Part shown: positions 1 to 64,000 of the stretch, in pieces
Position numbering within the stretch: position 1 is the stretch's first letter
How the letters are laid out: every line of letters starts with the position of its first letter
DNA from: an uncultured Prevotellaceae bacterium
GTDB lineage: Bacteria; Bacteroidota; Bacteroidia; Bacteroidales; Bacteroidaceae
Assembly (NCBI GenBank): GCA_937910905.1
Contig: CALEPV010000066.1
Span: 19,759 to 83,758 of the forward strand
Length of the DNA: 64,000 nucleotides
Direction of reading: 5' to 3'
Position numbers and translations under genes: made by a program
Notes under the pieces: generated by a model
What the model saw: the letters and a program-made list of their open reading frames with translations, nothing else
The model's database searches: none
Told to the model about the DNA's origin: nothing

Positions 1-2
1 TG

Positions 3-443
3 ACCGAGTGGCCCAAGGACACTGTGCTGCGTATGGTGGGCGGATATGTGGTAGAGGAACCAGCGAAGGCGCGACTGATGACGCTCTCGCGGATGTACGT
101 GTTCCACGACTGCTCGTCGGAGGCAGAGCTGTACCGCGACCCGACAGGCGTGGTGAGCGTGTGGCTGGGGGGCGGATTCATCAACATGCACCTGCTGCCC
201 ATGACGCAGGGCGGCGCTCAGGAGTGGGGCTATCTGCGCGACAGTACCTGCACCAACAGCCGTGGCGGAACCACTCACCACCTGTCGCTCTACCACTCGC
301 AGAAGGATGACGTGGCGGCCTACAGCGGTCATCTGTATTGCTGCATACCGCTGGACAGCGTAGCCTCGCCGCGTGCGGGAACCGACAGCATAGTGCTGGC
401 CATACACACTTTCAACGGCCAGCCGGCAGTGTGGAGATTCTGA
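3..443 (+). CDS. C-terminal fragment of an unidentified protein (5' end outside window)
   Basis: Frame of ORF 24..443 is open from the window edge and ends at TGA 441-443. No family recognised by eye. Confidence 0.4.
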   Translation, partial: TEWPKDTVLRMVGGYVVEEPAKARLMTLSRMYVFHDCSSEAELYRDPTGVVSVWLGGGFINMHLLPMTQGGAQEWGYLRDSTCTNSRGGTTHHLSLYHSQKDDVAAYSGHLYCCIPLDSVASPRAGTDSIVLAIHTFNGQPAVWRF

Positions 444-451
444 GAAACGAC

Positions 452-480
452 AGTAGCCAGCCCCGTTGAGGCTGGCTACT
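452..480. terminator. Bidirectional stem-loop between convergent genes (partial CDS and ackA)
   Basis: Perfect 11-bp stem AGTAGCCAGCC / GGCTGGCTACT with 7-nt loop CCGTTGA. Modestly T-rich flanks on both strands. Confidence 0.55.
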
Positions 481-536
481 ATCATTCTTGGGATGCCCGT
501 AGGCTATCCCGTGTGCTGTATGCCGAGGCTGCGATG

Positions 537-1733
537 TCAGCCCTGCACGATGGCCATGGTGTCGGTGGCTATCATCAGCTCCTCGTCGGTCGGGATGACG
601 CATACCTTCACGCGGCTATCGTCGGTGCTAATCACAGCTTCAGTGGCGCGGCAAGCGCGGTTCTTAGCATCGTCGAGCTTCACGCCGAGGTACTCCAGGC
701 CCTTGGTGGCACCCTCGCGCACCTCGTACTGGTTCTCACCAGCGCCGGCGGTGAAGAGTATTACATCCACACCACCCATAGCGGCTGCATAGGCACCAAT
801 GTACTTCTTGATGCGATAGGTGTACATCTCCTTGGCCAGACGTGCCAGGTCGTTGCCCTCGGCTATGCCGGCCAGGATGTCGCGGAAGTCGCTGCGGCCC
901 TCACTCACGCCGAGCAGACCGCTCTGCTTATTCAGCAGATTGCCGATGCCCTTGGTGTCAAGACCGAGCTTGTCCATGAGGAACGTCACGGCTCCGGCAT
1001 CGATGTCGCCCGAGCGTGTGCCCATCATCAGACCCTCCAGCGGAGTCAGACCCATTGAGGTGTCAACCACCTTGCCGTCCTTCACGGCTGCGATGGAGGC
1101 ACCGCCGCCGATGTGACAGGTGATGACCTTCGAACCCTCTACAGGCATACCCAGGAACTCCAGTACGCGCTTCGACACGTAGCGGTGGCTGGTGCCGTGG
1201 AAGCCGTAGCGACGCACGCCGTACTTGCGGTAGAGGTCGTAGGGCAGGGCGTACATGTAGGCATAGTCGGGCATAGTCTGGTGGAAGGCGGTGTCGAACA
1301 CACCCACCTGAGGTACCTCAGGCAGTATGGCCTTGACTGCATTCACGCCCTTGATGTTGGCGGGGTTGTGTAGTGGAGCCAGGTCGTTGCAGGCAGCGAA
1401 CTGCTCCATCACCTCCGGCGTGAGCAGCACGCTCTCGGAGAACTTCTCGCCGCCGTGCACCATGCGGTGCCCAACGGCATCGATCTCATGCAGGTCGCTG
1501 ATCACGGCCAGCTCTCCTTCGGTCAGCACCTTGAATATCACCTGCACGCCGGCTGTGTGCTCGGCTACAGGCACATCGAACTGTGACTTCTGCCCCTTGG
1601 CCTTCACCTTGATGAAGCTGTCGGGCAAACCAATCTTTTCTATGCCACCACTGGCAATAACGCTGCGGTCATCCATGTTGTACAGTGCATATTTGATGCT
1701 ACTGCTGCCGCAGTTAAGTACGAGTATCTTCAT
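537..1733 (-). CDS. ackA: Acetate kinase
   Basis: 398 aa. N-terminal MKILVLNCGSSSIKY and FHGTSHRYV motifs typical of AckA. pta lies nearby. Confidence 0.95.
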   Translation of the reverse strand: MKILVLNCGSSSIKYALYNMDDRSVIASGGIEKIGLPDSFIKVKAKGQKSQFDVPVAEHTAGVQVIFKVLTEGELAVISDLHEIDAVGHRMVHGGEKFSESVLLTPEVMEQFAACNDLAPLHNPANIKGVNAVKAILPEVPQVGVFDTAFHQTMPDYAYMYALPYDLYRKYGVRRYGFHGTSHRYVSKRVLEFLGMPVEGSKVITCHIGGGASIAAVKDGKVVDTSMGLTPLEGLMMGTRSGDIDAGAVTFLMDKLGLDTKGIGNLLNKQSGLLGVSEGRSDFRDILAGIAEGNDLARLAKEMYTYRIKKYIGAYAAAMGGVDVILFTAGAGENQYEVREGATKGLEYLGVKLDDAKNRACRATEAVISTDDSRVKVCVIPTDEELMIATDTMAIVQG

Positions 1734-1774
1734 GGGTTAATGGTTATATGATAACGATAATGCATATTAAACGT

Positions 1775-2416
1775 CTATCTCTTCTTTGGTATGACGAATC
1801 CTATCGGGTTGCGTTGGGCATTCAATTGCTTCTGAGCAGATTCTGCTTGAAGTTGTGCAATGGCATCATTGATGCTCTCCATTTGCGTGGCAATTGCATC
1901 GTGCTCCTTCGATAGCAGTTCGTTAATATCATTTTGGTCACGTAAGGTCTCTTCCATGTCAATGCGGAGCTGCTTTATCTCCGATTGCATCTGCTCCAGT
2001 TTAAGATGGGTCTCGCTGATTGTGAGCAGGGCCTGCTGCATTTGGAAGAATGCCCGCATGATGTTTATATTTACCTAAATGGCGATAGGTGTGCGTAGTA
2101 GACCTGACAACATTGCGACACCCTCTTGCGTGAATGCGTATGGAAGGTACTTGCTGTGTTGTCCACGACCACTCTTTAAGGTGAAAAAATCGCACCTTAA
2201 AGCATCATATTCCTCCTTTGTTAGTTCGAACATGAAGTCATCGGGGAAACGCTCAATGTTCATGCGGACTGCGCGCTTGAGGTTTTTTGTCTCAATGCCA
2301 TATAGCTGCGCCAAGTCACTGTCAATCATTACTCTGCGCCCTCGCAGCAAATAAATGCGCGACTTGATTGTCTCTGTGCTTGCTATGATTCTGCTATTAT
2401 CCATGTCGAACAACAC
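1775..2416 (-). pseudogene. ORF6N/KilA-N-like DNA-binding protein gene interrupted by one in-frame TAG (2075-2077)
   Basis: ORFs 2075..2416 and 1775..2059 are in the same frame. Read through, the junction is ...LLRTPIAI-TAG-VNINIMRAFFQM..., a continuous ORF6N-type segment. The region is visibly AT-richer than the flanks. Confidence 0.7.
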
Positions 2417-2428
2417 AATGGGAGTGGC

Positions 2429-3427
2429 TTACATCGCTTGGCAGGCTGTAATAGCTATCAAGTAGTAGATGTCATCGACGGAGCAGCCGCGGCTGAGGTC
2501 GTTCACAGGGCGGGCTATGCCTTGAAGGATTGGGCCTACGGCAATGGCATCACCTAAGCGCTGCACGAGCTTGTAGCCGATGTTGCCCACTTCGAGGTTG
2601 GGGAACACCAAGACGTTGGCATGGCCGGCGATGTCGCTGCCTGGAGCTTTCTTCTCTCCTACGCTTGCTACGAGGGCAGCATCGGCCTGCAGTTCACCAT
2701 CGATCTTCAGCTCGGGCTCGCGCTCCTTGGCCAGACGTGTTGCCTCAATAACCTTGTCTACCACCTCATGCTTGGCCGAGCCCTTGGTGGAGAAGCTCAG
2801 CATGGCCACACGTGGGTCAGCGAAGCCGGCCACACTGCGGGCAGTCTGTGCGGTGCACACAGCTATCTGGCTGAGCTGTTCGGCATCTGGCATAGGTGTC
2901 ACGGCCACGTCGCCTACTACCAGTACACCATTCTCGCCAAACTCAGGCTTCTGGGTGATGAGCAGCATGGCACCGCTCACGCAAGAGATGCCCGGCGAGC
3001 ACTTGATGATCTGCAGAGCAGGACGCAGTGTGTCGCCTGTGGTGGACAGTGCACCGCTGATTTGGCCGTCGGCGCCCTCGGTCTTGATGATCATGCAACC
3101 CAGATAGAGCGGGTTCTTCACTAGCTCACGAGCCTGCTCGATGGTCATGCCCTTCTTCTTGCGCAGCTCGCAGAGCAGCTGTGCATACTCCTCAGAACGG
3201 GGATTGTTCTCGGGGTCAATGAGTGTGGCCTCGTCGATGTGTGTCAGGTTGTGCTTCTTGGCCAAGGCGTGTACCTCGTCGGGGTTGCCGATGAGGATGA
3301 TATTGGCCAGCTTGTCGGCCAGTGCTCGGTCGGCAGCAATGAGTGTGCGCTCCTCGGTAGCCTCGGGGAGTACAATGCGCTGAGGATTGGCCTTAGCGCG
3401 GGCGATGATTGAATTTAAGAGTGACAT
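2429..3427 (-). CDS. pta: Phosphate acetyltransferase
   Basis: 332 aa. Pta-type sequence (IVLPEATEERTL..., C-terminal RPVNDLSRGCSVDDIYY). Confidence 0.95.
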   Translation of the reverse strand: MSLLNSIIARAKANPQRIVLPEATEERTLIAADRALADKLANIILIGNPDEVHALAKKHNLTHIDEATLIDPENNPRSEEYAQLLCELRKKKGMTIEQARELVKNPLYLGCMIIKTEGADGQISGALSTTGDTLRPALQIIKCSPGISCVSGAMLLITQKPEFGENGVLVVGDVAVTPMPDAEQLSQIAVCTAQTARSVAGFADPRVAMLSFSTKGSAKHEVVDKVIEATRLAKEREPELKIDGELQADAALVASVGEKKAPGSDIAGHANVLVFPNLEVGNIGYKLVQRLGDAIAVGPILQGIARPVNDLSRGCSVDDIYYLIAITACQAM

Positions 3428-3520
3428 AGTATGTATGTTAATGTATAATTGATAATATATAATGTATAATGTAAAATTGGCTGCACAATTGCGTCAGCCA
3501 TCGCTAACACTTATTGTTCA

Positions 3521-3621
3521 CTTTTCATTCCTCCATTCTTTACTTTTCATTCCTTCATTCTTTACTTTTCATTCCTCCATTCTTTACTTCTCATTCCTCC
3601 ATTCTTTACTTCTCATTCCCC
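3521..3621. repeat. 4.5 tandem copies of a 22-bp unit CTTTTCATTCCTCCATTCTTTA
   Basis: Units start at 3521, 3543, 3565, 3587 and 3609 (partial), with 0-2 mismatches each. The array fills the lpxH-pta spacer and supplies the lpxH stop codon. Confidence 0.95.
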
Positions 3622-4383
3622 TTCCACGTAGTTCTCCAGCCAGAATCGCTCGCCGTCGAACACGCCATAGGTGCACTGCGTTATCCAGTCGCCGAGGATG
3701 GCTATGTGCGATGTGCGGCTCAGCATGAGGTTCATCTCGATATGCCGATGGCCGAACACGAAGTGGTTCACTGTCGGGTGGCTGCGCAGGTAGTCCTTGG
3801 CGTACTGCACGAGGTACTCCTTGTCCTCGCCAAGATATGGCGGGTCGCCGCCTTCGCTATTGCCATGACCGGCGTGTTTCAGACGGCTGTGCTTGGCCCA
3901 GGTCTGGCCGAACCACATGCCCCAGCGCGGGTGCAACATGCCAAACAGACGCCAGCACACACGGTTGTGGAACACCTTGCGCAGGAATCGGAACTTAGGG
4001 TCGGGGTCGCCAAGGCCGTCGCCGTGGGCCAAATAGAACACCTTGTCGGCCAGTTCCACTGTGAGTGGCTCGCGGTGCAGACGCACCCCGCATTCGGTCT
4101 CAAGGTAGTCGCCGCACCAGATGTCATGGTTCCCAGTGAAGAAGTGTACCTCCACGCCCATGTCGGTCAGTTCGCTCACCTTGCCCAGGAAGCGTGTGAA
4201 GCCCTTCGGCACGACGCGCTTGTACTCAAACCAGAAGTCGAACATGTCGCCCAGCATGTACACTGCGCCAGCCTCGTGCTTGATACTGTCGAGGAAGCTG
4301 ACGAGGCGCCGCTCCTGCGTGCGGCGGTGCTGCAGGGCCAGGCAGCCCAGGTGGGCGTCACTGATGAAGTAGATGGGTTTCAT
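3613..4383 (-). CDS. lpxH: UDP-2,3-diacylglucosamine hydrolase (calcineurin-like phosphoesterase)
   Basis: MKPIYFISDAHLG...GNHD motifs. ATG at 4383 overlaps the upstream stop (ATGA). The track's longer ORF to 4434 is an upstream extension. Confidence 0.85.
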   Translation of the reverse strand: MKPIYFISDAHLGCLALQHRRTQERRLVSFLDSIKHEAGAVYMLGDMFDFWFEYKRVVPKGFTRFLGKVSELTDMGVEVHFFTGNHDIWCGDYLETECGVRLHREPLTVELADKVFYLAHGDGLGDPDPKFRFLRKVFHNRVCWRLFGMLHPRWGMWFGQTWAKHSRLKHAGHGNSEGGDPPYLGEDKEYLVQYAKDYLRSHPTVNHFVFGHRHIEMNLMLSRTSHIAILGDWITQCTYGVFDGERFWLENYVEGE

Positions 4384-4694
4384 AGCAGTCCAAGCTCCAG
4401 TTGTGCCTCTTCGCTCATCATGTTCTTGTCCCATTCGGGCTCGAACACCAGATTCACATTGACCGTGTCCACGCCATCCAGCGTCTCAAGTTTCTGCCTG
4501 ACGTCCTCCACCATGAAGTCGGCGGCGGGACAGGTGGGTGCGGTGAGGGTCATATCCACATCCAGCTGGTGCATGTCATCGCTTAGGTCGATGCGGTAGA
4601 TGAGGCCCAAGTCGTATATATTAACCGGTATTTCGGGGTCGTAGACGGTACGTAGCCGCTCTACGATGGTCTCCTCAAGTTGTAGTCTGTCCAT
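4380..4694 (-). CDS. DUF59/MIP18-family Fe-S cluster assembly protein (SufT-like)
   Basis: 104 aa. VYDPEIPVNIYDLGLIY and TLTAPTCPA motifs characteristic of DUF59. Confidence 0.8.
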   Translation of the reverse strand: MDRLQLEETIVERLRTVYDPEIPVNIYDLGLIYRIDLSDDMHQLDVDMTLTAPTCPAADFMVEDVRQKLETLDGVDTVNVNLVFEPEWDKNMMSEEAQLELGLL

Positions 4695-4699
4695 TGTGG

Positions 4700-5389
4700 T
4701 TATATCTTGCCTTCGTCGGCATAGCTGTAGTAACTGTTGGCAGTGATTATCACGTGGTCTTTCAGCCGTATGTTCATATAGTCGCAGGCCTTATGCAGCC
4801 GCTCGGTAAGCTGGTTGTCCATGGTGCTGGGGTGCGTGTTGCCGCTGGGGTGGTTGTGGCACACGATGATTGCTGTAGCCTGCCGCAGCAGTGTCTCGCG
4901 CAGCACGAGCCGCACATCGACGTTGACATCGTTGATGCCTCCTTTGCCTATCAGCACCGTGCGGTTGTCGCACAGACTGCTGTCGGCTCTCAGTGGCAGC
5001 AGGTGGAACTCCTCGTGCGACAGCTCTCCAATCAGGGCCGACATGAATCTGTATACGTCGGCAGATGACCGCAGGAGTAGCTTGCTGTCAGGCTGTTCCA
5101 TGCTGCGCCGCCGGGCCAGCTCTGTCGCAGCCATGATGGTTATGGCCTTCGCTTCGCCTATGCCCTTGTACCGACCATCGGTCAGCTCGTGGTAGGTCAT
5201 GCGTCCGAGCCTGTGCAGGCTGCCTTCGCAATCGGCCAGAAGCCGTTGCATCAGCTGTACAGCCGTCTCCTCGCGCGTGCCGCTGCCTATGAGTATAGCC
5301 AGCAGTTCGGCCTCACTCAGTGCCGCTGCACCTTTGGCCAGTAGTTTCTCGCGTGGGCGGTCGCCGTCAGGCTGTGACTTTATATTCAT
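4700..5389 (-). CDS. radC: RadC-family JAB-domain protein
   Basis: 229 aa. N-terminal RPREKLL...LSEAELLAILIGSG and JAMM motif HNHPSGN. Confidence 0.85.
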   Translation of the reverse strand: MNIKSQPDGDRPREKLLAKGAAALSEAELLAILIGSGTREETAVQLMQRLLADCEGSLHRLGRMTYHELTDGRYKGIGEAKAITIMAATELARRRSMEQPDSKLLLRSSADVYRFMSALIGELSHEEFHLLPLRADSSLCDNRTVLIGKGGINDVNVDVRLVLRETLLRQATAIIVCHNHPSGNTHPSTMDNQLTERLHKACDYMNIRLKDHVIITANSYYSYADEGKI

Positions 5390-6342
5390 TTGTAGAAGTT
5401 GTCCTTGAACGCTTCAAACTCACCCTTGCCCAGCACACAACGGCGCCACCATGCGCGCAGGAAGCCTGTGCCGTAGCCTGTGAGCTGGCACAGAGATGCT
5501 GGTACAGCCAGCGCTGCCACCTTGATGTCGCGCGTCTGGTAGAGTGCATCGACGAATACCGCTACGGCCAGCAGCACGGGCGGCACCACCAGCAGGCACG
5601 ACAGCGTGAAGGCCGCGGGCAGCATGTGCACGAGCTTCAGCGAGTCGGGGTACTTCTTGTAGAGGTTGATGCGGGCTATGCCGGAGTTGTGCACTTGCTT
5701 GAAGAACTTCTTGAGGTCCGTCCTGCGCTTGTGCCACACCCATGCATCAGGGAAGAGCCGACAACGGGCACCGCTCTTGAAGATGCGTATGCTCAGGTCG
5801 ATGTCCTCGCCGAAGCGCATCTTCGCAAAGCCGCCCAACTGCTGCCACAGCTCGCGGCACAAGCCCATGTTGAACGACCGAGGGTAGAACTTGTCGAGCT
5901 TGCGCTTGCCGCCACGTATGCCGCCCGTGGTGAGGAACGAGGTCATGGCGTAGTTGATAGCCTTCTGTGTTGGGGTGAAGTCGGGGTGTGCACGGTCTGG
6001 TCCGCCAAAGGCATCGCATGGCTCGCGCCTCAGTTCATCCTGTAGCGTGGCTACATACTGGGGTGGCAGCACGCAGTCGGAGTCCAGCACCACGTAGTAT
6101 TCACCTCGGGCACACTCTGCGCCGTAGTTGCGCGCCTGCCCCGGTCCGCCGTTCTCTTTCACGAAGTATCGGACGTCGAGCGTCGCGGCGTAGTCCTCCA
6201 CCACCTCGCGGCAGGGCACCTTGCTACCGTCCTCCACCACTATCACCTCGAAGTCGCTACAGGTCTGCTCACACAGGCTGGCGAGCAACTCTCGCACCTC
6301 GTCGGGGCGGTTGTATACTGGTATGATGATAGAGAACTGCAC
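5386..6342 (-). CDS. Family 2 glycosyltransferase
   Basis: FSIIIPVYNR...VVEDGS...LDSDC motifs. The start codon at 6342 is GTG. Confidence 0.8.
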   Translation of the reverse strand: MQFSIIIPVYNRPDEVRELLASLCEQTCSDFEVIVVEDGSKVPCREVVEDYAATLDVRYFVKENGGPGQARNYGAECARGEYYVVLDSDCVLPPQYVATLQDELRREPCDAFGGPDRAHPDFTPTQKAINYAMTSFLTTGGIRGGKRKLDKFYPRSFNMGLCRELWQQLGGFAKMRFGEDIDLSIRIFKSGARCRLFPDAWVWHKRRTDLKKFFKQVHNSGIARINLYKKYPDSLKLVHMLPAAFTLSCLLVVPPVLLAVAVFVDALYQTRDIKVAALAVPASLCQLTGYGTGFLRAWWRRCVLGKGEFEAFKDNFYK

Positions 6343-6378
6343 GTGTGTACGGCTGTAGGCGTTGTCTGATTGCGGCTA

Positions 6379-6386
6379 CAAAGGTA
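6379..6386 (-). promoter_or_regulatory. Bacteroidota -7 box TAccTTTG upstream of the GT2 gene
   Basis: Reverse complement reads TACCTTTG, 37 nt upstream of the start at 6342. Confidence 0.5.
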
Positions 6387-6547
6387 GTGCAAAGCAAGTG
6401 ATAAGCCAAGTTTTTCGGCCATTAATCCCGCTTGCTGCGTTGTATGCTGCGGTATGCTGCGGTTCGTCGGCGCACGAAACAATGCGCGGAAATGCCAAAT
6501 GTTGCTAAATAACGTGGCATCGGCACGGCCGATAGATATAATTTGCT

Positions 6548-6555
6548 TAATTTTG
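6548..6555 (+). promoter_or_regulatory. Bacteroidota -7 box TAatTTTG upstream of the DUF2723 gene
   Basis: TAATTTTG about 104 nt upstream of ATG 6659. Confidence 0.45.
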
Positions 6556-6572
6556 CGCCGCAATATGCGAAA

Positions 6573-6639
6573 TCAATCAGCATAGCGGCAGACTTCATCA
6601 ATCAGCGCAACAGCATATTCAATCAGCGTAACAGCATAT
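6573..6639 (+). repeat. Three direct 21-bp repeats TCAATCAGCG(C/T)AACAGCATAT in the 5' leader
   Basis: Copies at 6573-6593 (degenerate), 6598-6618 and 6619-6639. The last two differ by 1 nt and are contiguous. They end 20 nt before ATG 6659. Confidence 0.85.
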
Positions 6640-6658
6640 TTACATAGCGATACAGCTT

Positions 6659-9600
6659 ATGAAACATTTTCGTCTGGTGGACAATATAGGGGGCTGGCTG
6701 GCATTTGCCATTGCTGCTTTCACCTACTGTTCCACCGTGGAACCAACAGCGAGTTTCTGGGATTGCCCAGAGTTCATCAGCTCGGCCGTCAAACTGGAAG
6801 TCGGCCATCCACCAGGAGCGCCATTCTTCATGCTCACGGGCAATATGTTCGCCCAGTGGGTGGGTGCAGACAAGGCCGCCTACATGATCAACATTATGAA
6901 CGCGCTGCTTTCGGCAGGGTGTATCATGTTCCTCTACTGGACCATATCGCACCTCGCACGGCGAATACTGTGCAAGGATGGCTATGTCGGAACGCTGGCG
7001 CAGCTCATCACCATTGAGGTCGCAGCCATGACCGGTGCACTGGCCTATGCCTGGAGTGACACCTTCTGGTTCTCGGCTGTCGAGGGCGAGGTGTACGCCT
7101 ACTCATCACTGTTCACCGCGCTGGTGTTCTGGCTGATGCTCAAGTGGGAGGACAATGCCGACAAGCCGCACAGCGACCGCTGGCTCATCCTCATAGCCTA
7201 TCTGACAGGCTTGAGCATTGGTGTTCACCTGTTGAACCTGCTATGTCTGCCAGCAATCGTGCTGGTGTACTACTATCGTCGGCACAAGGATGCAACGGTA
7301 AAGGGCTCGCTCGTAGCGCTGATTGGCTCGTTCATGCTTGTGGCATTGGTGCTCTACGGATTGGTGCCAGGCATTGTGAAGGTAGGCGGGTGGTTCGAGC
7401 TTTTGTTCGTCAACCAACTGGGCTTCTCATTCAATACAGGCCTGATAGTGTACATCATCACTCTGGTGGCTGCAGTACTATGGGCCATATACGAGAGCAC
7501 TACGGCCACTGCCGAGGAGCGTTCCAACCCGTTCAATCTGCCCACGATATCGTTCATTCTGGCAGTGGCCATGCTGGGTATTCCATTCTATGGCAAGGGT
7601 GGGATGAGTGTGGTGATAGGCATTATTGCAATCTGTCTGCTATACTGGTTGCTCCAATACCGCAAGGACGGGCAGCCGCTCGTATCGGCACGTGTGATGA
7701 ACACCTCGCTGCTCTGTATGCTTATGATGATGATAGGTTATTCATCGTATGCCGTCATAGTGATACGTTCTACAGCCAATCCTCCTATGGACCAGAACTC
7801 GCCGGAGGACATATTCTCGCTGGGCACGTACCTCAATCGTGAGCAGTATGGCAGCAGGCCCCTGTTATATGGTCCTGCCTATACATCGACCCCGAAGCGC
7901 GAGCCTGTGACCATCAATGGCCAGCAGTACAGTCGTGTCAAGGCGAGGTATAAGGACGAATGGTACCAGGCCGAAAAGCAGAATCCAACCGACCCCGACC
8001 GCTACGCTTCGCGCTCCAGCATCGAGGACTACGAGTGGGAGCAGAACATGCTGTTCCCCCGAATGTACAGCTCATCGCGCAACCCAGACCATGTGCAGGC
8101 CTACGAGGAGATAATGAACGGCGTGTCGAAGGGCAGGGACGGGCTGCCTACGCAGTTTGAGAACCTGCGCTTCTTCTTCACCTATCAGGTCAACTTCATG
8201 TACTGGCGCTACTTCATGTGGAACTTCGCCGGCCGTCAGAACGACATACAGAGCCAGGGCGAACTGGAGCATGGCAACTGGATAACAGGCATAGCGCCGC
8301 TCGACAACGCCCGACTAGGCGACCAGAGTCTGTTGCCCAGCGACCTGCGCGAGAACAAGGGGCACAATGTGTTCTACTGTCTGCCGTTGCTGCTCGGTCT
8401 GTTGGGCCTGTTCTGGCAGGTGTACAATCGCAATGAGAACGGTGTTAAGCAGTTCTGGGTGGTGTTCTTCCTGTTCTTTATGACGGGTCTTGCAATCGTA
8501 GTCTACTTGAACCAGACACCGTTGCAGCCACGCGAACGCGACTATGCGTATGCCGGCTCATTCTATGCATTCGCCATCTGGATAGGCTTGGGAGCTGCCG
8601 CAATCAGCGACTGGCTGTCACGCGCATTGAAGGGCAAGGAGACTGTGGCCGCGCTGACATCGTGCCTAGCACTGCTTGTACCGGTGCAGATGGTGTCGCA
8701 GACATGGGATGACCACGACCGTTCAGGTCGCTACACATGCCGCGACTTCGGTCAGAACTACCTCAATAGCCTGCCCGATGAAGGCTTCCCGGTGATATTC
8801 ACCAACGGCGACAACGACACCTTCCCACTCTGGTACAATCAGGAGACTGAGGGCGTGCGCACCGATGCCCGTGTGTGCAACCTGTCATATCTCAACACCG
8901 ACTGGTACATTGACCAGATGCGTCGTCCGGCCTACGATTCGCCGGCGCTGCCCATACACATCAGTCGCTACTTCTATCAGGATGGCGGCAGCCTGGACGG
9001 TGCAGAGATTGTGTCCGACATGCTGGACCGCTTCATCAGTACTTTCCCAGGCGACAGCGCTGCGTTGGCACGCGAGGTAGGTGACAAGCCGCATGAGTTG
9101 CAGAATATCATAGACCACTGGCTGTGCAACACCGATGAGGCACGTCAGTGCATACCGACCGATGACATCGTAATCACCATCGACAAGGAGGCCGTGCGTC
9201 GTTCAGGAATGATGCAGGCTGCCGACAGCATACCCGACGAGATGCACATATCGCTGGCCGGGCGTGGCTACATGGGCAAGTCGGAGCTGATGATGTACGC
9301 TATGCTGGCCGGTGCCAAGTGGGAACGCCCGCTCTATGTCGCCGTGACGGTGGGCGAGGGCAACTATCGCAGCTTTGCCAACAACACGGTGCAGGAGGGC
9401 CTGGCGATGCGTATCACTCCGTTCAACACCAGGCAGAGCGGCCGTCGCGTCGATGCCGACCGCATGTACGACAATCTGGTGCACCGCTTCAAGTTCGGTG
9501 GTATAGACAATCCTGAGATCTATCTGGATGAGACCGTGCTGCGCATGGTGTACACCCACAGAACGCTGTTCGGTATCTGCGCCAACGAGCTGATAGCCCG

Positions 9601-10210
9601 CGGCGATACCGCCCGTGCACTGGAGGTACTGGAGAAGGCCGAGACCGCCATCCCTGCTGCCACGGTGCCGCACAACATCATGGGCGGCTCGCTGACGCTG
9701 GCATCGTGCTGGATGCGACTAGGCAAGAACGAGCAGGCCAAGGCCATCGCCTTGGCCGTGGGCAGCAATCAGATGGAGTATGCAGCGTGGTACAGACAGT
9801 TGCCGGCCAGCCGCTTCAAGGGCAGCCTGCTGGATATGTACCGTACGTTTGAGCCTCTCATCACATCCGCATCAATACTGTTCCGTAGTGATGATGAGGC
9901 CAACGCCTCTGTCTTCACCGAGCAGGCACAGCACAACATACTGTACACGCTACAGCAGATCACCTCGTATATAAGTGCCGACTTGGCGCTGCCTTACGAG
10001 AAGGCTAGGATGAAGGACAGCGAGCTGCAGCAGCTGTTCAAGATCTATCAGGGCATCATGGAGGACTACAACTGGTACCTCTCAGAGCAGGCATACGAGC
10101 AGTACAGCAACCAGCTCAACGAGAGCTACTATGCCTACATGCGGCTGCTGCACAACGACGAGCTACAGCGCATCATGGGCTCGGACACCGAGCAGGGAGC
10201 CTTATACTAA
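6659..10210 (+). CDS. Large polytopic DUF2723-type membrane protein (predicted glycosyl/mannosyl-transferase-like)
   Basis: 1183 aa. N-terminal FWDCPEFISSAVKLEVGHPPGAPFFML motif typical of DUF2723, many TM segments and a long C-terminal soluble region. Confidence 0.75.
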   Translation: MKHFRLVDNIGGWLAFAIAAFTYCSTVEPTASFWDCPEFISSAVKLEVGHPPGAPFFMLTGNMFAQWVGADKAAYMINIMNALLSAGCIMFLYWTISHLARRILCKDGYVGTLAQLITIEVAAMTGALAYAWSDTFWFSAVEGEVYAYSSLFTALVFWLMLKWEDNADKPHSDRWLILIAYLTGLSIGVHLLNLLCLPAIVLVYYYRRHKDATVKGSLVALIGSFMLVALVLYGLVPGIVKVGGWFELLFVNQLGFSFNTGLIVYIITLVAAVLWAIYESTTATAEERSNPFNLPTISFILAVAMLGIPFYGKGGMSVVIGIIAICLLYWLLQYRKDGQPLVSARVMNTSLLCMLMMMIGYSSYAVIVIRSTANPPMDQNSPEDIFSLGTYLNREQYGSRPLLYGPAYTSTPKREPVTINGQQYSRVKARYKDEWYQAEKQNPTDPDRYASRSSIEDYEWEQNMLFPRMYSSSRNPDHVQAYEEIMNGVSKGRDGLPTQFENLRFFFTYQVNFMYWRYFMWNFAGRQNDIQSQGELEHGNWITGIAPLDNARLGDQSLLPSDLRENKGHNVFYCLPLLLGLLGLFWQVYNRNENGVKQFWVVFFLFFMTGLAIVVYLNQTPLQPRERDYAYAGSFYAFAIWIGLGAAAISDWLSRALKGKETVAALTSCLALLVPVQMVSQTWDDHDRSGRYTCRDFGQNYLNSLPDEGFPVIFTNGDNDTFPLWYNQETEGVRTDARVCNLSYLNTDWYIDQMRRPAYDSPALPIHISRYFYQDGGSLDGAEIVSDMLDRFISTFPGDSAALAREVGDKPHELQNIIDHWLCNTDEARQCIPTDDIVITIDKEAVRRSGMMQAADSIPDEMHISLAGRGYMGKSELMMYAMLAGAKWERPLYVAVTVGEGNYRSFANNTVQEGLAMRITPFNTRQSGRRVDADRMYDNLVHRFKFGGIDNPEIYLDETVLRMVYTHRTLFGICANELIARGDTARALEVLEKAETAIPAATVPHNIMGGSLTLASCWMRLGKNEQAKAIALAVGSNQMEYAAWYRQLPASRFKGSLLDMYRTFEPLITSASILFRSDDEANASVFTEQAQHNILYTLQQITSYISADLALPYEKARMKDSELQQLFKIYQGIMEDYNWYLSEQAYEQYSNQLNESYYAYMRLLHNDELQRIMGSDTEQGALY

Positions 10211-10240
10211 CCTAAGCAACAGCACTGCCACCCTAGCAAT

Positions 10241-10897
10241 ATGTTTATAGAGCAGCCTGTACGTTTCCTGCGCTGGATATATCCTCATGCTACATGGCGT
10301 ATGGACTCATCGTCGAAGGTCGTCTACCTGACCTTCGACGATGGTCCTATTCCAGAGGCAACGCCGTTTGTACTGGACACATTGGCGCGCTACGGCATCC
10401 GTGCCACCTTCTTCATGGTGGGCGACAATGTGCGCAAGCACCCCGATGTGTTCGCTCAGGTGGTACGTGCTGGCCACCGTATAGGCAATCATACATTCAA
10501 CCACATAGGCGGTTTTCGCTGGACCAGCAGCGACTATCTGGCCAACAGCGAGAAGGCTCGCGACATTATTGAGGCTGAGACGCAGCGCATCCTGAGCAGT
10601 GGACAGCCGCACGACGAGCCGTTGCTGTTCCGGCCTCCGCATGGCTGGATGCGCACTGTGCAGTACCGCACGCTGCGCAAGATGGGATACCATATTATAA
10701 TGTGGGACCTCGTGACGCGCGACTATAGTCGCCGGCTTACGGCAGCCGATGTCGTGGCCAACGTCAAGCGCTATGCCCGCAACGGCTCCATCATCACCTT
10801 CCACGACTCTCTGCGCAGTATCGACAAACTGCATACGGCGTTGCCGGAGAGCATAGAGTGGCTGCAGTCGCAGGGCTATTCATTCGGTTTACTCTGA
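10241..10897 (+). CDS. Polysaccharide deacetylase (NodB homology domain)
   Basis: LTFDDGP...RATFFMVG...GNHTFNH motifs. Confidence 0.8.
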   Translation: MFIEQPVRFLRWIYPHATWRMDSSSKVVYLTFDDGPIPEATPFVLDTLARYGIRATFFMVGDNVRKHPDVFAQVVRAGHRIGNHTFNHIGGFRWTSSDYLANSEKARDIIEAETQRILSSGQPHDEPLLFRPPHGWMRTVQYRTLRKMGYHIIMWDLVTRDYSRRLTAADVVANVKRYARNGSIITFHDSLRSIDKLHTALPESIEWLQSQGYSFGLL

Positions 10898-10903
10898 GCG
10901 ATA

Positions 10904-11626
10904 ATGCCTCGTTCCCACGGCATCATACTGCACCGGCTGTCGTACAACGATACCAACGACATTATGACGGTCTACACCCGCGAGCAGGGTGCAGTGTCCT
11001 TCATGGTGAGCAAGCGGCGCGGTCGTGGCAGCAGTGCTGCGGTGGCTGCCATACTGCCGCCGCTGACGCTGGTTGAGGCAGATTGGGAGGAACGCGGCAG
11101 TTCGCTGCAGCGTCCGCGCGAGCTAGCTGTGTGGCATAGCTGGACCACACTGCCATACCATCCCCACAAGGCTGCCATGGGACTGCTGCTTGCGGAGTTC
11201 CTGTACCGCGCCCTGCGGTCGGAGCAGGCTAATGCCGGGCTGTTCGACTATGTGTCGAGCGGACTGCAGTGGCTCGATGAGGCCGACGCCGGCTACGCCA
11301 ACTTCCATGTGGTGTTTCTCACCCACCTGACCCGTTATCTGGGCTTCCAACCCAACATCGACAGCTACAGCGAGGGTGCTTGCTTCGACCTGCGCACGGC
11401 CTGCTATGTGCCTGTGCCGCCGCTGCACCCCGATTGGCTGTCCCCCCTGGAGGCCCAGCAGCTGCCCTTGTTGCTGCGCGTGGATGTGCGCAGCATGAAC
11501 CGCCTGCAATGGAACGGCAAGTGGAGACGACGTGCACTGACCGTTCTGGCACAGTACTATCGCCTCCACTTGGCAGAGTTCCCCGAAGTGCGCAGCATCG
11601 AAGTGCTGGCCGAGGTATTCAGTTGA
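10904..11626 (+). CDS. recO: DNA repair protein RecO
   Basis: 240 aa. RecO-like N-terminal OB region (GIILHRLSYNDTNDIMTVYTREQG). Convergent with ftsZ, 9-bp gap. Confidence 0.8.
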   Translation: MPRSHGIILHRLSYNDTNDIMTVYTREQGAVSFMVSKRRGRGSSAAVAAILPPLTLVEADWEERGSSLQRPRELAVWHSWTTLPYHPHKAAMGLLLAEFLYRALRSEQANAGLFDYVSSGLQWLDEADAGYANFHVVFLTHLTRYLGFQPNIDSYSEGACFDLRTACYVPVPPLHPDWLSPLEAQQLPLLLRVDVRSMNRLQWNGKWRRRALTVLAQYYRLHLAEFPEVRSIEVLAEVFS

Positions 11627-11635
11627 GCATCGTGG

Positions 11636-12967
11636 CTACATCGTCACGGTGAAATCGATGGGTGCATCGTTGGCTGCAGCAGCTTCGTTGCCAGCGTTAG
11701 GATAAGTCGTCTCCGAGCTGTTGGACTTGTCCATGATCTGCTGCAGCTCATCCTTCTTGCGGGTCAGTGTCGGTGTGCTGTCCACCATCGAGATGATGTC
11801 GTCATTGTCCAGGTCGTGGTCGTTGAAGAGGTACACGCGGTAGTTGCGGCGTGTCCTGTTCTGGTCCTGATTCTGGTAGTAGCGTCCGCGGCGCTCTTCA
11901 TCGTCGATGCGTGTAGAGTCGTTGGCCAGCTGCTGCGCCTTCTCCTCGTTGCGGCGTATGCGCTCCTCCATGTCGGGCACATCCTGCAAGCCGAAGCCTG
12001 AGGCGAGCAGTGTGATCTTGATCTTCTTGCCCAGACCCTCTTCTGTGCCCAGTCCCCACTTCACCTCGATGTCCTCGGTGCGGAACTTCGACATGAACTC
12101 GTGCACCTCGTTCATCTCCTCCATCGTCAACTCGTCGTCCTCCTTCTCGGCACTGAATGTGATGTAGAACAGCAGTTTCTTCGAGTTGTAGATGTCGTTG
12201 TTGTTGAGCAGCGGGCTGAGCAGTGCGGAGTTGAAAGCCTGTGTCACGCGGTTCTCGCCTTCGCCGAATCCGGTGGACATGATGGCCACGCCGCCGTCCT
12301 TCAGCACCATGGTCACGTCCTGGAAGTCGAGGTTCATTATACCACGCATGGTGATAATCTCAGCAATGCTCTTTGCGGCCACGCTGAGTGTGTCGTCGGC
12401 CTTTGCAAAGCCGTTGCGCACGGTCAGGTCGGGATATATCTGGCGCAGGCGCTCGTTGTTGATCACCAGCAGTGCATCCACGTGCTTGGATATCTCCTCC
12501 ACGCCGTCGAGTGCCTTGTCGATCTTGCGGTTGCCCTCGAAGAGGAATGGTATGGTGACGATGCCCACGGTAAGTATGCCCATGTCGCGTGCGCACTGTG
12601 CCACCACAGGGGCTGCACCGGTGCCCGTACCACCGCCCATGCCGGCGGTGATGAAGGCCATGCGGGTGCCGTCGTTGAAGAGTTGCTTGATCTGCTCTAT
12701 CGAGTCGAGAGCAGCCTGCCGGCCCTTCACGGGGTCGTTGCCGGCTCCTAGGCCCTCGCCCATCTGCAGCTTGTTGGGCACTGGCGAATCGTCAAGTGCT
12801 TTCTCATCGGTGTTGCACAGTACGTAGGTCACATCGTGTATGCCTTCGTTGTACATGTGCGTTACGGCATTGCCTCCGCCACCTCCGACACCCACCACCT
12901 TGATGATGCTGGGGTTCTGTGTACTCATGTTGAACTGAATACCGTCTTGCTCGCTATAGTTGTCCAT
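11636..12967 (-). CDS. ftsZ: Cell division GTPase FtsZ
   Basis: VVGVGGGGGNAV and GGGTGTGAAP tubulin signature motifs. Confidence 0.97.
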   Translation of the reverse strand: MDNYSEQDGIQFNMSTQNPSIIKVVGVGGGGGNAVTHMYNEGIHDVTYVLCNTDEKALDDSPVPNKLQMGEGLGAGNDPVKGRQAALDSIEQIKQLFNDGTRMAFITAGMGGGTGTGAAPVVAQCARDMGILTVGIVTIPFLFEGNRKIDKALDGVEEISKHVDALLVINNERLRQIYPDLTVRNGFAKADDTLSVAAKSIAEIITMRGIMNLDFQDVTMVLKDGGVAIMSTGFGEGENRVTQAFNSALLSPLLNNNDIYNSKKLLFYITFSAEKEDDELTMEEMNEVHEFMSKFRTEDIEVKWGLGTEEGLGKKIKITLLASGFGLQDVPDMEERIRRNEEKAQQLANDSTRIDDEERRGRYYQNQDQNRTRRNYRVYLFNDHDLDNDDIISMVDSTPTLTRKKDELQQIMDKSNSSETTYPNAGNEAAAANDAPIDFTVTM

Positions 12968-13001
12968 GTTTGTTGAATATTCGTGGATAATATGGGTGAT
13001 A

Positions 13002-14462
13002 CTACTTGTTGGGGTCGGTGACCTCGGTTACCATGTTGCCAAAGCTGCGCCATATACGGTTCAGGAGGCTTGGTTTCTTTGGCTGTGGAGTCTCTGACTC
13101 CTTGGCGGAATCTGTGTCATTGCCGCCCTCTGCCTTGTCTGTGCCATCGTCCTGCCCTGTCTGGTCGTCGCTCTTGGTGCCAACCTTGGGTGCCTCGCCG
13201 CTGTCGGGCTTCACTTTGACCACGCCCTCGGCCTTCTCAGTGTCAGCTGTAGGCACATCGTCGTCTTCGGGCTTGCCGTCCTCGAACAGGTCGGGCTCTA
13301 TGGGTATCTCGCTTGTGCACTCCTGCTCGCCGCGGCGCAGCATGGCCACGAGCGTGGCTACGTTGTTGGTCTGAGTGTCCAGCTTGAGGTTGGTGCTGTA
13401 GCCCAATGTGGTAGGCATCAGTCGTGTGAGCACCTTCTTGTCGAAGCTGGACAGTCGTGTGAACGCGGTCTCAAGCTCGCTCATCTGTGCAGCACCGCCG
13501 GTGAAGACGATGCCAGCCAGCAAGCGGTCGGCGTAGACGCGTATCTGCTGCCACACGTTGGCGAGTATCTCCTGCTGGCGGGCTATGATGATGTCGCGCA
13601 GACGCGACTCCTCGATGTGGCGCTCGCCGGATATGCTGATGTTGCTGGTAGTGGCGTTCTCGCCCTTGTCCTCGATATAGGCTTTGCCGTAGCGGCGCTT
13701 CAGCTGCTCGGCTTCGTCGGCCTCTACATGCAGCAGAGTTGCGATGTCGGCTGTGATGTTGTTGCCTCCCAGCGGCAGTACCACCAGGTGGCGCAGTATG
13801 TTCTTCTCGTAGATGGCCACGGTCGTGGTCTCAGCTCCGAAGTCCACCAGTGCGCATCCGGAGCGGCGCTCGGCCTCGGTGAGCAGGTATCCGGCCAGGA
13901 AGAGCGGGGCGATGAAGACGTCGGCCACCTCGACCTTGGCACCAGTCACACAGCGGTTGATGGCCTGGCACAGGGTGCGGCGGGCTATGACGTTCTTGTA
14001 CTGGCCCTCGATGCGGTCGGCCTGTCGGCCTACGGGCTCGGCCGTTGAGCGGCCGTCCACGATGTACTCCTGTGGCAGTACCTCCAGTATCTCGGATTCG
14101 GGGTAGAGCTGGTTGGCGTTCTCGTCCTTCAGGCTGTCGATGATTTCATCGCTGATGCTGACCTTGACGTCGAATTGCTTCGACACCTTGTTGGGCACGG
14201 TGCGAAGCGACTGCCCGCTCACTCCGACATAGGCTTTCTTGACGTACACCTTGTGGCGCTCCTCCAGACGCTTCACGATGGAGGATATTGCCTGTGTGGT
14301 CTTGTCGTAGTTGTGTACCACTCCCTTAGTGATCCAGTCAGTGACTGGCTCTTTCTCGAAGCCCAGCACGTGCAGGCTTCCGTCAGCTTTGCGCTGGCCC
14401 AGCATACCTCTGATGGATGATGAACCGAGTTCAATAGCTACGATGTTCTTTTCTGCTCCCAT
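13002..14462 (-). CDS. ftsA: Cell division protein FtsA
   Basis: Actin-like ATPase fold motifs. Long acidic linker and a C-terminal amphipathic helix (LLNRIWRSFGNMV). Position in dcw cluster. Confidence 0.95.
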   Translation of the reverse strand: MGAEKNIVAIELGSSSIRGMLGQRKADGSLHVLGFEKEPVTDWITKGVVHNYDKTTQAISSIVKRLEERHKVYVKKAYVGVSGQSLRTVPNKVSKQFDVKVSISDEIIDSLKDENANQLYPESEILEVLPQEYIVDGRSTAEPVGRQADRIEGQYKNVIARRTLCQAINRCVTGAKVEVADVFIAPLFLAGYLLTEAERRSGCALVDFGAETTTVAIYEKNILRHLVVLPLGGNNITADIATLLHVEADEAEQLKRRYGKAYIEDKGENATTSNISISGERHIEESRLRDIIIARQQEILANVWQQIRVYADRLLAGIVFTGGAAQMSELETAFTRLSSFDKKVLTRLMPTTLGYSTNLKLDTQTNNVATLVAMLRRGEQECTSEIPIEPDLFEDGKPEDDDVPTADTEKAEGVVKVKPDSGEAPKVGTKSDDQTGQDDGTDKAEGGNDTDSAKESETPQPKKPSLLNRIWRSFGNMVTEVTDPNK

Positions 14463-14487
14463 GGTTGTGTATATTATGTGATGTTGT

Positions 14488-15234
14488 CTAATCTCTTCTT
14501 GTGCATACTATCTGGCCATCGTACTTCAGGCTGATGCGGCTGTACTTGTCCCACCCGGTGCGGCTCACGGCCTCGCGGTAGAATATCTGCATCCGCGCCA
14601 GCTTGTTGTCGAGGTGCGATGTGTCGCCCAGCTCGATGATGTGTCCTCCGACGCGCGGCGTGAGCTCAATGTCACCTCGGTGGTTGATGTGCATCTCCTG
14701 CACCTGCGCTGTCCAGAAGCTGTCGGCTGCCAGGCGCAGGGCCACGGGCACGTAGAGCGGACCGGCTGCAATGCTGTCCACATGGCCTGTGAGCACCAGC
14801 AGGTTGGACGTGTGGTAGCCGCGCGGCATACGGTCGCCGTGGTTGTCGAGGTAGTAGTCACGGCCCTGAGCGTCGAGCACGTGCAGCACGGGTGTGCGCG
14901 GGGTCAGCGTGAGCACCATATCGCCCTCGGCCGTGTAGTGCACGTGCGCCTCGTCGATGTACGGGTTGCTGCGCAGCACACGTTCCATGCGCGTGATGCT
15001 GATACTGTCTATGGACTGTCCCTCTGGGAATTCTTCCTCGCTGATGAGCATGGCACGCACCTCGTTCTCGGTGACGAAGCCTGTGTGCATGGGGTCGTCG
15101 ATACATACCACCAGATGGCGGCACACCATCGATTCGTCCTTCTGGTTGAGCACCACCAGTGCAAAGATGAAGTATACAGCCATGCCTATGAGGGCTGTCA
15201 CTTTCACTATGGTTGCTATGGTCGATTTCTTCAC
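14488..15234 (-). CDS. ftsQ: Cell division protein FtsQ-like
   Basis: Single N-terminal TM plus POTRA-like region, between murC and ftsA. The start at 15234 is GTG. Confidence 0.75.
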   Translation of the reverse strand: MKKSTIATIVKVTALIGMAVYFIFALVVLNQKDESMVCRHLVVCIDDPMHTGFVTENEVRAMLISEEEFPEGQSIDSISITRMERVLRSNPYIDEAHVHYTAEGDMVLTLTPRTPVLHVLDAQGRDYYLDNHGDRMPRGYHTSNLLVLTGHVDSIAAGPLYVPVALRLAADSFWTAQVQEMHINHRGDIELTPRVGGHIIELGDTSHLDNKLARMQIFYREAVSRTGWDKYSRISLKYDGQIVCTRRD

Positions 15235-15272
15235 TGTGGTATGGTATTGTAGTATGCTTCGGTACTAATACA

Positions 15273-16670
15273 TTATTTAATACGCTGTTCGACCAGCTCG
15301 GCTATCCTGCCAGCATAGTCGTCCAGGTTGCCCGCACCCAGCGTCATCAGCACATCGAAGTCCAGTGTGGGTACCACGCTGAGCACATCGTCTTTGCGGA
15401 TCACTCGCGATGGCACGCCGGGGCGCAGGTTGCTCCGTATCAGCTCGCTGTCCACTCCCTCGATGGGCTGCTCACGGGCGGGATATATCTCTGTCAGCAC
15501 GACCTCGTCGAGCAGCGACAGGGCATCGGCAAACTCGCGGTAGAAGTCGCGTGTGCGGGTGTAGAGGTGCGGCTGGAAGATACCCACTATGCGCTTGCCT
15601 GGATACACCTGGCGCATGCTGGTGATGCTCTGGCGCAGCTCCTCGGGGTGGTGGGCATAGTCGCTCAGATAGGCCACTTGCGGGGTGCGTACGTGGAAAT
15701 CGAAGCGCCGGTCCACACCTCCAAAGCTGGCCATCGCGGTGCGTATCTCGTCGGCCGTAAGGCCTGCTATCTGTGCCAGTGCCATGGCTGCAATGCCGTT
15801 ATCTATGTTGATGCCCACCGGCACACCCAGCTCTACGTCGCTGATGTTTTCTATCGGTGACACCAGGTCGAACACTATGCGGCCATCGCCCATGCGCAGA
15901 TTGCTGGCATGGAAGTCGCCTGCGTCGCGGCTGTAGGTGTAGGTGGTCACACTGTCGGCAGTGTCGGGCCGCAGCTTGAGGCCTGTGTGCACCACCAGAT
16001 AACCGCTCTCCTGGATGAGCGAAGTGTAGTGGCGGAAGCTCTCCAGATAGGCCTCCTCGGTGCCGTAGATGTCCAGATGGTCAGGGTCGGTGGCGGTGAT
16101 GACAGTGGCATAGGGCGTCAGGTGGTGGAACGAGCGGTCGAACTCGTCGGCCTCAATCACCACGTAGTCGCTGGTGGTGGAGAGCAGGTAGTTCGTACCA
16201 TAGTTCTTGGTGATGCCGCCCAGGAAGGCATTGCACCCCACGTGGCTCTGATGTAGCAGGTGGGCTGCCATGCACGATGTGGTGGTCTTGCCGTGTGTGC
16301 CGGCCACGCAGAGGCCGCGGTGTGCGCGTGTCAGAGTGCCCAGCACCTCGGCGCGCTTCATGATGCGGAAGCCGTGCTCGCGGAAGTAGCAGAGCTCGGT
16401 GTGGTCGGCGGGTACGGCGGGCGTGAACACCACCAGTGTCGAGCCGGCATCCTGACAGCTGGTGGGGATGAGCGCCACGTCGTCGGTGTAGTGTATGCTG
16501 GCCCCCTCGGTCTCCAGCTCGCGGGTGAGTGGAGTGGGGGTGCGGTCGTATCCGGCCACAGCCAGCCCCTGCTGCATGTAGTAGCGTGCCAAGGCACTCA
16601 TGCCTATGCCACCGATGCCGATGAAGTATACTGATGTTGGTGTATTCATGACTGGTATTTTATGGTTCAT
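15273..16670 (-). CDS. murC: UDP-N-acetylmuramate--L-alanine ligase
   Basis: FIGIGGIGMSALA and GTHGKTTT motifs. The track start 16679 is a GTG inside the repeat element, so the ATG at 16670 is preferred. Confidence 0.95.
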   Translation of the reverse strand: MNHKIPVMNTPTSVYFIGIGGIGMSALARYYMQQGLAVAGYDRTPTPLTRELETEGASIHYTDDVALIPTSCQDAGSTLVVFTPAVPADHTELCYFREHGFRIMKRAEVLGTLTRAHRGLCVAGTHGKTTTSCMAAHLLHQSHVGCNAFLGGITKNYGTNYLLSTTSDYVVIEADEFDRSFHHLTPYATVITATDPDHLDIYGTEEAYLESFRHYTSLIQESGYLVVHTGLKLRPDTADSVTTYTYSRDAGDFHASNLRMGDGRIVFDLVSPIENISDVELGVPVGINIDNGIAAMALAQIAGLTADEIRTAMASFGGVDRRFDFHVRTPQVAYLSDYAHHPEELRQSITSMRQVYPGKRIVGIFQPHLYTRTRDFYREFADALSLLDEVVLTEIYPAREQPIEGVDSELIRSNLRPGVPSRVIRKDDVLSVVPTLDFDVLMTLGAGNLDDYAGRIAELVEQRIK

Positions 16671-16673
16671 TTT

Positions 16674-16755
16674 TTGCACCGTGCTGCAAGTGTCGCTGCA
16701 CCGCGGTGGAGAGGTTGTTGCACCGTGGTGCAGCTATAGTTGCACCGCGGTCGAA
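16674..16755 (-). repeat. Phased palindrome array, locus A (4 units, 22-bp register)
   Basis: Units at 16674, 16696, 16718 and 16740: TTGCACCGTGCTGCAA, CTGCACCGCGGTGGAG, TTGCACCGTGGTGCAG, TTGCACCGCGGTCGAA, with 6-bp spacers. Unit and spacer order matches the other loci when read on the minus strand. Confidence 0.95.
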
Positions 16756-16758
16756 CAA

Positions 16759-17901
16759 TCAGTGTTCCGCGAGCTTGATTACTTCGCGTGCTATCACCTC
16801 GGCTGCATCGGCCTTGCCCAGGCTGGCTGCGTTGGCTGCGAGCGTCTTCAGCTGTGGTATGTCGACAGCCGTCTTGAGGGCCAGTGGGACGAGCTGCTCG
16901 CGGGCATCGGCATCGCGCACCAGCAGGGCTGCCTCCTTATTGACCAACGCCATGGCGTTGTGCGTCTGGTGGTCTTCGGCCACATTGGGCGAGGGCACCA
17001 GTATGGACGGCTTGCCCAGCAGACAGAGCTCGCTGATGCTGCTGGCACCGGCACGGCTTATCACGAGGTCGGCTGCACGGTAGGCTTCGTCCATGTGGCT
17101 GATGAAGTCGGTCACCTTCAGGTTCGACGGGCACCCTTCGGCCTTGAGCCTCTCGCAGATGTCCTTGAAGTAATAACCGCCGGTCTGCCACAGTATCTGC
17201 ACATTGCTCTGGGCGATGGTCTGCAGCTGGCCCAGCACACTCTCATTGATGGTGCGCGCACCGAGGCTGCCGCCTACGATGAGCACCATCTCGCGCACCG
17301 GGTCGAGCCCCAGTCGCTCTATGGCTTCAGCGCGTGTCAGCTTGCAGTCGAGCAACTGCTGGCGCACGGGGTTGCCCGTGAATAGTATCTTCTCAGCAGG
17401 GAAGAAACGCTCCATGCCCTCGTAGGCCACGCAGATGCGGCGTGCACCCTTGGCCAGCAGCTTGTTGGTCACGCCGGCAAACGAGTTCTGCTCCTGCAGC
17501 AGTGTGGGTATGCCCATAGCGGCGGCCATGTTTAGCGTAGGGCCGCTGGCATAGCCGCCCACGCCTACTGCCACGTCGGGCTTGAACTCGCGTATGATCT
17601 TCTTGGCCATGCGGCGGCTCTTCATCAGCTTCCACAGCACAGACACGTTGCGCCACAGGTGCTGGCGGTCGAAGCCTGCCACAGGCAGACCCTTGATCTC
17701 GTAGCCGGCGGCCGGCACGCGCTGCATCTCCATGCGTCCCTCAGCGCCCACGAAGAGCAACTGTACATCGGGGCGCAGCTGCTGCAGTGCACCGGCTATG
17801 CTCAGTGCAGGGAATATGTGGCCTCCCGTGCCGCCGCCGCTGATGATGACGCGCAGCGGAGCTGCCTCTGAGGTTGTTGTGGATGGTATTGTCTGCTTCA
17901 T
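16759..17901 (-). CDS. murG: UDP-N-acetylglucosamine--N-acetylmuramyl-(pentapeptide) pyrophosphoryl-undecaprenol GlcNAc transferase
   Basis: SGGGTGGHIFPAL motif. dcw position. Confidence 0.95.
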   Translation of the reverse strand: MKQTIPSTTTSEAAPLRVIISGGGTGGHIFPALSIAGALQQLRPDVQLLFVGAEGRMEMQRVPAAGYEIKGLPVAGFDRQHLWRNVSVLWKLMKSRRMAKKIIREFKPDVAVGVGGYASGPTLNMAAAMGIPTLLQEQNSFAGVTNKLLAKGARRICVAYEGMERFFPAEKILFTGNPVRQQLLDCKLTRAEAIERLGLDPVREMVLIVGGSLGARTINESVLGQLQTIAQSNVQILWQTGGYYFKDICERLKAEGCPSNLKVTDFISHMDEAYRAADLVISRAGASSISELCLLGKPSILVPSPNVAEDHQTHNAMALVNKEAALLVRDADAREQLVPLALKTAVDIPQLKTLAANAASLGKADAAEVIAREVIKLAEH

Positions 17902-17912
17902 GGCTGTGTAGT

Positions 17913-18117
17913 ATTAACCCAAATCGGTCATTAGGATTTATGTCAGATTGGTATTTGTTTCGAGCAGATTGGCTGCATCACTGGCGAAGGCGTAGCGGGC
18001 TACGTCAAGACAGGGATGTGGACAAGATGCCGAAAGAAATGCTGATATGGCATGAATAGACTTATAATAGGCGATATTATAACGAATAGTTGGTCTAATG
18101 ACCGATTTGGGATTAAT
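17913..18117. repeat. MITE-like element bounded by 22/23-bp inverted repeats, filling the ftsW-murG spacer
   Basis: Left arm ATTAACCCAAATCGGTCATTAG (17913-17934). The reverse complement of the right arm (18095-18117) is ATTAATCCCAAATCGGTCATTAG, differing by one indel. About 160-bp AT-richer core. Confidence 0.8.
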
Positions 18118-18162
18118 GGTATAGCAATGTGCTTTCTATCGCTAAGGCTCTGCGTCTGCGAT

Positions 18163-19374
18163 CTATTCCTGGACGGCCGGCTGCGGGGTCGGCTCTTTCC
18201 TAGTGGCCCGGCTGATAGATATCATCATGCCTATGTAGGCACAGTTCATCATCATCGACGAGCCGCCTCGACTGATCAGAGGCAACGGCTGGCCGGTGAT
18301 GGGCATCAGTCCGACGGCTACGAGCATGTTCACGCACGCCTGCACGGTGATGAGCAGAGCCAGCCCCATCATAATGTAGGCAGGGAAGTTGTTCTCGCAT
18401 CGTCGTGCCAGCTTGGCCGCTCGATAGAGCAGTATGATGTACATGGATATCACGACGAAGGCTCCCAGAATGCCCAGCTCCTCGATGATGATTGGGAAGA
18501 TGAAGTCGGAGTAGGCCTGTGGCAGGTCCTCGCGGACGCGCGAGTTGCCCGGGCCGCGGCCTATCACGTTGCATGTGGCTATGGCTATGCGGGGTTGCAG
18601 TATCTGCGGATTGGTGCTCAGATCGACGCTGTCGGGGTCGGCTGGGAAGGCTGTTGTGCTGCGCACACGGCCCGACCACGTCTTTACGCGGTGGAACACA
18701 GACACCTCCGAAATCTTATCTATCGCCGGCTCGGGTGTGTAGCGCAGGAACGAGTAGGCTGATGCGCCGGATATGACAATCACGCCGAACATTATGCCGA
18801 ACTCCTTGGCAGGCACCTTGCCTACGAACATCAGCATCATCACCACGAAGAACACGATGCCCGCTGTGGACAGGTTCTCGGGAGCTATGAGGGCGCAGGT
18901 GCATAGGGTGATACCCAGTATCCAGTAGAACGCACGCTTGGTGGCTCCGTGCTCATCGCGCATAGCGCCCAGCAGCCACGATACCACCACTATCAGCACG
19001 CCCTTGGCTATCTCGGACGGCTGCACGGAGAACCCTAGGATGCTCACCCATCGGGCGCCATCGTTAGCGCCCTTGGAGAATAGCGCTGCCAGGAGCAGTA
19101 CCAGGCTCAGCGGTACTCCGATGAGCACTATCCAGCCGTAGTAGCGGCTGGGTATACGTGAACATGCCCATGCCACCACCAGGCCCATAACCCAGTACCC
19201 GGCGTGCTGCATGATAGGGCGCCAGAACGCTGCATGGTTGTTGAATGTCATATTGCTTGAGGCACTGTATACTTCCAGAATAGACACTATACAGAAGCCC
19301 AGCAGCAGCACCCAGAGTGATGTGTCGCCATCGAAGAGCTTGCGCACGGATATGTTCTTATTGCTTACGGTCAT
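18163..19374 (-). CDS. ftsW: Peptidoglycan glycosyltransferase FtsW (SEDS family)
   Basis: Polytopic SEDS protein (...LPITGQPLPLISRGGSS...). dcw position. Confidence 0.9.
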   Translation of the reverse strand: MTVSNKNISVRKLFDGDTSLWVLLLGFCIVSILEVYSASSNMTFNNHAAFWRPIMQHAGYWVMGLVVAWACSRIPSRYYGWIVLIGVPLSLVLLLAALFSKGANDGARWVSILGFSVQPSEIAKGVLIVVVSWLLGAMRDEHGATKRAFYWILGITLCTCALIAPENLSTAGIVFFVVMMLMFVGKVPAKEFGIMFGVIVISGASAYSFLRYTPEPAIDKISEVSVFHRVKTWSGRVRSTTAFPADPDSVDLSTNPQILQPRIAIATCNVIGRGPGNSRVREDLPQAYSDFIFPIIIEELGILGAFVVISMYIILLYRAAKLARRCENNFPAYIMMGLALLITVQACVNMLVAVGLMPITGQPLPLISRGGSSMMMNCAYIGMMISISRATRKEPTPQPAVQE

Positions 19375-19392
19375 GGATCCAAAGTGTTGTGT

Positions 19393-20724
19393 TTATAGGT
19401 TGCGTACCAATGTCTTGAACTGCTCGCCGCGGTCCTCCATGTTCTTGAACAGGTCGAAGCTGGCGCAGCATGGCGAGAGCAGCACGGTGTCGCCATCGTG
19501 GGCCAGGCGTGCACACGCCTCAACGCACTCTGGCATGGAGTGTGTCTCGACCATCGGGATCCCCATCGGGTCGAAGAAGGCGTGCAGCTTGGAGTTGTCC
19601 ACACCGAGGAACACCAGTGCGCGGCACTTCGTGCGAACCAGTTCGCGTATGGCCTCGTAGTCGTTTCCTTTGTCCAGACCACCGAGGATGAGCACGGTGG
19701 GGGTGGTCATGCTCTCCAGTGCATACCAGCAGGCATCGACATTGGTGGCCTTGGAGTCGTTGATGTACTGTACGCCGTGCACCTTGCACACGCGCTCCAA
19801 GCGGTGCTCGACACCCTCGAAATCGGATAGCGAGGCGCGTATCACGTCGTTGCTGATGCCACTCAGGTCGGCTGTGATGCCAGCGGCCAGCGTGTTGTAC
19901 ATATTGTGCTTGCCCGACAGCGACAGCTCCTCCTGCTCCATGTTGAACGGGGTGGGGCGCTCTATGTGGTATTCGCCATCGGCGATATAGCCTATCATGC
20001 CCTCCTTCTTAACTATGCTGAACGGGCACATACGGCTCTCGATATGGTATTTCTCCAGTTCGTGCTTGATGATGGGGTCCTCGTTCCAGAACACGAAAGC
20101 GTCGTCGGCAGTCTGATTCTGGAGTATGCGCATCTTGGCGTCGGTGTACAGCTGCATCGATCCCTGATAGCGGTCCAGGTGGTCGGGCGTGATGTTCAGG
20201 AGTACTGCAATGTTTGCGCGGAAGTCGTACATATTGTCCAGCTGGAAGCTGCTCAGCTCGATGACGTAGTACTCGTGAGGCTCTTCAGCCACCTGCAGGG
20301 CCAGCGAGTTGCCTATGTTACCAGCCAGGCCAACATCGTAGCCAGCATTCTTGAAGATGTGGTAGATGAGGCTGGTGGTCGTTGTCTTGCCGTTGCTGCC
20401 AGTGATGCAGATCATCTTGCTGTCGGTGTAGCGGCCGGCAAACTCTATCTCGCTGATGATTGGGATGCCTGCGGCCTTCACCTTCTGCACCATCGGAGCC
20501 GTGTCGGGGATGCCTGGGCTCTTGATTACTTCGTTAGCATTGAGCACCAGCTGTTCGGTGTGGCCACCCTCCTCCCACGCTATGCCGCGTGCGTCGAGCA
20601 TCTCCTTGTAGTGGGGCTTAATGCGTCCCATGTCCGACACAAAGGTGTCGAAACCCTTCTTCTGTGCCAGTACAGCGGCTCCAACACCGCTCTCGGCTGC
20701 ACCTAATATAACTATTCTTGACAT
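19393..20724 (-). CDS. murD: UDP-N-acetylmuramoylalanine--D-glutamate ligase
   Basis: MSRIVILGAAESG and GSNGKTTT motifs. Start trimmed to ATG 20724, 17 nt after the mraY stop. Confidence 0.95.
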   Translation of the reverse strand: MSRIVILGAAESGVGAAVLAQKKGFDTFVSDMGRIKPHYKEMLDARGIAWEEGGHTEQLVLNANEVIKSPGIPDTAPMVQKVKAAGIPIISEIEFAGRYTDSKMICITGSNGKTTTTSLIYHIFKNAGYDVGLAGNIGNSLALQVAEEPHEYYVIELSSFQLDNMYDFRANIAVLLNITPDHLDRYQGSMQLYTDAKMRILQNQTADDAFVFWNEDPIIKHELEKYHIESRMCPFSIVKKEGMIGYIADGEYHIERPTPFNMEQEELSLSGKHNMYNTLAAGITADLSGISNDVIRASLSDFEGVEHRLERVCKVHGVQYINDSKATNVDACWYALESMTTPTVLILGGLDKGNDYEAIRELVRTKCRALVFLGVDNSKLHAFFDPMGIPMVETHSMPECVEACARLAHDGDTVLLSPCCASFDLFKNMEDRGEQFKTLVRNL

Positions 20725-20741
20725 TTTCCAGTGTGTTAGCA

Positions 20742-22217
20742 TTATCGAATCTTCAGCGTTGCGACAGCTATGGCGCACGCTATGATAGTTATTATCCAGA
20801 AGCGCACGGTCACCTTGTTGTCGTTCCAGCGGCCGCGGGGCCAGTCGATGATGAACTTCAGGTCGGGGTTGCTGGCCAGCAGCTGCTCGGTACTGTAGCG
20901 GAATGTATCGTGGATGGGGGCACGCTTGAACAGGCGTATCTTCTTGCCTGTAGGGTTGCCGCGGCGGTTGTCGCGCTTGGCTACGGCCGTCTGGAAGAAC
21001 GATGAGAGGGTCTCGGCAATGAAGATGAAGCAGATGAAGAATAGCAGTAGCTCCTTATGGATAATCACGGCTGTGACAGCCATGATGCTACCTATGGTGA
21101 GGCTTCCAGTGTCGCCCATCCACATCTGTGCCTCCGATGCGTTATACCACAGGAAGCCTATCATTGCACCCACGCACGCCAGTAGGAAAATCACTAGTTC
21201 CTCGCTGCCGGGCACGTACATTATATTAAGGTATGAGGCCAATGCTATGTGCGACGATACGTAGGCCAGTATCGCCAACGTCAGGAACATGATTGACGAG
21301 TTGCCGACACACATACCGTCCATGCCGTCGTTGAGGTTGGCACCGTTGGAGATGAGCATTACGAAGAACAGCGTAACGCCCACAAACAGTATCCATCCTG
21401 CCACATGACGATATTCTCCAAGGAATGAAAGGATGCCTCCATAGCTGATGTTATGCTCCTTCACAAACGGTATAGTGGTCATGTTGCTCTTCACGGGCTC
21501 GCTCTTCATCATCACTGTCTGTCCCTGCTGACGCTCCACGGTGACATTCTCGTGGATTACAGCGTCTGGGCTCAGCCACAGTGTGAGGCCTACGGCAAGG
21601 CCCAGCAGACCCTGACCCAGCAGCTTGGTCAACGGACGGATGCCGTCCTTGGCATTGGGGCTGACTAGCATGTTCAGACTGCTCAGCTGGCGTGCATCCT
21701 CGACAGTGTCAAAGTGCTTGAACACTGGCATCTTGCCCTTGCGCTCTTCGGAGTAGATTACATCAAGGTCGGAGAGGTCCTGGATGTCGGCCGGCTTGCT
21801 GATACCACGCTCACGCAACTGCCGTAGAGCCAGGCGTATGATGCGGGACGCCTTGATCTTCTTCCAGTCGTCCATGAAGCCGAACAGCCCCATCCACACT
21901 GTTGTGCCAAGCATAAGGAGCATGTAGATGTTGCGCAAGCGGCCCAGCAGCAATGTCGGTATGATGATGGCCAGTATGATGACCAGCCCGCCCATCGACG
22001 GAACACGACGTGGTCGTGAGAAGGGGTCGATGTCGGCCGAGCGCGGCTCCTCGTAGAAGTCGTGGCGCTGCATCCACTTGATGAAGTACTCACCAAGCCA
22101 CATGGATATAATCAACGAGAGCACCAGCGTGAGCAGTGCGCGGAAGCTGATGTAGCTCCACAGATGTGCGCCGGGTATGCCGTATTCGCTTAGATATCGG
22201 AACAGATAGTATAGCAT
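20742..22217 (-). CDS. mraY: Phospho-N-acetylmuramoyl-pentapeptide transferase
   Basis: NGANLNDGMDGM and MGDTGSL motifs. ATG 22217 (MLYYLFRYL) is preferred over the TTG at 22250. Unusually long at 491 aa. Confidence 0.93.
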   Translation of the reverse strand: MLYYLFRYLSEYGIPGAHLWSYISFRALLTLVLSLIISMWLGEYFIKWMQRHDFYEEPRSADIDPFSRPRRVPSMGGLVIILAIIIPTLLLGRLRNIYMLLMLGTTVWMGLFGFMDDWKKIKASRIIRLALRQLRERGISKPADIQDLSDLDVIYSEERKGKMPVFKHFDTVEDARQLSSLNMLVSPNAKDGIRPLTKLLGQGLLGLAVGLTLWLSPDAVIHENVTVERQQGQTVMMKSEPVKSNMTTIPFVKEHNISYGGILSFLGEYRHVAGWILFVGVTLFFVMLISNGANLNDGMDGMCVGNSSIMFLTLAILAYVSSHIALASYLNIMYVPGSEELVIFLLACVGAMIGFLWYNASEAQMWMGDTGSLTIGSIMAVTAVIIHKELLLFFICFIFIAETLSSFFQTAVAKRDNRRGNPTGKKIRLFKRAPIHDTFRYSTEQLLASNPDLKFIIDWPRGRWNDNKVTVRFWIITIIACAIAVATLKIR

Positions 22218-22239
22218 GACAGGATGGAGTCTGTATTTG

Positions 22240-23691
22240 TTATAGTCCAAAGGCTTCGCGTACCACCTCGTGGTCGTCGAAGTGATGCTTTACGCCTTGC
22301 ACGTCCTGGTAGTCCTCGTGTCCCTTGCCTGCGATGAGAATCACATCACCCGGGCGTGCCATCATGCAGGCAGTGCGTATGGCCTCGCGACGGTCCACGA
22401 TACTGATTACATGTTGCATGTCGTCGGCAGTGAGGCCGGCCAGCATGTCGTTGATGATGTCTTGCGGTTCCTCGAAGCGCGGATTGTCGGACGTGATGAT
22501 GACACGCGAGGATGCACGCACTGCCGACTGCGCCATGAGCGGGCGCTTGCCCTTGTCGCGATTGCCGCCTGCGCCGCACACGGTGATGCACTGAGCGGGG
22601 GCCTTGAGTATTTCGTTGATGGTCTGCAGCACGTTGTCCAGTGCATCGGGGGTGTGCGCATAGTCCACAATGGCAGTCACGCCCTGCTTGGAACGTATGG
22701 CTTCGAAGCGGCCATTGACAGGATGGAGCGTGCTCAGCTTCAGCAGCACTTCCTCTGGCAGCTGTCCCAGAGCGCACGCCGCGCTGTAGACAGCCAGCAG
22801 GTTGCTCACATTGAAGCGGCCTATGAACTGTACGAACACCTCGTGACCGTCCATCTGCAGGTTCATGCCGTCGAAGCTCTCCTCCAGTATGCGGGCACGG
22901 TGGTCGGCCATGCTGTGCAGGCTGTATGTGATGACCTTGGCTGCGGTGTTCTGTACGATGAACATTCCATTCTTGTCGTCGGCATTGGTCACTGCGAATG
23001 CGGTCTTCGGCAACAGGTCGAAGAAGCCCTTTTTGGCGTCGCGATAGGCCTCGAAGGTCTTGTGATAGTCGAGGTGGTCGCGTGTCAGGTTGGTGAAGAT
23101 ACCGCCTGCGAAGTGAAGTCCGGCGATGCGGTGCTGCACCACGCTGTGCGAGCTGACCTCCATGAAGGCGTAGTCGCAGCCTGCTGCAACCATTTCTGCC
23201 AGCAGCGCGTTGAGCGTTATGGGGTCGGGCGTTGTGTGGTCGGTGGGGTGAGCGGTCTCGCACACATAGTTGCACACTGTGGACAGCAGGCCGGCTCGGT
23301 AGCCGAGCGCCATGAATGTACGGTACAGCAGCGTGGCTATTGTGGTCTTGCCGTTGGTGCCTGTCACGCCGACGAGTGTCAACTGTTGCGACGGACGGCC
23401 GTAGAACTCACTGGCCATGATGCCCACGGATGCCTCGGTGTCGGCCACCTGCACGTAGGTCACTCCGTCAGCGCAGTCGGCGGGCATGTCTTGGCACACT
23501 ATGGCCGATGCCCCAGCTTCAACAGCCTTGGGGATGAACTGATGGCCGTCCATGCTGGTGCCCTTCACGGCAAAGAACAGTGAGCCGGCCTGCACCTTGC
23601 GGGAGTCGAGGCACAGCTGTGTGATTTCGACATCGGCATTGCCCACAACTGCCAGCGTTGCCGACTGTGATATAATCTGTGATAGTTGCAT
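22240..23691 (-). CDS. murE: UDP-N-acetylmuramoyl-L-alanyl-D-glutamate--2,6-diaminopimelate ligase
   Basis: [10 protein letters not shown] and DNPR motifs. dcw position. Confidence 0.95.
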
Positions 23692-23730
23692 ATCTGTTGT
23701 ATGGTCTTGGTTACATTGTTAGTCCTTGCA

Positions 23731-25863
23731 TCATAGGCTCAGCTGCAGTCGCACCTGCTGTCCACGGGTCACGGTGGCACCTGCGGGTATGCTCTGGGAG
23801 CGTACACGACCGTTGCCCGTGACGGCTACGGTGAGGCCGCAGCGCTCGAGCAGTGCCACTGCATCGCGTGCTCCCATGCCTACTACGTCGGGCACTCGGT
23901 CGGATGGGATGGTGTCTATGCGCTGTAGAGTGGCATCGTCGTTGCTCACTGCCAGCTGCGACATTACGGTCGTGGTGGTGGTCACTTCGCCGTTCAGCAC
24001 CAGTGGTGTTGCCACTGCAGCAGAATCTGAGGCCTCGTTGATGTTGCGGAACACGCCTGTGTTCATCACATAGTCGGCCACTTCCTTGAACACCGGACCG
24101 GACACCTGTCCGCCCGATGCCGGGCCTCCATGCTGCACGAAGCACACTATGCAGCTATACTTAGGCGCCTCGGAGGGGTAGAACCCACAGAAGCTGAGCA
24201 GGTAGCGCATCGGCAGATACTTATAGCCTCGTGCACCGTCGGCAATCTTCGCCGTGCCGGTCTTGCCGCTCACGTGGAAACCATCGCCGTGGGCTGCCTT
24301 GCCCAGCCCGCCCTCTTCGTTCACTACCTTATATAATATATTACGCACGTTGGTCAGTGTCTGCGGCGAGCATATCTGCTCCTTCAGCACCTGTGGCGGG
24401 AACTCCTGAACGACCTGTCCGTTCTTGGTCACCGCGCTCACAAAGCGTGGACGCATCATCCGGCCGTTGTTTGCAATGGCATTGTAGAACGATACGGTCG
24501 AGATGGGAGGCAGCATGGTTTCGTACCCGATGCTTGACCAAGGCAGGCTCACGGCATTGCGCTTGTGCGGGTCGGGATCTGGACGGCGCACACGTGGCGC
24601 ACGGGCTTCGCGGAACGGAAGACCCAACGGGATACCCATGCCTTCACGGAATAGCCCGTCGACGAATCGTTCCGGGTGTGCTCCGTAGGCACGGTCTATC
24701 AGCACGCTGACACCGATGTTCGACGACTTCTTCATTATCTCAGTTAGGTCGAGGAACGTATGGTAGCCGCCGGAGCTAGCGTTGTGGTCCGTCATGCGCA
24801 TCTTGTGCATGATAAGCACGCCGTTGCCCACGTCCACACCATCGGTCATCTTGATGAGGCCGTCCTCCAGGCCCACCATGATGGAAGCCGTCTTGAATGT
24901 GGAGCCCGGCTCCCATGCGTCGGAGATGACGTTATTACGTATCTCCTCCAGCGAGCCGTCGGCTTTGCGTGTGATGCTGGCCATAGCCTTGACATCGCCT
25001 GTTGCAGCTTCCATGAGCACTATCATGCCAAGCTCTGTGTTGGGGCGGTTCTGCATCTGCCGGCGTATGGCTTTCTCGGCTGCATCCTGCATCCGGACAT
25101 CAATGGTTGTCACGATGTCCATGCCATCGACGGGTGCCAGGTCTATCTGATAGGTCCACTCGGCGCGCTTGCGCACCAGATGCTGGCGGCCGTCGGTGCC
25201 TCGGAGTATGGAGTCGAATGCCAGTTCGAGGCCGTCAAGAGCCTGGCCATCGCCGTTGAGCAGGCCCAGGGTCTTGTTGGCCATGTTCTCGAATGGGCGC
25301 AGGCGGCGCATTACATGCGAGGAGTAGAAGCCTGATTTCGACACAGGCAGACGCAGGTAAGGCAGCTCGCAGCAGCGCTTGTAGTCTATATAGCTCACAT
25401 TGCGGCGGAACTCGCAGTTGCGTCCGCGCTTTGTGGGGTCGTTCTTGTCGGGCATGAAGCCATGCTCCAGCTTTGCGCGGAAGCTCTCTATGCTCTCATC
25501 GGGGAATATCTCGTGCAGGCCTATGCACAGCGAGTCGAGGTCGGCAATGAAGGTTGAGTCGCGCTTGAGCTGTGATTTCTGCTCCTGTTTAGGGTGCTCT
25601 GGATCAACAACCTTGAAGTCGATGTGCAGGGTATATATAGGTATGGAGCCCACCAGCATCTGTCCGTCGGCCGAGTAGATGTTGCCTCGCACTGCGGGTA
25701 TGGGCTTCTGCTGCTTCTCCAGACGCTCTTTCACACGAGCCCAGTAGTCACTCTCTGTCAGCATGTCGTGGGCGGCCTGATACAGAATGACAATACCTAT
25801 GATGGTGATCGCGAGTACGACAACCATATAGCGTGGTATGGCGTTTTTGCTGTCGAATTTCAT
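23731..25863 (-). CDS. ftsI: Penicillin-binding protein 3-type transpeptidase with C-terminal PASTA-like region
   Basis: 710 aa. N-terminal TM, STFK active-site motif (GSTFKT) and KTGTA motif. dcw position. Confidence 0.9.
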   Translation of the reverse strand: MKFDSKNAIPRYMVVVLAITIIGIVILYQAAHDMLTESDYWARVKERLEKQQKPIPAVRGNIYSADGQMLVGSIPIYTLHIDFKVVDPEHPKQEQKSQLKRDSTFIADLDSLCIGLHEIFPDESIESFRAKLEHGFMPDKNDPTKRGRNCEFRRNVSYIDYKRCCELPYLRLPVSKSGFYSSHVMRRLRPFENMANKTLGLLNGDGQALDGLELAFDSILRGTDGRQHLVRKRAEWTYQIDLAPVDGMDIVTTIDVRMQDAAEKAIRRQMQNRPNTELGMIVLMEAATGDVKAMASITRKADGSLEEIRNNVISDAWEPGSTFKTASIMVGLEDGLIKMTDGVDVGNGVLIMHKMRMTDHNASSGGYHTFLDLTEIMKKSSNIGVSVLIDRAYGAHPERFVDGLFREGMGIPLGLPFREARAPRVRRPDPDPHKRNAVSLPWSSIGYETMLPPISTVSFYNAIANNGRMMRPRFVSAVTKNGQVVQEFPPQVLKEQICSPQTLTNVRNILYKVVNEEGGLGKAAHGDGFHVSGKTGTAKIADGARGYKYLPMRYLLSFCGFYPSEAPKYSCIVCFVQHGGPASGGQVSGPVFKEVADYVMNTGVFRNINEASDSAAVATPLVLNGEVTTTTTVMSQLAVSNDDATLQRIDTIPSDRVPDVVGMGARDAVALLERCGLTVAVTGNGRVRSQSIPAGATVTRGQQVRLQLSL

Positions 25864-25889
25864 TGTGGTGGTGTCGGGCTAGTGGGTTG

Positions 25890-26465
25890 TTATTGGTCGG
25901 ATATGCGTATTACGAAAGGTGGCTTGCGTGGTACTATGAGGGTGCTGTCGCCCATCTGCCGCAGTCGTTTCTCCAGCTCGCTCTGTCGGCTCATGCCCGT
26001 GAGCTTAGTGAACTGTACCAGCGACAGCGTGCGCTGGTGCTCCAGCTCCTTCTGCAGGTGAACGACCTCCAGCTCTGTCTGCTCGGCGTGGTAGCGGTTG
26101 GTGATATAGCACACGGCCATGAATGCCAGCAGGAGCACGTATGGCAGCTGCTTGAGTATGAACTCCTTGCTCAGGAATTCGCCTGTGATGAAGCCGTTGA
26201 GTGTGTCTAGCGGCAGCTCCTCGCGTATCATACGGCCTATACTGCGCTTACCATCGGGCACATCGGTCTCGGGTGCCTCCTGTTCGGGGGCATCGGCATC
26301 GGTGTCATCTTCTGTGGCTGGTGGGTCTACGGTATAGTCCTCTTCGATGACGTAACTGCTCTCCTCGTCAACATCGCTGCCGGTGTCGCTGGTCTCGGCC
26401 AGTGGCACATCGTCGTGTTCGTCAAGTGGCATACCGCTCTCCAAGGCATTGTCCTTGATTAGCAT
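25890..26465 (-). CDS. FtsL-like cell division protein with long acidic N-terminal extension
   Basis: Position between rsmH and ftsI. Single TM (LPYVLLLAFMAVCYI) followed by a coiled coil. About 80 aa of D/E-rich N-terminus. Confidence 0.55.
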   Translation of the reverse strand: MLIKDNALESGMPLDEHDDVPLAETSDTGSDVDEESSYVIEEDYTVDPPATEDDTDADAPEQEAPETDVPDGKRSIGRMIREELPLDTLNGFITGEFLSKEFILKQLPYVLLLAFMAVCYITNRYHAEQTELEVVHLQKELEHQRTLSLVQFTKLTGMSRQSELEKRLRQMGDSTLIVPRKPPFVIRISDQ

Positions 26466-26543
26466 GTCTCCTTTTTCTACTCCTTATTATATATTATAGT
26501 CTCGGCCGGTGTCTGCTTCACCGCCGGTATGTGTGCTGTTGCG

Positions 26544-27473
26544 CTATGCTTTCTCCGCTACCCGCAGGCGTGCGCTGCGGCTGCGAGGGTTGTCCTGCTG
26601 CTCCTGCTCTGATGGCTGCACCGGCTTGCCCACTGCCCGCAGGGGTGTTGTGGCGTGACCGTAGATGTCCTGCGTGGGCTGGTCATCGGCTGCTGCGGCA
26701 CGTATGTGGTGCTTCACTATCCGGTCTTCGAGCGAGTGGTAGCTCATCACCACCAGCCGTCCGCCGGGCCTAAGCAGCTCTGTGGCCTGTGTCAGCATCT
26801 GCTGCAGGGCCTCCATCTCGGCGTTCACCTCGATGCGCAATGCCTGAAACACTTTGGCCAGATCCTTGCGCTCGCGATCGGGACCCAGTATCGGGCTTGC
26901 CAGCTGTGCTAGCTCGCCGGTGGTGGCCAGTTCGCTGCTCTGCCGCTGCCGTACTATCGCCTTGGCCAGCCTGTGGGCTTGCTTCAGCTCTCCGTACAGG
27001 CGGAAGATGTCGGTCAGCTGCTGCTCAGAGTAGGTGTTCACCACGTGGGCTGCTGTGCGTCGTGCCTGCTGGTTCATGCGCATGTCCAGCGGGGCATCGA
27101 AGCGGAAACTGAAGCCGCGCTCGCTCTGGTCGAAATGGTGGCTCGACACGCCCAGGTCGGCCAGCAGGCCATCGATGGCTTTAATCTCGTAGTAGCGCAT
27201 CCAGTTCTTGAGGTAACGGAAGTTGGAACGTACGAGTGTCCACTGGCTCGCTTGCGTCGTGTCGTCGTGTGCTGACTGCTCGGCATGGGCTATGGCATCG
27301 GCATCTTGGTCGAAGCTGAACAGCCTGCCTGCGGCATTCAGATGCTGTAGAATCGCTCTGCTGTGGCCGCCACCGCCAAGGGTTACGTCCACGTATACGC
27401 CATCGGGCTTGATGGCTAAGGCTTCGATAGCCTCATTGAGCATTACAGGCACATGATACTGCTCGTATTCCAT
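26544..27473 (-). CDS. rsmH: 16S rRNA (cytosine1402-N4)-methyltransferase
   Basis: YHVPVMLNEAIEAL...DVTLGGGGHS motifs. Start trimmed to MEYEQYHVPVM at 27473. Confidence 0.93.
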   Translation of the reverse strand: MEYEQYHVPVMLNEAIEALAIKPDGVYVDVTLGGGGHSRAILQHLNAAGRLFSFDQDADAIAHAEQSAHDDTTQASQWTLVRSNFRYLKNWMRYYEIKAIDGLLADLGVSSHHFDQSERGFSFRFDAPLDMRMNQQARRTAAHVVNTYSEQQLTDIFRLYGELKQAHRLAKAIVRQRQSSELATTGELAQLASPILGPDRERKDLAKVFQALRIEVNAEMEALQQMLTQATELLRPGGRLVVMSYHSLEDRIVKHHIRAAAADDQPTQDIYGHATTPLRAVGKPVQPSEQEQQDNPRSRSARLRVAEKA

Positions 27474-27557
27474 TGCCGCAAAGTTACGACAAATCCAACT
27501 AACCAGCACAATGAATCGGCAACTATTTTGCAAAGTTTATATAGCTGCCTGCTGTAC

Positions 27558-27581
27558 AACACTTTATGAGGCTAAAGTGTT
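27558..27581. terminator. Stem-loop between the sufS stop and the rsmH start
   Basis: 9-bp stem AACACTTTA / TAAAGTGTT, 6-nt loop. No clear U-tract. Confidence 0.3.
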
Positions 27582-27611
27582 GGTTTAACTTCAATGTGAA
27601 AAAATGGAGCC

Positions 27612-28823
27612 TTAGGCGAACATGCGGGCCACTCGGCGTATGCCTGCAACCAGCGTGTCGACCTCCTGACGGGTGTTGTACAGCGCGAATGATGCACGCA
27701 CTGTGCCTTCCACTCCCATGCGGTGCATCAGTGGCTCAGCACAATGGTGGCCTGTACGCACGGCTATGCCCAGGCGGTCGAGCAGTGTTCCGAGGTCGAG
27801 ATGATGTATGTTGCCTACAAGGAAGCTGACCACGGCATCATCGGACGGGCCTATGAATCTCATGCCGTCGATGCTGGCCATCTGCTGCCGCGCATAGACG
27901 GTGAGGCCGTGCTCGTGGGCCTCGATGTCGCTCCAGCCCAGGGCCGACACGTAGTCGAGCGCACGTGCCAGGCCTGTGGTGGCCACGTAGTCGGGGGTGC
28001 CGGCCTCGAACTTGTAGGGCAGTTGGTTGAAGGTGGTGCGCTCGAAGCTCACGCGGTCTATCATCTCGCCGCCGCCCATGTAAGGTGGCATACGGTCCAG
28101 CCACTGCTCCTTGCCGTAGAGCACGCCGATGCCCGTAGGGCCGTACACCTTGTGTCCGCTGAATGCCAGGAAGTCGCAGTCGAGCTGCTGCACGTCTATA
28201 GCCATGTGCGGAACGCTCTGGGCAGCATCGACCAGCACTGGCACATCGTGGGCGTGGGCCATTGCTATGACCTCGCGTATGGGGTTGACAGTACCCATCA
28301 CATTGGACACATGACAAAGGCTTACGAGGCGCGTCCTGGGTGTGAACAGGCGCTCCAGCGTTGCCAGGTCCAGCCTGCCCTCGTCGGTGATGGGGCATAC
28401 CTTGATGCTTATGTCCCTGCGCGACTGCAGCAGCTGCCATGGCACGATGTTGGAATGGTGCTCCATCTCGCTGACTATCACCTCGTCGCCGGCCTGCATT
28501 AGCGCCTGACCGAAGCATGATGCCACTAGGTTGATGCTCTCTGTGGTGCCGCGGGTGAAGACAATCTCGGTCGTGGAGCTGGCGTTGATGAACTGCCTGA
28601 CGGTCTCGCGTGCCTGCTCGTGCAGCTCGGTGGCCTGCTGCGACAGGAAGTGCACGCCGCGGTGCACATTGGCGTTGACGTTGAGGTACTCGTCGGTCAT
28701 GGCATCGACCACGCAGCGCGGTTTCTGTGTTGTGGCCCCGTTGTCGAGGTATATCAGCGGGTGTCCGTACACCTCGCGCCCCAGTATCGGGAAGTCCTGG
28801 CGTATGCGTTCTATATCGTACAT
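27612..28823 (-). CDS. sufS: Cysteine desulfurase, SufS subfamily
   Basis: YLDNGATTQKP, SGHKVYGPTGIG (PLP lysine) and RTGHHCAEP motifs. Start trimmed to MYDIERIRQDF at 28823. Confidence 0.92.
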   Translation of the reverse strand: MYDIERIRQDFPILGREVYGHPLIYLDNGATTQKPRCVVDAMTDEYLNVNANVHRGVHFLSQQATELHEQARETVRQFINASSTTEIVFTRGTTESINLVASCFGQALMQAGDEVIVSEMEHHSNIVPWQLLQSRRDISIKVCPITDEGRLDLATLERLFTPRTRLVSLCHVSNVMGTVNPIREVIAMAHAHDVPVLVDAAQSVPHMAIDVQQLDCDFLAFSGHKVYGPTGIGVLYGKEQWLDRMPPYMGGGEMIDRVSFERTTFNQLPYKFEAGTPDYVATTGLARALDYVSALGWSDIEAHEHGLTVYARQQMASIDGMRFIGPSDDAVVSFLVGNIHHLDLGTLLDRLGIAVRTGHHCAEPLMHRMGVEGTVRASFALYNTRQEVDTLVAGIRRVARMFA

Positions 28824-28874
28824 TTTGTAGCTGTGATGTGGGGTCTTGTGTTGTAGCCTGTTGTGGGGTGGAAG

Positions 28875-28962
28875 TTGCACCGCGGTGCAGCTCTATTTGG
28901 ACCGCGGTGCAGCTGTCGTTGCACCGTGCTGCAGCGTGTGTTGCACCGCGGTGCAACTTTCG
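28875..28962 (+). repeat. Phased palindrome array, locus B (4 units plus CTTT tail)
   Basis: Units at 28875, 28897, 28919 and 28941: TTGCACCGCGGTGCAG, TTGGACCGCGGTGCAG, TTGCACCGTGCTGCAG, TTGCACCGCGGTGCAA, then CTTTCG. Confidence 0.95.
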
Positions 28963-30341
28963 GGCAGTGCGAACAGCGTGTGTGCCTCTATGTGCTGGCT
29001 GCGTATGCGCCACTCCTTCGGGTATAGGTTGTTGGCGCGGTTGCCCAGGTTCTTGGCTGGTCCCAGCTGCCGGCCCTGGTAGCACAGCTGCACGGTGCCG
29101 CGGGGCGTGTCGGCGGGCAGGGCGATGCTCTCGCGTTGCAGATACCGCAGTGCGTCGGTCAGGCTGACCTCCACTAGCGGGGTGCCGGTTGACACCTGCA
29201 GCGTATCTGTAGGCAGTGTCCTGACGCGTGCGGCTACGGCGGCAAGCAGGGGCGGCAGCGCAGGGCGGGCTGCTTGCTGCGCATAGGGTGTGCGCTGCGG
29301 CTTGCTGTGGTGGCTGTCGGTACGCTCGCGTCCCTTGGCGCGATTGCTACTCTTGGAGCTCTTGGCCTTGGTCAGCGACTCTATGGCTACCGTGATGTCT
29401 GACTGGCCATGCTTGCGCAGCACGGCCAGGAAGAAGCCTTCGCCCTGCACGTAGCCTGGCAGCAGGTGGCAGCAGTCGAGGCTCAGCATATCTGTTTCTG
29501 CGGTCGCGGCAGCTGCGCTGGGGGTAGCATCGCCTATGATGCCCCACTGTGCAGGCACGCTGAGCCTCACGATGTCGGCTCCCAGCTGGCTGGCAATCCA
29601 GTGCACATTGGCCTCGTCCTCCAGCGGGTTGAGGGTGCAGGTGCTGTAGATGAGCGTTCCGCCGTCGGCCAGTGCTGGCCAGATGTCGGCTATGATGCTG
29701 CGTTGCAGCTCGGCCAGCCGCTCCACGGCCTCTATGCTCCAGCCTTCCACGGCATCGGGCTCCTTGCGGAACATCCCCTCGCCAGAGCATGGAACGTCGG
29801 CCACTATCAGGTCGAATACGCCCTGCATTCGTCCCAGCTCCTCGGCTTGGGCATTGGTGCAGATGGTGTTCTGCGCCCTCCATTTGGCTATGTTCTCTGC
29901 CAGGATGTCGGCGCGTTTGGGCAGCGCTTCGTTGGCCACGAGGGTGCAACTGTCGGGCAGTACGGCGCGCATCAGCGTGGTCTTGCCGCCCGGAGCGGCG
30001 CAGAGGTCCAGTGCGCTGCGGTATGTGCCCTCACTGTCGGCGTGCAGCTGCCGCAAGGCGTAGGCCAGGAACATCGAACTGGCTTCCTGCACGTAGTAGG
30101 CTCCGGCGTGCAGCAGTGGGTCGGCAGTGAAGGTGGGCCGGCTCTGCAGGTACACCCCTTCCGGGCACCACGGCACTCTCCCTACCGCCCCATCCGGCTC
30201 AGCGTCGGCTGGCAGCATTGCGGGGTTCATGCGGATGCTCACTGGCGACGGCTCCTGCAAGCCTGCTGCGAAGCGCTGCACCACTTCGGGGCGCACGCGC
30301 TCGCTCAGCCACTCGATGTAGTTCCTGGGCAGCTGCACCAT
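28893..30341 (-). CDS. RsmB/RsmF-family (NOL1/NOP2/Sun) rRNA m5C methyltransferase
   Basis: DLCAAPGGKT and DVPCSGEGMFRK motifs. The last about 23 codons and the stop lie inside repeat locus B. Confidence 0.8.
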   Translation of the reverse strand: MVQLPRNYIEWLSERVRPEVVQRFAAGLQEPSPVSIRMNPAMLPADAEPDGAVGRVPWCPEGVYLQSRPTFTADPLLHAGAYYVQEASSMFLAYALRQLHADSEGTYRSALDLCAAPGGKTTLMRAVLPDSCTLVANEALPKRADILAENIAKWRAQNTICTNAQAEELGRMQGVFDLIVADVPCSGEGMFRKEPDAVEGWSIEAVERLAELQRSIIADIWPALADGGTLIYSTCTLNPLEDEANVHWIASQLGADIVRLSVPAQWGIIGDATPSAAAATAETDMLSLDCCHLLPGYVQGEGFFLAVLRKHGQSDITVAIESLTKAKSSKSSNRAKGRERTDSHHSKPQRTPYAQQAARPALPPLLAAVAARVRTLPTDTLQVSTGTPLVEVSLTDALRYLQRESIALPADTPRGTVQLCYQGRQLGPAKNLGNRANNLYPKEWRIRSQHIEAHTLFALPESCTAVQHTLQHGATTAAPRSK

Positions 30342-30346
30342 AGCAG

Positions 30347-31519
30347 TCAGTGCGCTACAGCCTTCTGGCCGTCAACCACCATTATACCGCGATGTGTGGC
30401 GGTGTCCACTGGACGGCCGCTCAGGTCGTAGCAAGTGGCTTGGGCTGATGTCCTGTCACTGTCGGCAGCGGGTGCTTCTACTGCATCTTCAGTGCTCCAG
30501 AAGGCATCGAGAGCCTTGCCGGGACGACCAGTCGATGCGAATGCACCCTTGTTATAAGCCTGCCAGTTGAGCTTTACATAGTAGGCTGGGCGCCACCACC
30601 CGTAGAGCTGTGGCTCCCAGTAGAATATGCCTGCACAGCCCTGCACGGCGCGCAGCTTCGTGAAGAGGTCGGTCATCACCTGCGATGCCAGCTGCTCGTT
30701 GGATGCCGCATAGCCGGTCTCGACAATCAGCACCGGCACCTTGTGGGTGCTGTACATATTGCGCACAGCTGTGGCCAGGGCCGTATTCTCGCTGGCCCAG
30801 TTGCTTTCGGGATAGTGCGACAGGCCTATTGCATCCAGCTTTCCGCCGGCGTTCTTGAAGTCGGTGTAGAACCATGTAGGGTCGTTGGCACCCTTGTCGT
30901 GGTGTACTATCACCTGTGCATCGGGCAGCACGGACTTCACTGCGTCGTAGCCTGCATTGCTCAGTGCCACGTAGTTGCCCCAGCCCTTGTCGGCTGTTCC
31001 ATTCCACAGCTTGCCATCGGGCCACAGCATACCGTTGGTGGTCTCATTGCCCACCTGCACCCATCGGGGCTCAATGCCTTCAGACTTCAGTGCCTGCAGG
31101 ATGTCGCGTGTGTGGTCGGCCACGGCCTGCTTCAGCTGGTCGAAGCTGTAGGCAGCCCATGCTGCGGGCTTGTCCTGACGGCTCGGGTCGGCGAAGAAGT
31201 CGCTGTAGTGCAGGTCTATCATCAGCTCCATGCCGGCAGCCTTCACGCGTTGTGCCTTGGCCAGGACGTCGGCCTTGTCGCTCCATGCGCCGTATGCGCT
31301 TTCGGGGTTGACCCACACGCGCAGGCGTATGGCGTTCATGCCGCCGTCGTGCAGCAGCTGCATCAGCTCGGTTTCACTGCCGTTGGTGTTGTAGAACTTC
31401 TTGCCGTCGGCTTCCATCTCGCTGCACCAGCTTACGTCGGCACCGCTGTAGAATGTCTGTGCGGCCAGGGGTGCAATAGTGGTCAGGGCCACAATCAGTG
31501 ATAATAGTGTTCGCTTCAT
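30347..31519 (-). CDS. Arabinogalactan endo-beta-1,4-galactanase (GH53), secreted
   Basis: Signal peptide, then GADVSW...NAIRLRVWVNP...VQVGNE motifs of GH53. Confidence 0.88.
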   Translation of the reverse strand: MKRTLLSLIVALTTIAPLAAQTFYSGADVSWCSEMEADGKKFYNTNGSETELMQLLHDGGMNAIRLRVWVNPESAYGAWSDKADVLAKAQRVKAAGMELMIDLHYSDFFADPSRQDKPAAWAAYSFDQLKQAVADHTRDILQALKSEGIEPRWVQVGNETTNGMLWPDGKLWNGTADKGWGNYVALSNAGYDAVKSVLPDAQVIVHHDKGANDPTWFYTDFKNAGGKLDAIGLSHYPESNWASENTALATAVRNMYSTHKVPVLIVETGYAASNEQLASQVMTDLFTKLRAVQGCAGIFYWEPQLYGWWRPAYYVKLNWQAYNKGAFASTGRPGKALDAFWSTEDAVEAPAADSDRTSAQATCYDLSGRPVDTATHRGIMVVDGQKAVAH

Positions 31520-31578
31520 AATATGAGATACGTATTGCTTGTTGCTATCGGCACGGGCGTTGGCATGCAGGGGGCAGC

Positions 31579-32604
31579 CTAGTCGAACAGTGTGGATTGG
31601 CCGTCGGTGATGAATCCCGCGGGGCGTCCCAGATGCTCGTAGGCCAGTTCGGTCACCTCGCGACCGCGCGGAGTGCGCTTGATGAAGCCTTCCTGTATGA
31701 GGAACGGCTCGTATACCTCCTCCACTGTGCCGGGGTCCTCGCCTATGGCGGTGGCTATGGTGGTGATGCCCACTGGCCCTCCCTTGAACTTGTCGATGAT
31801 GGCCAGGAGTATCTTGCGGTCTATCATGTCGAGGCCGTGGCGGTCTATGTTCAGTGCCTCCAGCGCGAAGCGGGCTATCTCCAGGTCAATCCGGCCGTTG
31901 CCTTTCACCTGGGCGAAGTCGCGCACACGGCGCAGCAGGGCATTGGCTATACGCGGGGTGCCGCGTGAGCGGCTGGCTATCTCGGCAGCTGCCCGGGTGT
32001 CGATGGGTTGGTTCAGGATGCCGGCCGAGCGCAGTATGATGCCCTGCAGGGTGGCAGCATCGTAGTACTCCAAGTGCATGTTGATGCCGAAGCGGGCGCG
32101 CAGCGGAGCGGTGAGCAGGCCGGAGCGCGTGGTGGCACCGACCAGCGTGAACGGGTTCAGGTCTATCTGTATACTGCGTGCGCTGGGGCCGCGGTCTATC
32201 ATTATGTCGATGCGGTAGTCCTCCATGGCTGAGTACAGATACTCCTCCACCACGGGCGACAAGCGGTGTATCTCGTCTATGAACAGCACGTCGCGCGGTT
32301 CCAGCGAGGTGAGTATACCTGCCAAGTCGCCGGGCTTATCGAGCACGGGGCCGCTGGTCAGCTTGAAGCCCACGCCCAGCTCGTTGGCTATGATATTGGA
32401 CAGCGTGGTCTTGCCAAGCCCCGGAGGGCCGTGCAGCAATGTGTGGTCGAGGGGTTCGCCACGGTACTTGGCGGCCTCGACGAATATCTGCAAGTTCTGC
32501 ACCACCTGCCGTTGGCCGGCGAAGTCGTCGAAGCGCAAGGGGCGCAGGGCCTGCTCAAAGTCGCGTTCAGGGTTCTGTTCGCGTATGTTGAAATCGGTGT
32601 CCAT
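31579..32604 (-). CDS. ruvB: Holliday junction branch migration helicase RuvB
   Basis: [12 protein letters not shown] Walker A, FIDEIHRL and the rest of the RuvB sequence. Confidence 0.97.
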
Positions 32605-32621
32605 AGGGCGTTGGTGTGGGG

Positions 32622-33608
32622 TTACAGCTTCACCTCGTTGAGGTCTATCAGCTTGTTGACTATGGCGTATATGGTCAGTCCTGCTGGCGAGTGGATCTGT
32701 GTTTTGCGTGCTATGTTGCGACGGTGCGTCATCACGGTGTTGGTGGATATGAACATCTGCTCGGCTATCTCCTTGTTGGACAGTCCGCGCACCACCATGC
32801 GCACCACTTCCTTCTCGCGTTTCGACAATCCGTCGGGGTCGTCGTCGGTGTCGGCATCCGCTTTGCCTGCTGTGGCTGAGCCCTGTGCCGACTCTGCCTT
32901 GACGCGCTCGCGTATATCCTGCTCCAGCTGATGTACGGCTTCGGCAAAAAGTGTGTCCTCCAGCTGACAGTGGCTGAACAGATCTTCCTCCATGATGTAG
33001 ATGTCCATCAAGGCGTCCAGTAGCTGCTGCGTGTCGCTGCCCTTGGGGTAGTACTTGACGATGATGCTCTTCAGCTCGTGCGAACTGTTGTAGAGCGAGG
33101 AGTGGTTGTCGTGGTGCTGGTGGGCCAGCGCTGTGTACGACGCGCGTCCTTCCGGCAACTTGCCGTCGAGCAGCAGCTGCACGTAGGTGTGGATGTGCTG
33201 GTTCTCGTACTCCATGTGGCGGCTCACTTCGGCAGCATATTCGTCGTAGAACTTCAGTATCAGGACGGTGATTTGATTCTCAGTCGAGCAGTTGATGGCC
33301 TCAATGAGTTTGCGCCTGATGGCTGGCAGGCGGAAGTTCACAAAGTAGCTGTGCGACCGCTGCAGGTATCTCATCAGCTCGGCCACACTCACCTGCCGCA
33401 CCAGCTCCTGCACCTTCAGGTTGCCTCCGCTCTGTATGAAGTTGACCACTGCAAGAAAGGTTGGGGTGTGCACGTTGCTGGCTTCGCAGGCGGTTTCGAC
33501 CGTTTGCTCGCCAAAGCCCAGCACTACGCCGAAGCGCGAGATGACTTGTAGCAATCGATAGTCATCGTGTATGAGGTCGCTCATGTGAGCCTGTTGAGTG
33601 AATTGCAT
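32622..33608 (-). CDS. LuxR-family HTH regulator with N-terminal ScdA/hemerythrin-like sensor region
   Basis: C-terminal [39 protein letters not shown] (LuxR HTH). N-terminal [12 protein letters not shown]... and His/Glu-rich helices. Start trimmed to MQFTQQ at 33608. Confidence 0.7.
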
Positions 33609-33639
33609 AGGCGTCTGGTTTATCGTTGAATTGTTGTGC

Positions 33640-34785
33640 TCATTGGCGTTTGCGCCACTTTCCCAGCAGCGCGGATATGTCGTCTGGCAGCGGGCAGCTG
33701 AAGTCCATCTCCTCTCCGGTGCGCGGGTGCTGGAAGCCCAACGTGCGCGCGTGTAGCACTTGGCGCGGACAGATGTCCAGGCAGTTGCGTATGAACTGCT
33801 TGTAGGCCGCGGTGGGCTGCCCTCGCAGTATCTCTGTGCCGCCGTACCGTTCGTCAGCAAACAGCGGGTGTCCGATGCTGCGCATGTGGGCTCTTATCTG
33901 GTGCGTGCGCCCCGTTTCGAGGCGGCACTCGATCCATGTGACGTATCCGAAGGGCTCGATGACGCGCCAGTGGGTCACGGCGGGCTTGCCCTGGTCGGAG
34001 TCGGGCGGCAGTACGGTCATGCGCAGACGGTCCTTGGGGTCGCGCGCTATGTTGCCCTCTATGCGGCCGCTATCGTTGTCGAAGTGTCCCCACACCAGGG
34101 CGTTGTACAGCCTTCGGGTGCTCTTGACGAAGAACTGATGGCTCAGCCGGGCCTTGGCTTCAGCGTTCTTAGCCACCACCAGCAGCCCGCTGGTGTCCTT
34201 GTCTATACGGTGCACGAGGCCCACTGAAGGGTCGTTGGGGTCGTAGCTCTTGAGGTCGCGCAGGTGGTAGGCCAGCGCATTGACCAGCGTTCCGGTGTAG
34301 TTGCCGCATCCCGGATGTACCACCAAGCCGGCCGGCTTATTAAGCACCAGCAGGTCGTCGTCCTCGTAGACGATGTCCAGCGGTATGGGCTCAGGTGCTA
34401 TCTCGGTGACTATGCGCGGGTGGTCGAGCATCAGTGTCACCACATCGTGTGGCTTCACCTTGTAGTTGCTCTTGACGGCGCGGTCGTTGACGTGTATGCA
34501 TCCGGCTTCGGCCGCACGCTGGATGCGAGCCCTGGATGTGTCGCGCAGATGGTCCATGAGGAACTTGTCCACGCGCAGCGGTTCCTGCCCCTTGTCGGCC
34601 ACCACGCGGCGATGCTCGTAGAGGTGTCCGCTTGCATCGGCTTCTATGCTGACATCTCCGTAGGCTCCCTGCGCATTGCCGTCAGGTCCCAGTGCCTCTC
34701 CGCCGGCCTCGAGTGCTTCGTCGAGCTCCAGCTCGTCGTAGATGTCGTTGTCCCAGATTGCGCTATGGTCACTCGTCGAACCCAT
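33640..34785 (-). CDS. rluD: 23S rRNA pseudouridine synthase, RluD/RluA family
   Basis: S4 domain (RVDKFL), HRIDKDTSGLLVVAK catalytic motif. Start uncertain (34785 or 34839); it overlaps the 3' end of the upstream gene. Confidence 0.88.
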   Translation of the reverse strand: MGSTSDHSAIWDNDIYDELELDEALEAGGEALGPDGNAQGAYGDVSIEADASGHLYEHRRVVADKGQEPLRVDKFLMDHLRDTSRARIQRAAEAGCIHVNDRAVKSNYKVKPHDVVTLMLDHPRIVTEIAPEPIPLDIVYEDDDLLVLNKPAGLVVHPGCGNYTGTLVNALAYHLRDLKSYDPNDPSVGLVHRIDKDTSGLLVVAKNAEAKARLSHQFFVKSTRRLYNALVWGHFDNDSGRIEGNIARDPKDRLRMTVLPPDSDQGKPAVTHWRVIEPFGYVTWIECRLETGRTHQIRAHMRSIGHPLFADERYGGTEILRGQPTAAYKQFIRNCLDICPRQVLHARTLGFQHPRTGEEMDFSCPLPDDISALLGKWRKRQ

Positions 34786-35404
34786 CGATGCTGTATGTGT
34801 TGTCGGCTTCGTTGGTCCAGTCGTCCACGTCGTCGTCATCGCCGAACTCGTCGAGGCCGCGTCCTACTTGCAGCACCAGCGGCACGTCGATGGGCACTCG
34901 CTCGCCCTTGTACACATTGCGTCCGTGACTCTTCACGCCGTATACCCAGTCTTTGTCGCCGTCGACATACTCCACCGGTCCCAGTCGGAATCCTATTCCG
35001 GTGAGCTGCTGCTGTGCTTCGCGCAGCGAGCAGTTGTCGGCTATGTCGGGTATGGGCAGTGTGGGCTTGTTCTGTGCGTTGACGGTGAGGTATATCTCGC
35101 GTCCTGCCTTGACCTGCCGTCCTCCGTGCGGATCCTGGTCGATGACTGCTCCTGGCGGCAGTTCCTTGCTGTAGGCAGAGTCGACAACCACTGGTACCAG
35201 ACCGTTGCGAGCCAGCGTGTAGCTGGCGTCGCTCTCCATCATGCCTCGCACATTGGGCACCTCCACAGCTTCGCCGTGGTGGGTGTAGACGGCCATGAGC
35301 TTCCATGCTCCCACGATGGTGAGCACCACCAGCAGTATCATACCGAGCAGGTTGAGCCCTACCATGGGGCTGAACAGTTTCTTGAAAAAGTCTTTTGCTG
35401 CCAT
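34769..35404 (-). CDS. PASTA-domain membrane protein
   Basis: N-terminal TM (LNLLGMILLVVLTIVGAW) followed by PASTA-like repeats (VEVPNVRGM..., IPDIADNCSLREAQQQL). Start trimmed to MAAKDFF at 35404. Confidence 0.65.
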   Translation of the reverse strand: MAAKDFFKKLFSPMVGLNLLGMILLVVLTIVGAWKLMAVYTHHGEAVEVPNVRGMMESDASYTLARNGLVPVVVDSAYSKELPPGAVIDQDPHGGRQVKAGREIYLTVNAQNKPTLPIPDIADNCSLREAQQQLTGIGFRLGPVEYVDGDKDWVYGVKSHGRNVYKGERVPIDVPLVLQVGRGLDEFGDDDDVDDWTNEADNTYSIDGFDE

Positions 35405-35432
35405 TGTTCGGTGTTGTGTAATATGAAACAGC

Positions 35433-35481
35433 GAGGGGAACAAGAGAACAAGACATTAAGTCTGTTTCCCTTGTTCTCCTC
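35433..35481 (-). terminator. Imperfect stem-loop downstream of rpmH
   Basis: GAGGGGAACAAGAGAACA ... TGTTTCCCTTGTTCTCCTC, about 16 of 19 positions paired. On the minus strand it is followed by GCTGTTTCATATT. Confidence 0.45.
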
Positions 35482-35515
35482 GTTGATGTCGATGCTCTAC
35501 GAGCTAGGGCTTGAA

Positions 35516-35677
35516 TCAGTGTCCTTTGCCGTGGAACTCTTCGCTTACTGTGAGCTTCTTGCGGCCCTTGGCTCGACGTGCAGCCAGTACGCGGCGTCCG
35601 TTGGCTGTGAGCATTCTCTGGCGGAAGCCATGCTTGTTCATGCGCCTCCGGTTGTGTGGTTGGAACGTTCTTTTCAT
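35516..35677 (-). CDS. rpmH: 50S ribosomal protein L34
   Basis: Absent from the ORF track (53 aa). Hand translation gives [53 protein letters not shown] followed by a stop codon, the canonical L34 sequence. Confidence 0.93.
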
Positions 35678-35747
35678 TTCAGTATATACTTTTGATTTTG
35701 TTGTCTGTGCGTACAGAAGTGTTTAGCCTATGCGGGCTAACGGGCTG

Positions 35748-35755
35748 CAAAATTA
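35748..35755 (-). promoter_or_regulatory. -7 box TAatTTTG for rpmH
   Basis: Reverse complement reads TAATTTTG, 70 nt upstream of ATG 35677. A shared 12-mer lies 9 nt further upstream (see findings). Confidence 0.5.
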
Positions 35756-35830
35756 GGCACTTTTTTCCATTCGAGCAAGCATTGCCGCATTTTTAGGCCT
35801 TGTTATTGCGCATTTTTAGCTGATTTACAC

Positions 35831-35838
35831 TACCTTTG
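35831..35838 (+). promoter_or_regulatory. -7 box TAccTTTG for efp
   Basis: TACCTTTG 63 nt upstream of ATG 35902. Confidence 0.55.
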
Positions 35839-35901
35839 CACCCGCAAATGGCACAATGCGTGCCTTTTCCACGTTTATTTCTTACACTATACATTTATAT
35901 T

Positions 35902-36468
35902 ATGATCAATTCACAAGACATCAAGAAGGGCACATGCATCCGCATGGATGGCAAGCTCTATTTCTGCATCGACTTCCTGCACGTGAAGCCTGGCAAGGGC
36001 AACACCATCATGCGTACCACGCTGAAGGACGTGGTCAGCGGCAATGTGCTGGAGCGTCGCTTCAACATCGGTGAGAAGCTGGAGGACGTACGCGTGGAGC
36101 GTCGTAGCTACCAGTACCTCTACATGGAGGGCGAGGACTACATCTTCATGAACAATGAGACATTCGAGCAGATTCCCATCGCGAAGGATCTGATCAACGG
36201 TGTGAACTTCATGAAGGAGGGTGAGAACGTGGAGGTTGTCACCGACGCCAGCACCGAGACTGTGCTCTATGCCGACGTTCCTGTGAAGGTTAAGCTGGCC
36301 ATCACCTGGACAGAGCCCGGCCTGAAGGGTGACACAGCTACCAACACACTGAAGCCTGCCCGCGTGGAGACCGGCGCCGAGATCCGTGTGCCTTTGTTCA
36401 TCAACGAGGGCGAGATTGTGGAGGTCGATACCCGCGATGGCAGCTATCTGGGTCGTGTAAAGGCATAA
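35902..36468 (+). CDS. efp: Translation elongation factor P
   Basis: MINSQDIKKGTCIRMDGKLYFCIDFLHVKPGKGNTIMRTTLKD... is canonical EF-P. The track start 35836 is a TTG upstream extension. Confidence 0.96.
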   Translation: MINSQDIKKGTCIRMDGKLYFCIDFLHVKPGKGNTIMRTTLKDVVSGNVLERRFNIGEKLEDVRVERRSYQYLYMEGEDYIFMNNETFEQIPIAKDLINGVNFMKEGENVEVVTDASTETVLYADVPVKVKLAITWTEPGLKGDTATNTLKPARVETGAEIRVPLFINEGEIVEVDTRDGSYLGRVKA

Positions 36469-36517
36469 CCGCACTGGCATATCGCGGTGTCGGAACCTTG
36501 GCATTGCGATGTAGCTT

Positions 36518-36606
36518 AAAAAACATGCGCGTGTTAAATAAATGACACGCGCATGTTTTTTATTTAACACGCGCGTGTCATTTATTTAACACGCGCATGT
36601 TTTTTG
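36518..36606. terminator. A-tract/hairpin/T-tract bidirectional terminator embedded in a 4-unit, 22-bp-phased palindrome array
   Basis: 12-nt cores at 36523 (ACATGCGCGTGT), 36545 (ACACGCGCATGT), 36567 (ACACGCGCGTGT) and 36589 (ACACGCGCATGT). Cores 1 and 2 are exact reverse complements, flanked by AAAAA and TTTTTT. Core 4 is followed by TTTTT. Confidence 0.75.
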
Positions 36607-36729
36607 TGCGTTGTCGCGGTGCGATGGCTGAAACGCCGCATTGTCAGCGGCTTTGGGGCGGGTTGGCTGTAGCTTCGTCTTGGGGTCGTGACAACTTTGC
36701 CTTGGGCTCGCAGATGTTTTGCTTAGGAA

Positions 36730-37572
36730 TCAGCGTTGCAGCGTAAGCCGCAGGGTACCGACGAAGCGTGCGTTCTTGCCCATTTGGTTGTCTGGCACAG
36801 GCAGACCGTCGAGGTTGTTCTGTATGCGCGGGCGCTCGAAGTAGGTGTGGCTGTGCCCGCCCAGCACGAGGTCTATGTTGCGTGTGCCGGCGATGAAGTC
36901 CTCGTCGGTGAGGCCCGGTATGCCCCATCCGAGGTGCGACAGGCAGACCACAAGGTTGCAGTGCTCAGTGTTGCGCAGATAGTCGGCTACGGGCTGTGCG
37001 GCCTCGATGGGGTTGCGGTAGCTGACGCCCTCGCAGGTGGCCTTCGCCACCAGACCTTCCAGCTGGGGCGACACGCCGAGCACACCGATGCGCAGACCGC
37101 TGCGCTCGATGATGACGTAGGGCTTCACCAGCCCTTCGCAGGCGGTGCCGGTGAAGTCGTAGTTGCAGCACACGATGGGGAACTGTGCCAGCCGGAAGAT
37201 GCGTGCCATGTTCTCCACACCGAAGTCGAATTCGTGGTTGCCTATGGTGGCAGCGTCGTAGCGCATGAGGTTCATCAGCCCCACCTCCACGTCGCCGTGG
37301 TACAGCGAGTAGTAGGGTGAGCCCTGCGAGAAGTCGCCGCAGTCGAACAGCAACAGGTCGGGGTCGGCGGTGCGCAGGTCGCGCAGCAGTGCTGCACGGC
37401 GCAGGTAGCCGCCCTTGTTGGCCTGCGTGGTGTCGGGCATGTTGGGGTTGAGCGGCACTATGCACGAGTGTGTGTCGTTGGTGTGTACCACCAGTATGCT
37501 CTTTGTGTCCTGTGCCGAGGCAGTCAGTACGGCAGCTGTGGCGAGCACTATATATAATAATGTATGGCGCAT
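36730..37572 (-). CDS. Secreted metallophosphoesterase (5'-nucleotidase N-terminal half)
   Basis: Signal peptide. HTNDTH, GDFSQGS, GNHEFD and GGHSH motifs. Confidence 0.8.
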   Translation of the reverse strand: MRHTLLYIVLATAAVLTASAQDTKSILVVHTNDTHSCIVPLNPNMPDTTQANKGGYLRRAALLRDLRTADPDLLLFDCGDFSQGSPYYSLYHGDVEVGLMNLMRYDAATIGNHEFDFGVENMARIFRLAQFPIVCCNYDFTGTACEGLVKPYVIIERSGLRIGVLGVSPQLEGLVAKATCEGVSYRNPIEAAQPVADYLRNTEHCNLVVCLSHLGWGIPGLTDEDFIAGTRNIDLVLGGHSHTYFERPRIQNNLDGLPVPDNQMGKNARFVGTLRLTLQR

Positions 37573-37589
37573 GATACTTTTCTGGTTAA

Positions 37590-38387
37590 CTATTCGACTT
37601 CCACTATACGTCCCTCAATCGCGGCTTCGGCCATCTGGCCCGCAGCATCCAGCCGCCGCAGGTGGTTCATCAGCACGTCGCGCACGGGCACTTCGGTCAC
37701 GGTGCGCTGCCTGGAGTCCTTGAGTGCTGTCATCTTGTCGTTGCCGTCGGCCAGATAGTCGAGCGTGGCAATGGTGTATGTGCGCTCGGGGTCGATGGGC
37801 TGGCCGGCTATGGTGGCCGACTGCACGCGGCCGTCCTTGGTGATGACCAGCCGCAGGTTGTGGCTTACGCCCTCGCCGTGCACGGCGGCTATGTTCTGCA
37901 TGAGCCGCAGCATGTCGGATCCTTGCATCTCAAGTATCGTGAAGAAGTTCTCGAAGGGCGAGATGGCTATGATGTCGCCCCTGCGCACTGTGTCCTGCGG
38001 CATTGCACTGCGCAGGCCACCCACGTTGCACAGGCCAAGGTCGGCCTTGTAGCCCAGCTGCTCGGCTTCGGCCACGAGGGCATCGGCTACCCAGTTGCTC
38101 AGCAGGCTCTCCGGCCGGCCGGGTGTCATGAACTGTGCGCTGCGGCCTATGTATGGTCGCTGCAGGCTGTCCACGCCAGCCTGATAGGGGCGCAGGAAGT
38201 CGCAGGCCGCCTGCAGCGGACGGCTGTCGAGTGCTGAGGTCACTTCTATTCGGCACGGGCTGACGGTGCGCAGCGAGTAGTGCTGTTGCGTGCCGGCCTG
38301 CTGTGCCTGGTGCGAGGTGTGGCACGCAGAGAGTGTCAGCAGCGCCAGCGTGAGTAGGATAAGGTGTCGTTTCATCGTGTGTAGCAA
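37590..38387 (-). CDS. 5'-nucleotidase C-terminal domain lipoprotein
   Basis: Lipobox LTLSAC. UshA C-terminal-like sequence. Adjacent to the metallophosphoesterase half, the split arrangement common in Bacteroidota. Confidence 0.75.
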   Translation of the reverse strand: MLHTMKRHLILLTLALLTLSACHTSHQAQQAGTQQHYSLRTVSPCRIEVTSALDSRPLQAACDFLRPYQAGVDSLQRPYIGRSAQFMTPGRPESLLSNWVADALVAEAEQLGYKADLGLCNVGGLRSAMPQDTVRRGDIIAISPFENFFTILEMQGSDMLRLMQNIAAVHGEGVSHNLRLVITKDGRVQSATIAGQPIDPERTYTIATLDYLADGNDKMTALKDSRQRTVTEVPVRDVLMNHLRRLDAAGQMAEAAIEGRIVEVE

Positions 38388-38528
38388 TGTCGGGTTGCGT
38401 GGTCAAAAGTACAACAATTCACTCAATTGGCCGTCGCAGCAGCGGCATTTCTGCATTCCGCAGGGCCAAAAAAGGTGCTTTGAAACAAAAAGAAAGCCGC
38501 CGGGTGCTTGCGTTTCGCAGATTATGCC

Positions 38529-38536
38529 TACCTTTG
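38529..38536 (+). promoter_or_regulatory. -7 box TAccTTTG for rplS
   Basis: TACCTTTG 93 nt upstream of ATG 38629, within the 16-mer CTACCTTTGCACCCGC shared with the efp promoter. Confidence 0.5.
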
Positions 38537-38628
38537 CACCCGCTTTCGGCGTAATCGCTGGCAGGATGAAGAGTGGCCTGTTATGTTGCGCTGGACGACA
38601 ATAACAATTTTAACCGTCATCAATCACA

Positions 38629-39003
38629 ATGGCAAACCTAATTAAAATTGCTGAGGAAGCATTTGCTACAGGTAACATCAGCAAGTTCGACAGCTTCGCA
38701 CCTGGCGATACCGTTACCGTAGACTACAAGATTGTCGAGGGCAACAAGGAGCGCGTTCAGCAGTATCGCGGCGTGGTCATCAAGATCAGCGGCCACGGCG
38801 ACAAGAAGCGTTTCACTGTCCGCAAGATGAGCGGCACCGTGGGTGTGGAACGTATCTTCCCCCTCGAGAGCCCGAACATCGAGATGATTACTCGCGTGAA
38901 GCAGGGTCGCGTACGTCGCGCCAAGCTCTACTATCTGCGTGGACTCACAGGTAAGAAGGCCCGCATCCCCGAGAAGCGTACTGCTGCCAAGGCAGAGGCC
39001 TAA
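38629..39003 (+). CDS. rplS: 50S ribosomal protein L19
   Basis: 124 aa. [29 protein letters not shown]... is canonical L19. Confidence 0.96.
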
Positions 39004-39020
39004 ACCTACACACTCGTTTC

Positions 39021-39108
39021 GTGCACCGCGGTCCAACTATTGTTGCACCGCGGTGCAGCGTTTTCTGCAGCGTGCTCCAACGATGGTTGCAGCACGCTGC
39101 AACTTTTC
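39021..39108 (+). repeat. Phased palindrome array, locus C (4 units plus CTTT tail)
   Basis: Units at 39021, 39043, 39065 and 39087: GTGCACCGCGGTCCAA, TTGCACCGCGGTGCAG, CTGCAGCGTGCTCCAA, TTGCAGCACGCTGCAA, then CTTTTC. Starts 17 nt after the rplS stop. Confidence 0.95.
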
Positions 39109-39217
39109 GTGCGCTGCGGCGGGATAAAATGGGGGCTTTGCTTTGTAGGTATCGGCAAATGGCATAACTTTGTGGCGATATACTACCAGCGCACTAACTA
39201 ACGACCTTATAGACACG

Positions 39218-42200
39218 ATGAAGCACATTTACCTTACTATGATTGCCCTGCTGGCTGCGTGCGGCCTGCGGGCACAGACCCTGCCTACGTTCAGCACCGA
39301 CGACTCGGAGACGTGGTACGTCATCCAGTTCTGCCGCGGCGAGGCAGCCCTGACCGACATGGGCGAGGCTAAGAACCTGCAGACCGCAGATGTCGACAAG
39401 ACCAGCAATGCCCAGTTGTGGAAGATCGTAGGCACGCAGGACAACTGTGAGATAATCAGCAAATCCGGCCGCCACATATACTACAACGGCAGCAGGTATG
39501 CAGCTTCGGCCTCGAAGAGCGGACAGCTGCGACTCGTAGCCACCACCAATTCCACCTACGCTCCGGCATGGGAGATACAGAGCGTGGCCGGCGGCGCAGG
39601 CAATTCGATGAACCAGTGGGGAGGCTCTGGCTCAGGCCGCGAACTGGGCTCCTACAACGCGGGCGACGTCAACGACCCGCTGCTGTTTGTGGACCCCGCC
39701 ACACTGCCCGAGACCGACCCGCAGCCCACCAAGCTCGCTGAGTTCTACACCACAGCAGACGCCAGCTACCGGCCCGACAACCTGCTGACACTCTGGTACA
39801 CCACCCCGGTGACCAAGGCTACCGTGGACGACCCATGGATGGAGTACGCACTGCCCATAGGCAACGGCCAGCTGGGCGCCATGATATACGGAGGCATACG
39901 CCAGGACATAGTGCAGTTCAACGAGAAGACACTCTGGACAGGCTCCAGCACGCTGTACAATCGCGACGGCGGCTATCAGGACTTCGGAGCACTCTACATC
40001 ACCGACCTGGCCGACCGCTTCAGCACCGCAGCAGCTAAGGGAGCGAAGAAGTACTACCGCAGCCTGGACCTCACAACGGCGGTGGCTGCAGCGCAGTGGC
40101 TCAGCCCCGACCAGTCAGTGACCTTCCGCCGCGAGTACATAGCATCCTATCCCGACAAAGTGATAGCCGTGCACCTCAGCGCCTCGGAGCCCGGACAGCT
40201 GAGCCACCACTTCTACTTGTGGAACGCCCACAACGTCAAGGCTACCTATGCCGATGGCGAGGGAACGTTCAGCGGCAAGCTGACCACTGTGAGCTTCGAT
40301 GCCCGCATGAAGGTGATAGCCACCGGCGGCACGGTGACTACCGACGAGAAAGGCGTGACGGTGACCGGTGCCGACGAGATACTTGTGCTGCTCACGGGCT
40401 GCACCGACTACGACCCCGTGGCTGCCGGATATGTTAGCGGCACCGACCAGATAGCTGCCCGCAATGCGGCCACCATCGCCGCTGCTGCCGGCAAGACATG
40501 GGCATCGCTGCTGGCCGACCACGAGGCCGACTACCAGCCCATCTTCGACCGCTGCCGGCTGGCGCTGGACGGCGCTGCTGCCAACATGACCACCGACAAG
40601 CTGGTGGACACCTACGCCAAGCTCACCACAAAGACTGCGCTGACCAAGTCGGCCAACGCACGCCAGCTGGAACAGCTCTACTTCCACTATGGCCGCTACA
40701 TGCTCATAGCATCGTCGCGCGGCATAGACCTGCCCAACAACCTGCAGGGTATATGGAACCACAAGAACGCCGCACCCTGGTGCAGCGACATCCACGCCAA
40801 CATCAACATACAGATGAACTACTGGCCAGCCGAGGTCACCAACCTGAGCGACATGCACCTGCCGTACTTACATTATTTATATAATATGGCGGTCGTGCAA
40901 CCGCAGTGGCAGGGCTATGCCAAGAACTGGCTGGGACAGACACAGGGCTGGGCATGCTTCACGGAGAACAACATCTTCGGTTGCTGCACCGACTGGATGG
41001 CACAGCAGTACCCCGAGGCCGGAGCCTGGAGCTGCGACCACCTGTGGCAGCACTATCGCTACACGCTGGACACCGACTTCCTGGAGCACACAGCCCTACC
41101 CGTGATGCTATCGGCCACACGTATGTGGATGGAGCGTCTGGTCAAGGGTAAGGACGGGCTCTGGGAGTGCCCCAATGAGTGGAGCCCAGAGCACGGACCG
41201 ACAGAGAACGCCACCGCCCACGCGCAGCAGATTGTGTGGAACCTCTTCAGCACCACCCTGCAGGCCATAGACGCCCTGGGGCTGGAACGCGCCGGAGTGA
41301 GCCAGACACAGTACAATCAGATCAAGGCCAAGTTCGACAAGCTGGACGACGGCCTGCACACCGAACCTTACGAGGGCACCTTCGGAGCCACCTTCCGCGG
41401 TGTCAAGAAGGGTGAGGACATACTGCGCGAATGGAAGTACACCAGCTTCGCCACGGGCAACAACGGCGAGCAGAACCACCGCCACATGTCCCACTTCATG
41501 GCTCTGTACCCCTTTGCCAACCTGCCGGCATCCAACCCCTATTACCCCGCCGCCATCCGCAGCCTGTGGCTGCGTGGCCTGGCCTCCACCGGTTGGTCCA
41601 TGGGCTGGAAGGTCAACCTGTGGGCCCGGGCTCTTGACGGCGACCAGTGTGTGGAGATACTCAAGCTCGCCTTCAAGCATAGCACATCCTACGGCACCGA
41701 CCAGTCCAAGGGTGGTGTGTACTACAACCTGTTCGACTCCCACTCCCCATTCCAGATTGATGGCAACTTCGGCATGACTGCTGGCATGGCCGAGATGCTG
41801 CTGCAGAGCCACACCGACACCCTGCAGCTGCTGCCCGCCTTGCCGTACACATGGACGTCGGGTGCCGTGCGCGGCCTCTGCGCCGTCGGTGCATTCGACG
41901 TGGATATGCAGTGGGACAACTCCGAGCTGACCTCCGCCACAGTGTTCAGCCGCAAGGGACAGCCCTGCCGACTGGCATACGCAGGCATAGGCAGCGCCAC
42001 GGTCAAGACCGCCGACGGCGATGATGTGGACGTCACCGTACTGTCGGACGACCGCATCGAGTTCGCCACAGAGGCCGGTCAGCGATACGTCATCACGCCC
42101 CACTCTGCCGAGACCGGAGTGGGTGCAGCCACGGCCCGACGCAACGATAGGTTCGCCCCGGCATTCGACCTGAGCGGACGCCGGGTGCAGGACGCGCAGA

Positions 42201-42244
42201 TTGGCATCCACATTCAGGACGGCAGGAAGTTTGCCGTACACTGA
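39218..42244 (+). CDS. GH95-family glycoside hydrolase (alpha-L-fucosidase/galactosidase-like) with an extra N-terminal about 150-aa domain
   Basis: Signal peptide MKHIYLTMIALLAACGLRAQ. GH95 N-terminal signature ALPIGNGQLGAMIYGG...FNEKTLWTG. Start trimmed to ATG 39218. Confidence 0.8.
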   Translation: MKHIYLTMIALLAACGLRAQTLPTFSTDDSETWYVIQFCRGEAALTDMGEAKNLQTADVDKTSNAQLWKIVGTQDNCEIISKSGRHIYYNGSRYAASASKSGQLRLVATTNSTYAPAWEIQSVAGGAGNSMNQWGGSGSGRELGSYNAGDVNDPLLFVDPATLPETDPQPTKLAEFYTTADASYRPDNLLTLWYTTPVTKATVDDPWMEYALPIGNGQLGAMIYGGIRQDIVQFNEKTLWTGSSTLYNRDGGYQDFGALYITDLADRFSTAAAKGAKKYYRSLDLTTAVAAAQWLSPDQSVTFRREYIASYPDKVIAVHLSASEPGQLSHHFYLWNAHNVKATYADGEGTFSGKLTTVSFDARMKVIATGGTVTTDEKGVTVTGADEILVLLTGCTDYDPVAAGYVSGTDQIAARNAATIAAAAGKTWASLLADHEADYQPIFDRCRLALDGAAANMTTDKLVDTYAKLTTKTALTKSANARQLEQLYFHYGRYMLIASSRGIDLPNNLQGIWNHKNAAPWCSDIHANINIQMNYWPAEVTNLSDMHLPYLHYLYNMAVVQPQWQGYAKNWLGQTQGWACFTENNIFGCCTDWMAQQYPEAGAWSCDHLWQHYRYTLDTDFLEHTALPVMLSATRMWMERLVKGKDGLWECPNEWSPEHGPTENATAHAQQIVWNLFSTTLQAIDALGLERAGVSQTQYNQIKAKFDKLDDGLHTEPYEGTFGATFRGVKKGEDILREWKYTSFATGNNGEQNHRHMSHFMALYPFANLPASNPYYPAAIRSLWLRGLASTGWSMGWKVNLWARALDGDQCVEILKLAFKHSTSYGTDQSKGGVYYNLFDSHSPFQIDGNFGMTAGMAEMLLQSHTDTLQLLPALPYTWTSGAVRGLCAVGAFDVDMQWDNSELTSATVFSRKGQPCRLAYAGIGSATVKTADGDDVDVTVLSDDRIEFATEAGQRYVITPHSAETGVGAATARRNDRFAPAFDLSGRRVQDAQIGIHIQDGRKFAVH

Positions 42245-42284
42245 TTATATATAGGTTAGTAACCGCTGAAAAATAACCTGGCTC

Positions 42285-43145
42285 TTATCGCAGCTGCTCG
42301 AAGAGCGAATGACCATTGTGCTTGACCCGTAGCAGCAGGGTGAAGATAGCGAATGGTATCATGAGGAGGATGAGGAACAGAATGACCCCGAAGAAGCCTT
42401 CGACGAGCAATCCTATGCCGGACAGCAGAACAAGGGTGGCTGCCAGAGCATAGTAGGCCGTCTTGCTGCCACGGGATATGTAGCGCAGACAGATGAAGCC
42501 GCAGATGCTGAAAGCCAGTAAGAACAGGCATAATAACCGGTTAACTTCACCAGCCAGTAGAAACACTATGGATGACGCACCCAGCAGCTCCATGCTGGCG
42601 TAGCCAATCTTGATGGCTATGGTGGAGAGCCAGTGGGGCTTGTAGACGATGCGTGCCGGAGCAGGGCCGGCTGTGGTCGTGGTGCCGGTGGCGGCTGTGT
42701 CGCTCTGTGCCGGTCGTGACTCTGCACGGCGCTGACGTCCCAGCTTGGTCAGTATGTCATCGATGAGCACAGTGTCGATGGGGTGGTCCTCTATGCGCCT
42801 CCAGTTGATGGCGCTGAAGGTGAACTCCAGCTCGTCGGGCATCGTACTGCCATCTATTATATAAGGTATGATGTCCTGCTTGGCCATCTTGTTGAAGGCA
42901 TATACAATCTCACTCTGAGTGAACTTGGACGTGTAGGAGTTGCGCGAGGCGAGGAATAGAAAGATTGTTGAATGCTTAATGGCGTTGGCCAGCACTGCGG
43001 GAAACTCCATACCGCCACCGATGCCTTGACGGTCTATGAAGAAGGTTATGCCGGCACGTTCCAGTGCGGCAACCACTTGGTTGGCTATGGCTGTGTCCTT
43101 GCGCGAATAGCTGATGAACACATCGTAGGTGGCTTTGTCTGTCAT
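42285..43145 (-). CDS. TIR-domain protein fused to a C-terminal four-helix membrane domain
   Basis: N-terminal YDVFISYSRKD...FFIDRQ...FLFLASRNSYTSKFTQSEIVYAF (TIR, conserved Glu present). A linker, then about 4 hydrophobic helices (IVFLLAGEV..LLCLFLLAFSICGFICL..YYALAATLVLLSGIGLL..GVILFLILLMIPFAIFTLLL). Start trimmed to ATG 43145. Confidence 0.8.
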   Translation of the reverse strand: MTDKATYDVFISYSRKDTAIANQVVAALERAGITFFIDRQGIGGGMEFPAVLANAIKHSTIFLFLASRNSYTSKFTQSEIVYAFNKMAKQDIIPYIIDGSTMPDELEFTFSAINWRRIEDHPIDTVLIDDILTKLGRQRRAESRPAQSDTAATGTTTTAGPAPARIVYKPHWLSTIAIKIGYASMELLGASSIVFLLAGEVNRLLCLFLLAFSICGFICLRYISRGSKTAYYALAATLVLLSGIGLLVEGFFGVILFLILLMIPFAIFTLLLRVKHNGHSLFEQLR

Positions 43146-43234
43146 GATGAATGGTGATATGCCCACCCCCACGCCCCCATTGAGCTGGGGCGCGAGGGTG
43201 GAAGATTAGTTTCCGACGGGCTGTGCCGGGCGCA

Positions 43235-44209
43235 CTACTTCAGCTCGATAACGGGTATGTTATCCTTATCGTTGTAGTAGAGATTCTCGCCTGCCATACC
43301 CCAGATGAAGGTGTAGTAGTAAGTTCCGGCTGCGGCATGGATGCTCCACTCTGGCGACATGATGGCCTGCTCGTTGTGCAGCCACACCACGCGGCTCTCC
43401 TGCGGCTCACCCATGATGTGGGCGATGGTCTGGTCGGCAGGCAGGTTGAAGTAGTAGTAGGCCTCGATACGGCGACCGTGTGTGTGAGGTGGCATGGTGT
43501 TCCAAGCAGCGCCGGGGTTGAGCTGTGTCAGACCGAGCTGCAGCTGGCATGGACCCTCCTCCAGCACGTCGTTCACGATGAGCTTATACACTGTACGGTT
43601 GTTGCACTCCTCAAGCGAACCGACCGGCCCCCATACGGCAGCCTTCAGCGAACCCTTGCGACCGTCGAGTGTGATCCACTGCGTCTTGTAGTGCTGGTGG
43701 GCTGTAGCGGAGTTCAGATAGAACTTGGCGGGCTTCTGTGCATCCTTGGAGCGGAACTCCACCACCTTGTTCACATCGTTGTCCTTGCCGATATGACCGC
43801 GACCGATGTACAGTGCTTCCTTGGGAGAGAGGGCATATTCCTTGCCATCTACTATCACCACACCGTCGCCCTCGCCGCAGTTCACCACGCCGAGCTCGCG
43901 GTTGTAGAGGAAGTACTTCTCCTTGATGGTGGGGTCAACGTCGAGGCCCAGCTCGGGGAAGTTCTCCAAGCGCAGGGTCTTGGTCACAGGCATGGCACCA
44001 CCGAAGATGAAGCGGTCGTACTGTGAGTAGGTCAGGTTGATTTCATCGGCCACCATCACCTTCTCCATCACGAAGCGGTCGCGCAAGGTCTGCGTGTCAT
44101 AGTGCTTGGCATCCTCTGGGTGACAAGCCGTGCGGAATGTCACATTCTGCTGTGCTGAGGCTGCCATTGTGGCATAGCCCAGCACAAGAAGCATAATCGT
44201 TTTTTTCAT
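43235..44209 (-). CDS. kduI: 5-dehydro-4-deoxy-D-glucuronate isomerase homologue with N-terminal signal peptide
   Basis: Collinear with the KduI family ([26 protein letters not shown]...[19 protein letters not shown]...[10 protein letters not shown]), preceded by [21 protein letters not shown]. Confidence 0.88.
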
Positions 44210-44490
44210 AAGACAGTTTGATGTAATGTTAGTTTAGTTCTGTTGATTGATTAGGTTTACCACAATCTGAACCTGCGCAAAAAAAAGCACATGTTGCCTT
44301 TCACTGTATTTCGGCTGTGTGATGGATGTTGTTTACATGGCGTACGATACCCGTTCTATCAGTGCCAAAAAGTATGGACATCTGTGCCTAAGTCAGCCTC
44401 AAAGTGTCATTCTCCAGCCGCACATCGATTTGCGTCTGTACGTCTACCGCCTAATGTATAAGTATCATGTCCTGGTCCATGAGGGCTTCC

Positions 44491-46056
44491 TTACTGCACA
44501 GCCTTCTCCTCGGCCACGATGCGACGGCGGTTAAAGAACAGCATAACGGCTGTGAAACATGAGAGCAGGCCCATGCCAATGTACTCAAGTGTCGATACAC
44601 TGCGGAATATCACCCAACCATAGAGCGATGATGCAAAGTCGAGTGCGCCAGCCTCGTAGCCTTCTGGCACGTTGGCAGCCTTGTCGGCGGTGTCGGCATA
44701 CACCTTGTGAGCAGCCTCGGTGAACGACGGTGCCATGTCGGTGACAAAGTACAGTCCTATCACCAGTGCGATGAAACCTATGATGAGGCTCTTCACCACA
44801 TTGCCCTTGGTGTAGGGCAAGATGAGTGGGAACAGGTAGAACATACCGGCCAGCGATGCCAGCGGCAGGAACTGATTACCGGGCAGCAATACGGCTACAG
44901 CCAGGATAATTGGGATGAGTATCACCGAGCACACCAGTGTTGTTGGGTGACCGATAACGAGAGCAGGCGACATACCTATATATACCTTCTTGCCCTTGAA
45001 CTTGCGCTGCACAACCTCCTGTGTCTTCTCGGCAATAGGTTTCAGTCCGTCAATGAAGAGCTTAGTGATACGCGGTATGAGTTCCATCACCGCAGCCATA
45101 GTCACGCCAAGGAACAGGACATCCTTAACCACGCGCATCCATGCGTCAAGCAAGCTCACACTGGCGGCCTTGATTCCCTCGGTCAGAGCCGAGGCCGTAG
45201 CAGTGGCATCTGCTAATGTGCCACTTGAGAAGGCCTTGTTGAATACAGATAGGCACTTATCGAGCAGGCTCTTATCGTAAGCGTTCTGTTCCAAATATGT
45301 GCGATAAGCTTGCATATCGCCTAAATGGCTTATGTGACTGAGCAGACCGATGAGGCCGCCCACTATCAGGCCAAGCACTATAGGCTCGCCAAGTACACCA
45401 AACTTCTTCTTCAAGCCTTCGGCATCGATGTCGAGTTTGGAGAAGCCTGGTATCTTGTCGAGTAGCCAGTTGATGCCCAAGGCGAAAGGAACGAAGCTCT
45501 GGCAGAATGGCTGCGGTATGCTGATACCGTCCATGTCGCTGTAGTAGCGCTGGAAACGGTCTGCCGTCATGTCGGCCGCAACAAGTGTTATGATGTAGCA
45601 GATGATGGCGGCAAAGTAGCCCCATGCGAGGCTTTGCCCCATCACGAAGTAGGCCACGGCACCGATGAAGGCGAAGTGCCAGTAGTTCCACAGGTCGATG
45701 TTTACTGTGCGTGTGCATTTAGTTATGAGCAGCAGGAAGTTGATGCCAAGGCAGATGGGTATGATGAGTGCGCCCACGGCAGTGTTGTAGGCTACAGATG
45801 CAGCTGCCGGCCATCCCATGTCAAACACTTTGAGGTCGAGGTCGAAGAGCTTGGACACAGCCTTGAGCGGTGTCTCGAAGTTGTTGGTGAGCAGGGCTGT
45901 GACAATGCCTAGTCCTACGAAGCCCACGCCTACATACAGGCCGCTCTTCAGCGACTTGCCGAACTTCATGCCTATGCATAGGCCAATGATTGTGAACAGT
46001 ATGGGCATCATTACCGATGCGCCAAAGCTGATGATGTAAGAGAATACTTGTTCCAT
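44491..46056 (-). CDS. PTS EIIC (GatC/SgcC-like) family permease, no EIIA/EIIB/HPr partner in window
   Basis: 521 aa polytopic. N-terminal region collinear with galactitol-type EIIC (FGASVMMPILFTIIGL...GLYVGVGFVGLGIV...DLKVFDMGWPAAA...NIDLWNYWHF). Confidence 0.8.
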   Translation of the reverse strand: MEQVFSYIISFGASVMMPILFTIIGLCIGMKFGKSLKSGLYVGVGFVGLGIVTALLTNNFETPLKAVSKLFDLDLKVFDMGWPAAASVAYNTAVGALIIPICLGINFLLLITKCTRTVNIDLWNYWHFAFIGAVAYFVMGQSLAWGYFAAIICYIITLVAADMTADRFQRYYSDMDGISIPQPFCQSFVPFALGINWLLDKIPGFSKLDIDAEGLKKKFGVLGEPIVLGLIVGGLIGLLSHISHLGDMQAYRTYLEQNAYDKSLLDKCLSVFNKAFSSGTLADATATASALTEGIKAASVSLLDAWMRVVKDVLFLGVTMAAVMELIPRITKLFIDGLKPIAEKTQEVVQRKFKGKKVYIGMSPALVIGHPTTLVCSVILIPIILAVAVLLPGNQFLPLASLAGMFYLFPLILPYTKGNVVKSLIIGFIALVIGLYFVTDMAPSFTEAAHKVYADTADKAANVPEGYEAGALDFASSLYGWVIFRSVSTLEYIGMGLLSCFTAVMLFFNRRRIVAEEKAVQ

Positions 46057-46063
46057 GAATTAG

Positions 46064-46256
46064 AGACCCACCCTTCACCCTCCCTGTGAGGGAGGAAGTG
46101 GTTACTTTGGCGGGCATAAGGATTATTGGTTAGACGTAGTGTGTAATGGAGTAAGATATAGTGTGTGATGGAGTTAGACGTAGTGTGTAATGAGATATAG
46201 CCTATTCTTGAAAGGTGACTACTCCTTCCCTTACAGGGAGGGTGAGGGGTGGGTCT
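46064..46256. repeat. Composite element: two about 41-bp inverted copies of a G/C-block hairpin repeat flanking 3.3 tandem 22-bp units
   Basis: Left arm 46064-46104 AGACCCACCCTTCACCCTCCCTGTGAGGGAGGAAGTGGTTA. The reverse complement of 46216-46256 matches at about 35 of 41 positions. Tandem units TTAGACGTAGTGTGTAATGGAG at 46130, 46152 and 46174. Confidence 0.85.
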
Positions 46257-46274
46257 TCTGTGATGGGCGAGCCT

Positions 46275-47321
46275 TTACTTGTCGAAGTTGATGTTGCTGC
46301 CGCCGATTTCGTTGCCATCAGCGAATATCTGTACACGGTACTGGCCAGCCAGAAGCATTTCGGTCACGTCCCAATAGACGGTCACGGCGGTCTCCTCGCC
46401 GTTGTACTCGATGTCCTTGCGTATGGAGTATTCCAGCTGGCGGTTGGCATAGCTGAAGGTTCCACCGCCGTTGAGGGCATCGCCCGTGGGCTTGAGTATG
46501 CGTACGTATATGGTCTTGATGCCGGTTTGTGCAGTGACATTGCGGGCTATCTTGAAGTCGATCTGGAACTTCTTTACGTCCGCAATCTTGCGTGCAGGCT
46601 TGCCTTTCTTGTTCTTGGCTGTGATGGCAACTGCCGTTGCATCCAGTTGGGCGGCTATTGCCACCTGGTCAGAGAGCTGCTCGTTCTGGTTGTTGAGGGC
46701 GCTGATCTGCTGTTGCTGTGCCGCCTGTTGCTGCCGCAGGTCCTGGTTCTCGGCGGTGAGCTGCGTGTTGAGGCGGTTCAGCGAGTCGATTTCAGCGACA
46801 AAGCTCTTCAGCACCTGGCGCATGGTGGCCAGCTCGCGGCGCAGTCGGGCAATCTCGGCAGCGTCCGAAGCCTTGGTCTGCTCCAGCTCCTGCAATAGGT
46901 TTTGCACCTCCTGCTCGCGCTGTGAGAGCTGTGCGATGAGCGAGTCGTTGCTGATCTGCGTGCGCATCTCGCTGTACTGGCGTGCGAAGCTCTCGTACTC
47001 GTTCTTCATCTCAGTCTTGTCCATCTCGGCAATCTGTAGCAGTTGCTCGTTCTGCTCGGCCTTCTCCTGCAGCGGTGCGATGACGAAGAAGTATGTGCAC
47101 AGAGCGGCAATAAGAAGAACGATAGCTGCGAGTAGCCAGGGCCATGGCAAAATCCCTCCACCTGCCCTCCCTTGTGGGGAAGTAGAGGCTGCGGACCCTG
47201 CTCCCGCCCTCCCTGTGAGTGAGTGAGCGGTTTGTTCTGTGCCAAGGGAATTGACAGCACCGTCGATTATATCGTCGGTCTTATTATCCGTTGTCTTATT
47301 ATCTGTTGTCTTATCATCCAT
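46275..47321 (-). CDS. Membrane-anchored coiled-coil protein with C-terminal beta-rich domain, function unknown
   Basis: 348 aa. DNKTT repeats, a repeat-derived G/A-rich segment, TM (LLAAIVLLIAALCTYFFVI), about 150 aa of Q/E/L-rich coiled coil and a globular C-terminus. Confidence 0.5.
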   Translation of the reverse strand: MDDKTTDNKTTDNKTDDIIDGAVNSLGTEQTAHSLTGRAGAGSAASTSPQGRAGGGILPWPWLLAAIVLLIAALCTYFFVIAPLQEKAEQNEQLLQIAEMDKTEMKNEYESFARQYSEMRTQISNDSLIAQLSQREQEVQNLLQELEQTKASDAAEIARLRRELATMRQVLKSFVAEIDSLNRLNTQLTAENQDLRQQQAAQQQQISALNNQNEQLSDQVAIAAQLDATAVAITAKNKKGKPARKIADVKKFQIDFKIARNVTAQTGIKTIYVRILKPTGDALNGGGTFSYANRQLEYSIRKDIEYNGEETAVTVYWDVTEMLLAGQYRVQIFADGNEIGGSNINFDK

Positions 47322-47384
47322 ATACTTATCACATAGATATTATACCTTTATATTATATATATGTAATGACCCTCCACAAGCATC

Positions 47385-48839
47385 CTATTTCTCTGGTATT
47401 TCTGCCAGCAGCGTCTTCAGGAACTCATAGAAGCGGCCTACGGACGGTATGAAGCAGCGTTCATTGGGTGTGTGGGGCGAGCGCAGTGTGGGCCCGAAGC
47501 TGATGAGATCCATGTTGGGATATACTGCGCCTATGATGCTGCACTCCAAGCCGGCGTGCACTACCTCTACCTTGGCAGGCTTGCCAGACAGACGCTCGTA
47601 GAGTGCGGCCATCTGTGCAGCGATGGGCGAGTCGAAGTTAGGCTGCCATGCACCGTACTGTCCGCCGTACTCCACCTTCATGCCGGCCATGCCGAACACG
47701 CTCTCGAATATCTCCTGTTCGAGTTCCAGCTGGCTGTCGCACGACGAGCGGGCCAGTATCAGCACCTCTGCCTGGCCGCCGCCAATGTTGATGATGGCCA
47801 GGTTGGAGCTGGTCTCCACCACGTGGGGGATGCTGGGGATGTTGCGCAGCACACCGTCGTGGCAGGCGAGGATGGCGGACACGAGGTTGTCCTGTACCTC
47901 CTCCGGCACCTGCATAGCGGGCAGTTCTGCGCGCTGCACCTCGATGCAGACCTCATCCTCCACGCCGCGATACTCTGCAGCGAATGTCTGCTGGCAGTAC
48001 TCAGCCAGTTCGCGGATGTCGTCCTCATTGTCGGCAGGTATGGTCAGCACCACCTCGGCAGTGCGTGGTATGGCGTTGCGCATGTTGCCGCCCTTCCATG
48101 TGGCCAGGCGCGCGTCGTCGTCCTGAATGGCCTGACGCACCAGCCGTGCCATCAGCTTGTTGGCATTGGCGCGGCCCTGGTTGATTTCCAAGCCGGAGTG
48201 TCCGCCCTTCAGACCGCTGATGGTGATGCGTACGGCGATGTCGTCCTTGTCGGTTTCCACCTCCTTGTAGCCCAGTGTGGCGGTTACATTCACGCCGCCC
48301 GCGCTGCCTATACAGAACTCGCCCTCGCTCTCATGGTCGATGTTCAGCAGTATGTCGCCCTTCAGGGTGTCGGCGCTGAGGTGGTTCACACCGTACATGC
48401 ATGTCTCCTCATCGGCAGTAATCAGCGCCTCCAGCGGTCCGTGCTTCAGGGTGTTGTCCTCGAACACAGCCATTATAGCAGCTACGCCCATGCCGTCGTC
48501 CGAACCCAGCGTGGTGCCCTTGGCCTTCAGCCACTCGCCGTCAATCCATGTTTCGATGGGGTCGGTCTCGAAGTTGTGTGTGCTCTCGTCGGTCTTCTGC
48601 GGCACCATGTCCATATGTGCCTGCATGGTGCAGACTTTGCGGTTCTCCATGCCGGGCGCTGCGGGCTTGTGCATCACGATGTTCTCGGCATTGTCCTTGT
48701 AGGCTTCGATGCCGCGCTCCTTTGCCCAGTCGAGCAGGAACTGCTGTATTTTCTCCAAGTGTCCGCTTGGGCGTGGCACCTGTGTCAGCTTGTAGAAGTT
48801 GCCAAATATGGCTTTTGGTTCAAGGTCGTGAATAGTCAT
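47385..48839 (-). CDS. pepD: Aminoacyl-histidine (Xaa-His) dipeptidase, M20 family
   Basis: 484 aa. N-terminal LEPKAIFGNFYKLTQVPRPSGHLEKI... and a PepD-like M20 sequence. Confidence 0.88.
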   Translation of the reverse strand: MTIHDLEPKAIFGNFYKLTQVPRPSGHLEKIQQFLLDWAKERGIEAYKDNAENIVMHKPAAPGMENRKVCTMQAHMDMVPQKTDESTHNFETDPIETWIDGEWLKAKGTTLGSDDGMGVAAIMAVFEDNTLKHGPLEALITADEETCMYGVNHLSADTLKGDILLNIDHESEGEFCIGSAGGVNVTATLGYKEVETDKDDIAVRITISGLKGGHSGLEINQGRANANKLMARLVRQAIQDDDARLATWKGGNMRNAIPRTAEVVLTIPADNEDDIRELAEYCQQTFAAEYRGVEDEVCIEVQRAELPAMQVPEEVQDNLVSAILACHDGVLRNIPSIPHVVETSSNLAIINIGGGQAEVLILARSSCDSQLELEQEIFESVFGMAGMKVEYGGQYGAWQPNFDSPIAAQMAALYERLSGKPAKVEVVHAGLECSIIGAVYPNMDLISFGPTLRSPHTPNERCFIPSVGRFYEFLKTLLAEIPEK

Positions 48840-48852
48840 ATTGCTAAAGGTA

Positions 48853-49872
48853 TTATGTTGATATTGTTTGTCTTGTCATTGCCAGCGCGACAGCCGCCAC
48901 TACTCCCAGCAGCGCCACGAGCATGGTCTGTATGGTGTGTACCACCAGCACGAACATCGCTCCGCTGACGCTGGCCACACCGTAGATCATCAGCACCGTC
49001 TTCACGGCGAAGTGCCAGGGACCGGCGCCGTTGGGCGTGGGCACAAGCACGGCGAAGGTGCCTACCACGAATGCCACAACAGCGACCTCCACTGGCAGGC
49101 CGGCTGTGAAATCGAAGCAGAAAAACGTGAGGTAGAAGTGCAGGAAGTAGGCCACCCAGATGCTCACGCTGTACAGCAGGTAGAGCCAGAGGCGCTCCAC
49201 ATGGCGCACTGACATCAGGCCTTCCCACAATCCGTGCAACGTGGTCTTCTGTCGGGACAGCCAGTTGAGGCGGTGCAGCAGGTATATGGCTGTGATGACT
49301 ATCACCAGCAGGCAGGCAGCGGTGACGATGTATCCCGTGGTGGTGAACTGCGACAGTACGGCTGTAAGATTCATGCCCGTGCGCTCCACGAAGGCCATGA
49401 ATGCAGTAATCTGCATCACAATCACTACTGCCGACATCAGTGCAACAATAATCATGTCGACCACTCGCTCGGTGACCACCGTGCCCAGGCTCCGGCTGAA
49501 CGGTACACCGTCATAGCGCGACAGCACTCCGCACCTCAGCACCTCGCCCACGCGCGGCACCACCAGGCTGGTGGCGTAGCTCAAGAAGATAGCATTGGTC
49601 GTGGTGGAGATTCGTGGCCGATAGCCTGTGGGCTGCAGGGATTGCCGCCACCGCAGCGCGCGGAGCCACTGTGCCGCTATACCAAATGGTAGTGAAACTA
49701 CCATCCAGCTCCAGTGCATATCCTGCCGCACAATCGTCATCAGTGACGACCAATCCAGCCCACGGTACATCCACCATAATATAAGACCGCCCATGAGGAA
49801 GGGCATGAGGATTTTCAATATGCGGGCTAATGAATTCAATGGATAAACACTGAGTAATAATTGGAGTTTCAC
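48853..49872 (-). CDS. UPF0104 / lysylphosphatidylglycerol-synthase-TM-region-like (flippase-like) membrane protein
   Basis: Polytopic, with sequence features of that family. The start is uncertain (GTG at 49872 or ATG at 49806). Confidence 0.6.
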   Translation of the reverse strand: MKLQLLLSVYPLNSLARILKILMPFLMGGLILWWMYRGLDWSSLMTIVRQDMHWSWMVVSLPFGIAAQWLRALRWRQSLQPTGYRPRISTTTNAIFLSYATSLVVPRVGEVLRCGVLSRYDGVPFSRSLGTVVTERVVDMIIVALMSAVVIVMQITAFMAFVERTGMNLTAVLSQFTTTGYIVTAACLLVIVITAIYLLHRLNWLSRQKTTLHGLWEGLMSVRHVERLWLYLLYSVSIWVAYFLHFYLTFFCFDFTAGLPVEVAVVAFVVGTFAVLVPTPNGAGPWHFAVKTVLMIYGVASVSGAMFVLVVHTIQTMLVALLGVVAAVALAMTRQTIST

Positions 49873-49880
49873 TACCTTTG
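49873..49880 (+). promoter_or_regulatory. -7 box TAccTTTG for rsmA
   Basis: TACCTTTG 30 nt upstream of ATG 49910. Confidence 0.55.
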
Positions 49881-49909
49881 TGCCGCAAATTTACAATTAA
49901 TTCCACTGA

Positions 49910-50728
49910 ATGAGAGCAGTAAAGGCAAAAAAGTTTCTTGGACAACACTTTTTGACAGACCTGGCGACGGCCCGCCGCATAGCCGACACCGTCGATGTGC
50001 GGCCTGACCTACCCGTTCTGGAGGTCGGCCCGGGTATGGGAGTGATGACTCAATACCTCGTGCAAAAGCCTCGAACACTGAAGGTTGTGGAGATAGACTA
50101 CGAGAGCGTGGACTATCTGCGGCACACCTATCCAGACCTGGAGGACAGCATCATCGAGGACGACTTCCTGAAGATGCACCTAGAGAATACCTTCGGTGGC
50201 GCACCCTTCGTGCTGACGGGCAACTATCCGTACAACATCAGCAGCCAGATATTCTTCAAGATGCTGGACTATCGTGACCTGATTCCGGTGTGCACGGGCA
50301 TGATACAGAAGGAGATGGCCGAGCGGCTGGTGGCCAAGCCCGGCACCAAGGCCTATGGCATACTGAGCGTGCTCATCCAGGCTTGGTACTCGGTGGAGTA
50401 TCTCTTCACTGTGGAGCCTAATGTGTTCAACCCGCCGCCCAAGGTGCGCAGTGCCGTGGTGCGCCTGACGCGCAACGATGTCGGCAATCTGGGTTGCGAC
50501 CACAGGCTGTTCCGCCGTGTGGTCAAGACCACCTTCAATCAGCGCCGCAAGACGCTGCGCAACAACCTGCGCCCGTTGCTGGCCGAGCTCGATGCCGAAG
50601 CTGGTGTCGCAGGTGACCACAGCGCGTTCCTGGCCAACCCGCAGTTCGACCTGCGATCAGAGCGGCTGACCGTCCAGCAGTTCGTCGACCTGACCAACGC
50701 CGTGCAGCAGGAAGTGCAGGCAAAATAA
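49910..50728 (+). CDS. rsmA: 16S rRNA (adenine1518/1519-N6)-dimethyltransferase
   Basis: KKFLGQHFL...VLEVGPGMGVMT...GNYPYNISSQI motifs of KsgA. Confidence 0.93.
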   Translation: MRAVKAKKFLGQHFLTDLATARRIADTVDVRPDLPVLEVGPGMGVMTQYLVQKPRTLKVVEIDYESVDYLRHTYPDLEDSIIEDDFLKMHLENTFGGAPFVLTGNYPYNISSQIFFKMLDYRDLIPVCTGMIQKEMAERLVAKPGTKAYGILSVLIQAWYSVEYLFTVEPNVFNPPPKVRSAVVRLTRNDVGNLGCDHRLFRRVVKTTFNQRRKTLRNNLRPLLAELDAEAGVAGDHSAFLANPQFDLRSERLTVQQFVDLTNAVQQEVQAK

Positions 50729-50838
50729 ACACACCGCGGTGCACCAAAAGTTGCACCGCGGTGTAAGTCTAGTTGCACCGTGCTCCAGCTATCGCTGCAC
50801 CGCGGTCCAACTCATGTTGCACCGTGCTGCAACTTTAA
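50729..50838 (+). repeat. Phased palindrome array, locus D (5 units plus CTTT tail)
   Basis: Units at 50729, 50751, 50773, 50795 and 50817: ACACACCGCGGTGCAC, TTGCACCGCGGTGTAA, TTGCACCGTGCTCCAG, CTGCACCGCGGTCCAA, TTGCACCGTGCTGCAA, then CTTTAA. Starts at the nucleotide after the rsmA stop. Confidence 0.95.
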
Positions 50839-50854
50839 GCGTGCTGTGCTGTGC

Positions 50855-52078
50855 CTATCGCTGCTCGTCGGGATGTACGCCGTAGTACACTCGCAGCGGG
50901 GTGGAGAGCACCTTGATGAAGCCCTTTGCTTCGTCGGCTGTCCAGCCTGTCTGAGTCTCGCCGTACTCGCCGAGCTTGCTCTTCTGCAGGTCGTTGGGGC
51001 TGTCCACACCTACGGTGTCGAATCCCAGTGGACGCAGGCGCAGTATGGCTGTTCCGGTCACGTTGCGCTGCGACGAGGTCAGCATGGCCTCGATGTCGGG
51101 CATCACGGGCTCCAGATACTGGCTCTCGTGGAGGAACATGCCGTACCAGTTGGCCACCTGGTCCTTCCAGTACTGCTGCCACTTGGATAGCGTTGATTTC
51201 TCCAGCAGGCGGTGAGCCTCGATGATGAGCTTGGGTGCTGCAGCCTCGAATCCCACACGGCCCTTGATGCCTATGATGGTGTCTCCGACGTTGCAGTCGC
51301 GGCCTATGGCATACGATGCACCAATCTCTTCAATCTTCTGTATGGCCTTCACCTTGTCGTCGAACTGCTCGCCGTTCACAGCTACAACCTCACCCTTGTC
51401 GAAGGTGATCTTCAGCAGCGACTCGTCCTGACGTGTCACGTGTTTCAGATAAGCCTCTTCGGGCAGGCCCTGTGCCGGGTCGAGAATCTCGCCGCCGCAG
51501 ATGCTGGTGCCCCAGATACCCACGTTGTAGGAGTACTTCAGCTTGGCGAAATCTGCGTTGAATCCGTGTGCGTTGAGGTAGTCCACCTCCTCCTTGCGCG
51601 TGAGCTTGCGGTCGCGTGTCAGTGTTATAATCTCCACTCCTGGCGCCATCACGAGGAATGTCATGTCGAAGCGGATCTGGTCATTACCGGCACCGGTCGA
51701 ACCGTGGGCTATGGCATCGGCACCGATCTCGCGTGCATAGCGGGCTATGGCCAGTGCCTGAAATATGCGCTCTGACGACACCGAGATGGGGTAGCAGTTG
51801 TTGCGCATCACGTTGCCGAACACCATGTACTTCAGCGACTTCTCGTAGTACTCTTGTGTCACATCGAGCGTCACGTACTGCTTGGCGCCCAGCTTGTAGG
51901 CATTCTCTTCGTTCTGCTTCAGTTGTTCAGCGCTGAAGCCGCCAGTGTTGGCACATGCTGCATATACCTCGTAGCCTTTCTCCTTGGCCAGGTACATCAC
52001 GGTGTAGCTCGTATCAAGGCCGCCCGAAAAAGCGACGACGACCTTCTTGGCCTTGCTTGTTGGTTGGTTCTCGTTCAT
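50855..52078 (-). CDS. argG: Argininosuccinate synthase
   Basis: VVVAFSGGLDTS and the rest of the ArgG sequence. Confidence 0.96.
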   Translation of the reverse strand: MNENQPTSKAKKVVVAFSGGLDTSYTVMYLAKEKGYEVYAACANTGGFSAEQLKQNEENAYKLGAKQYVTLDVTQEYYEKSLKYMVFGNVMRNNCYPISVSSERIFQALAIARYAREIGADAIAHGSTGAGNDQIRFDMTFLVMAPGVEIITLTRDRKLTRKEEVDYLNAHGFNADFAKLKYSYNVGIWGTSICGGEILDPAQGLPEEAYLKHVTRQDESLLKITFDKGEVVAVNGEQFDDKVKAIQKIEEIGASYAIGRDCNVGDTIIGIKGRVGFEAAAPKLIIEAHRLLEKSTLSKWQQYWKDQVANWYGMFLHESQYLEPVMPDIEAMLTSSQRNVTGTAILRLRPLGFDTVGVDSPNDLQKSKLGEYGETQTGWTADEAKGFIKVLSTPLRVYYGVHPDEQR

Positions 52079-52112
52079 TGTGTTGTATGATGTTTGTTTA
52101 TGTGCTTGTTGC

Positions 52113-52763
52113 TCAGTCGCGCAGCTCTGCGCTGTGCGATACTTTTCCTTCCAGACGGTTAATGCGGTCTATGACGCTCTGCGGAATCTTGGCGGGCAGG
52201 TGCTCTTCGGGATCGAACAGCATTGCGGTGCAGATGCAGAACTTGCGGTTGCGCTCGCGCAGCACGTTGATGTTCACGCAGCCCTCGCATCCGCGCCAGA
52301 AGGCTTCATCGTCGGTCAGGTCGTCGAAGGTCACGGGCAGATAGCCCAGCTGTGTGTTCATCTTCATCACGGCCTTGCCGCTGGTCAGCGAGAATATCTT
52401 GGCATGAGGCCAGCGCACGCGTGCCAGCGAGAACGTCATGTTCTTGATGCGCTTGGCTATGCCCAGCCCACGGTACTTCGGACTGACTATCAGACCTGAC
52501 GTGGTCACGTACTTCTTGTCGCCCCACGTCTCTATGTAGCTGAAGCCAGCGAAGTCGTCGCCGCAGAGGGCGATGACCGCCTTGGCCTCGCGCATCTTTG
52601 TGGCTACGTACTCGTGCGTGCGCTTGGCGATACCCGTGCCGCGCACCTTGGCGGCTTCGGCTATGGTGTCCAGTATGGTATCAACATAGCACTCGTGGCT
52701 CTCATCGGCCACCAGAATGCTTATGTCATCCGGCTTGACAGCCGTTTCTTCGGTAGAACTCAT
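52113..52763 (-). CDS. GNAT-family N-acyltransferase of the arginine operon
   Basis: GNAT core (SPKYRGLGIAKRI). Positioned between argR and argG, as is typical of Bacteroidota arg operons. Confidence 0.7.
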   Translation of the reverse strand: MSSTEETAVKPDDISILVADESHECYVDTILDTIAEAAKVRGTGIAKRTHEYVATKMREAKAVIALCGDDFAGFSYIETWGDKKYVTTSGLIVSPKYRGLGIAKRIKNMTFSLARVRWPHAKIFSLTSGKAVMKMNTQLGYLPVTFDDLTDDEAFWRGCEGCVNINVLRERNRKFCICTAMLFDPEEHLPAKIPQSVIDRINRLEGKVSHSAELRD

Positions 52764-53239
52764 TGTTGCAATGACGGTATAATTTCAGCTATATGGTTCA
52801 ACAGTTCGCTGCGGTCGGCGCCTTCGGCCATGACTACTATCACTGTGTCGTCGCCTGCCACGGTGCCGATAATCTCAGGAATGGTGTAGTGGTCTATGTC
52901 GTAGGCCAGATGTGCGGCATGTCCCGGAGGTGTCTGCAGCACAGCTATATTGCCGCTGAACTTCACGCCCACGGCGCCCAGCTGGTTCATGCGCTGCACT
53001 GTGGCGTGTGTGTCGCTCACGCGGTGGTAGCGCCTCTGCTCCGGTAGCAGGTACACGTATGTGCCGTTGTCGTTCAGCCCCTTTGCCACACGCAGCTGTC
53101 GCAGGTCGCGCGACAGAGTGGCCTGCGTGGTGTTGTAGCCTGCCTGTGCAAGCTCGTCGCGAAGCTCGTTCTGGTTGGATATCTCGCTGCTGGAAAGTAT
53201 CATCTTGATGATTTCAAGACGCGAGTCACGTTTGCCCAT
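52760..53239 (-). CDS. argR: Arginine repressor
   Basis: 159 aa. RLEIIKMILSS..ISNQNELRDELAQAGYNTTQATLSRDLRQL winged-helix and C-terminal GTVAGDDTVIVV. Confidence 0.9.
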   Translation of the reverse strand: MGKRDSRLEIIKMILSSSEISNQNELRDELAQAGYNTTQATLSRDLRQLRVAKGLNDNGTYVYLLPEQRRYHRVSDTHATVQRMNQLGAVGVKFSGNIAVLQTPPGHAAHLAYDIDHYTIPEIIGTVAGDDTVIVVMAEGADRSELLNHIAEIIPSLQQ

Positions 53240-53277
53240 GGTGGTATACTGTTTGAAAGATTATGCGTTAACGGCTG

Positions 53278-53285
53278 CAAAGGTA
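53278..53285 (-). promoter_or_regulatory. -7 box TAccTTTG for argR
   Basis: Reverse complement reads TACCTTTG, 39 nt upstream of ATG 53239. Confidence 0.5.
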
Positions 53286-53369
53286 GCGTAATTATTCCAT
53301 TCGAGCTGCATAAAAACATAAGTTTATTGCGCACAGTGCATAATTTTATGAGGTATATTGCAATTATTG

Positions 53370-53377
53370 TACCTTTG
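53370..53377 (+). promoter_or_regulatory. -7 box TAccTTTG for the TPP-riboswitch transcript
   Basis: TACCTTTG about 10-15 nt upstream of the riboswitch P1 region. Confidence 0.55.
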
Positions 53378-53385
53378 CAGCGAGT

Positions 53386-53472
53386 TATCAAGGGGTGTCC
53401 TTCCAGCTTGGGAGGACTGAGATTATACCCTCTGTACCTGATGCGGGCAATGCCGACGTAGGGATGGATAGT
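53386..53472 (+). promoter_or_regulatory. TPP (THI-box) riboswitch
   Basis: AGGGGTG...CTGAGA...ACCC...ACCTGAT...GGCAATGCC..CGTAGGGA core elements in canonical order. Followed by GCGCCCCTT (able to pair with AAGGGGTG) and the hairpin CCTTTATT...AATAAAGG abutting ATG 53541. Confidence 0.9.
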
Positions 53473-53540
53473 GTAAGCTTTAGAGGCAGCCGCGGCGCTG
53501 CGCCCCTTTATTGTTGAACAATATTAATAATAAAGGAACA

Positions 53541-55991
53541 ATGACAACAAGACAATTCGTGACCACCATGATGCTGGCTGTAGGTGCTACGGCTGGCGCG
53601 CAAACTGATTCGCTGCGTCTGGAACAGATGCAGGAAGTGGTGGTGAGTGGTGTCAGGGCACAGAAGGATGCCCCCTACGCCGTTGCCAACATTCGCAAGC
53701 AGGAGCTGCAGCAGTTCAGCACCACCACGCGTGAGCTGCCCCACCTCTTCGCCCGCACACCGGGCATAGTAGCCTGGAGCGAGAACGGAATCGGCACCGG
53801 TACCACCTACATGCGCATCCGTGGCGCCGGCGACTCGCGCATCAACGTGACGCTCGACGGCGTGCCTCTCAACTCGCCTGAGGACCAGTGCGTGTTCTGG
53901 GCCAACATGAACAGCTATGCATCGCTGCTCGGCTCGGTGCAGATACAGCGCGGCGTGGGTACGTCGACCAACGGCGACGGAGCCTTTGGCGGTACCATAG
54001 CCCTGAGCACGGCAGCGCCCAGCTACGTGCCGACTGGCGAGGTGAGCGTGCAGTACGGCTCCTACAACACTTGGCGCGCAGGCGGCAGCTTCTCTACAGG
54101 CCTGCTCTACGACCAGCTGATCATCGATGGAGCATACCACCACACCGCTACCGACGGCTTCATGCATGGTACCGACGGGCGAAGCGGGTCGTACTACGGT
54201 GGCATCACATGGCTCGTCACACCGCGGCTCACGATACGCTACAAGAATATAGGCAACTACGAGAAAACGGGTCAGGCATGGAACGGTGCCACGGCCGGCA
54301 ACGACGACAGCAGTCTGATGGACGGCATGTACCTGGGTGCCACAGGCATCAAGACCTACAAGGATATGTACGATGCAGGGCTTGGCCGGTACAACTCGCT
54401 CTATGAGCAGATAGTGTACGATGCCGACAACTGGGCCTTCCCACAGAACGCTGACGGCACATACCAGACCCAGCGTTACCAGATGGCCGACGGCTCGCTG
54501 TGGCGTCGCACCACCGACAACTTCTGGCAGGACCACAACATACTCTCGGCCGTGTTCGACATAGACCAGCACTGGACGGCTACGGCATCGCTGCACTACA
54601 CCCACGGCTACGGCTACTACGATGAGTTCCGCCCCAACAACAAGCTGCCCAAGAAGTTCGGCATCAATGTGTTCGACGCCAGCGGAGACCAGTTCAGATC
54701 CGATGTGGTGCGGCAGAAAGGCTTGCGGCAGGATGCCTACGGGCTGGTGGGTAACGTCAACTACCGCGACTCGCACTGGGATGTGGTGGGAGGCCTGTCC
54801 ATGCAGAGCTTCGAAGGCAACCACTTCGGATATGTCACATACATAAAGGATGCGGCAACAGCAACCGCCTATCTGGCTGGTGGCAAGTATCGCTACTACG
54901 ACTCCGACGCCACCAAGAACGATGCCAACATATACGCTAAGGCCGCTTACCGCTTCGGTGGAGGCTGGTCGGCATTTGGCGACGTGCAGTTCCGCCACGT
55001 AGGTTTTCTCACCAACGGCGTTAACGACCGCTTCGTCAAGCTGGCCGACGGTACCTATACCAACCAGCTGCTCAACGTGTCGAAGCAGTACAACTTCTTC
55101 AATCCGAAGGTCGGCACGAGCTGGACACGCGGCGGTCACCATGCCTATGCATCATTTGCCTTGAGCCACCGCGAGCCAGAGCGCAACAACTTCACCGACA
55201 ACTACAACTACCCTGCACCTGTGGCCGAGAGCCTGCTCGACTACGAGGCCGGCTACACCTACACCGCCCGCACATGGCGCGTGGGAGCCAACCTCTACTT
55301 CATGGACTACGACAATCAGTTCGTCCAGACAGGTGCTGAGAGCGACATAGGCGAGAAACTGACTACCAACGTCAAGGACTCCTACCGCATGGGCGTGGAG
55401 CTCACAGCGGGCTGGGACATCACTCCGTGGCTGACCATCGAGGGAAATGCAGCGCTGAGCCGCAACCGTATCAACGACTTCGATGAGGTCATTGAGGACT
55501 GGCGCGACAAGTATGCCGATGACCCGGCAGCCAACGCTGCAGCGATGGCGCAGTACCACATCGACGGCGACGGCGACGGCTTCCGCACCATTCACCACGA
55601 CGGTTCGACGCTTGCCTTCTCGCCTTCGATGCTGCTCAACGGCTTTGTGGACTTCCATAGCGAGGGCTTCACAGCGACATGGCACACGGGCTACGTAAGC
55701 CGTCAGTACCTCGACAACAGCGAGGACAAGGATCGCTCACTGCCATCCTACTGCGTGTCCGACCTGCAGCTCAGCTACACCCTGCCCATCCATAGTTTCT
55801 TCTGCCCAAGGTCCATTATATTCGGTCTGAACGTCAACAACATCTTCAACCACCGCTACGCAGCCAACGGATGGGTATACTCGGCCATCGACGAGAAGGA
55901 CGGCTTCACGCCCGACCACCGTTACTATCAGATAGGCTTCATACCAATGGCAGGCACCACCGTCATGGGTAGTGTCACGTTGAAGTTCTAA
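53541..55991 (+). CDS. TonB-dependent outer-membrane receptor (riboswitch-linked, predicted thiamine uptake)
   Basis: Signal peptide, plug (VVVSGVRAQ...TYMRIRG), beta-barrel, C-terminal ...GSVTLKF. Start trimmed to ATG 53541. Confidence 0.88.
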   Translation: MTTRQFVTTMMLAVGATAGAQTDSLRLEQMQEVVVSGVRAQKDAPYAVANIRKQELQQFSTTTRELPHLFARTPGIVAWSENGIGTGTTYMRIRGAGDSRINVTLDGVPLNSPEDQCVFWANMNSYASLLGSVQIQRGVGTSTNGDGAFGGTIALSTAAPSYVPTGEVSVQYGSYNTWRAGGSFSTGLLYDQLIIDGAYHHTATDGFMHGTDGRSGSYYGGITWLVTPRLTIRYKNIGNYEKTGQAWNGATAGNDDSSLMDGMYLGATGIKTYKDMYDAGLGRYNSLYEQIVYDADNWAFPQNADGTYQTQRYQMADGSLWRRTTDNFWQDHNILSAVFDIDQHWTATASLHYTHGYGYYDEFRPNNKLPKKFGINVFDASGDQFRSDVVRQKGLRQDAYGLVGNVNYRDSHWDVVGGLSMQSFEGNHFGYVTYIKDAATATAYLAGGKYRYYDSDATKNDANIYAKAAYRFGGGWSAFGDVQFRHVGFLTNGVNDRFVKLADGTYTNQLLNVSKQYNFFNPKVGTSWTRGGHHAYASFALSHREPERNNFTDNYNYPAPVAESLLDYEAGYTYTARTWRVGANLYFMDYDNQFVQTGAESDIGEKLTTNVKDSYRMGVELTAGWDITPWLTIEGNAALSRNRINDFDEVIEDWRDKYADDPAANAAAMAQYHIDGDGDGFRTIHHDGSTLAFSPSMLLNGFVDFHSEGFTATWHTGYVSRQYLDNSEDKDRSLPSYCVSDLQLSYTLPIHSFFCPRSIIFGLNVNNIFNHRYAANGWVYSAIDEKDGFTPDHRYYQIGFIPMAGTTVMGSVTLKF

Positions 55992-55999
55992 GCATCCCT

Positions 56000-56602
56000 A
56001 TGTACGAGTTCATTCAGCACTACGGCCTCGACATAGCAACCACTCTGCTGGGCGTGATATACATCGTGTTTGAGTATCGCGCCAGCATCTGGCTGTGGCC
56101 TGTGGGTGTGCTGATGCCGCTGCTCAACATCTTCCTGTTCTACGACCGGGGTCTATATGCCGACATGTCGATGTCGGTGTACAGCACCTTGGCTGCGCTC
56201 TACGGCTTCCTGCTGTGGCGCTTCGGCAAGAAGAAGGAGCAGGCGGAGCGCCCGATAACGCATATCCCATGGCGCTCGCTGTCGATAGCCACCGTGGCGT
56301 TCCTCACCATCTGGGCCGTCATATACTATCTTCTGGCGCACTACACCAACTCCACGGTGCCGATGACCGACTCGTTCACCAATGCCCTGGAGATTGTCGG
56401 CCTGTGGGCTCTGGCACGCAAGTACGTGGAGCAGTGGTTCATATGGATTCTCATGGACGCCGTGGCAACGGTACTCTACTTCTACAAGGACATGCCCTTC
56501 AAGGGCACCCTTTATGCAGCCTATGTGATCATAGCTGTGGCCGGCTACCGCGAGTGGCTGCGCAAGATGCACACAGAACAGCAAACGACAACTGCTATAT
56601 GA
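56000..56602 (+). CDS. pnuT: PnuC-family transporter (PnuT-type, predicted thiamine permease)
   Basis: 200 aa. PnuC-like helices (WLWPVGVLMPLLNIFLFY..., ...ARKYVEQWFIW). Under a TPP riboswitch. Confidence 0.8.
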   Translation: MYEFIQHYGLDIATTLLGVIYIVFEYRASIWLWPVGVLMPLLNIFLFYDRGLYADMSMSVYSTLAALYGFLLWRFGKKKEQAERPITHIPWRSLSIATVAFLTIWAVIYYLLAHYTNSTVPMTDSFTNALEIVGLWALARKYVEQWFIWILMDAVATVLYFYKDMPFKGTLYAAYVIIAVAGYREWLRKMHTEQQTTTAI

Positions 56603-57891
56603 CACTCTTCGAGCTCAACAACATCGTTCAACAGGCACTGAAACTCACGCTCGATGACAGCTACTGGGTGGATGCCGAGGTCAGCGAGGCACGTCTGGCC
56701 AGCAACGGCCACTTCTATGTAGAGTTCACTCAGAGCGACACATTCGGGCGGGGCATGGTGGCCAAGGCACGCGGCACGATGTGGCGTGCCACCTACGCAC
56801 GGCTGATGCCCCGCTTCGAGCAGGCTACCGGCGAGCGCCTGCGGGCCGGCATGAAGGTGAGGGTAGAGGTGCAGGTGGTGTTTCACGAGCTGTATGGCTA
56901 CTCGCTGAACATCATCGACATCGACCCTGCGTTCACCCTTGGCGACATGGCTCAGCGGCGGCGCGAGATACTGCGCCAGCTGGAAGCCGACGGCATCATC
57001 GAGGACAACCGCTCGCTGCCGCTGCCTGCGCTACTGCAGCGCATAGCAGTGGTGTCGTCGGCCACTGCTGCCGGCTACGGCGATTTCTGCAAGCAGCTGA
57101 CGTCCAACAGCGAGCATCTGGCCTTCGACCTGCGGCTCTTCCCGGCCGTGATGCAGGGGCAGCACGTGGAGCAGAGCGTGATGGCGGCGCTACAGGAGGT
57201 CTGTGCCGACAGCGCGCGATGGGATTGTGTGGTAATCATTCGCGGCGGTGGAGCTACCAGCGACCTGGCCGACTTCGACAGCTATCCGCTGGCAGCGGCC
57301 GTGGCGCAGATGCCGCTGCCGGTCATCGTAGGCATAGGACACGAGCGCGACACCACGGTGCTCGATGTCGTGGCCCATACTGCGCTGAAGACCCCCACGG
57401 CAGTGGCGGCATTCATCCTGGACCATCAGCTGGCCGCGCTGCAGCGCGTGGAGACCGCCGCCACCACGGTGATGCGTGCTGCGCGAGAGACAATGCTGCG
57501 TGAGCGCAACCGCTTCGAGCTGATGGCACGCACGCTGCCGCAGAGCTTCCTGCTGCGCTGCGAGCGTGAGCATCGCCGCATAGACGGCCTCATGCAGTCC
57601 CTGCCACACACGGTGAAGATGCGCTGTGAGCGCGAGCGGAGCCGGCTGGACAATGTGGAGCAGGGGATGAAGCGCACGGCCAGTACACGCCTGCAGCAAG
57701 CCGCGATGCAGCTGCAGCTGCTGGAACAGCGCTGTCAGGCTCTCGACCCGCAGGTGCAGCTGAACCGCGGCTACTCGCTCACCTACCACGACGGACGCCT
57801 GTTGCGCACAGCCGCAGGCCTGCACGACGGCGATGCCATTGCCACACGCCTGGCCGACGGGGTGCTGCACACGGTGGTCAGACAGCCTTAG
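56599..57891 (+). CDS. xseA: Exodeoxyribonuclease VII large subunit
   Basis: MTLFELNNIVQQAL...VDAEVSEARLASNGHFYVEF...IIRGGG motifs. The ATG overlaps the pnuT stop (ATGA). The track ORF from 56095 is an out-of-gene upstream extension. Confidence 0.9.
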   Translation: MTLFELNNIVQQALKLTLDDSYWVDAEVSEARLASNGHFYVEFTQSDTFGRGMVAKARGTMWRATYARLMPRFEQATGERLRAGMKVRVEVQVVFHELYGYSLNIIDIDPAFTLGDMAQRRREILRQLEADGIIEDNRSLPLPALLQRIAVVSSATAAGYGDFCKQLTSNSEHLAFDLRLFPAVMQGQHVEQSVMAALQEVCADSARWDCVVIIRGGGATSDLADFDSYPLAAAVAQMPLPVIVGIGHERDTTVLDVVAHTALKTPTAVAAFILDHQLAALQRVETAATTVMRAARETMLRERNRFELMARTLPQSFLLRCEREHRRIDGLMQSLPHTVKMRCERERSRLDNVEQGMKRTASTRLQQAAMQLQLLEQRCQALDPQVQLNRGYSLTYHDGRLLRTAAGLHDGDAIATRLADGVLHTVVRQP

Positions 57892-57947
57892 GCGTTAATA
57901 TCTGTTATAAGTTGGGCGCACAAGGGTGTTGTGTTGAGCAGAGTTGT

Positions 57948-57955
57948 TAACTTTG
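57948..57955 (+). promoter_or_regulatory. -7 box TAacTTTG for the DUF1573 gene
   Basis: TAACTTTG 25 nt upstream of ATG 57980. Confidence 0.5.
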
Positions 57956-57979
57956 CAAGTCAACCGTAACCAAACAGCT

Positions 57980-59059
57980 ATGACCTTACGACGCACAGCA
58001 TCAGCAATAGCTATATATACATTCTTTATTGTTCTGTCTGCGGTAGCCCAGCCACGCGTGGAGGTGGTCAACGACATCGTGAACATGGGCGAGGTGATGT
58101 ACCGCACCCCGCGCGTGGCGACTTTCGAGCTGCGCAACGTGGGTACAGAACCCATGCACATCACGGCTGTGAACCCCTCGTGCGGCTGCACTAAGGTGGC
58201 CTACGAGCAGGGCGAGGTGGCAGCTGGAGCCAGTACGCGCATCACTGCCGAGTACGACGCACGGCTGCTGGGCACGTTCCAGAAGGAGCTGGAGGTGTAC
58301 ACCGACGGTGCTGCCGAGCCTCTCTACCTGACGTTGCAGGGCCGTGTGGTGGCCACGATGACCGACTATTCGGGCTCGTTCCCCTACGACCTGGGTGCCG
58401 TGAAGCTGTCGGCTGCAGAGGTGGAGTTCGACGACGTGAACCTGGGCGACCGCCCTGTGGTGGAGCTGCAGGTGGTCAATGTGTCGCGCCACAGCTACAC
58501 GCCGCAGCTGATGCATCTGCCACCCTACATCGAAGCCAAATACATACCCGAGCGTCTGGCAGGCGGGCGTGTGGGACGTATACAGCTCAAGCTGAACAGC
58601 GATCAGCTGAAGAGCTACGGCCTCACGCAGACCACTGTCTACCTGGCTCGCCAGCCGGGCGACAAGGTCAGCACGGACAATGAAATCAGCGTGTCGGCCG
58701 TGCTGCTGCCGGCATTTGCCCACCTCTCGGCTGCCGAGATGGCCGCTGCACCGCACATGGAGCTCTCGGAGGACAGCCTCGACATGGGCGCCATGAAGGG
58801 CAAGAAAAAGCTCTCGCGCACCATCACCGTGAGGAACACGGGGCAGTCGCCGCTCATCGTGAGCAGCGTGCAGGTCTACGGCAAGGCGCTGGGCGTGAGC
58901 CTGTCGAACCGCACCGTAGAGGCTGGGCAGACGGCCAAGCTGAAGATTACGGCCTATCAGCAGTACGTGGCTACGGCCAAGACCATGCCGCGCGTGCTGC
59001 TCATCACCAACGACCCGTCGTGGCCGAAGCATACGATAAGAGTGAACGTAACGAAATAA
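57980..59059 (+). CDS. Secreted DUF1573 (ASPM/SPD-2/Hydin-like Ig fold) repeat protein
   Basis: Signal peptide. F.L.N.G..PL.I....SCGCT motif (FELRNVGTEPMHITAVNPSCGCT) and a second related repeat. Confidence 0.7.
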   Translation: MTLRRTASAIAIYTFFIVLSAVAQPRVEVVNDIVNMGEVMYRTPRVATFELRNVGTEPMHITAVNPSCGCTKVAYEQGEVAAGASTRITAEYDARLLGTFQKELEVYTDGAAEPLYLTLQGRVVATMTDYSGSFPYDLGAVKLSAAEVEFDDVNLGDRPVVELQVVNVSRHSYTPQLMHLPPYIEAKYIPERLAGGRVGRIQLKLNSDQLKSYGLTQTTVYLARQPGDKVSTDNEISVSAVLLPAFAHLSAAEMAAAPHMELSEDSLDMGAMKGKKKLSRTITVRNTGQSPLIVSSVQVYGKALGVSLSNRTVEAGQTAKLKITAYQQYVATAKTMPRVLLITNDPSWPKHTIRVNVTK

Positions 59060-59066
59060 TCCCGAT

Positions 59067-60164
59067 ATGGAACACCCCGAGAACAACGAAGAGTATAAGG
59101 GTCTGACCGTGAACAGCGGCATTGAGCAGCCCTCAATCCTCAACCCGTATCTGCAGCGCAACCGTTTCCGCAGGCGCCAGCTGACGGTCGACGACTACGT
59201 TGATGGTATACTCAGTGGCAACGTGACCATACTGGGTCAGGCCGTGACGCTCATCGAGAGTACCAACCCGCAGCATCAGGCTGTGGCACAGGAGGTGATA
59301 GAGCGCTGCCTGCCACACAGCGGGCGCTCGGTGCGCATAGGCATCAGCGGCGTACCGGGAGCGGGCAAGAGTACCAGTATAGATGAGTTCGGACTGCATG
59401 TGCTCAACGAGCATGGCGGCAAACTGGCTGTGTTGGCCATCGACCCGAGCTCGGAGAAGACCAAGGGAAGCATACTCGGCGACAAGACGCGCATGGAGAA
59501 GCTCAGCGTACACCCCGACTCATTCATACGCCCCAGCCCCTCGGCCGGCTCCTTGGGCGGTGTGGCCCGCAAGACCCGCGAGACCATCATACTGTGCGAG
59601 GCGGCGGGCTTTGACAAGATATTCGTGGAGACCGTGGGCGTAGGCCAGAGCGAGACAGCCTGCCACTCGATGGTCGACTTCTTCCTCGTGATACAGCTGG
59701 CAGGTACCGGCGACGAGCTGCAAGGCATCAAGCGCGGCATCATGGAGATGGCCGACGGCATAGCCATCAACAAGTGCGACGGCGACAATGTGGAGCGCTG
59801 CCAGCTGGCGGCCACGCAGTTCCGCAACGCCCTGCACCTCTTCCCGATGCCCGAAAGCGGCTGGATGCCCAGGGTGCAGTGCTACTCAGGCTTCTACGGA
59901 CTGGGCATCAAGGAGCTGTGGGACGGTATCTACGAGTACATCGACTTCGTGCGCGGGAACGGCTACTTCGAGCATCGGCGCGCGGAGCAGGCCAAGTACT
60001 GGATGTACGAGAGCATCAACGAGCAGTTGCGCAACGGCTTCTACAATAACGAGACGATAGCCTCGCTGCTGCCGCGCGCCGAGCAAGCGGTGCTTGACGG
60101 ACAGAAGACATCCTTCGTCGCAGCCAAGCAGTTGCTCGATGCCTACTTCGCCCTGCTGAAATAG
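59067..60164 (+). CDS. meaB: MeaB/ArgK-type G3E GTPase (methylmalonyl-CoA mutase chaperone family)
   Basis: GISGVPGAGKST Walker A, ETVGVGQSE and NKCD motifs. Confidence 0.88.
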   Translation: MEHPENNEEYKGLTVNSGIEQPSILNPYLQRNRFRRRQLTVDDYVDGILSGNVTILGQAVTLIESTNPQHQAVAQEVIERCLPHSGRSVRIGISGVPGAGKSTSIDEFGLHVLNEHGGKLAVLAIDPSSEKTKGSILGDKTRMEKLSVHPDSFIRPSPSAGSLGGVARKTRETIILCEAAGFDKIFVETVGVGQSETACHSMVDFFLVIQLAGTGDELQGIKRGIMEMADGIAINKCDGDNVERCQLAATQFRNALHLFPMPESGWMPRVQCYSGFYGLGIKELWDGIYEYIDFVRGNGYFEHRRAEQAKYWMYESINEQLRNGFYNNETIASLLPRAEQAVLDGQKTSFVAAKQLLDAYFALLK

Positions 60165-60184
60165 GCATTCTGAAGGATAAAAAG

Positions 60185-60272
60185 TTGCACCGCGGTCCAG
60201 CAATAGTTGGACCGCGGTGCAACTGTTGTTGCAGCACGCTGCAAGTGTCGCTGCAGCACGCTGCAACTTTAT
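60185..60272 (+). repeat. Phased palindrome array, locus E (4 units plus CTTT tail)
   Basis: Units at 60185, 60207, 60229 and 60251: TTGCACCGCGGTCCAG, TTGGACCGCGGTGCAA, TTGCAGCACGCTGCAA, CTGCAGCACGCTGCAA, then CTTTAT. Lies between convergent meaB and ispH. Confidence 0.95.
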
Positions 60273-60313
60273 GCTGTAGTATGGTGCGTGTGCTGGTTGT
60301 TGTGCGGTGCGCG

Positions 60314-61207
60314 TCAATGCGCGGTGCAGAGCTGCTCCACGCGGGCCTTGCACTGCTCCATGAGCCACTTCGGTGTAGAGGTGGCGCCGCAGATGCCGAT
60401 GCTCACATCCTGCAGGCTGGTGGCGGCAGCGGAGGCGCGGAACATGGACTCGTCGATGCTCTCCGGCGAGTCGATCATATAGGAACGTAGGTTCACCTTG
60501 AGGCACTCGTCGAACAGCACGCGGCCGTTGCTGCTCTTCTGTCCGCACACGAAGAGTACCACGTCGTGGCGGGCGGCGAACTCGCGTATGTGGGGCATAC
60601 GGTTGGCCACCTGGCGGCAGATGGTGTCGGCGTAGGTGAAGTGGGCAGTGGGTGAGATGTGCTGCTGGATGTAATCCACTATCTTGCGGAAGTCGCCCAG
60701 CGACTTGGTGGTCTGCGAGTACAGGGCAATGTCGCGGTTGAAGTCCAGTCGCGCCACGTCATCGGGGTGCTCCAGCACTATGGCTGTGCCCTCTGTCTGC
60801 CCCACGAGGCCCAGCACCTCGGCATGTCCGCGCTTGCCGAAAATCACGATTTGGCGGGTGTGCTGCACATCGCTGTCGTACTCGCGCTTGATGCGCTCCT
60901 GCAGATGCAGCACCACGGGACAGGTGGCATCGATGATGTTGATGTTGTTGCGGCGTGCCTGCTCGTAGGTGGTAGGTGGTTCGCCGTGGGCCCGCAGCAG
61001 CACGTTGGCATCGCGCAGCTGGGCAAACTGCTCGTGGTTGATGGTGCGCAGCCCCAAGGCATCCAGCCGCTGCACCTCGCGCCCGTTGTGCACGATGTCG
61101 CCCAGACAGTAGAGCTGCTGCCCTCGGGCCAGCTCCTCCTCGGCCTTGCCGATGGCGCGCGTCACGCCGTGGCAGAAGCCGCTGCCGCTGTCAATCTCGA
61201 TGGTCAT
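60314..61207 (-). CDS. ispH: 4-hydroxy-3-methylbut-2-enyl diphosphate reductase
   Basis: GFCHGV...IVHN...CPVV motifs of IspH/LytB. Confidence 0.95.
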
Positions 61208-61896
61208 CGGGCGATTCTCTCCTTAAACCGCTCCAGCAGCCACTCTCTCTGCTCGTCCTTGGTCATGTGCGAGTTGTCCAGCACCAGGGCATCGTCGGCT
61301 TGGCGCAGCGGATTGACGGCGCGGGTGGAGTCGATGTGGTCGCGCTCGCGCAGGTTGCGCAGCACGGCGTCGAAGTCTGGCTGCTGGCCCTTGGCCTTGA
61401 GCTCGTCGAAGCGGCGCTGTGCGCGAATCTCGTCGGAGGCGGTGACGAAGAACTTCAGCTCTGCGTGCGGGAACACGGCTGTGCCTATGTCGCGCCCGTC
61501 CATCACTATGCCGCCGGCCTCGCCCATCTGCTGCTGCAGGCGGGTCATGGCCTCGCGCACGAAGGGCAGGGCAGCCACGTGGCTCACCAGATTGCTCACC
61601 TCCATGGTGCGTATGGCTGCCTCGACGCACTCTCCGTTGAGGTACGTGTCGGGCTGGCCGCTGGTGGGGTTAAGGCTGAACGACACTTCCACCTGCGGCA
61701 TCTGTGCCTCCAGCTCAGCTGTGCGCACTGTACCGTCGGCGCTGATGAGCTCGTGCTGCATGGCGTAGAGCGTGCAGGCACGGTACATGGCTCCGCTGTC
61801 AACGTAGATGTAGCCTATCTCGCGTGCCAAATCCTTGGCCATCGTGCTCTTGCCGCACGATGAATGGCCGTCGATGGCGATGGTGATTTTCTTCAT
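61204..61896 (-). CDS. cmk: Cytidylate kinase
   Basis: [14 protein letters not shown]-loop. YVDSGAMYR. Confidence 0.95.
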
Positions 61897-61905
61897 TATA
61901 TGTAT

Positions 61906-62892
61906 TTACAGATTATACTGTGCAGATAGCATCAGTGTGGATGTTGATACGTGGTACTTCGCATACGACACCCCCACCTTGAAACGCTTCAAGTTCAGGC
62001 CGGCGCCCAGACTCAGACCTGCACCGTGGCTGCTGCCGGCGGCCTTGAGCTCGCGGGCACGGCGGCAGTTGAAGCCTCCGGCCACGTAGAACTGCTCCGA
62101 CAGCAACAGGTCCACGCCCAGCACAAAGTGGTTCAGCAGTATGTGGCCTGCACCCTCCTTGCCGTCGGGGTTGTAGTAGTCGCGTGCGCGCCAACGTGTC
62201 AGGTCAGTCATCGTGACGGAGAATCGGAATGGGGCGTTCTCCAGCCGCTTTGTGAAGCCGGCGCGAAGGTCGAATGGCAGGCGCTCGCTGTGGTCGGCGA
62301 AGCGCTTCACCTGACCGCCCAGATTGGCTGCTACCAGCGAAGCCGAGAAGTCGTGGTCCTCATCGAACATATTGAGGCCAAGGTCCACGGCCAGCGCCAG
62401 CGAAGAGTACTCGCCGTACTTGGAGTACACCATCTTGCCTGTGGCACCGCCGGAGAGAAACTCCGACAGCACGTAGGAGTAGCCGCCGCTGATAGCCATG
62501 TCGAGCGATGAGAATGTGCCCAGCTCGGCACCGTTGACATCGGTCTCGGTCATGCTGCCATAGCTCACGAACTGTGCGCCCATGCCCCATGTGCCACGCT
62601 CGCTGGCTGCCTGCGTCCATGCGGCATTGCCGGCCTTGACGCCGCTCATGTAGGACATCGCACCGAGGGCTATGGCGCGGTCGGACGCGTTCGACATGAG
62701 TGCCGGATTGTGCAGCAGCAGCGCTGCATCGTCATCGGGCAGGCTGACGTTGGCTCCGCCCAGGGCCATGACGTGGGCCGAGGTGGGCAGCGAGAGGAAA
62801 TGGTATATCGACGTGCTCTCGCCCTGCGCCTGTGCCGACTGCACAAACAGGGAACAAAGGAGCAGCAAAACAATGTGTCTGAACTGATTCAT
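61906..62892 (-). CDS. porQ: Type IX secretion system outer-membrane protein PorQ-like
   Basis: Signal peptide, FLSLPTSAHVMALGGANVS motif and a beta-barrel-like alternating pattern. Start trimmed to MNQFRH at 62892. Confidence 0.7.
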   Translation of the reverse strand: MNQFRHIVLLLLCSLFVQSAQAQGESTSIYHFLSLPTSAHVMALGGANVSLPDDDAALLLHNPALMSNASDRAIALGAMSYMSGVKAGNAAWTQAASERGTWGMGAQFVSYGSMTETDVNGAELGTFSSLDMAISGGYSYVLSEFLSGGATGKMVYSKYGEYSSLALAVDLGLNMFDEDHDFSASLVAANLGGQVKRFADHSERLPFDLRAGFTKRLENAPFRFSVTMTDLTRWRARDYYNPDGKEGAGHILLNHFVLGVDLLLSEQFYVAGGFNCRRARELKAAGSSHGAGLSLGAGLNLKRFKVGVSYAKYHVSTSTLMLSAQYNL

Positions 62893-62952
62893 GGAGTGTT
62901 TTTGATTCGGCCTTTGCGGAGTAGAACCCATGTCGGGGCACGGAATCGCTGG

Positions 62953-62960
62953 CAAAGGTA
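62953..62960 (-). promoter_or_regulatory. -7 box TAccTTTG for porQ
   Basis: Reverse complement reads TACCTTTG, 61 nt upstream of ATG 62892. Confidence 0.5.
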
Positions 62961-63086
62961 GGCATTTAACTGATATTATAACGTAACGGAGGCCCCTTTT
63001 GACGTGCAGAACAACCATTTTTGTGAAAAAAATGCACCTTGGCCAAAAAAAAGTGGCAAACGAAACAGCGTGTCAAGAAAAAGTGC

Positions 63087-63094
63087 TACTTTTG
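63087..63094 (+). promoter_or_regulatory. -7 box TActTTTG for the tonB-like gene
   Basis: TACTTTTG 45 nt upstream of ATG 63139. Confidence 0.5.
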
Positions 63095-63138
63095 TGCGTT
63101 CAAGCACTGAAACGAATCAATAAAAGCAAGATAACTGT

Positions 63139-63855
63139 ATGGAACAAGTACAATCTATGACCGATGAGTTGCGCGGTCAGCGATGGACCAGTATTCTGCT
63201 GGGCTATGTGTTGGTTCTCGCCATCATGTTCGTCGCATTCGAGTACACGCAGCGCGAGGTAGAGAAGCAAGAACAGGAGAAAATCTTTGAGAGCATCACC
63301 GTGGAGGAGGAAATGATTCCTATCACCACGCAGAAAGTCGAGCTCGCTCCTCCACCACCAGCACCTAAGGAGGTGGAAGTGATCAACATCGTTGAGGATG
63401 AGCAGGAGATTCAGGAGGAAGAGGTGAACACCAGCGAGGAAATGAACCAGGCTGTATCGTCTGTTCATGCCGATGGTGCACATGCAGTGGTTGCTGCAGC
63501 TCCTGTGCTCGGTCCTGTGCGTGAGGAAGGCGACGACGACAACATCTACGAGGTCGTGGAGGCCAACGCCGAGTTCCCCGGTGGTGAGGCTGCCTGCGTG
63601 CGCTGGCTTTCAGAGCACATCAAGTATCCGGCCATCGCACTTGAGCAGGGCATCAAGGGTCGTGTGGTTGTGCAGTTCGTGGTCAACAAGGACGGTTCTA
63701 TTCAGGACGTGAAGGTGCTCCGTTCGCCAGACCCATCACTCTCCAAGGAGGCTGAGCGCGTGGTGAAGGAGATGCCTAAGTGGAAGCCTGCACGCCAGGG
63801 CAACAAGACCGTGCGTTCACGCTTCAACCTGCCAGTGAACTTCACAATCCGATAA
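63139..63855 (+). CDS. tonB: Energy transducer TonB-family protein
   Basis: N-terminal TM, proline/glutamate-rich spacer (APPPPAPKEVEV) and C-terminal TonB domain (AEFPGGEAA...YPAIALEQGIKGRVVVQFVVNKDGS). Confidence 0.8.
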   Translation: MEQVQSMTDELRGQRWTSILLGYVLVLAIMFVAFEYTQREVEKQEQEKIFESITVEEEMIPITTQKVELAPPPPAPKEVEVINIVEDEQEIQEEEVNTSEEMNQAVSSVHADGAHAVVAAAPVLGPVREEGDDDNIYEVVEANAEFPGGEAACVRWLSEHIKYPAIALEQGIKGRVVVQFVVNKDGSIQDVKVLRSPDPSLSKEAERVVKEMPKWKPARQGNKTVRSRFNLPVNFTIR

Positions 63856-64000
63856 GGGCGCTGTAGTAGTTCCGCTAAGGGCGCTGCTTCAACAGGTCAC
63901 CCTTGGTTGGTTCTGCGAGGTTTGCCCTCGCAGCCTCCCCATCAGCAAAACAGGCTGCCAGCCCAGAACCATAAGAGGCTGCGCTGACACGGCTCAGCGC

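Follow-up and report, generated by a model that had tools for sequence, protein, structure and literature searches.

What are the arrays of short palindromes that recur in the spacers of this stretch of DNA (64 kb, hereafter "the window"): sites for a protein, structures in RNA, or copies of a selfish repeat? The Bacteroidales are a dominant order of gut and rumen microbiota; to our knowledge, interspersed palindromic repeats have been studied in depth in Proteobacteria (REP/RAYT, Correia, BOX) and hardly at all in this order. We found no description of such arrays in the searchable literature. The reading that we favor, with a probability of about 0.4, is that each array is a phased set of dyad-symmetric, putative protein-binding sites that works first at the level of DNA, an element that behaves in the genome like a REP or BIME and is constructed like a plasmid iteron.

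Anatomy and setting of the arrays

The initial annotation had described five loci of 4–5 palindromic units in a 22-bp register, and this description is confirmed: each of the five arrays consists of 4–5 units, every unit being a 16-bp palindrome plus a 6-bp spacer, with unit starts spaced exactly 22 bp apart. The degenerate unit TTGCASCRYGSTGCAA, allowing up to two mismatches, matched 20 times (0.5 expected from shuffles), and 19 of these 20 matches lie within the five loci; the two-unit pattern CACCGCGGT-N14-ACCGCGGTG matched 4 times against 0 expected, and all 12 occurrences of ACCGCGGT in the window fall inside arrays. TRF and a repeat finder recovered the same 22-bp arrays as the sole multi-locus repeat family of the window. 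The element measures ~88 bp and holds four dyad-symmetric 16-bp sites, in which the half-site types TTGCACC and TTGCAGC and their hybrids are mixed, as had been noticed, along with a further type, TTGGACC. Spacers and tail had also been called conserved, which is true of the first spacer (CTATAG-like in most copies) and of the CTTT tail in four of the five arrays, but not of array 1, whose sense-strand tail is AAAA. A sixth copy lies 10 kb beyond the window, making ~6 copies in ~74 kb, all in spacers; it repeats the unit order A-B-C-D of array 2 almost exactly, with different spacers, in keeping with the proposal of one dispersed family with a definable polarity.

Array 1 (16674–16755, minus strand) has four units in the 22-bp register and fills the murG-murC spacer, with the murG stop (16759–16761) 3 nt before it and the real murC ATG (16648–16650) 24 nt beyond. 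Array 2 (28875–28962, plus strand; four units and a CTTTCG tail) is antisense to its two minus-strand neighbors, an rsmF-like gene (28893–30341) and sufS; the RsmF-like ORF enters the array for 23 codons, and its stop codon lies within the array. The murC start and the overrun by the RsmF-like ORF both correct the earlier gene picture. Array 3 (39021–39108, plus strand; four units and a CTTTTCG tail) follows the rplS stop (39001–39003) by 17 nt, and since the TAacTTTG -7 box of the next gene (GH95) comes beyond it, no terminator-like structure other than this array stands behind rplS. Array 4 (50729–50838, plus strand), composed of a degenerate unit (50729–50744), four regular units and a CTTTAAG tail, begins at the base following the rsmA stop, with the stop of the convergent argG 16 nt away. 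Array 5 (60185–60272, plus strand; four units and a CTTTATG tail) begins 20 nt past the meaB stop, and the stop of the convergent ispH is 41 nt away; complementarity between its units 1 and 2 is complete. Each of the six copies borders on a stop codon, and five of the six are co-oriented with the gene whose stop precedes them; within the window this bears out the earlier count of four of five arrays at 0–20 nt after the stop (murG 3, rplS 17, rsmA 0 and meaB 20 nt). The window indeed carries no transposase, RAYT or cas gene, and no RAYT was found in the examined flank.

A wider class, and insertions lacking in relatives

Recurrence in relatives had been set as a check, and in a wider sense the family does recur. 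Thirty-nine arrays in 16 other Bacteroidales genomes have the core CACCGCGGTG, a 22-bp period and 4 or 5 units, with outer arms that differ from those of the window family; 122 of their 124 unit steps are 22 bp (39 steps being fixed by the search pattern, and 83 of the 85 free ones being 22 bp). The window family forms a lineage-specific branch of a class that recurs in many Bacteroidaceae genomes and conserves the 10-bp core CACCGCGGTG and the register rather than spacers or outer arms; the exact TTGCA-type family appears to be restricted to the present lineage, only core and register being widespread. Arrays of the class occupy 3' spacers, sites between convergent genes, the inside of an operon and a 5' leader (~25 nt past a TAnnTTTG -7 box), in either orientation. 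An HU-HIG/winged-helix gene has a conserved array in its own leader (one orthologous locus, 4–6 genomes), and in a six-genome alignment of the orthologous leader array the 88 bp contain no indel, while the flanks contain several; the cores are invariant and the spacers scrambled. The array of genome BH.3_6 is part of a dispersed, contig-breaking composite element of ~600 bp (leader, 5 units, tail) with at least 14 copies. L104 and L107 are near-identical loci, apart from a difference of exactly two units. In several MAGs an array adjoins a VapE-like primase/helicase gene. Many sequence-unrelated arrays in these genomes likewise have a 22-bp period; other 22-bp palindrome arrays that we encountered are built on GTCTCACCGGTGAGAC, TTCACACTTGTGAA and AACCCTT.AGGGTT. 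The window itself also holds a TIR-bounded element (46064–46256) that encloses a 22-bp array.

The comparison of orthologous junctions that had been proposed found the arrays absent in relatives. Three relatives with 79–86% identical MurG (L111, L112 and L113) have no array at the murG-murC junction, which there consists of 215 nt of unrelated sequence, 32 nt and 3 nt, respectively, and relatives L100–L103 (87–94% identical MeaB) have none after meaB. The window arrays are thus insertions at these sites, and because they are insertion-polymorphic between close relatives, the copies are candidate markers for telling related species or strains apart.

Presence/absence polymorphism at orthologous sites is a criterion for MITEs, and it counts toward an explanation that we consider unlikely: that the arrays are selfish, MITE- or REPIN-like non-autonomous repeats that do nothing for the host and depend for their copying on a transposase gene at another locus. 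Their palindromes would then be transposase-binding sites, which would explain why units are uniform and spacers are not; the end-binding sites of MuA and TnsB likewise measure 22 bp. The density of copies and their confinement to spacers, the overrun of the rsmF ORF by one copy, the composite element of BH.3_6, the two-unit difference between L104 and L107 and the TIR-bounded element of the window all fit as well. However, we saw no target-site duplication, no terminal repeats other than the units and no transposase in the window; neutral decay should erode units and spacers alike, and the retention of the leader array with invariant cores in six genomes speaks for selection at the level of the host, at least there.

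Likeness to known systems

Rfam covariance models at the gathering threshold, a search that had also been proposed, assigned the arrays to no family; only a TPP riboswitch passed, and array 2 gave a meaningless 26-bit match to a miRNA precursor (E = 0.48). The impression that the arrays differ from described REP, BIME and MITE families holds: the tag and orientation of REPs and the termini of MITEs are missing. The layout of CRISPR arrays is missing as well. REP/BIME elements are defined by an imperfect palindrome of 20–40 nt with an unpaired GTAG or CGTC tag at one end (PMC3733652), and head-to-tail REP dimers were reported to be negligible (Di Nocera 2013, PMC3733652). The GTAG/CGTC super-families were rejected for the window arrays, whose symmetric 16-mers TTGCACCGCGGTGCAA carry no unpaired tag; nor do the units alternate in orientation with variable linkers, being head-to-tail at exactly 22 bp. 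What the two share is considerable: short, palindromic, intergenic repeats in many copies and lineage-specific sequence families, often transcribed, mostly downstream of genes (between convergent or co-directional ones), with termination, mRNA stability and protein binding as proposed roles. The present arrays differ in their constant 4–5 units, and no RAYT is known for the present family.

The BrickBuilt MITE of Porphyromonas gingivalis is also a dispersed intergenic Bacteroidales element, with a 23-nt tandem repeat without long spacers and a copy number in the tens, but it has IS5-type terminal repeats, leader and tail segments of 200–300 nt and 1–23 repeat copies (PMC4596501). Its layout is matched by the composite element of BH.3_6 and by the window element at 46064–46256, whereas the window arrays lack leader, tail, terminal repeats and target duplication and keep four units; an alignment of the five copies with their flanks shows only AAAG...CTTT in common and no direct duplication. 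The operator repeats of HTCS/AraC-type regulators in Bacteroides, predicted 12–16-bp sites at ~21 bp (e.g., 16 + 5), have been read as monomers bound to one face at a distance of two helical turns (PMC3878776). Those, however, are pairs of direct repeats upstream of specific polysaccharide-utilization operons, whereas the window arrays are dispersed sets of four palindromes that sit behind stop codons. CRISPR arrays (23–50-bp repeats, unique spacers of similar length) were rejected on the 6-bp spacers, the 4–5 units and the lack of cas genes.

In construction, the arrays resemble plasmid iterons of the RK2/TrfA type, which have protein sites every 22 bp on one helix face, 4–8 copies and free spacer sequence; on Methylomagnum plasmid pRS11DPr3, the TrfA iterons are eight 22-bp repeats containing CCACCGCGGTG, right after trfA. 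It is nonetheless highly improbable, and already disfavored by context, that the window copies are themselves replication-origin iterons or plasmid-type centromere repeats of integrated mobile elements, even though period and copy number match classical iterons and a VapE-like gene stands beside the array in several MAGs. In plasmids, each replicon has a single set of iterons, direct and non-palindromic repeats that adjoin a rep gene and an AT-rich region, whereas the window units are palindromic and their arrays, with no rep gene or AT-rich unwinding region adjoining, are scattered as six copies over ~74 kb that carry core housekeeping functions (dcw cluster, rplS, rsmA, meaB), the window neighbors being murG/murC, rsmF/sufS, rplS, rsmA/argG and meaB/ispH. 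BLAST gave no match in a phage collection and, in a plasmid collection, only the Methylomagnum plasmid.

Sites in DNA or structures in RNA

Once transcribed, the arrays are predicted to fold stably (-40 to -67 kcal/mol, z-scores -4 to -10). The initial annotation had proposed both a hairpin in each unit and pairing between units; the second stands, the predicted minimum-energy folds being long hairpins between units, whereas the first fared poorly, with no per-unit hairpins in these folds and imperfect ones at best (137 of 168 intra-unit pairs are Watson-Crick). A consensus terminator scan flagged the minus-strand readings of array 4 (hairpin and TTTATTTT) and array 5 (17-bp stem and TTTTTAT) strongly; on the plus strand, it gave a weak site at array 5, a mid-array site at array 3 and no match at array 4. 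The arrays at rplS, rsmA/argG and meaB/ispH probably also act as terminators when transcribed.

It is possible, if somewhat unlikely, that this is their main role: a REP-like 3'-UTR structure whose long hairpins terminate transcription and/or block 3'-5' exonucleases and so stabilize the upstream mRNA, with sequence conservation owed to an RNA-binding protein or recent common descent. The stop codon beside all six copies and the co-orientation of five fit this at least as well as a role in DNA. Further support comes from the stability of the folds, the array being the only terminator-like structure in the spacer at those three sites, the U-rich tails there (CUUU, UUUUUAU, UUUAUUUU), and the three copies between co-directional genes that have no U tail in the sense direction. 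The conserved HU-HIG leader adds weak intra-unit covariation (3 compensatory pairs; score 0.131 vs. 0.097, 15 of 500 shuffles) and U.G pairs on its sense strand; G.U-type mismatches outnumber C.A-type ones by 9 to 5 in the six arrays of the window family and by ~10 to 6 in the conserved leader, a tally limited to orientable arrays, the unoriented outer-arm pool not being readable for strand.

Against this, both strands fold equally well, as is true of any palindrome, and plus-strand U tracts are merely 3–4 long. The window has 16 C.C or G.G mismatches, none of them compensated within its own unit; outer-arm pairing is barely above shuffled (33 vs. 28.6, 35 vs. 34.2 and 36 vs. 28.8, each of 58, the last nominally high, with 79 of 2000 shuffles reaching it), and in BH.3_6 the outer arms do not pair whatsoever. 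Inter-unit pairings, checked for covariation, showed none. A copy also lies inside the dcw operon, directly before murC, where a terminator would be harmful, and a hairpin could form without a palindrome in its loop and without a 22-nt register that is free of indels.

The pattern of conservation leans toward sites in DNA. Between the six copies of this genome, units are 82% identical and spacers 47% (the third spacer 32%), without indels; arrays 2 and 6 agree at 62 of 64 unit bases, and their spacers are near-random. The unit center, CGCG, is itself a palindrome, which is more than a hairpin loop requires, so that the symmetry runs through the center, and the invariant positions mirror each other (T2, A5 and C7 vs. 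G10, T12 and A15). Left and right half-sites vary almost independently. Of the two mechanisms suggested initially, the landing pad for a protein on DNA fits this pattern better, and it is supported by the exact phasing, the indel-free arrays, the units kept while spacers are free, the dyad symmetry and near-independent half-sites, the occurrence in any intergenic context, the insertions and the precedent of the 22-bp TrfA iterons. Besides the stop codons, the co-orientation and the weak covariation noted above, two observations speak against it: unit positions 4/13 and 6/11 are C/G-degenerate, which is odd for a specific binder, and a single protein cannot explain all of the sequence-unrelated arrays that share the period.

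If the arrays are such phased sites, each dyad would be bound by a sequence-specific homodimeric protein, and four dimers (five in some genomes) would align on one helix face, 22 bp being about two helical turns; this complex would be what selection or a copying machinery preserves. The protein may be a regulator or nucleoid protein, for which the HU-HIG/winged-helix gene with the conserved array in its leader is a lead, or equally the recombinase or transposase by which the element spreads. Copies would be tolerated in short spacers right after stop codons, where they would form very stable hairpins once transcribed.

It is conceivable, though decidedly doubtful, that the arrays belong to a family-wide cis-element system of Bacteroidaceae, in which dimeric DNA-binding proteins from an expanded and fast-evolving family (HU-HIG/winged-helix paralogues being candidates) recognize palindrome arrays in the 22-bp register, with a separate site sequence in each lineage. 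Such complexes would serve as boundary/insulator elements that separate transcription units, or as cassettes of binding sites that propagate themselves. The CACCGCGGTG arrays would then be its most widespread member, and those of GTCTCACCGGTGAGAC, TTCACACTTGTGAA and AACCCTT.AGGGTT would be sister families. In practical terms, the arrays break short-read assemblies, and many contigs of BH.3_6 end in them. The class combines, unusually, a 10-bp core kept across genera, an indel-free two-turn register and a near-constant number of units; together these properties point to a specific trans-acting protein, which could be reachable by a simple DNA probe. Should the arrays prove to terminate or insulate transcription, they would be relevant to operon annotation and to synthetic biology in Bacteroides and Prevotella.

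Palindrome arrays of the window and its source genome

The window, from a Bacteroidaceae MAG of a bioreactor metagenome, consists of core housekeeping DNA (ack-pta, the dcw cluster, efp), and the palindrome arrays in 22-bp register that the initial annotation placed at five loci were recovered by direct reading, by pattern scan, and by TRF and a repeat finder, which returned the same arrays and no other genuine repeat family with several loci in the window. Array 1 (16674-16755, minus strand) is flanked by murG and then murC, array 2 (28875-28962) by an rsmF-like gene and then sufS, array 3 (39021-39108) by rplS and then a GH95 gene, array 4 (50729-50838) by the convergent rsmA and argG, and array 5 (60185-60272) by the convergent meaB and ispH. 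The flanking gene names assigned earlier were correct, as was the absence of any transposase, RAYT or cas gene, none of which our gene survey found within the window. Scanned with up to two mismatches, the degenerate unit TTGCASCRYGSTGCAA matched 20 times in the window against 0.5 expected, and 19 of these matches fall within the five loci, exactly 22 bp from start to start; a two-unit pattern matched 4 times (0 expected), and all 12 occurrences of ACCGCGGT in the window lie within arrays. Outside the arrays CCGCGG is unremarkable (21 found, 38 expected), when the window is tested for avoidance or enrichment.

A sixth array of four units lies 10 kb outside the window's left end in the same genome (L114 11977-12058), beginning 11 nt after the stop codon of an acyltransferase gene. 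Read on the strand of the neighboring genes, its units agree one by one with those of array 2 (62 of 64 bases), with different spacers; because the match is unit for unit, the polarity of the element is real. Every one of the six copies touches a stop codon, and five are co-oriented with the preceding gene, at gaps of 3, 17, 0, 20, and 11 nt, so that the co-orientation first described for the window holds with the sixth array counted. The exception is array 2, which is antisense and into which the RsmF-like ORF (minus strand, 28893-30341) extends by 23 codons before it stops. The PUA domain of this methyltransferase is complete by residue 446 of 482, upstream of the part encoded by array 2, and the native 3′ end of the ORF seems to have been replaced by the insertion. 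We rejected an assembly artefact, since the units are imperfect copies and the arrays occur both in contigs of several assemblers (names point to MEGAHIT, SPAdes, and others) and in an isolate genome, that of Bacteroides ihuae.

At the murG-murC junction, relatives have in place of the array an unrelated 215 nt, 32 nt, or 3 nt (MurG 86, 83, and 79% identical). MurG, after whose stop codon array 1 lies, ends at the conserved residues where the proteins of relatives also end; murC begins in fact at the second ATG, and the spacer minus the array comes to 3 + 24 nt, about the 32 nt of the relative L112. Four relatives with MeaB 87-94% identical have no array after meaB, and approximately 145 kb of DNA from the murG and meaB relatives holds no array of the window type, its single weak core match (in L112) being a different repeat. 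Orthologous spacers, the comparison proposed by the initial annotation, thus lack the array at both places, and as judged from these alignments of sequence the window copies are insertions. Neither a target-site duplication nor terminal repeats were seen in the copies and their flanks, beyond an AAAG...CTTT extension of the outer palindromes.

A wider class in Bacteroidales

A search for CACCGCGGT-N14-ACCGCGGTG in one genome per GTDB species matched at least 98 stretches. Among the matches listed, about 42 are from Bacteroidales, and the carriers include the Prevotellaceae genome BH.3_6, Alloprevotella, Paraprevotella, the culturable B. ihuae Marseille-P2824T (with GTTCACCGCGGTGAAC arrays), and numerous Bacteroidaceae MAGs from rumen and gut. 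Most of the remainder listed are matches of two units in GC-rich genomes, Actinomycetota and the like, which chance and a few unrelated tandem repeats could explain. In the 39 Bacteroidales arrays (16 genomes) among these matches, the step from one unit to the next is exactly 22 bp in 122 of 124 cases; 39 of the steps are set by the search pattern itself, leaving 83 of 85 as free observations. Complete arrays among the matches listed have four units (n = 19), five (n = 11) or three (n = 4). They have a 10-bp core in common, CACCGCGGTG, and their outer arms are genome-specific: TTGC..GCAA in the window and CGCC..GGCG, TGTC..GACA, TTTC..GAAA, CGAC..GTCG, CTAC..GTAA, or GTTC..GAAC elsewhere. A scan of JGI metagenomes for the window's own arm type returned 5 loci only, all of another sub-family (ATGCACCGCGGTGCGA...), and the orientation statistics therefore remain at n = 6. 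Near-identical metagenome loci differ by exactly 44 bp, or two units.

The surroundings of these arrays vary. In BH.3_6 a five-unit array sits within a dispersed composite element of about 600 bp, present in at least 14 copies and at the ends of many contigs, in the order leader (two hairpin plus T-run motifs), array, tail; all nine complete copies precede housekeeping genes of various kinds (rpoD, topoisomerase, ruvB, nusB, uxaC, and others) and share their orientation. In other MAGs the arrays lie within divergent promoter regions or 5′ leaders. At L104 8700-9300, L107, and L108 (also L105 and L106), the array abuts a segment of about 200 bp with 22-nt inverted-repeat ends (TTTGACATACCTTCATCATTTT) and internal 11-bp direct repeats, upstream of a lipoprotein gene, which looks like an invertible promoter; between near-identical loci of this group the differences are 44 bp, or two array units, and 11 bp. 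At L031 2096-2330, five CTACACCGCGGTGTAA units pass without a break into at least six TTACCCGAGGGGGTAG units in one 22-bp register, with the same arms and another core. Outside Bacteroidales, ACCCACCGCGGTGGGT palindromes at 22 bp (3-4 units) occur in the Thermoanaerobaculia MAG SMAG_U11946 (L026 2732-2899 and L036 648-750); these two Acidobacteriota loci have a downstream flank in common, their core and period are those of the Bacteroidales arrays, and they may reflect convergence or transfer.

Other 22-bp arrays and features of the window

When tandem arrays with periods of at least 15 are compared over about 0.5 Mb of Bacteroidaceae DNA, period 22 is dominant, also when the pattern-selected arrays are removed. 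Sequence-unrelated palindrome arrays of 16+6 or 14+8 construction (GTCTCACCGGTGAGAC+6, TTCACACTTGTGAA+8, AACCCTT.AGGGTT+8, ATCATGCGCATGAT) are found in relatives at L113 275-400, L111 19300-19379, L102 5665-5737, L103 5875-5932, L100 18650-18734, and L112 16170-16270. The AACCCTT.AGGGTT+8 array occupies the orthologous psd-pssA spacer in two species, and the relatives' arrays include a direct-plus-inverted set after ftsZ. Further 22-bp arrays are purine-rich, with sub-repeats of about 7 nt: one in the window (3513-3619; sense GGAATGAAAAGTAAAGAATGGA, 22 bp x 4.9), and AGTGAAA-type arrays at operon junctions of relatives (L100 9897-9992, L112 7393-7440, L113 2372-2426). Their start coincides with a gene's stop codon, they extend as far as the following gene, and they may represent the A-rich leaders for translation that are typical of Bacteroidetes.

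Two more window loci have the same register. At 36509-36605, between the convergent metallophosphatase gene and efp, ACACGCGCATGT palindromes in 22-bp register are flanked by A and T runs; from its sequence this looks like a bidirectional intrinsic terminator, and its Rfam matches are sub-threshold hairpins (miRNA precursors) only. The interval separating a DUF8429 gene from an EIIC-GAT gene carries, at 46064-46256, a MITE-like element in which a 22-bp x 2.8 array of unrelated sequence (46132-46192) is bracketed by two inverted arms of 45 nt (84% complementary). It matches the layout of BrickBuilt, the Porphyromonas gingivalis MITE, with its terminal repeats and internal 22/23-nt minisatellite; a third, partial arm copy lies at 47194-47232. 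The window also carries a TPP riboswitch (53381-53482, plus strand; RF00059, 62.4 bits, above the gathering score) upstream of genes for a TonB-dependent receptor and an NMN-transporter-family protein, probably a thiamine-related uptake operon, and a 31-nt motif, ending in CTACCTTTGCACCCGC and including the Bacteroidetes -7 promoter box TAnnTTTG, upstream of efp (35815-35845) and rplS (38513-38543).

Dyads, hairpins and a possible binding protein

Among the source genome's copies array length is constant, units are 82% identical and spacers 47% (the third 32%). The invariant unit positions mirror each other (T2, A5, C7 and G10, T12, A15), and positions 4/13 and 6/11 are C or G. An orthologous four-unit array in six Bacteroidaceae MAGs (L003, L004, L013, L034, L049, and L076; alignment A3) has four invariant cores, scrambled spacers, and no indels, vs. 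several in the flanks. Combined, this conservation of units and spacer length with free spacer sequence means that the units and their spacing are maintained and the spacer sequence is not; neutral decay of a selfish copy would not yield such a pattern. A purely selfish MITE-like repeat is, in our view, rather unlikely. A TAnnTTTG -7 box precedes the six-genome array by about 25 nt, and an HU-HIG/winged-helix gene (confirmed in L003, L013, L034, and L049) starts 45-70 nt after it (313 nt in L049); a VapE-like primase/helicase gene adjoins, divergent from the array in at least L004 and L013. With the array in its leader, the HU-HIG gene is a lead to an array-binding protein, or to autoregulation. 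Scans of viral contigs for its relatives returned none, and one unrelated 11-bp repeat.

A purely RNA-level 3′-end element, a reading we consider somewhat less probable than the leading one, draws on position and folding. In three spacers where transcription must end (rplS, rsmA/argG, meaB/ispH) the array is the sole terminator-like structure, and behind rplS it is followed by the next gene's -7 box. The A-rich left and CTTT right flanks provide U-rich tails on either strand; a terminator consensus scan flagged minus-strand readings strongly and plus-strand readings weakly, and on the sense strand the three copies flanked by co-directional genes lack a U tail, a difference between convergent or terminal and co-directional copies that at n = 6 is suggestive only. 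The initial annotation had proposed unit hairpins and inter-unit pairing. Long inter-unit hairpins are indeed predicted (-40 to -67 kcal/mol, z -4 to -10, either strand), a fold that any run of palindromes would adopt. One hairpin per unit covaries only weakly: the six-genome locus has three compensatory pairs and U.G pairs on the sense strand, with covariation of 0.131 vs. 0.097, reached by 15 of 500 shuffles, and inter-unit models (1:2 + 3:4; 1:4 + 2:3) show no covariation there. In the window 137 of 168 intra-unit pairs are Watson-Crick, and the exceptions include 16 C.C or G.G mismatches, none compensated within its unit. Within genomes, shuffling the outer arms lowers their pairing only slightly (33, 35, and 36 of 58 vs. 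28.6, 34.2, and 28.8 when shuffled), and those of BH.3_6 do not pair at all. The unit center CGCG is itself palindromic, a symmetry that a hairpin loop does not need; its variants CGTG and CACG would be explained as CpG transitions if CCGCGG were methylated. Taken together, the pairing, covariation, fold, and palindromic-center data favor double-stranded dyad recognition over a hairpin, beside which RNA may contribute.

None of the described families tested accounts for the arrays. The Rfam search that had been suggested matched none, at the gathering threshold or at E <= 1, and the searchable literature holds no description, its motif matches being cloning primers. The GTAG/CGTC REP families were rejected on structure (no tag, head-to-tail layout; PMC3733652), a MITE for lack of terminal repeats or target duplication, CRISPR on its defining features, and iterons, for the window arrays, since no rep gene adjoins. 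BrickBuilt, whose layout the BH.3_6 composite resembles, is an architectural analogue only (PMC4596501). The likeness to REP/BIME is one of behavior in the genome, that to an iteron array one of construction. BLAST of the arrays gave no phage match and a single plasmid match, to array 2: eight perfect 22-bp CCACCGCGGTGCGGCTTTTCGT repeats of Methylomagnum ishizawai pRS11DPr3 (L110 2975-3165), directly after trfA and before an AT-rich stretch, which appear to be unannotated oriV iterons. Predicted Bacteroides HTCS operators have 12-16-bp sites repeated at about 21 bp (PMC3878776). With iterons and HTCS operators as precedents, a register of 22 bp is thus a well-established mark of proteins aligned along a single face of DNA.

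Our leading, still tentative reading (probability about 0.4) is that the arrays are phased landing pads for a putative dimeric DNA-binding protein, with hairpin or terminator activity as a secondary consequence; a larger class of phased arrays may exist, with those built on CACCGCGGTG as its most common member.

Follow-up and report, generated by a model that had tools for sequence, protein, structure and literature searches.

A TIR domain joined to four predicted membrane helices in an uncultured Prevotellaceae bacterium, a member of a conserved Bacteroidales TIR family

Introduction

Thoeris systems consist of a TIR protein, ThsB, together with ThsA, with a membrane-spanning Macro effector in type II, and their genes lie next to each other. 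The effectors of CBASS and Pycsar (TIR-STING, TM-STING, PycTIR, PycTM) carry a nucleotide-sensing domain (STING, SAVED or cNMP-binding) and are found beside a cyclase; TIR and TM modules are alternatives in these systems and are not fused to each other. Rst_2TM_1TM_TIR is a three-gene system of DefenseFinder, in which separate 2-TM and 1-TM genes stand by a TIR gene. Associations of TIR with caspase/CHAT, trypsin and FGS domains are described for the STAND/NLR multi-effector conflict systems (Kaur, Iyer, Burroughs and Aravind; PMC8195603). The NADase activity of TIR domains requires the catalytic glutamate, the aromatic residue of the WxxxE motif, the BB-loop glycines and self-association, the requirement for the glycines being that found for AbTir (10.1101/2022.05.07.491051). 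In an activity screen of 152 TIRs (PMC9092222), most were inactive in vitro; the same work found that TIRs of gut Bacteroides release variants of cADPR in vivo.

The protein described here is encoded in a window of 64 kb, the whole stretch of DNA that was analysed, which is core genome of an uncultured Prevotellaceae bacterium. It has a three-part layout, with an N-terminal TIR domain, a disordered linker and four predicted membrane helices, and represents a new TIR-membrane architecture within a known kind of TIR protein. Like Thoeris, it has a TIR domain whose catalytic position is occupied by a glutamate, and TIR chemistry would be combined with a membrane component; in Thoeris, however, the TIR protein and the membrane effector are the products of separate, adjacent genes and communicate by a diffusible signal, whereas here there is a single polypeptide that has no ligand-binding domain, and no ThsA in the Pfam-annotated parts of the window. 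The likeness to CBASS and Pycsar lies in the small membrane-helix module and, if the protein is an enzyme, in NAD+ cleavage by an oligomerising TIR domain, but the window protein lacks a nucleotide-sensing domain (only TIR was detected) and no cyclase is present in the annotated parts. As far as general architecture goes, Rst_2TM_1TM_TIR (named in 10.1101/2024.10.26.620412) differs in that the TM and TIR parts of the window protein form one polypeptide, with metabolic genes on its flanks. The STAND/NLR systems (PMC8195603) resemble the surroundings of several homologues, which adjoin genes for nSTAND1-TPR, CHAT/caspase, trypsin and other TIR proteins, and sister heads are fused to FGS (PF03781), but the window copy is without a STAND NTPase or other component within 64 kb. 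No description of the 4-TM tail or of the very conserved head was found among the general statements on TIR and FGS in that paper.

With the Toll-like and IL-1 receptors there is a topological analogy only, a cytoplasmic TIR domain being joined to a membrane-spanning segment; the TIR domain is C-terminal there and N-terminal here, the window member has no ectodomain, its TIR domain looks enzymatic and not purely a scaffold, and the comparison implies no homology outside the TIR fold. Sister members in which the TIR domain is followed by one or three TM helices and a predicted extracytoplasmic lectin-like domain show the TLR layout in mirrored order.

Of the biochemically tested relatives, the nearest that was found is AMN69_RS28245 of B. 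thetaiotaomicron 3731 (BPPS Group_01), an active cADPR producer (Table S2 of PMC9092222; Weagley et al. 2022). It has a TIR_2-type domain at its N-terminus, with 39% identity over 109 residues (E 1e-20), and shares with the window protein the FISYSRKD motif, the pattern S-x-aromatic-x-Q-x-E-I-x-YA and an IP-x-x-ID strand, its glutamate aligning to Glu79. It differs in its length (818 aa), in having a large soluble C-terminal region and no four membrane helices, and in a Tyr where the window protein has Phe. The head family of the window protein forms a subfamily of its own with much tighter conservation, and a search of the supplementary text and tables of the 152-TIR screen (PMC9092222) did not turn it up.

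Results

The gene and its base composition

The gene is complete and specifies a product of 286 aa, with the ATG at 43145 and the stop codon at 42285–42287 in the ORF listing (features are collected in Table 1). An identical protein is recorded on two metagenome contigs. A GTG at 43172 was considered as an alternative upstream start and rejected, as it lies within the hairpin described below and the homologues give it no support. The gene has a GC content of 54.5% and a GC3 of 0.69, compared with 59.3 ± 2.7% and 0.765 ± 0.048 for 24 other genes of the window. These values are about 1.6–1.8 SD under the window mean, and those of the neighbouring EIIC gene are lower still. The GC content is somewhat low, as originally remarked, but the dip is weak and inside the native range. 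Recent horizontal transfer was considered on this basis and set aside, the composition not being diagnostic.

Table 1. Features of the TIR-4TM gene and its upstream region, in window coordinates
Feature	Position	Strand	Basis
TIR-4TM protein CDS, complete	42285..43145	minus	ORF listing and sequence; ATG start supported by homologues
Conserved C-terminal cytoplasmic tail VKHNGHSLFEQLR, family motif NG[HQ]SLxxxL[RK]	42288..42326	minus	Alignment of four 4-TM tails
Four predicted membrane helices, residues 171–197, 200–224, 228–247 and 251–273	42327..42635	minus	Hydropathy, AlphaFold, charges, tail alignment
Linker, residues 136–170, Ala/Thr/Arg/Pro-rich, disordered, net positive	42636..42740	minus	pLDDT, composition, charge count
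TIR domain, residues 7–135, predicted cytoplasmic	42741..43127	minus	Pfam, AlphaFold, Foldseek, 35 invariant columns
Glu79 codon, catalytic-glutamate position	42909..42911	minus	Family profile alignment, invariance
BB-loop region DRQGIGGGMEFP, residues 38–49	42999..43034	minus	Near-invariant across the family
G/C-rich hairpin lying after the kduI stop and before the start of the TIR gene	43163..43201	minus	RNA fold

The TIR domain and its predicted active site

The N-terminal domain is a real TIR domain with the flavodoxin-like TIR fold. It matches Pfam TIR_2 over residues 9–118 (E 9.2e-20; 71.8 bits, gathering cutoff 28) and Pfam TIR (E 2.2e-08; 34.5 bits, cutoff 21.3), and the AlphaFold2 model has a pLDDT above 90 across residues ~7–135. 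A Foldseek search with the model gave 51 PDB matches at E ≤ 0.001, and 49 of the 50 that were listed are TIR domains; the top matches are those of RPP1, SARM1, RUN1, SNC1, MAL, SPARTA, AbTir and BtpA. Scaffold TIRs (the MAL filament, TLR15 and Hydra TRR-2) match about as well as the enzyme TIRs. The TIR domain and all of the motifs quoted for it in the original prediction are thus present.

That prediction had also placed a glutamate at the catalytic position of NAD-cleaving TIRs, which belongs to the alpha-C region. In the family profile, Glu79, which sits in the sequence FTQSEIVYAF, is aligned to the glutamate of RUN1 (E100, in WCLDELV) and to its equivalent in Roq1 (WCLEELV), in agreement with this; the entry for RUN1 E100A gave a lower profile score and an alignment ending before the E100 position. 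The motif F75-T-Q-S-E79 is the FxxxE form of WxxxE. The aromatic residue four before Glu79 is thus Phe75 and not Trp, the residue linked to cyclisation, and the active B. thetaiotaomicron relative has Tyr. A glutamate not conserved among homologues had been named beforehand as an outcome against the prediction; Glu79 and Phe75 are both invariant in all 75 homologues. In the BB loop, D38, G45, E47, F48 and P49 are invariant across the same homologues, and conservation is 90% or higher at R39, G41, I42 and G44.

Linker, membrane helices and predicted topology

The linker is rich in Ala, Thr, Arg and Pro and predicted to be disordered, much as its Pro/Ala/Thr-rich character had been described, and the pLDDT falls below 50 at residues 151–170. 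The same four helices are found in the full-length AlphaFold model and in a model of the tail only, matching the four or so hydrophobic helices originally proposed. The hydrophobicity of helix 1 is marginal, but Lys and Arg are distributed in a way that puts linker, loop 2 and C-terminus on the cytoplasmic side, and by the positive-inside rule a 4-TM topology with both termini inside is still favoured. There is no signal peptide. The TIR domain is therefore predicted to be cytoplasmic and tethered to the inner membrane by the four helices.

Four proteins (P0001, P0003, P0004 and P0121) define a 4-TM tail subfamily, to which the window protein belongs. Their aligned tails share 18 invariant columns, with a cytoplasmic loop motif RxxxRGxKxxYY and a C-terminal motif FTxxL[KR]..NG[HQ]SLxxxL[RK]. 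A search with residues 160–286 against 1.84 billion representative proteins returned only the protein itself and P0121, a fragment of 87 aa, so as an effector module the 4-TM tail is not widespread. The tail-only model had no match in the PDB at E < 0.7 by Foldseek; what came up were generic four-helix membrane bundles (p22phox, Orai). The suggestion that the TM module is a membrane-disrupting effector is not supported here: the tail is not a recognisable pore-former, has almost no sequence relatives and has no informative fold matches.

A family with a conserved head and exchanged tails

The window protein belongs to an uncharacterised Bacteroidales family with a conserved TIR head, for which no published name was found. 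The family occurs in Bacteroidales of gut, rumen and digester samples, and its head falls into hundreds of clusters at 90% identity, none of which carries a functional name. The head can be recognised by the pattern YDVFISYSRKD...FIDRQGIGGGMEFP...SKFTQSEIVYAFNK...IIPYIIDGS...FTFSAINWR at about 65% identity or more, which includes the window protein, and has 35 invariant columns across the 75 homologues. The tails to which it is joined include 3-TM and 4-TM forms, 1-TM forms with an extracytoplasmic lectin-like domain (FGS or DUF1566; predicted), and Sel1. The window head is 70–83% identical to the heads of 3-TM, 1-TM and soluble members. When the genome collection was scanned with the window protein, one locus was found, in a sheep-rumen Prevotella MAG.

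When two organisms are compared, the TIR head shows 73% amino acid identity, close to the 75% of ribosomal protein L19, while the flanking enzymes show 39% and 52%. For the head, dS is saturated and dN is about 0.16–0.22. Judged from these sequence comparisons, purifying selection acts on the head with a strength equal to that seen for a ribosomal protein, which is atypical for fast-evolving immune genes. The tails have been swapped and evolve very fast, which suggests diversifying sensor or localisation modules. There is one copy of the head in each sampled locus, and the other TIR proteins found together with it are only 23–39% identical.

An origin from a mobile element was considered and rejected. 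A tblastn search of a phage collection (50,697 records) gave no match to the TIR protein; plasmids yielded only distant TIRs (33–40% identity), IMG/VR only TIRs at 25–32%, and PHROGs one weak family match, of which the function is not known.

The locus in the window

The TIR gene has metabolic genes on both flanks, one for KduI and one for a GH95 hydrolase. As originally stated, there is no partner nearby: no sensor, cyclase, SIR2, SLOG, Macro, STING or ThsA protein was found in the Pfam-annotated parts of the window (~1–14.5, 32–53 and 53.5–64 kb), and a screen of the whole 64 kb for homologues of nSTAND1, ATPase_2, CHAT, caspase, RyR and DUF4062 partners found none.

Relatives with an 88–89% identical KduI keep the EIIC-KduI pair but have a different content downstream, and with the stop codon of kduI their DNA similarity to the window ends. 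In this slot one of them carries an MFS transporter, and another a methyltransferase with an SfiI/BglI-type endonuclease (restriction-modification). The slot downstream of kduI is variable, and since these relatives are without the TIR gene there, the gene is not part of the syntenic core at this locus.

The G/C-block hairpin noticed earlier upstream of the gene is real, with a stem of 15 bp and a loop of 9 nt; the enclosing 101 nt fold to -43 kcal/mol (z = -2.8). A U-tract is lacking, and for this reason a terminator scan gave no call. The hairpin has no Rfam match and no second copy within the window, and a regulatory RNA or a repeat element was set aside on these grounds and the missing U-tract. 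It is most likely a 3′ terminator or stabiliser of kduI.

In both the window and one other locus (L013), some 4 kb separate a family member from rplS, but the orientation is opposite and the genes in between differ. A conserved position near rplS was considered; given these differences, the proximity may be coincidental.

Genomic contexts of the homologues

About 40% of the homologues are clustered with other TIR proteins and with nSTAND, caspase or RyR proteins, while about 60% of the sampled loci have none of the screened partner types. Among the 4-TM homologues the closest is P0004, which shares 47% identity across 98% of the query. Its gene is 50 bp upstream of one for a 440-aa TIR_2 protein, followed after 3 bp by an nSTAND1-TPR NTPase and then by an ATPase_2 protein, in an apparent operon, which argues for a partner-dependent function in at least some members. 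At other homologue loci the adjoining genes are Trypsin/Pkinase/CHAT/RyR/TIR_2/DUF4062, TIR-SIR2_2/nSTAND1/RyR/Macro-TIR, TIR-FGS and RyR, or caspase/TIR-Sel1/TIR-WD40. The Prevotella MAG locus is similar, with TIR and RyR judged from translated ORFs and further TIRs found by tblastn. STAND or other effector neighbours are thus present for P0004, P0016, P0085, P0080 and P0081, and absent for the window gene. Consistent linkage of homologues to housekeeping genes had been named in advance as an outcome that would weaken the defence reading; the contexts are not consistently of that kind.

The best PADLOC matches of the TIR protein (2e-9 to 1e-7) cover the TIR domain only. Those to ThsB-like models are generic (1e-7), and the SAVED_TIR match likewise extends over the TIR part alone. 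The NCBIfam model ThcB4 (Thoeris type III) scores 40.5 bits against a cutoff of 220, again on the TIR domain only, so that no system model of PADLOC or NCBIfam fits the protein beyond generic TIR similarity. PADLOC gave only generic TIR matches among the neighbours of the homologues as well, and the islands around them are therefore not catalogued defence systems. The original idea of a self-contained, single-gene abortive-infection module receives no direct support. The broader defence reading survives in part: it is favoured by a TIR domain with Glu at the catalytic position and by the clusters around homologues, but the window has no partner and there is no matching system model.

Discussion

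The explanation that we prefer, tentatively and at somewhat less than an even chance, is that the protein is an inner-membrane-tethered TIR enzyme, controlled by clustering and with a role in conflict or defence, of which the window holds an orphan copy. About 35 disordered residues would separate the TIR domain from a compact bundle of four membrane helices. Going by its sequence, the head is most likely an NAD+ glycohydrolase or ADP-ribosyl cyclase, because the catalytic Glu, the aromatic residue at -4 and the glycine-rich BB loop are all kept. By analogy with other TIR enzymes, activity would appear only once the TIR domains pack together, and the membrane bundle may control this packing by confining the domains to two dimensions and clustering them. 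Clustering could be triggered by a membrane-level cue that the protein senses alone, or by recruitment through partner proteins. The result would be a loss of NAD+ or a signal derived from ADPR, and the role may be in a TIR/STAND-type conflict or defence system, as around many homologues. The copy in the window would then have been parted from any partner and would reside as an orphan in the variable slot downstream of kduI. We infer catalysis, activation by clustering and a defence role on these grounds, and a role against phages in particular is plausible. Several observations fit this explanation poorly: the motif is FxxxE rather than WxxxE, no partner or defence gene was found in the 64-kb window, the neighbours at homologue loci match no PADLOC system and about 60% of sampled loci are partnerless, most TIRs of the published screen were inactive in vitro, the phage, plasmid and IMG/VR collections gave no close relatives, and conservation of the head at the level of L19 is unusual for an arms-race gene.

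Such conservation, far above that of the flanking enzymes and with dS saturated and dN low, would suit a conserved, non-immune signalling enzyme, in which a clade-wide, Prevotellaceae-like core head makes an NAD-derived nucleotide at the membrane, for physiology or for interaction with the community or host, and the tails provide envelope inputs. Exactly one head copy occurs per sampled locus, other TIRs being 23–39% identical, many members (the window gene included) stand alone among housekeeping genes, no close relatives were found on the phages, plasmids and viral contigs searched, and TIRs of gut Bacteroides do release cADPR variants in vivo (PMC9092222). We consider a physiological role of this sort rather unlikely, all the same, given that the gene is absent from the slot in relatives with 88–89% identical KduI, that TIR, STAND, caspase or RyR genes abound at about 40% of homologue loci, and that the tails are swapped and very fast-evolving. 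The production of cADPR by the closest tested relative also bears on whether the protein generates a Thoeris-like signal in trans, an infection-triggered messenger of cADPR type or otherwise derived from ADPR acting on an effector elsewhere in the genome. The catalytic residues are intact, the TIR domain has the ThsB-like (PADLOC, 1e-7) and ThcB4 (NCBIfam) matches, and SIR2_2-TIR and Macro-TIR proteins are encoded close to other family members. This is improbable in view of the Phe in place of the cyclisation-linked Trp, the 40.5 bits against a cutoff of 220, the adjacency of Thoeris genes in known systems, and the lack of a ThsA, SLOG, Macro or SIR2 effector in the Pfam-annotated parts of the window.

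The extreme conservation extends over the whole surface of the head, including the BB loop, and would also fit a protein–protein interface. The head might then be a non-catalytic adaptor, docking homotypically, in the manner of MyD88 and MAL, to other TIR or STAND proteins, with a structural role for the glutamate; the scaffold TIRs that equal the enzyme TIRs in the Foldseek search and the frequent co-location of other TIR proteins are in keeping with this. We give it only a small chance, as Glu together with an aromatic residue at -4, invariant in 75 of 75 homologues, is the signature of an enzymatic TIR, the co-located TIRs come from distant subfamilies (23–39% identity), and the window copy has no TIR partner nearby. 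Least probable by far, to the point of being nearly negligible, is a host-directed mimic of the kind represented by TcpB, BtpA and TcpC, which would disturb Toll-like receptor signalling in animals. The family does belong to gut and rumen Bacteroidales and BtpA is among the fold matches, but the protein, polytopic in the inner membrane, carries neither a signal peptide nor a secretion domain, a bioreactor metagenome was the source of the window sequence, and the domain partners are proteins of bacterial conflict systems.

A more far-reaching idea, to which we attach a low probability, is that the family is an undescribed, 'receptor-like' group of Bacteroidales TIRs, in which one ultra-conserved enzymatic head, present once per locus, is placed on interchangeable membrane or sensor tails. 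It might be a counterpart of the TLR architecture that turns envelope cues into NAD-derived signals, and the 4-TM form could be a partnerless sensor of membrane state (phage-induced lesions, depolarisation).

TIR domains are a common enzymatic core of bacterial, plant and animal immunity. If the head is inactive or a mere docking module, the gene in the window would be an ordinary orphan accessory gene. If it is active, the protein would represent a simple form of TIR control, by clustering at the membrane instead of a soluble sensor domain, and would open a way into a large TIR family of rumen, gut and digester Bacteroidales that lacks annotation. The pairing of a ribosomal-protein-like head with freely swapped tails would then be a testable evolutionary pattern that could separate the roles of immune effector and physiological signalling.

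Gene Structure and Predicted Protein

The longest ORF of the TIR-4TM gene begins with a GTG (ORF listing and sequence), and an in-frame ATG at 43145 gives a product of 286 aa. Since the homologues all start 3–8 residues ahead of the conserved sequence YDVFISYSRKD, matching this ATG, the gene limits of the original prediction are correct. An identical 286-aa protein is recorded on two metagenome contigs, one of them from a bioreactor metagenome (ENA ERZ922530).

The TIR domain and four-helix tail that had been proposed were both recovered. Pfam matches are strong (TIR_2, E 9.2e-20, residues 9–118; TIR, 2.2e-08), and an AlphaFold2 model using an alignment of 75 homologues has pLDDT >90 over residues about 7–135, a disordered segment (151–170), and helices at 171–197, 200–224, 228–247 and 251–273 (pLDDT 65–78). 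A separate model of the tail alone reproduces all four helices. The top Foldseek matches in the PDB are TIR domains (RPP1, SARM1, RUN1, SNC1, MAL, TLR15, SPARTA, AbTir and BtpA). Helix 1 of the tail is marginally hydrophobic (Kyte-Doolittle mean 1.6). Lys and Arg residues cluster in the linker (6), the helix 2–3 loop (R221, R225, K228) and the C-terminal tail, and the only arrangement fitting these charges is a predicted 4-TM topology with both termini inside, which would place the TIR domain in the cytoplasm, the site of NAD+.

Catalytic Features

The family profile places 'SkFtqsEiv' against 'SRWCLDELV' of RUN1 and 'STWCLEELV' of Roq1. The PDB entry for RUN1 E100A, differing from the wild type by a single residue, scores 16.6 bits against 19.3 with this profile, and its alignment ends ahead of position 100. 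Because of this alignment and the lower E100A score, E79 is assigned to the position of the catalytic glutamate, as originally suggested; it is invariant in 75 family members. Across the same 75 proteins F75, four residues ahead of E79, and D38, G45, E47, F48 and P49 of the BB-loop region are also invariant, and R39, G41, I42 and G44 are conserved in at least 90%. In AbTir, the Glu is essential, the Trp of WxxxE and the BB-loop glycines are important, and activity needs self-association (10.1101/2022.05.07.491051). The TIR-4TM protein has FxxxE in place of WxxxE, so its reaction product is not predictable. The nearest biochemically tested TIR found, AMN69_RS28245 of B. thetaiotaomicron 3731 (39% identical, E 1e-20), has a Glu aligned with E79 and is reported in Table S2 of PMC9092222 as active and making cADPR; the head family is absent from the supplementary tables of that paper that were searched. 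The TIR-4TM protein is a TIR superfamily member bearing the signature of enzymatic TIRs.

Surroundings of the Gene

The TIR gene is the last of a minus-strand run (LPG-synthase-TM, M20 peptidase, DUF8429, EIIC-GAT, KduI, TIR) and converges on a GH95 glycosidase gene. Farther out in both directions are housekeeping genes for L19, a split 5′-nucleotidase, EF-P, L34, RuvB, KsgA, ArgG, ArgR, acetate kinase, Pta, RecO, FtsZ, FtsA, exonuclease VII, MeaB, LytB, Cmk and TonB. Pfam labels cover about 1–14.5, 32–53 and 53.5–64 kb of the window, and a phmmer partner screen took in all window ORFs; its queries were neighbours of family members (nSTAND1, ATPase_2, RyR, CHAT, caspase, DUF4062 and five other TIR types). 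It matched the TIR-4TM gene alone, in agreement with the original view that no partner is nearby, and among all window ORFs phmmer found no RyR-domain protein. The window contains no tRNA genes. The gene had also been described as somewhat lower in GC than its neighbours: its values (GC 54.5%, GC3 0.69) lie 1.6–1.8 SD under the average for 24 other genes, though the adjacent, native-looking EIIC gene is lower.

The expected hairpin, 34 nt past the kduI stop and 18 nt ahead of the TIR start, was found to have a 15-bp stem. It lacks a U-tract, a second copy in the window and an Rfam match, and is read as a 3′ structure of kduI. Transcription of the TIR gene may occur by read-through or start at a promoter of its own. 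The TIR-4TM stop codon is spanned by an imperfect palindrome of 17 nt (GCTCTTATCGCAGCTGC / GCAGCTGCTCGAAGAGC), in the 40-bp gap ahead of the GH95 gene, that may be a terminator element shared by the two genes.

Two relatives with KduI 88–89% identical to that of the window both retain the EIIC-GAT-KduI pair, and one (L024) also retains DUF8429 upstream. DNA similarity to the window ends at the kduI stop codon (position 43236). Immediately downstream of kduI, one relative carries an MFS transporter, DUF554 and EF-G, and L024 a 56-aa ORF and then genes for an N6_N4 methyltransferase and a SfiI/BglI-type endonuclease. As these downstream genes differ, the TIR-4TM gene occupies a variable slot, filled in one relative by restriction-modification genes; this modestly favours an accessory or defence character and speaks against syntenic core at this position. 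No close relatives were found in phage, plasmid or IMG/VR collections, and hence nothing points to a mobile vehicle.

Two repeat structures were seen elsewhere in the window. The palindrome GTTGCACCGCGGTGCA forms short tandem arrays (period about 22 bp) at five sites between large ORFs; one array separates rplS from the GH95 gene. With ≤2 mismatches allowed the palindrome matches 25 times, where chance predicts 0.19, and it resembles a dispersed REP/BIME-like element of this genome. The efp and metallophosphoesterase genes, which are convergent, have between them a nested palindromic and tandem structure, rich in AT, whose 74-nt arms are 78% complementary and whose units include AAAAAACATGCGCGTGT / ACACGCGCATGTTTTTT.

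Locations of features in the window and in loci (L-numbers) of relatives or family members
Feature	Window	Other locus
TIR-4TM gene, longest ORF	42285-43172 (minus)	
TIR-4TM gene, from ATG	42285-43145 (minus)	
TIR head	42720-43127	L013:8001-8420
Ribosomal protein L19 (rplS)	38635-38997	L013:3451-3813
5′-nucleotidase, C-terminal domain	37590-38387	
5′-nucleotidase, calcineurin-like phosphoesterase	36730-37572	
Hairpin	43163-43201	
Palindrome at TIR-4TM stop	42281-42306	
Tandem palindrome arrays	16695-16756, 28874-28957, 39022-39101, 50750-50833, 60184-60223	
AT-rich nested palindrome	36484-36639	
Slot 3′ of kduI		L024:10368-12126
RyR proteins		L005-L008:7381-7983; L009:11209-12189 (sequence reading only); L019:4074-4817; L020:4555-4851; L025:13534-14598 and 16074-16394; L039:2706-3011; L047:11197-11670

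One Head, Many Tails

A word-indexed search with the TIR-4TM protein returned 683 proteins at E ≤ 0.001, the best 120 all scoring above 198 bits. Among the matches listed, the first ~135 residues are 65–83% identical and the remainder is completely different. In the best 120 of the 683, at least 54 tails are a 3-TM module with an IRPxS...RKxVxxFYL signature, and 17 are other 3-TM forms. Fifteen have one TM helix and 100–250 further residues, including FGE-sulfatase/FGS, DUF1566 and Fib_succ_major domains, and no TM helix was called in 25 (soluble Sel1 or FGS forms, tandem TIRs and some truncated fragments). The 4-TM tail is common only to the window protein, P0003, P0004 and an 87-aa fragment, P0121; P0004 is 47% identical to the window protein over 98% of its length, and all four tails contain the motifs RxxxRGxKxxYY and FTxxL[KR]..NG[HQ]SLxxxL[RK]. 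Heads do not group by the tail they carry: that of the window protein is nearest to heads of 3-TM proteins (83% identical) and about 73–74% identical to the other 4-TM heads. The only annotations of named members are 'TIR domain-containing protein [Bacteroidales bacterium]' and, in FGS fusions, 'SUMF1/EgtB/PvdO family'. The single genome match is an uncultured sheep-rumen Prevotella, and JGI metagenome matches are mostly from rumen and gut samples.

Six sister proteins (P0090, P0098, P0110, P0116, P0117 and P0085) join the same head to one or three membrane helices and a C-terminal domain of 190–250 residues, lectin-like where a Pfam label exists (FGE-sulfatase/FGS or Fib_succ_major) and unlabelled in P0085. 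These domains are predicted to lie outside the cytoplasm, giving a TIR-TM-ectodomain layout like that of Toll-like receptors in reverse order.

Seven pairwise head comparisons gave saturated synonymous sites (dS not computable) and dN of 0.16–0.22. Constraint was calibrated against the L013 organism, which has the rplS neighbourhood in common with the window. Amino acid identity is 75% for ribosomal protein L19, 73% for the TIR head, and for the flanking genes 52% (metallophosphoesterase) and 39% (5′-nucleotidase C-domain protein). The head is thus under as much constraint as a ribosomal protein, and the tails are no longer recognisably similar; this would be atypical of a fast-evolving immune domain. 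A family member lies ~4 kb from rplS in both genomes, in opposite orientations, and L013 shows the same arrangement of 5′-nucleotidase split into two adjacent genes beside rplS.

Genomic Contexts of Homologues

Ten contexts, the window included, were read by Pfam labels or from translated ORFs. Conflict-type genes abound in six, a solitary member lies amid housekeeping genes in three (window, P0022, P0017) and one is ambiguous (P0050, beside TPR, peptidase C10 and AAA-ATPase_like/PDDEXK_9). At the P0004 locus, the TIR-4TM gene is followed after 50 bp by a TIR_2 protein (440 aa), after a further 3 bp by an nSTAND1-TPR protein (766 aa), and then ATPase_2. The P0016 locus carries Trypsin_2, Pkinase, CHAT-TPR, RyR, the family member, TIR_2, DUF4062 and another TIR_2. 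A Prevotella MAG (L009) has several other TIRs, a RyR-type protein and an AAA ATPase (TIR and RyR recognised from translated ORFs, further TIRs by tblastn). The remaining three have TIR-SIR2_2, nSTAND1, RyR and Macro-TIR (P0085); two TIR-FGS proteins, an FGS protein of 1088 aa and two RyR proteins (P0080); and caspase C14, TIR-Sel1 and two TIR-WD40 proteins (P0081). Among 13 more metagenome loci of ≥6 kb, screened at limited sensitivity with reference proteins only, RyR, other-TIR or ATPase_2 neighbours were found in three and none in ten, making about 9/23 conflict-type contexts overall.

Every locus has exactly one copy of the head, and co-located TIRs are 23–39% identical to it. PADLOC assigned none of the homologues' neighbours to a catalogued system. 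STAND NTPases, caspase/CHAT, trypsin and FGS domains occur with the family in associations that match conflict systems defined computationally by the Aravind group (PMC8195603). Small RyR-domain (PF02026) proteins recur adjoining, or within a few kb of, family members in independent loci.

Possible Functions

The TIR-4TM protein belongs neither to Thoeris, CBASS, Pycsar or retron-TIR nor to any other PADLOC/NCBIfam-defined system: in each case the defining partner genes or domains were searched for and not found, and profile scores are far under the cutoffs. TIR and TM are not known to be combined except in the form of separate genes, in type II Thoeris and in Rst_2TM_1TM_TIR. No description of the conserved-head family or of a TIR-4TM fusion was found in the literature searched, the incomplete coverage of which makes this weak evidence. 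The gene is an orphan of putative function.

The analysis establishes the fold and residues, the predicted topology, and the architecture and contexts of the family. Beyond these, the best-supported reading, adopted tentatively, is that of a TIR NAD+ hydrolase or cyclase that is tethered to the membrane, faces the cytoplasm and is gated by clustering. From established TIR enzymology, the head would cleave NAD+ and would require self-association for activity. Clustering might be triggered by a membrane cue that the 4-TM bundle senses, or by TIR or STAND partners that recruit the protein, a possibility suggested by the P0004 operon, and the output could be NAD+ depletion or a signal. A physiological, non-immune signalling enzyme is less probable; it is retained mainly because the head is constrained like a ribosomal protein, unlike a fast-evolving immune domain. 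A Thoeris-like signal generator acting in trans is unlikely, and a non-catalytic adaptor somewhat more so; a host-directed mimic is very improbable.

The pattern worth following is that of the family, in which an ultra-conserved enzymatic head is combined with swappable membrane or sensor tails, including TLR-like topologies.
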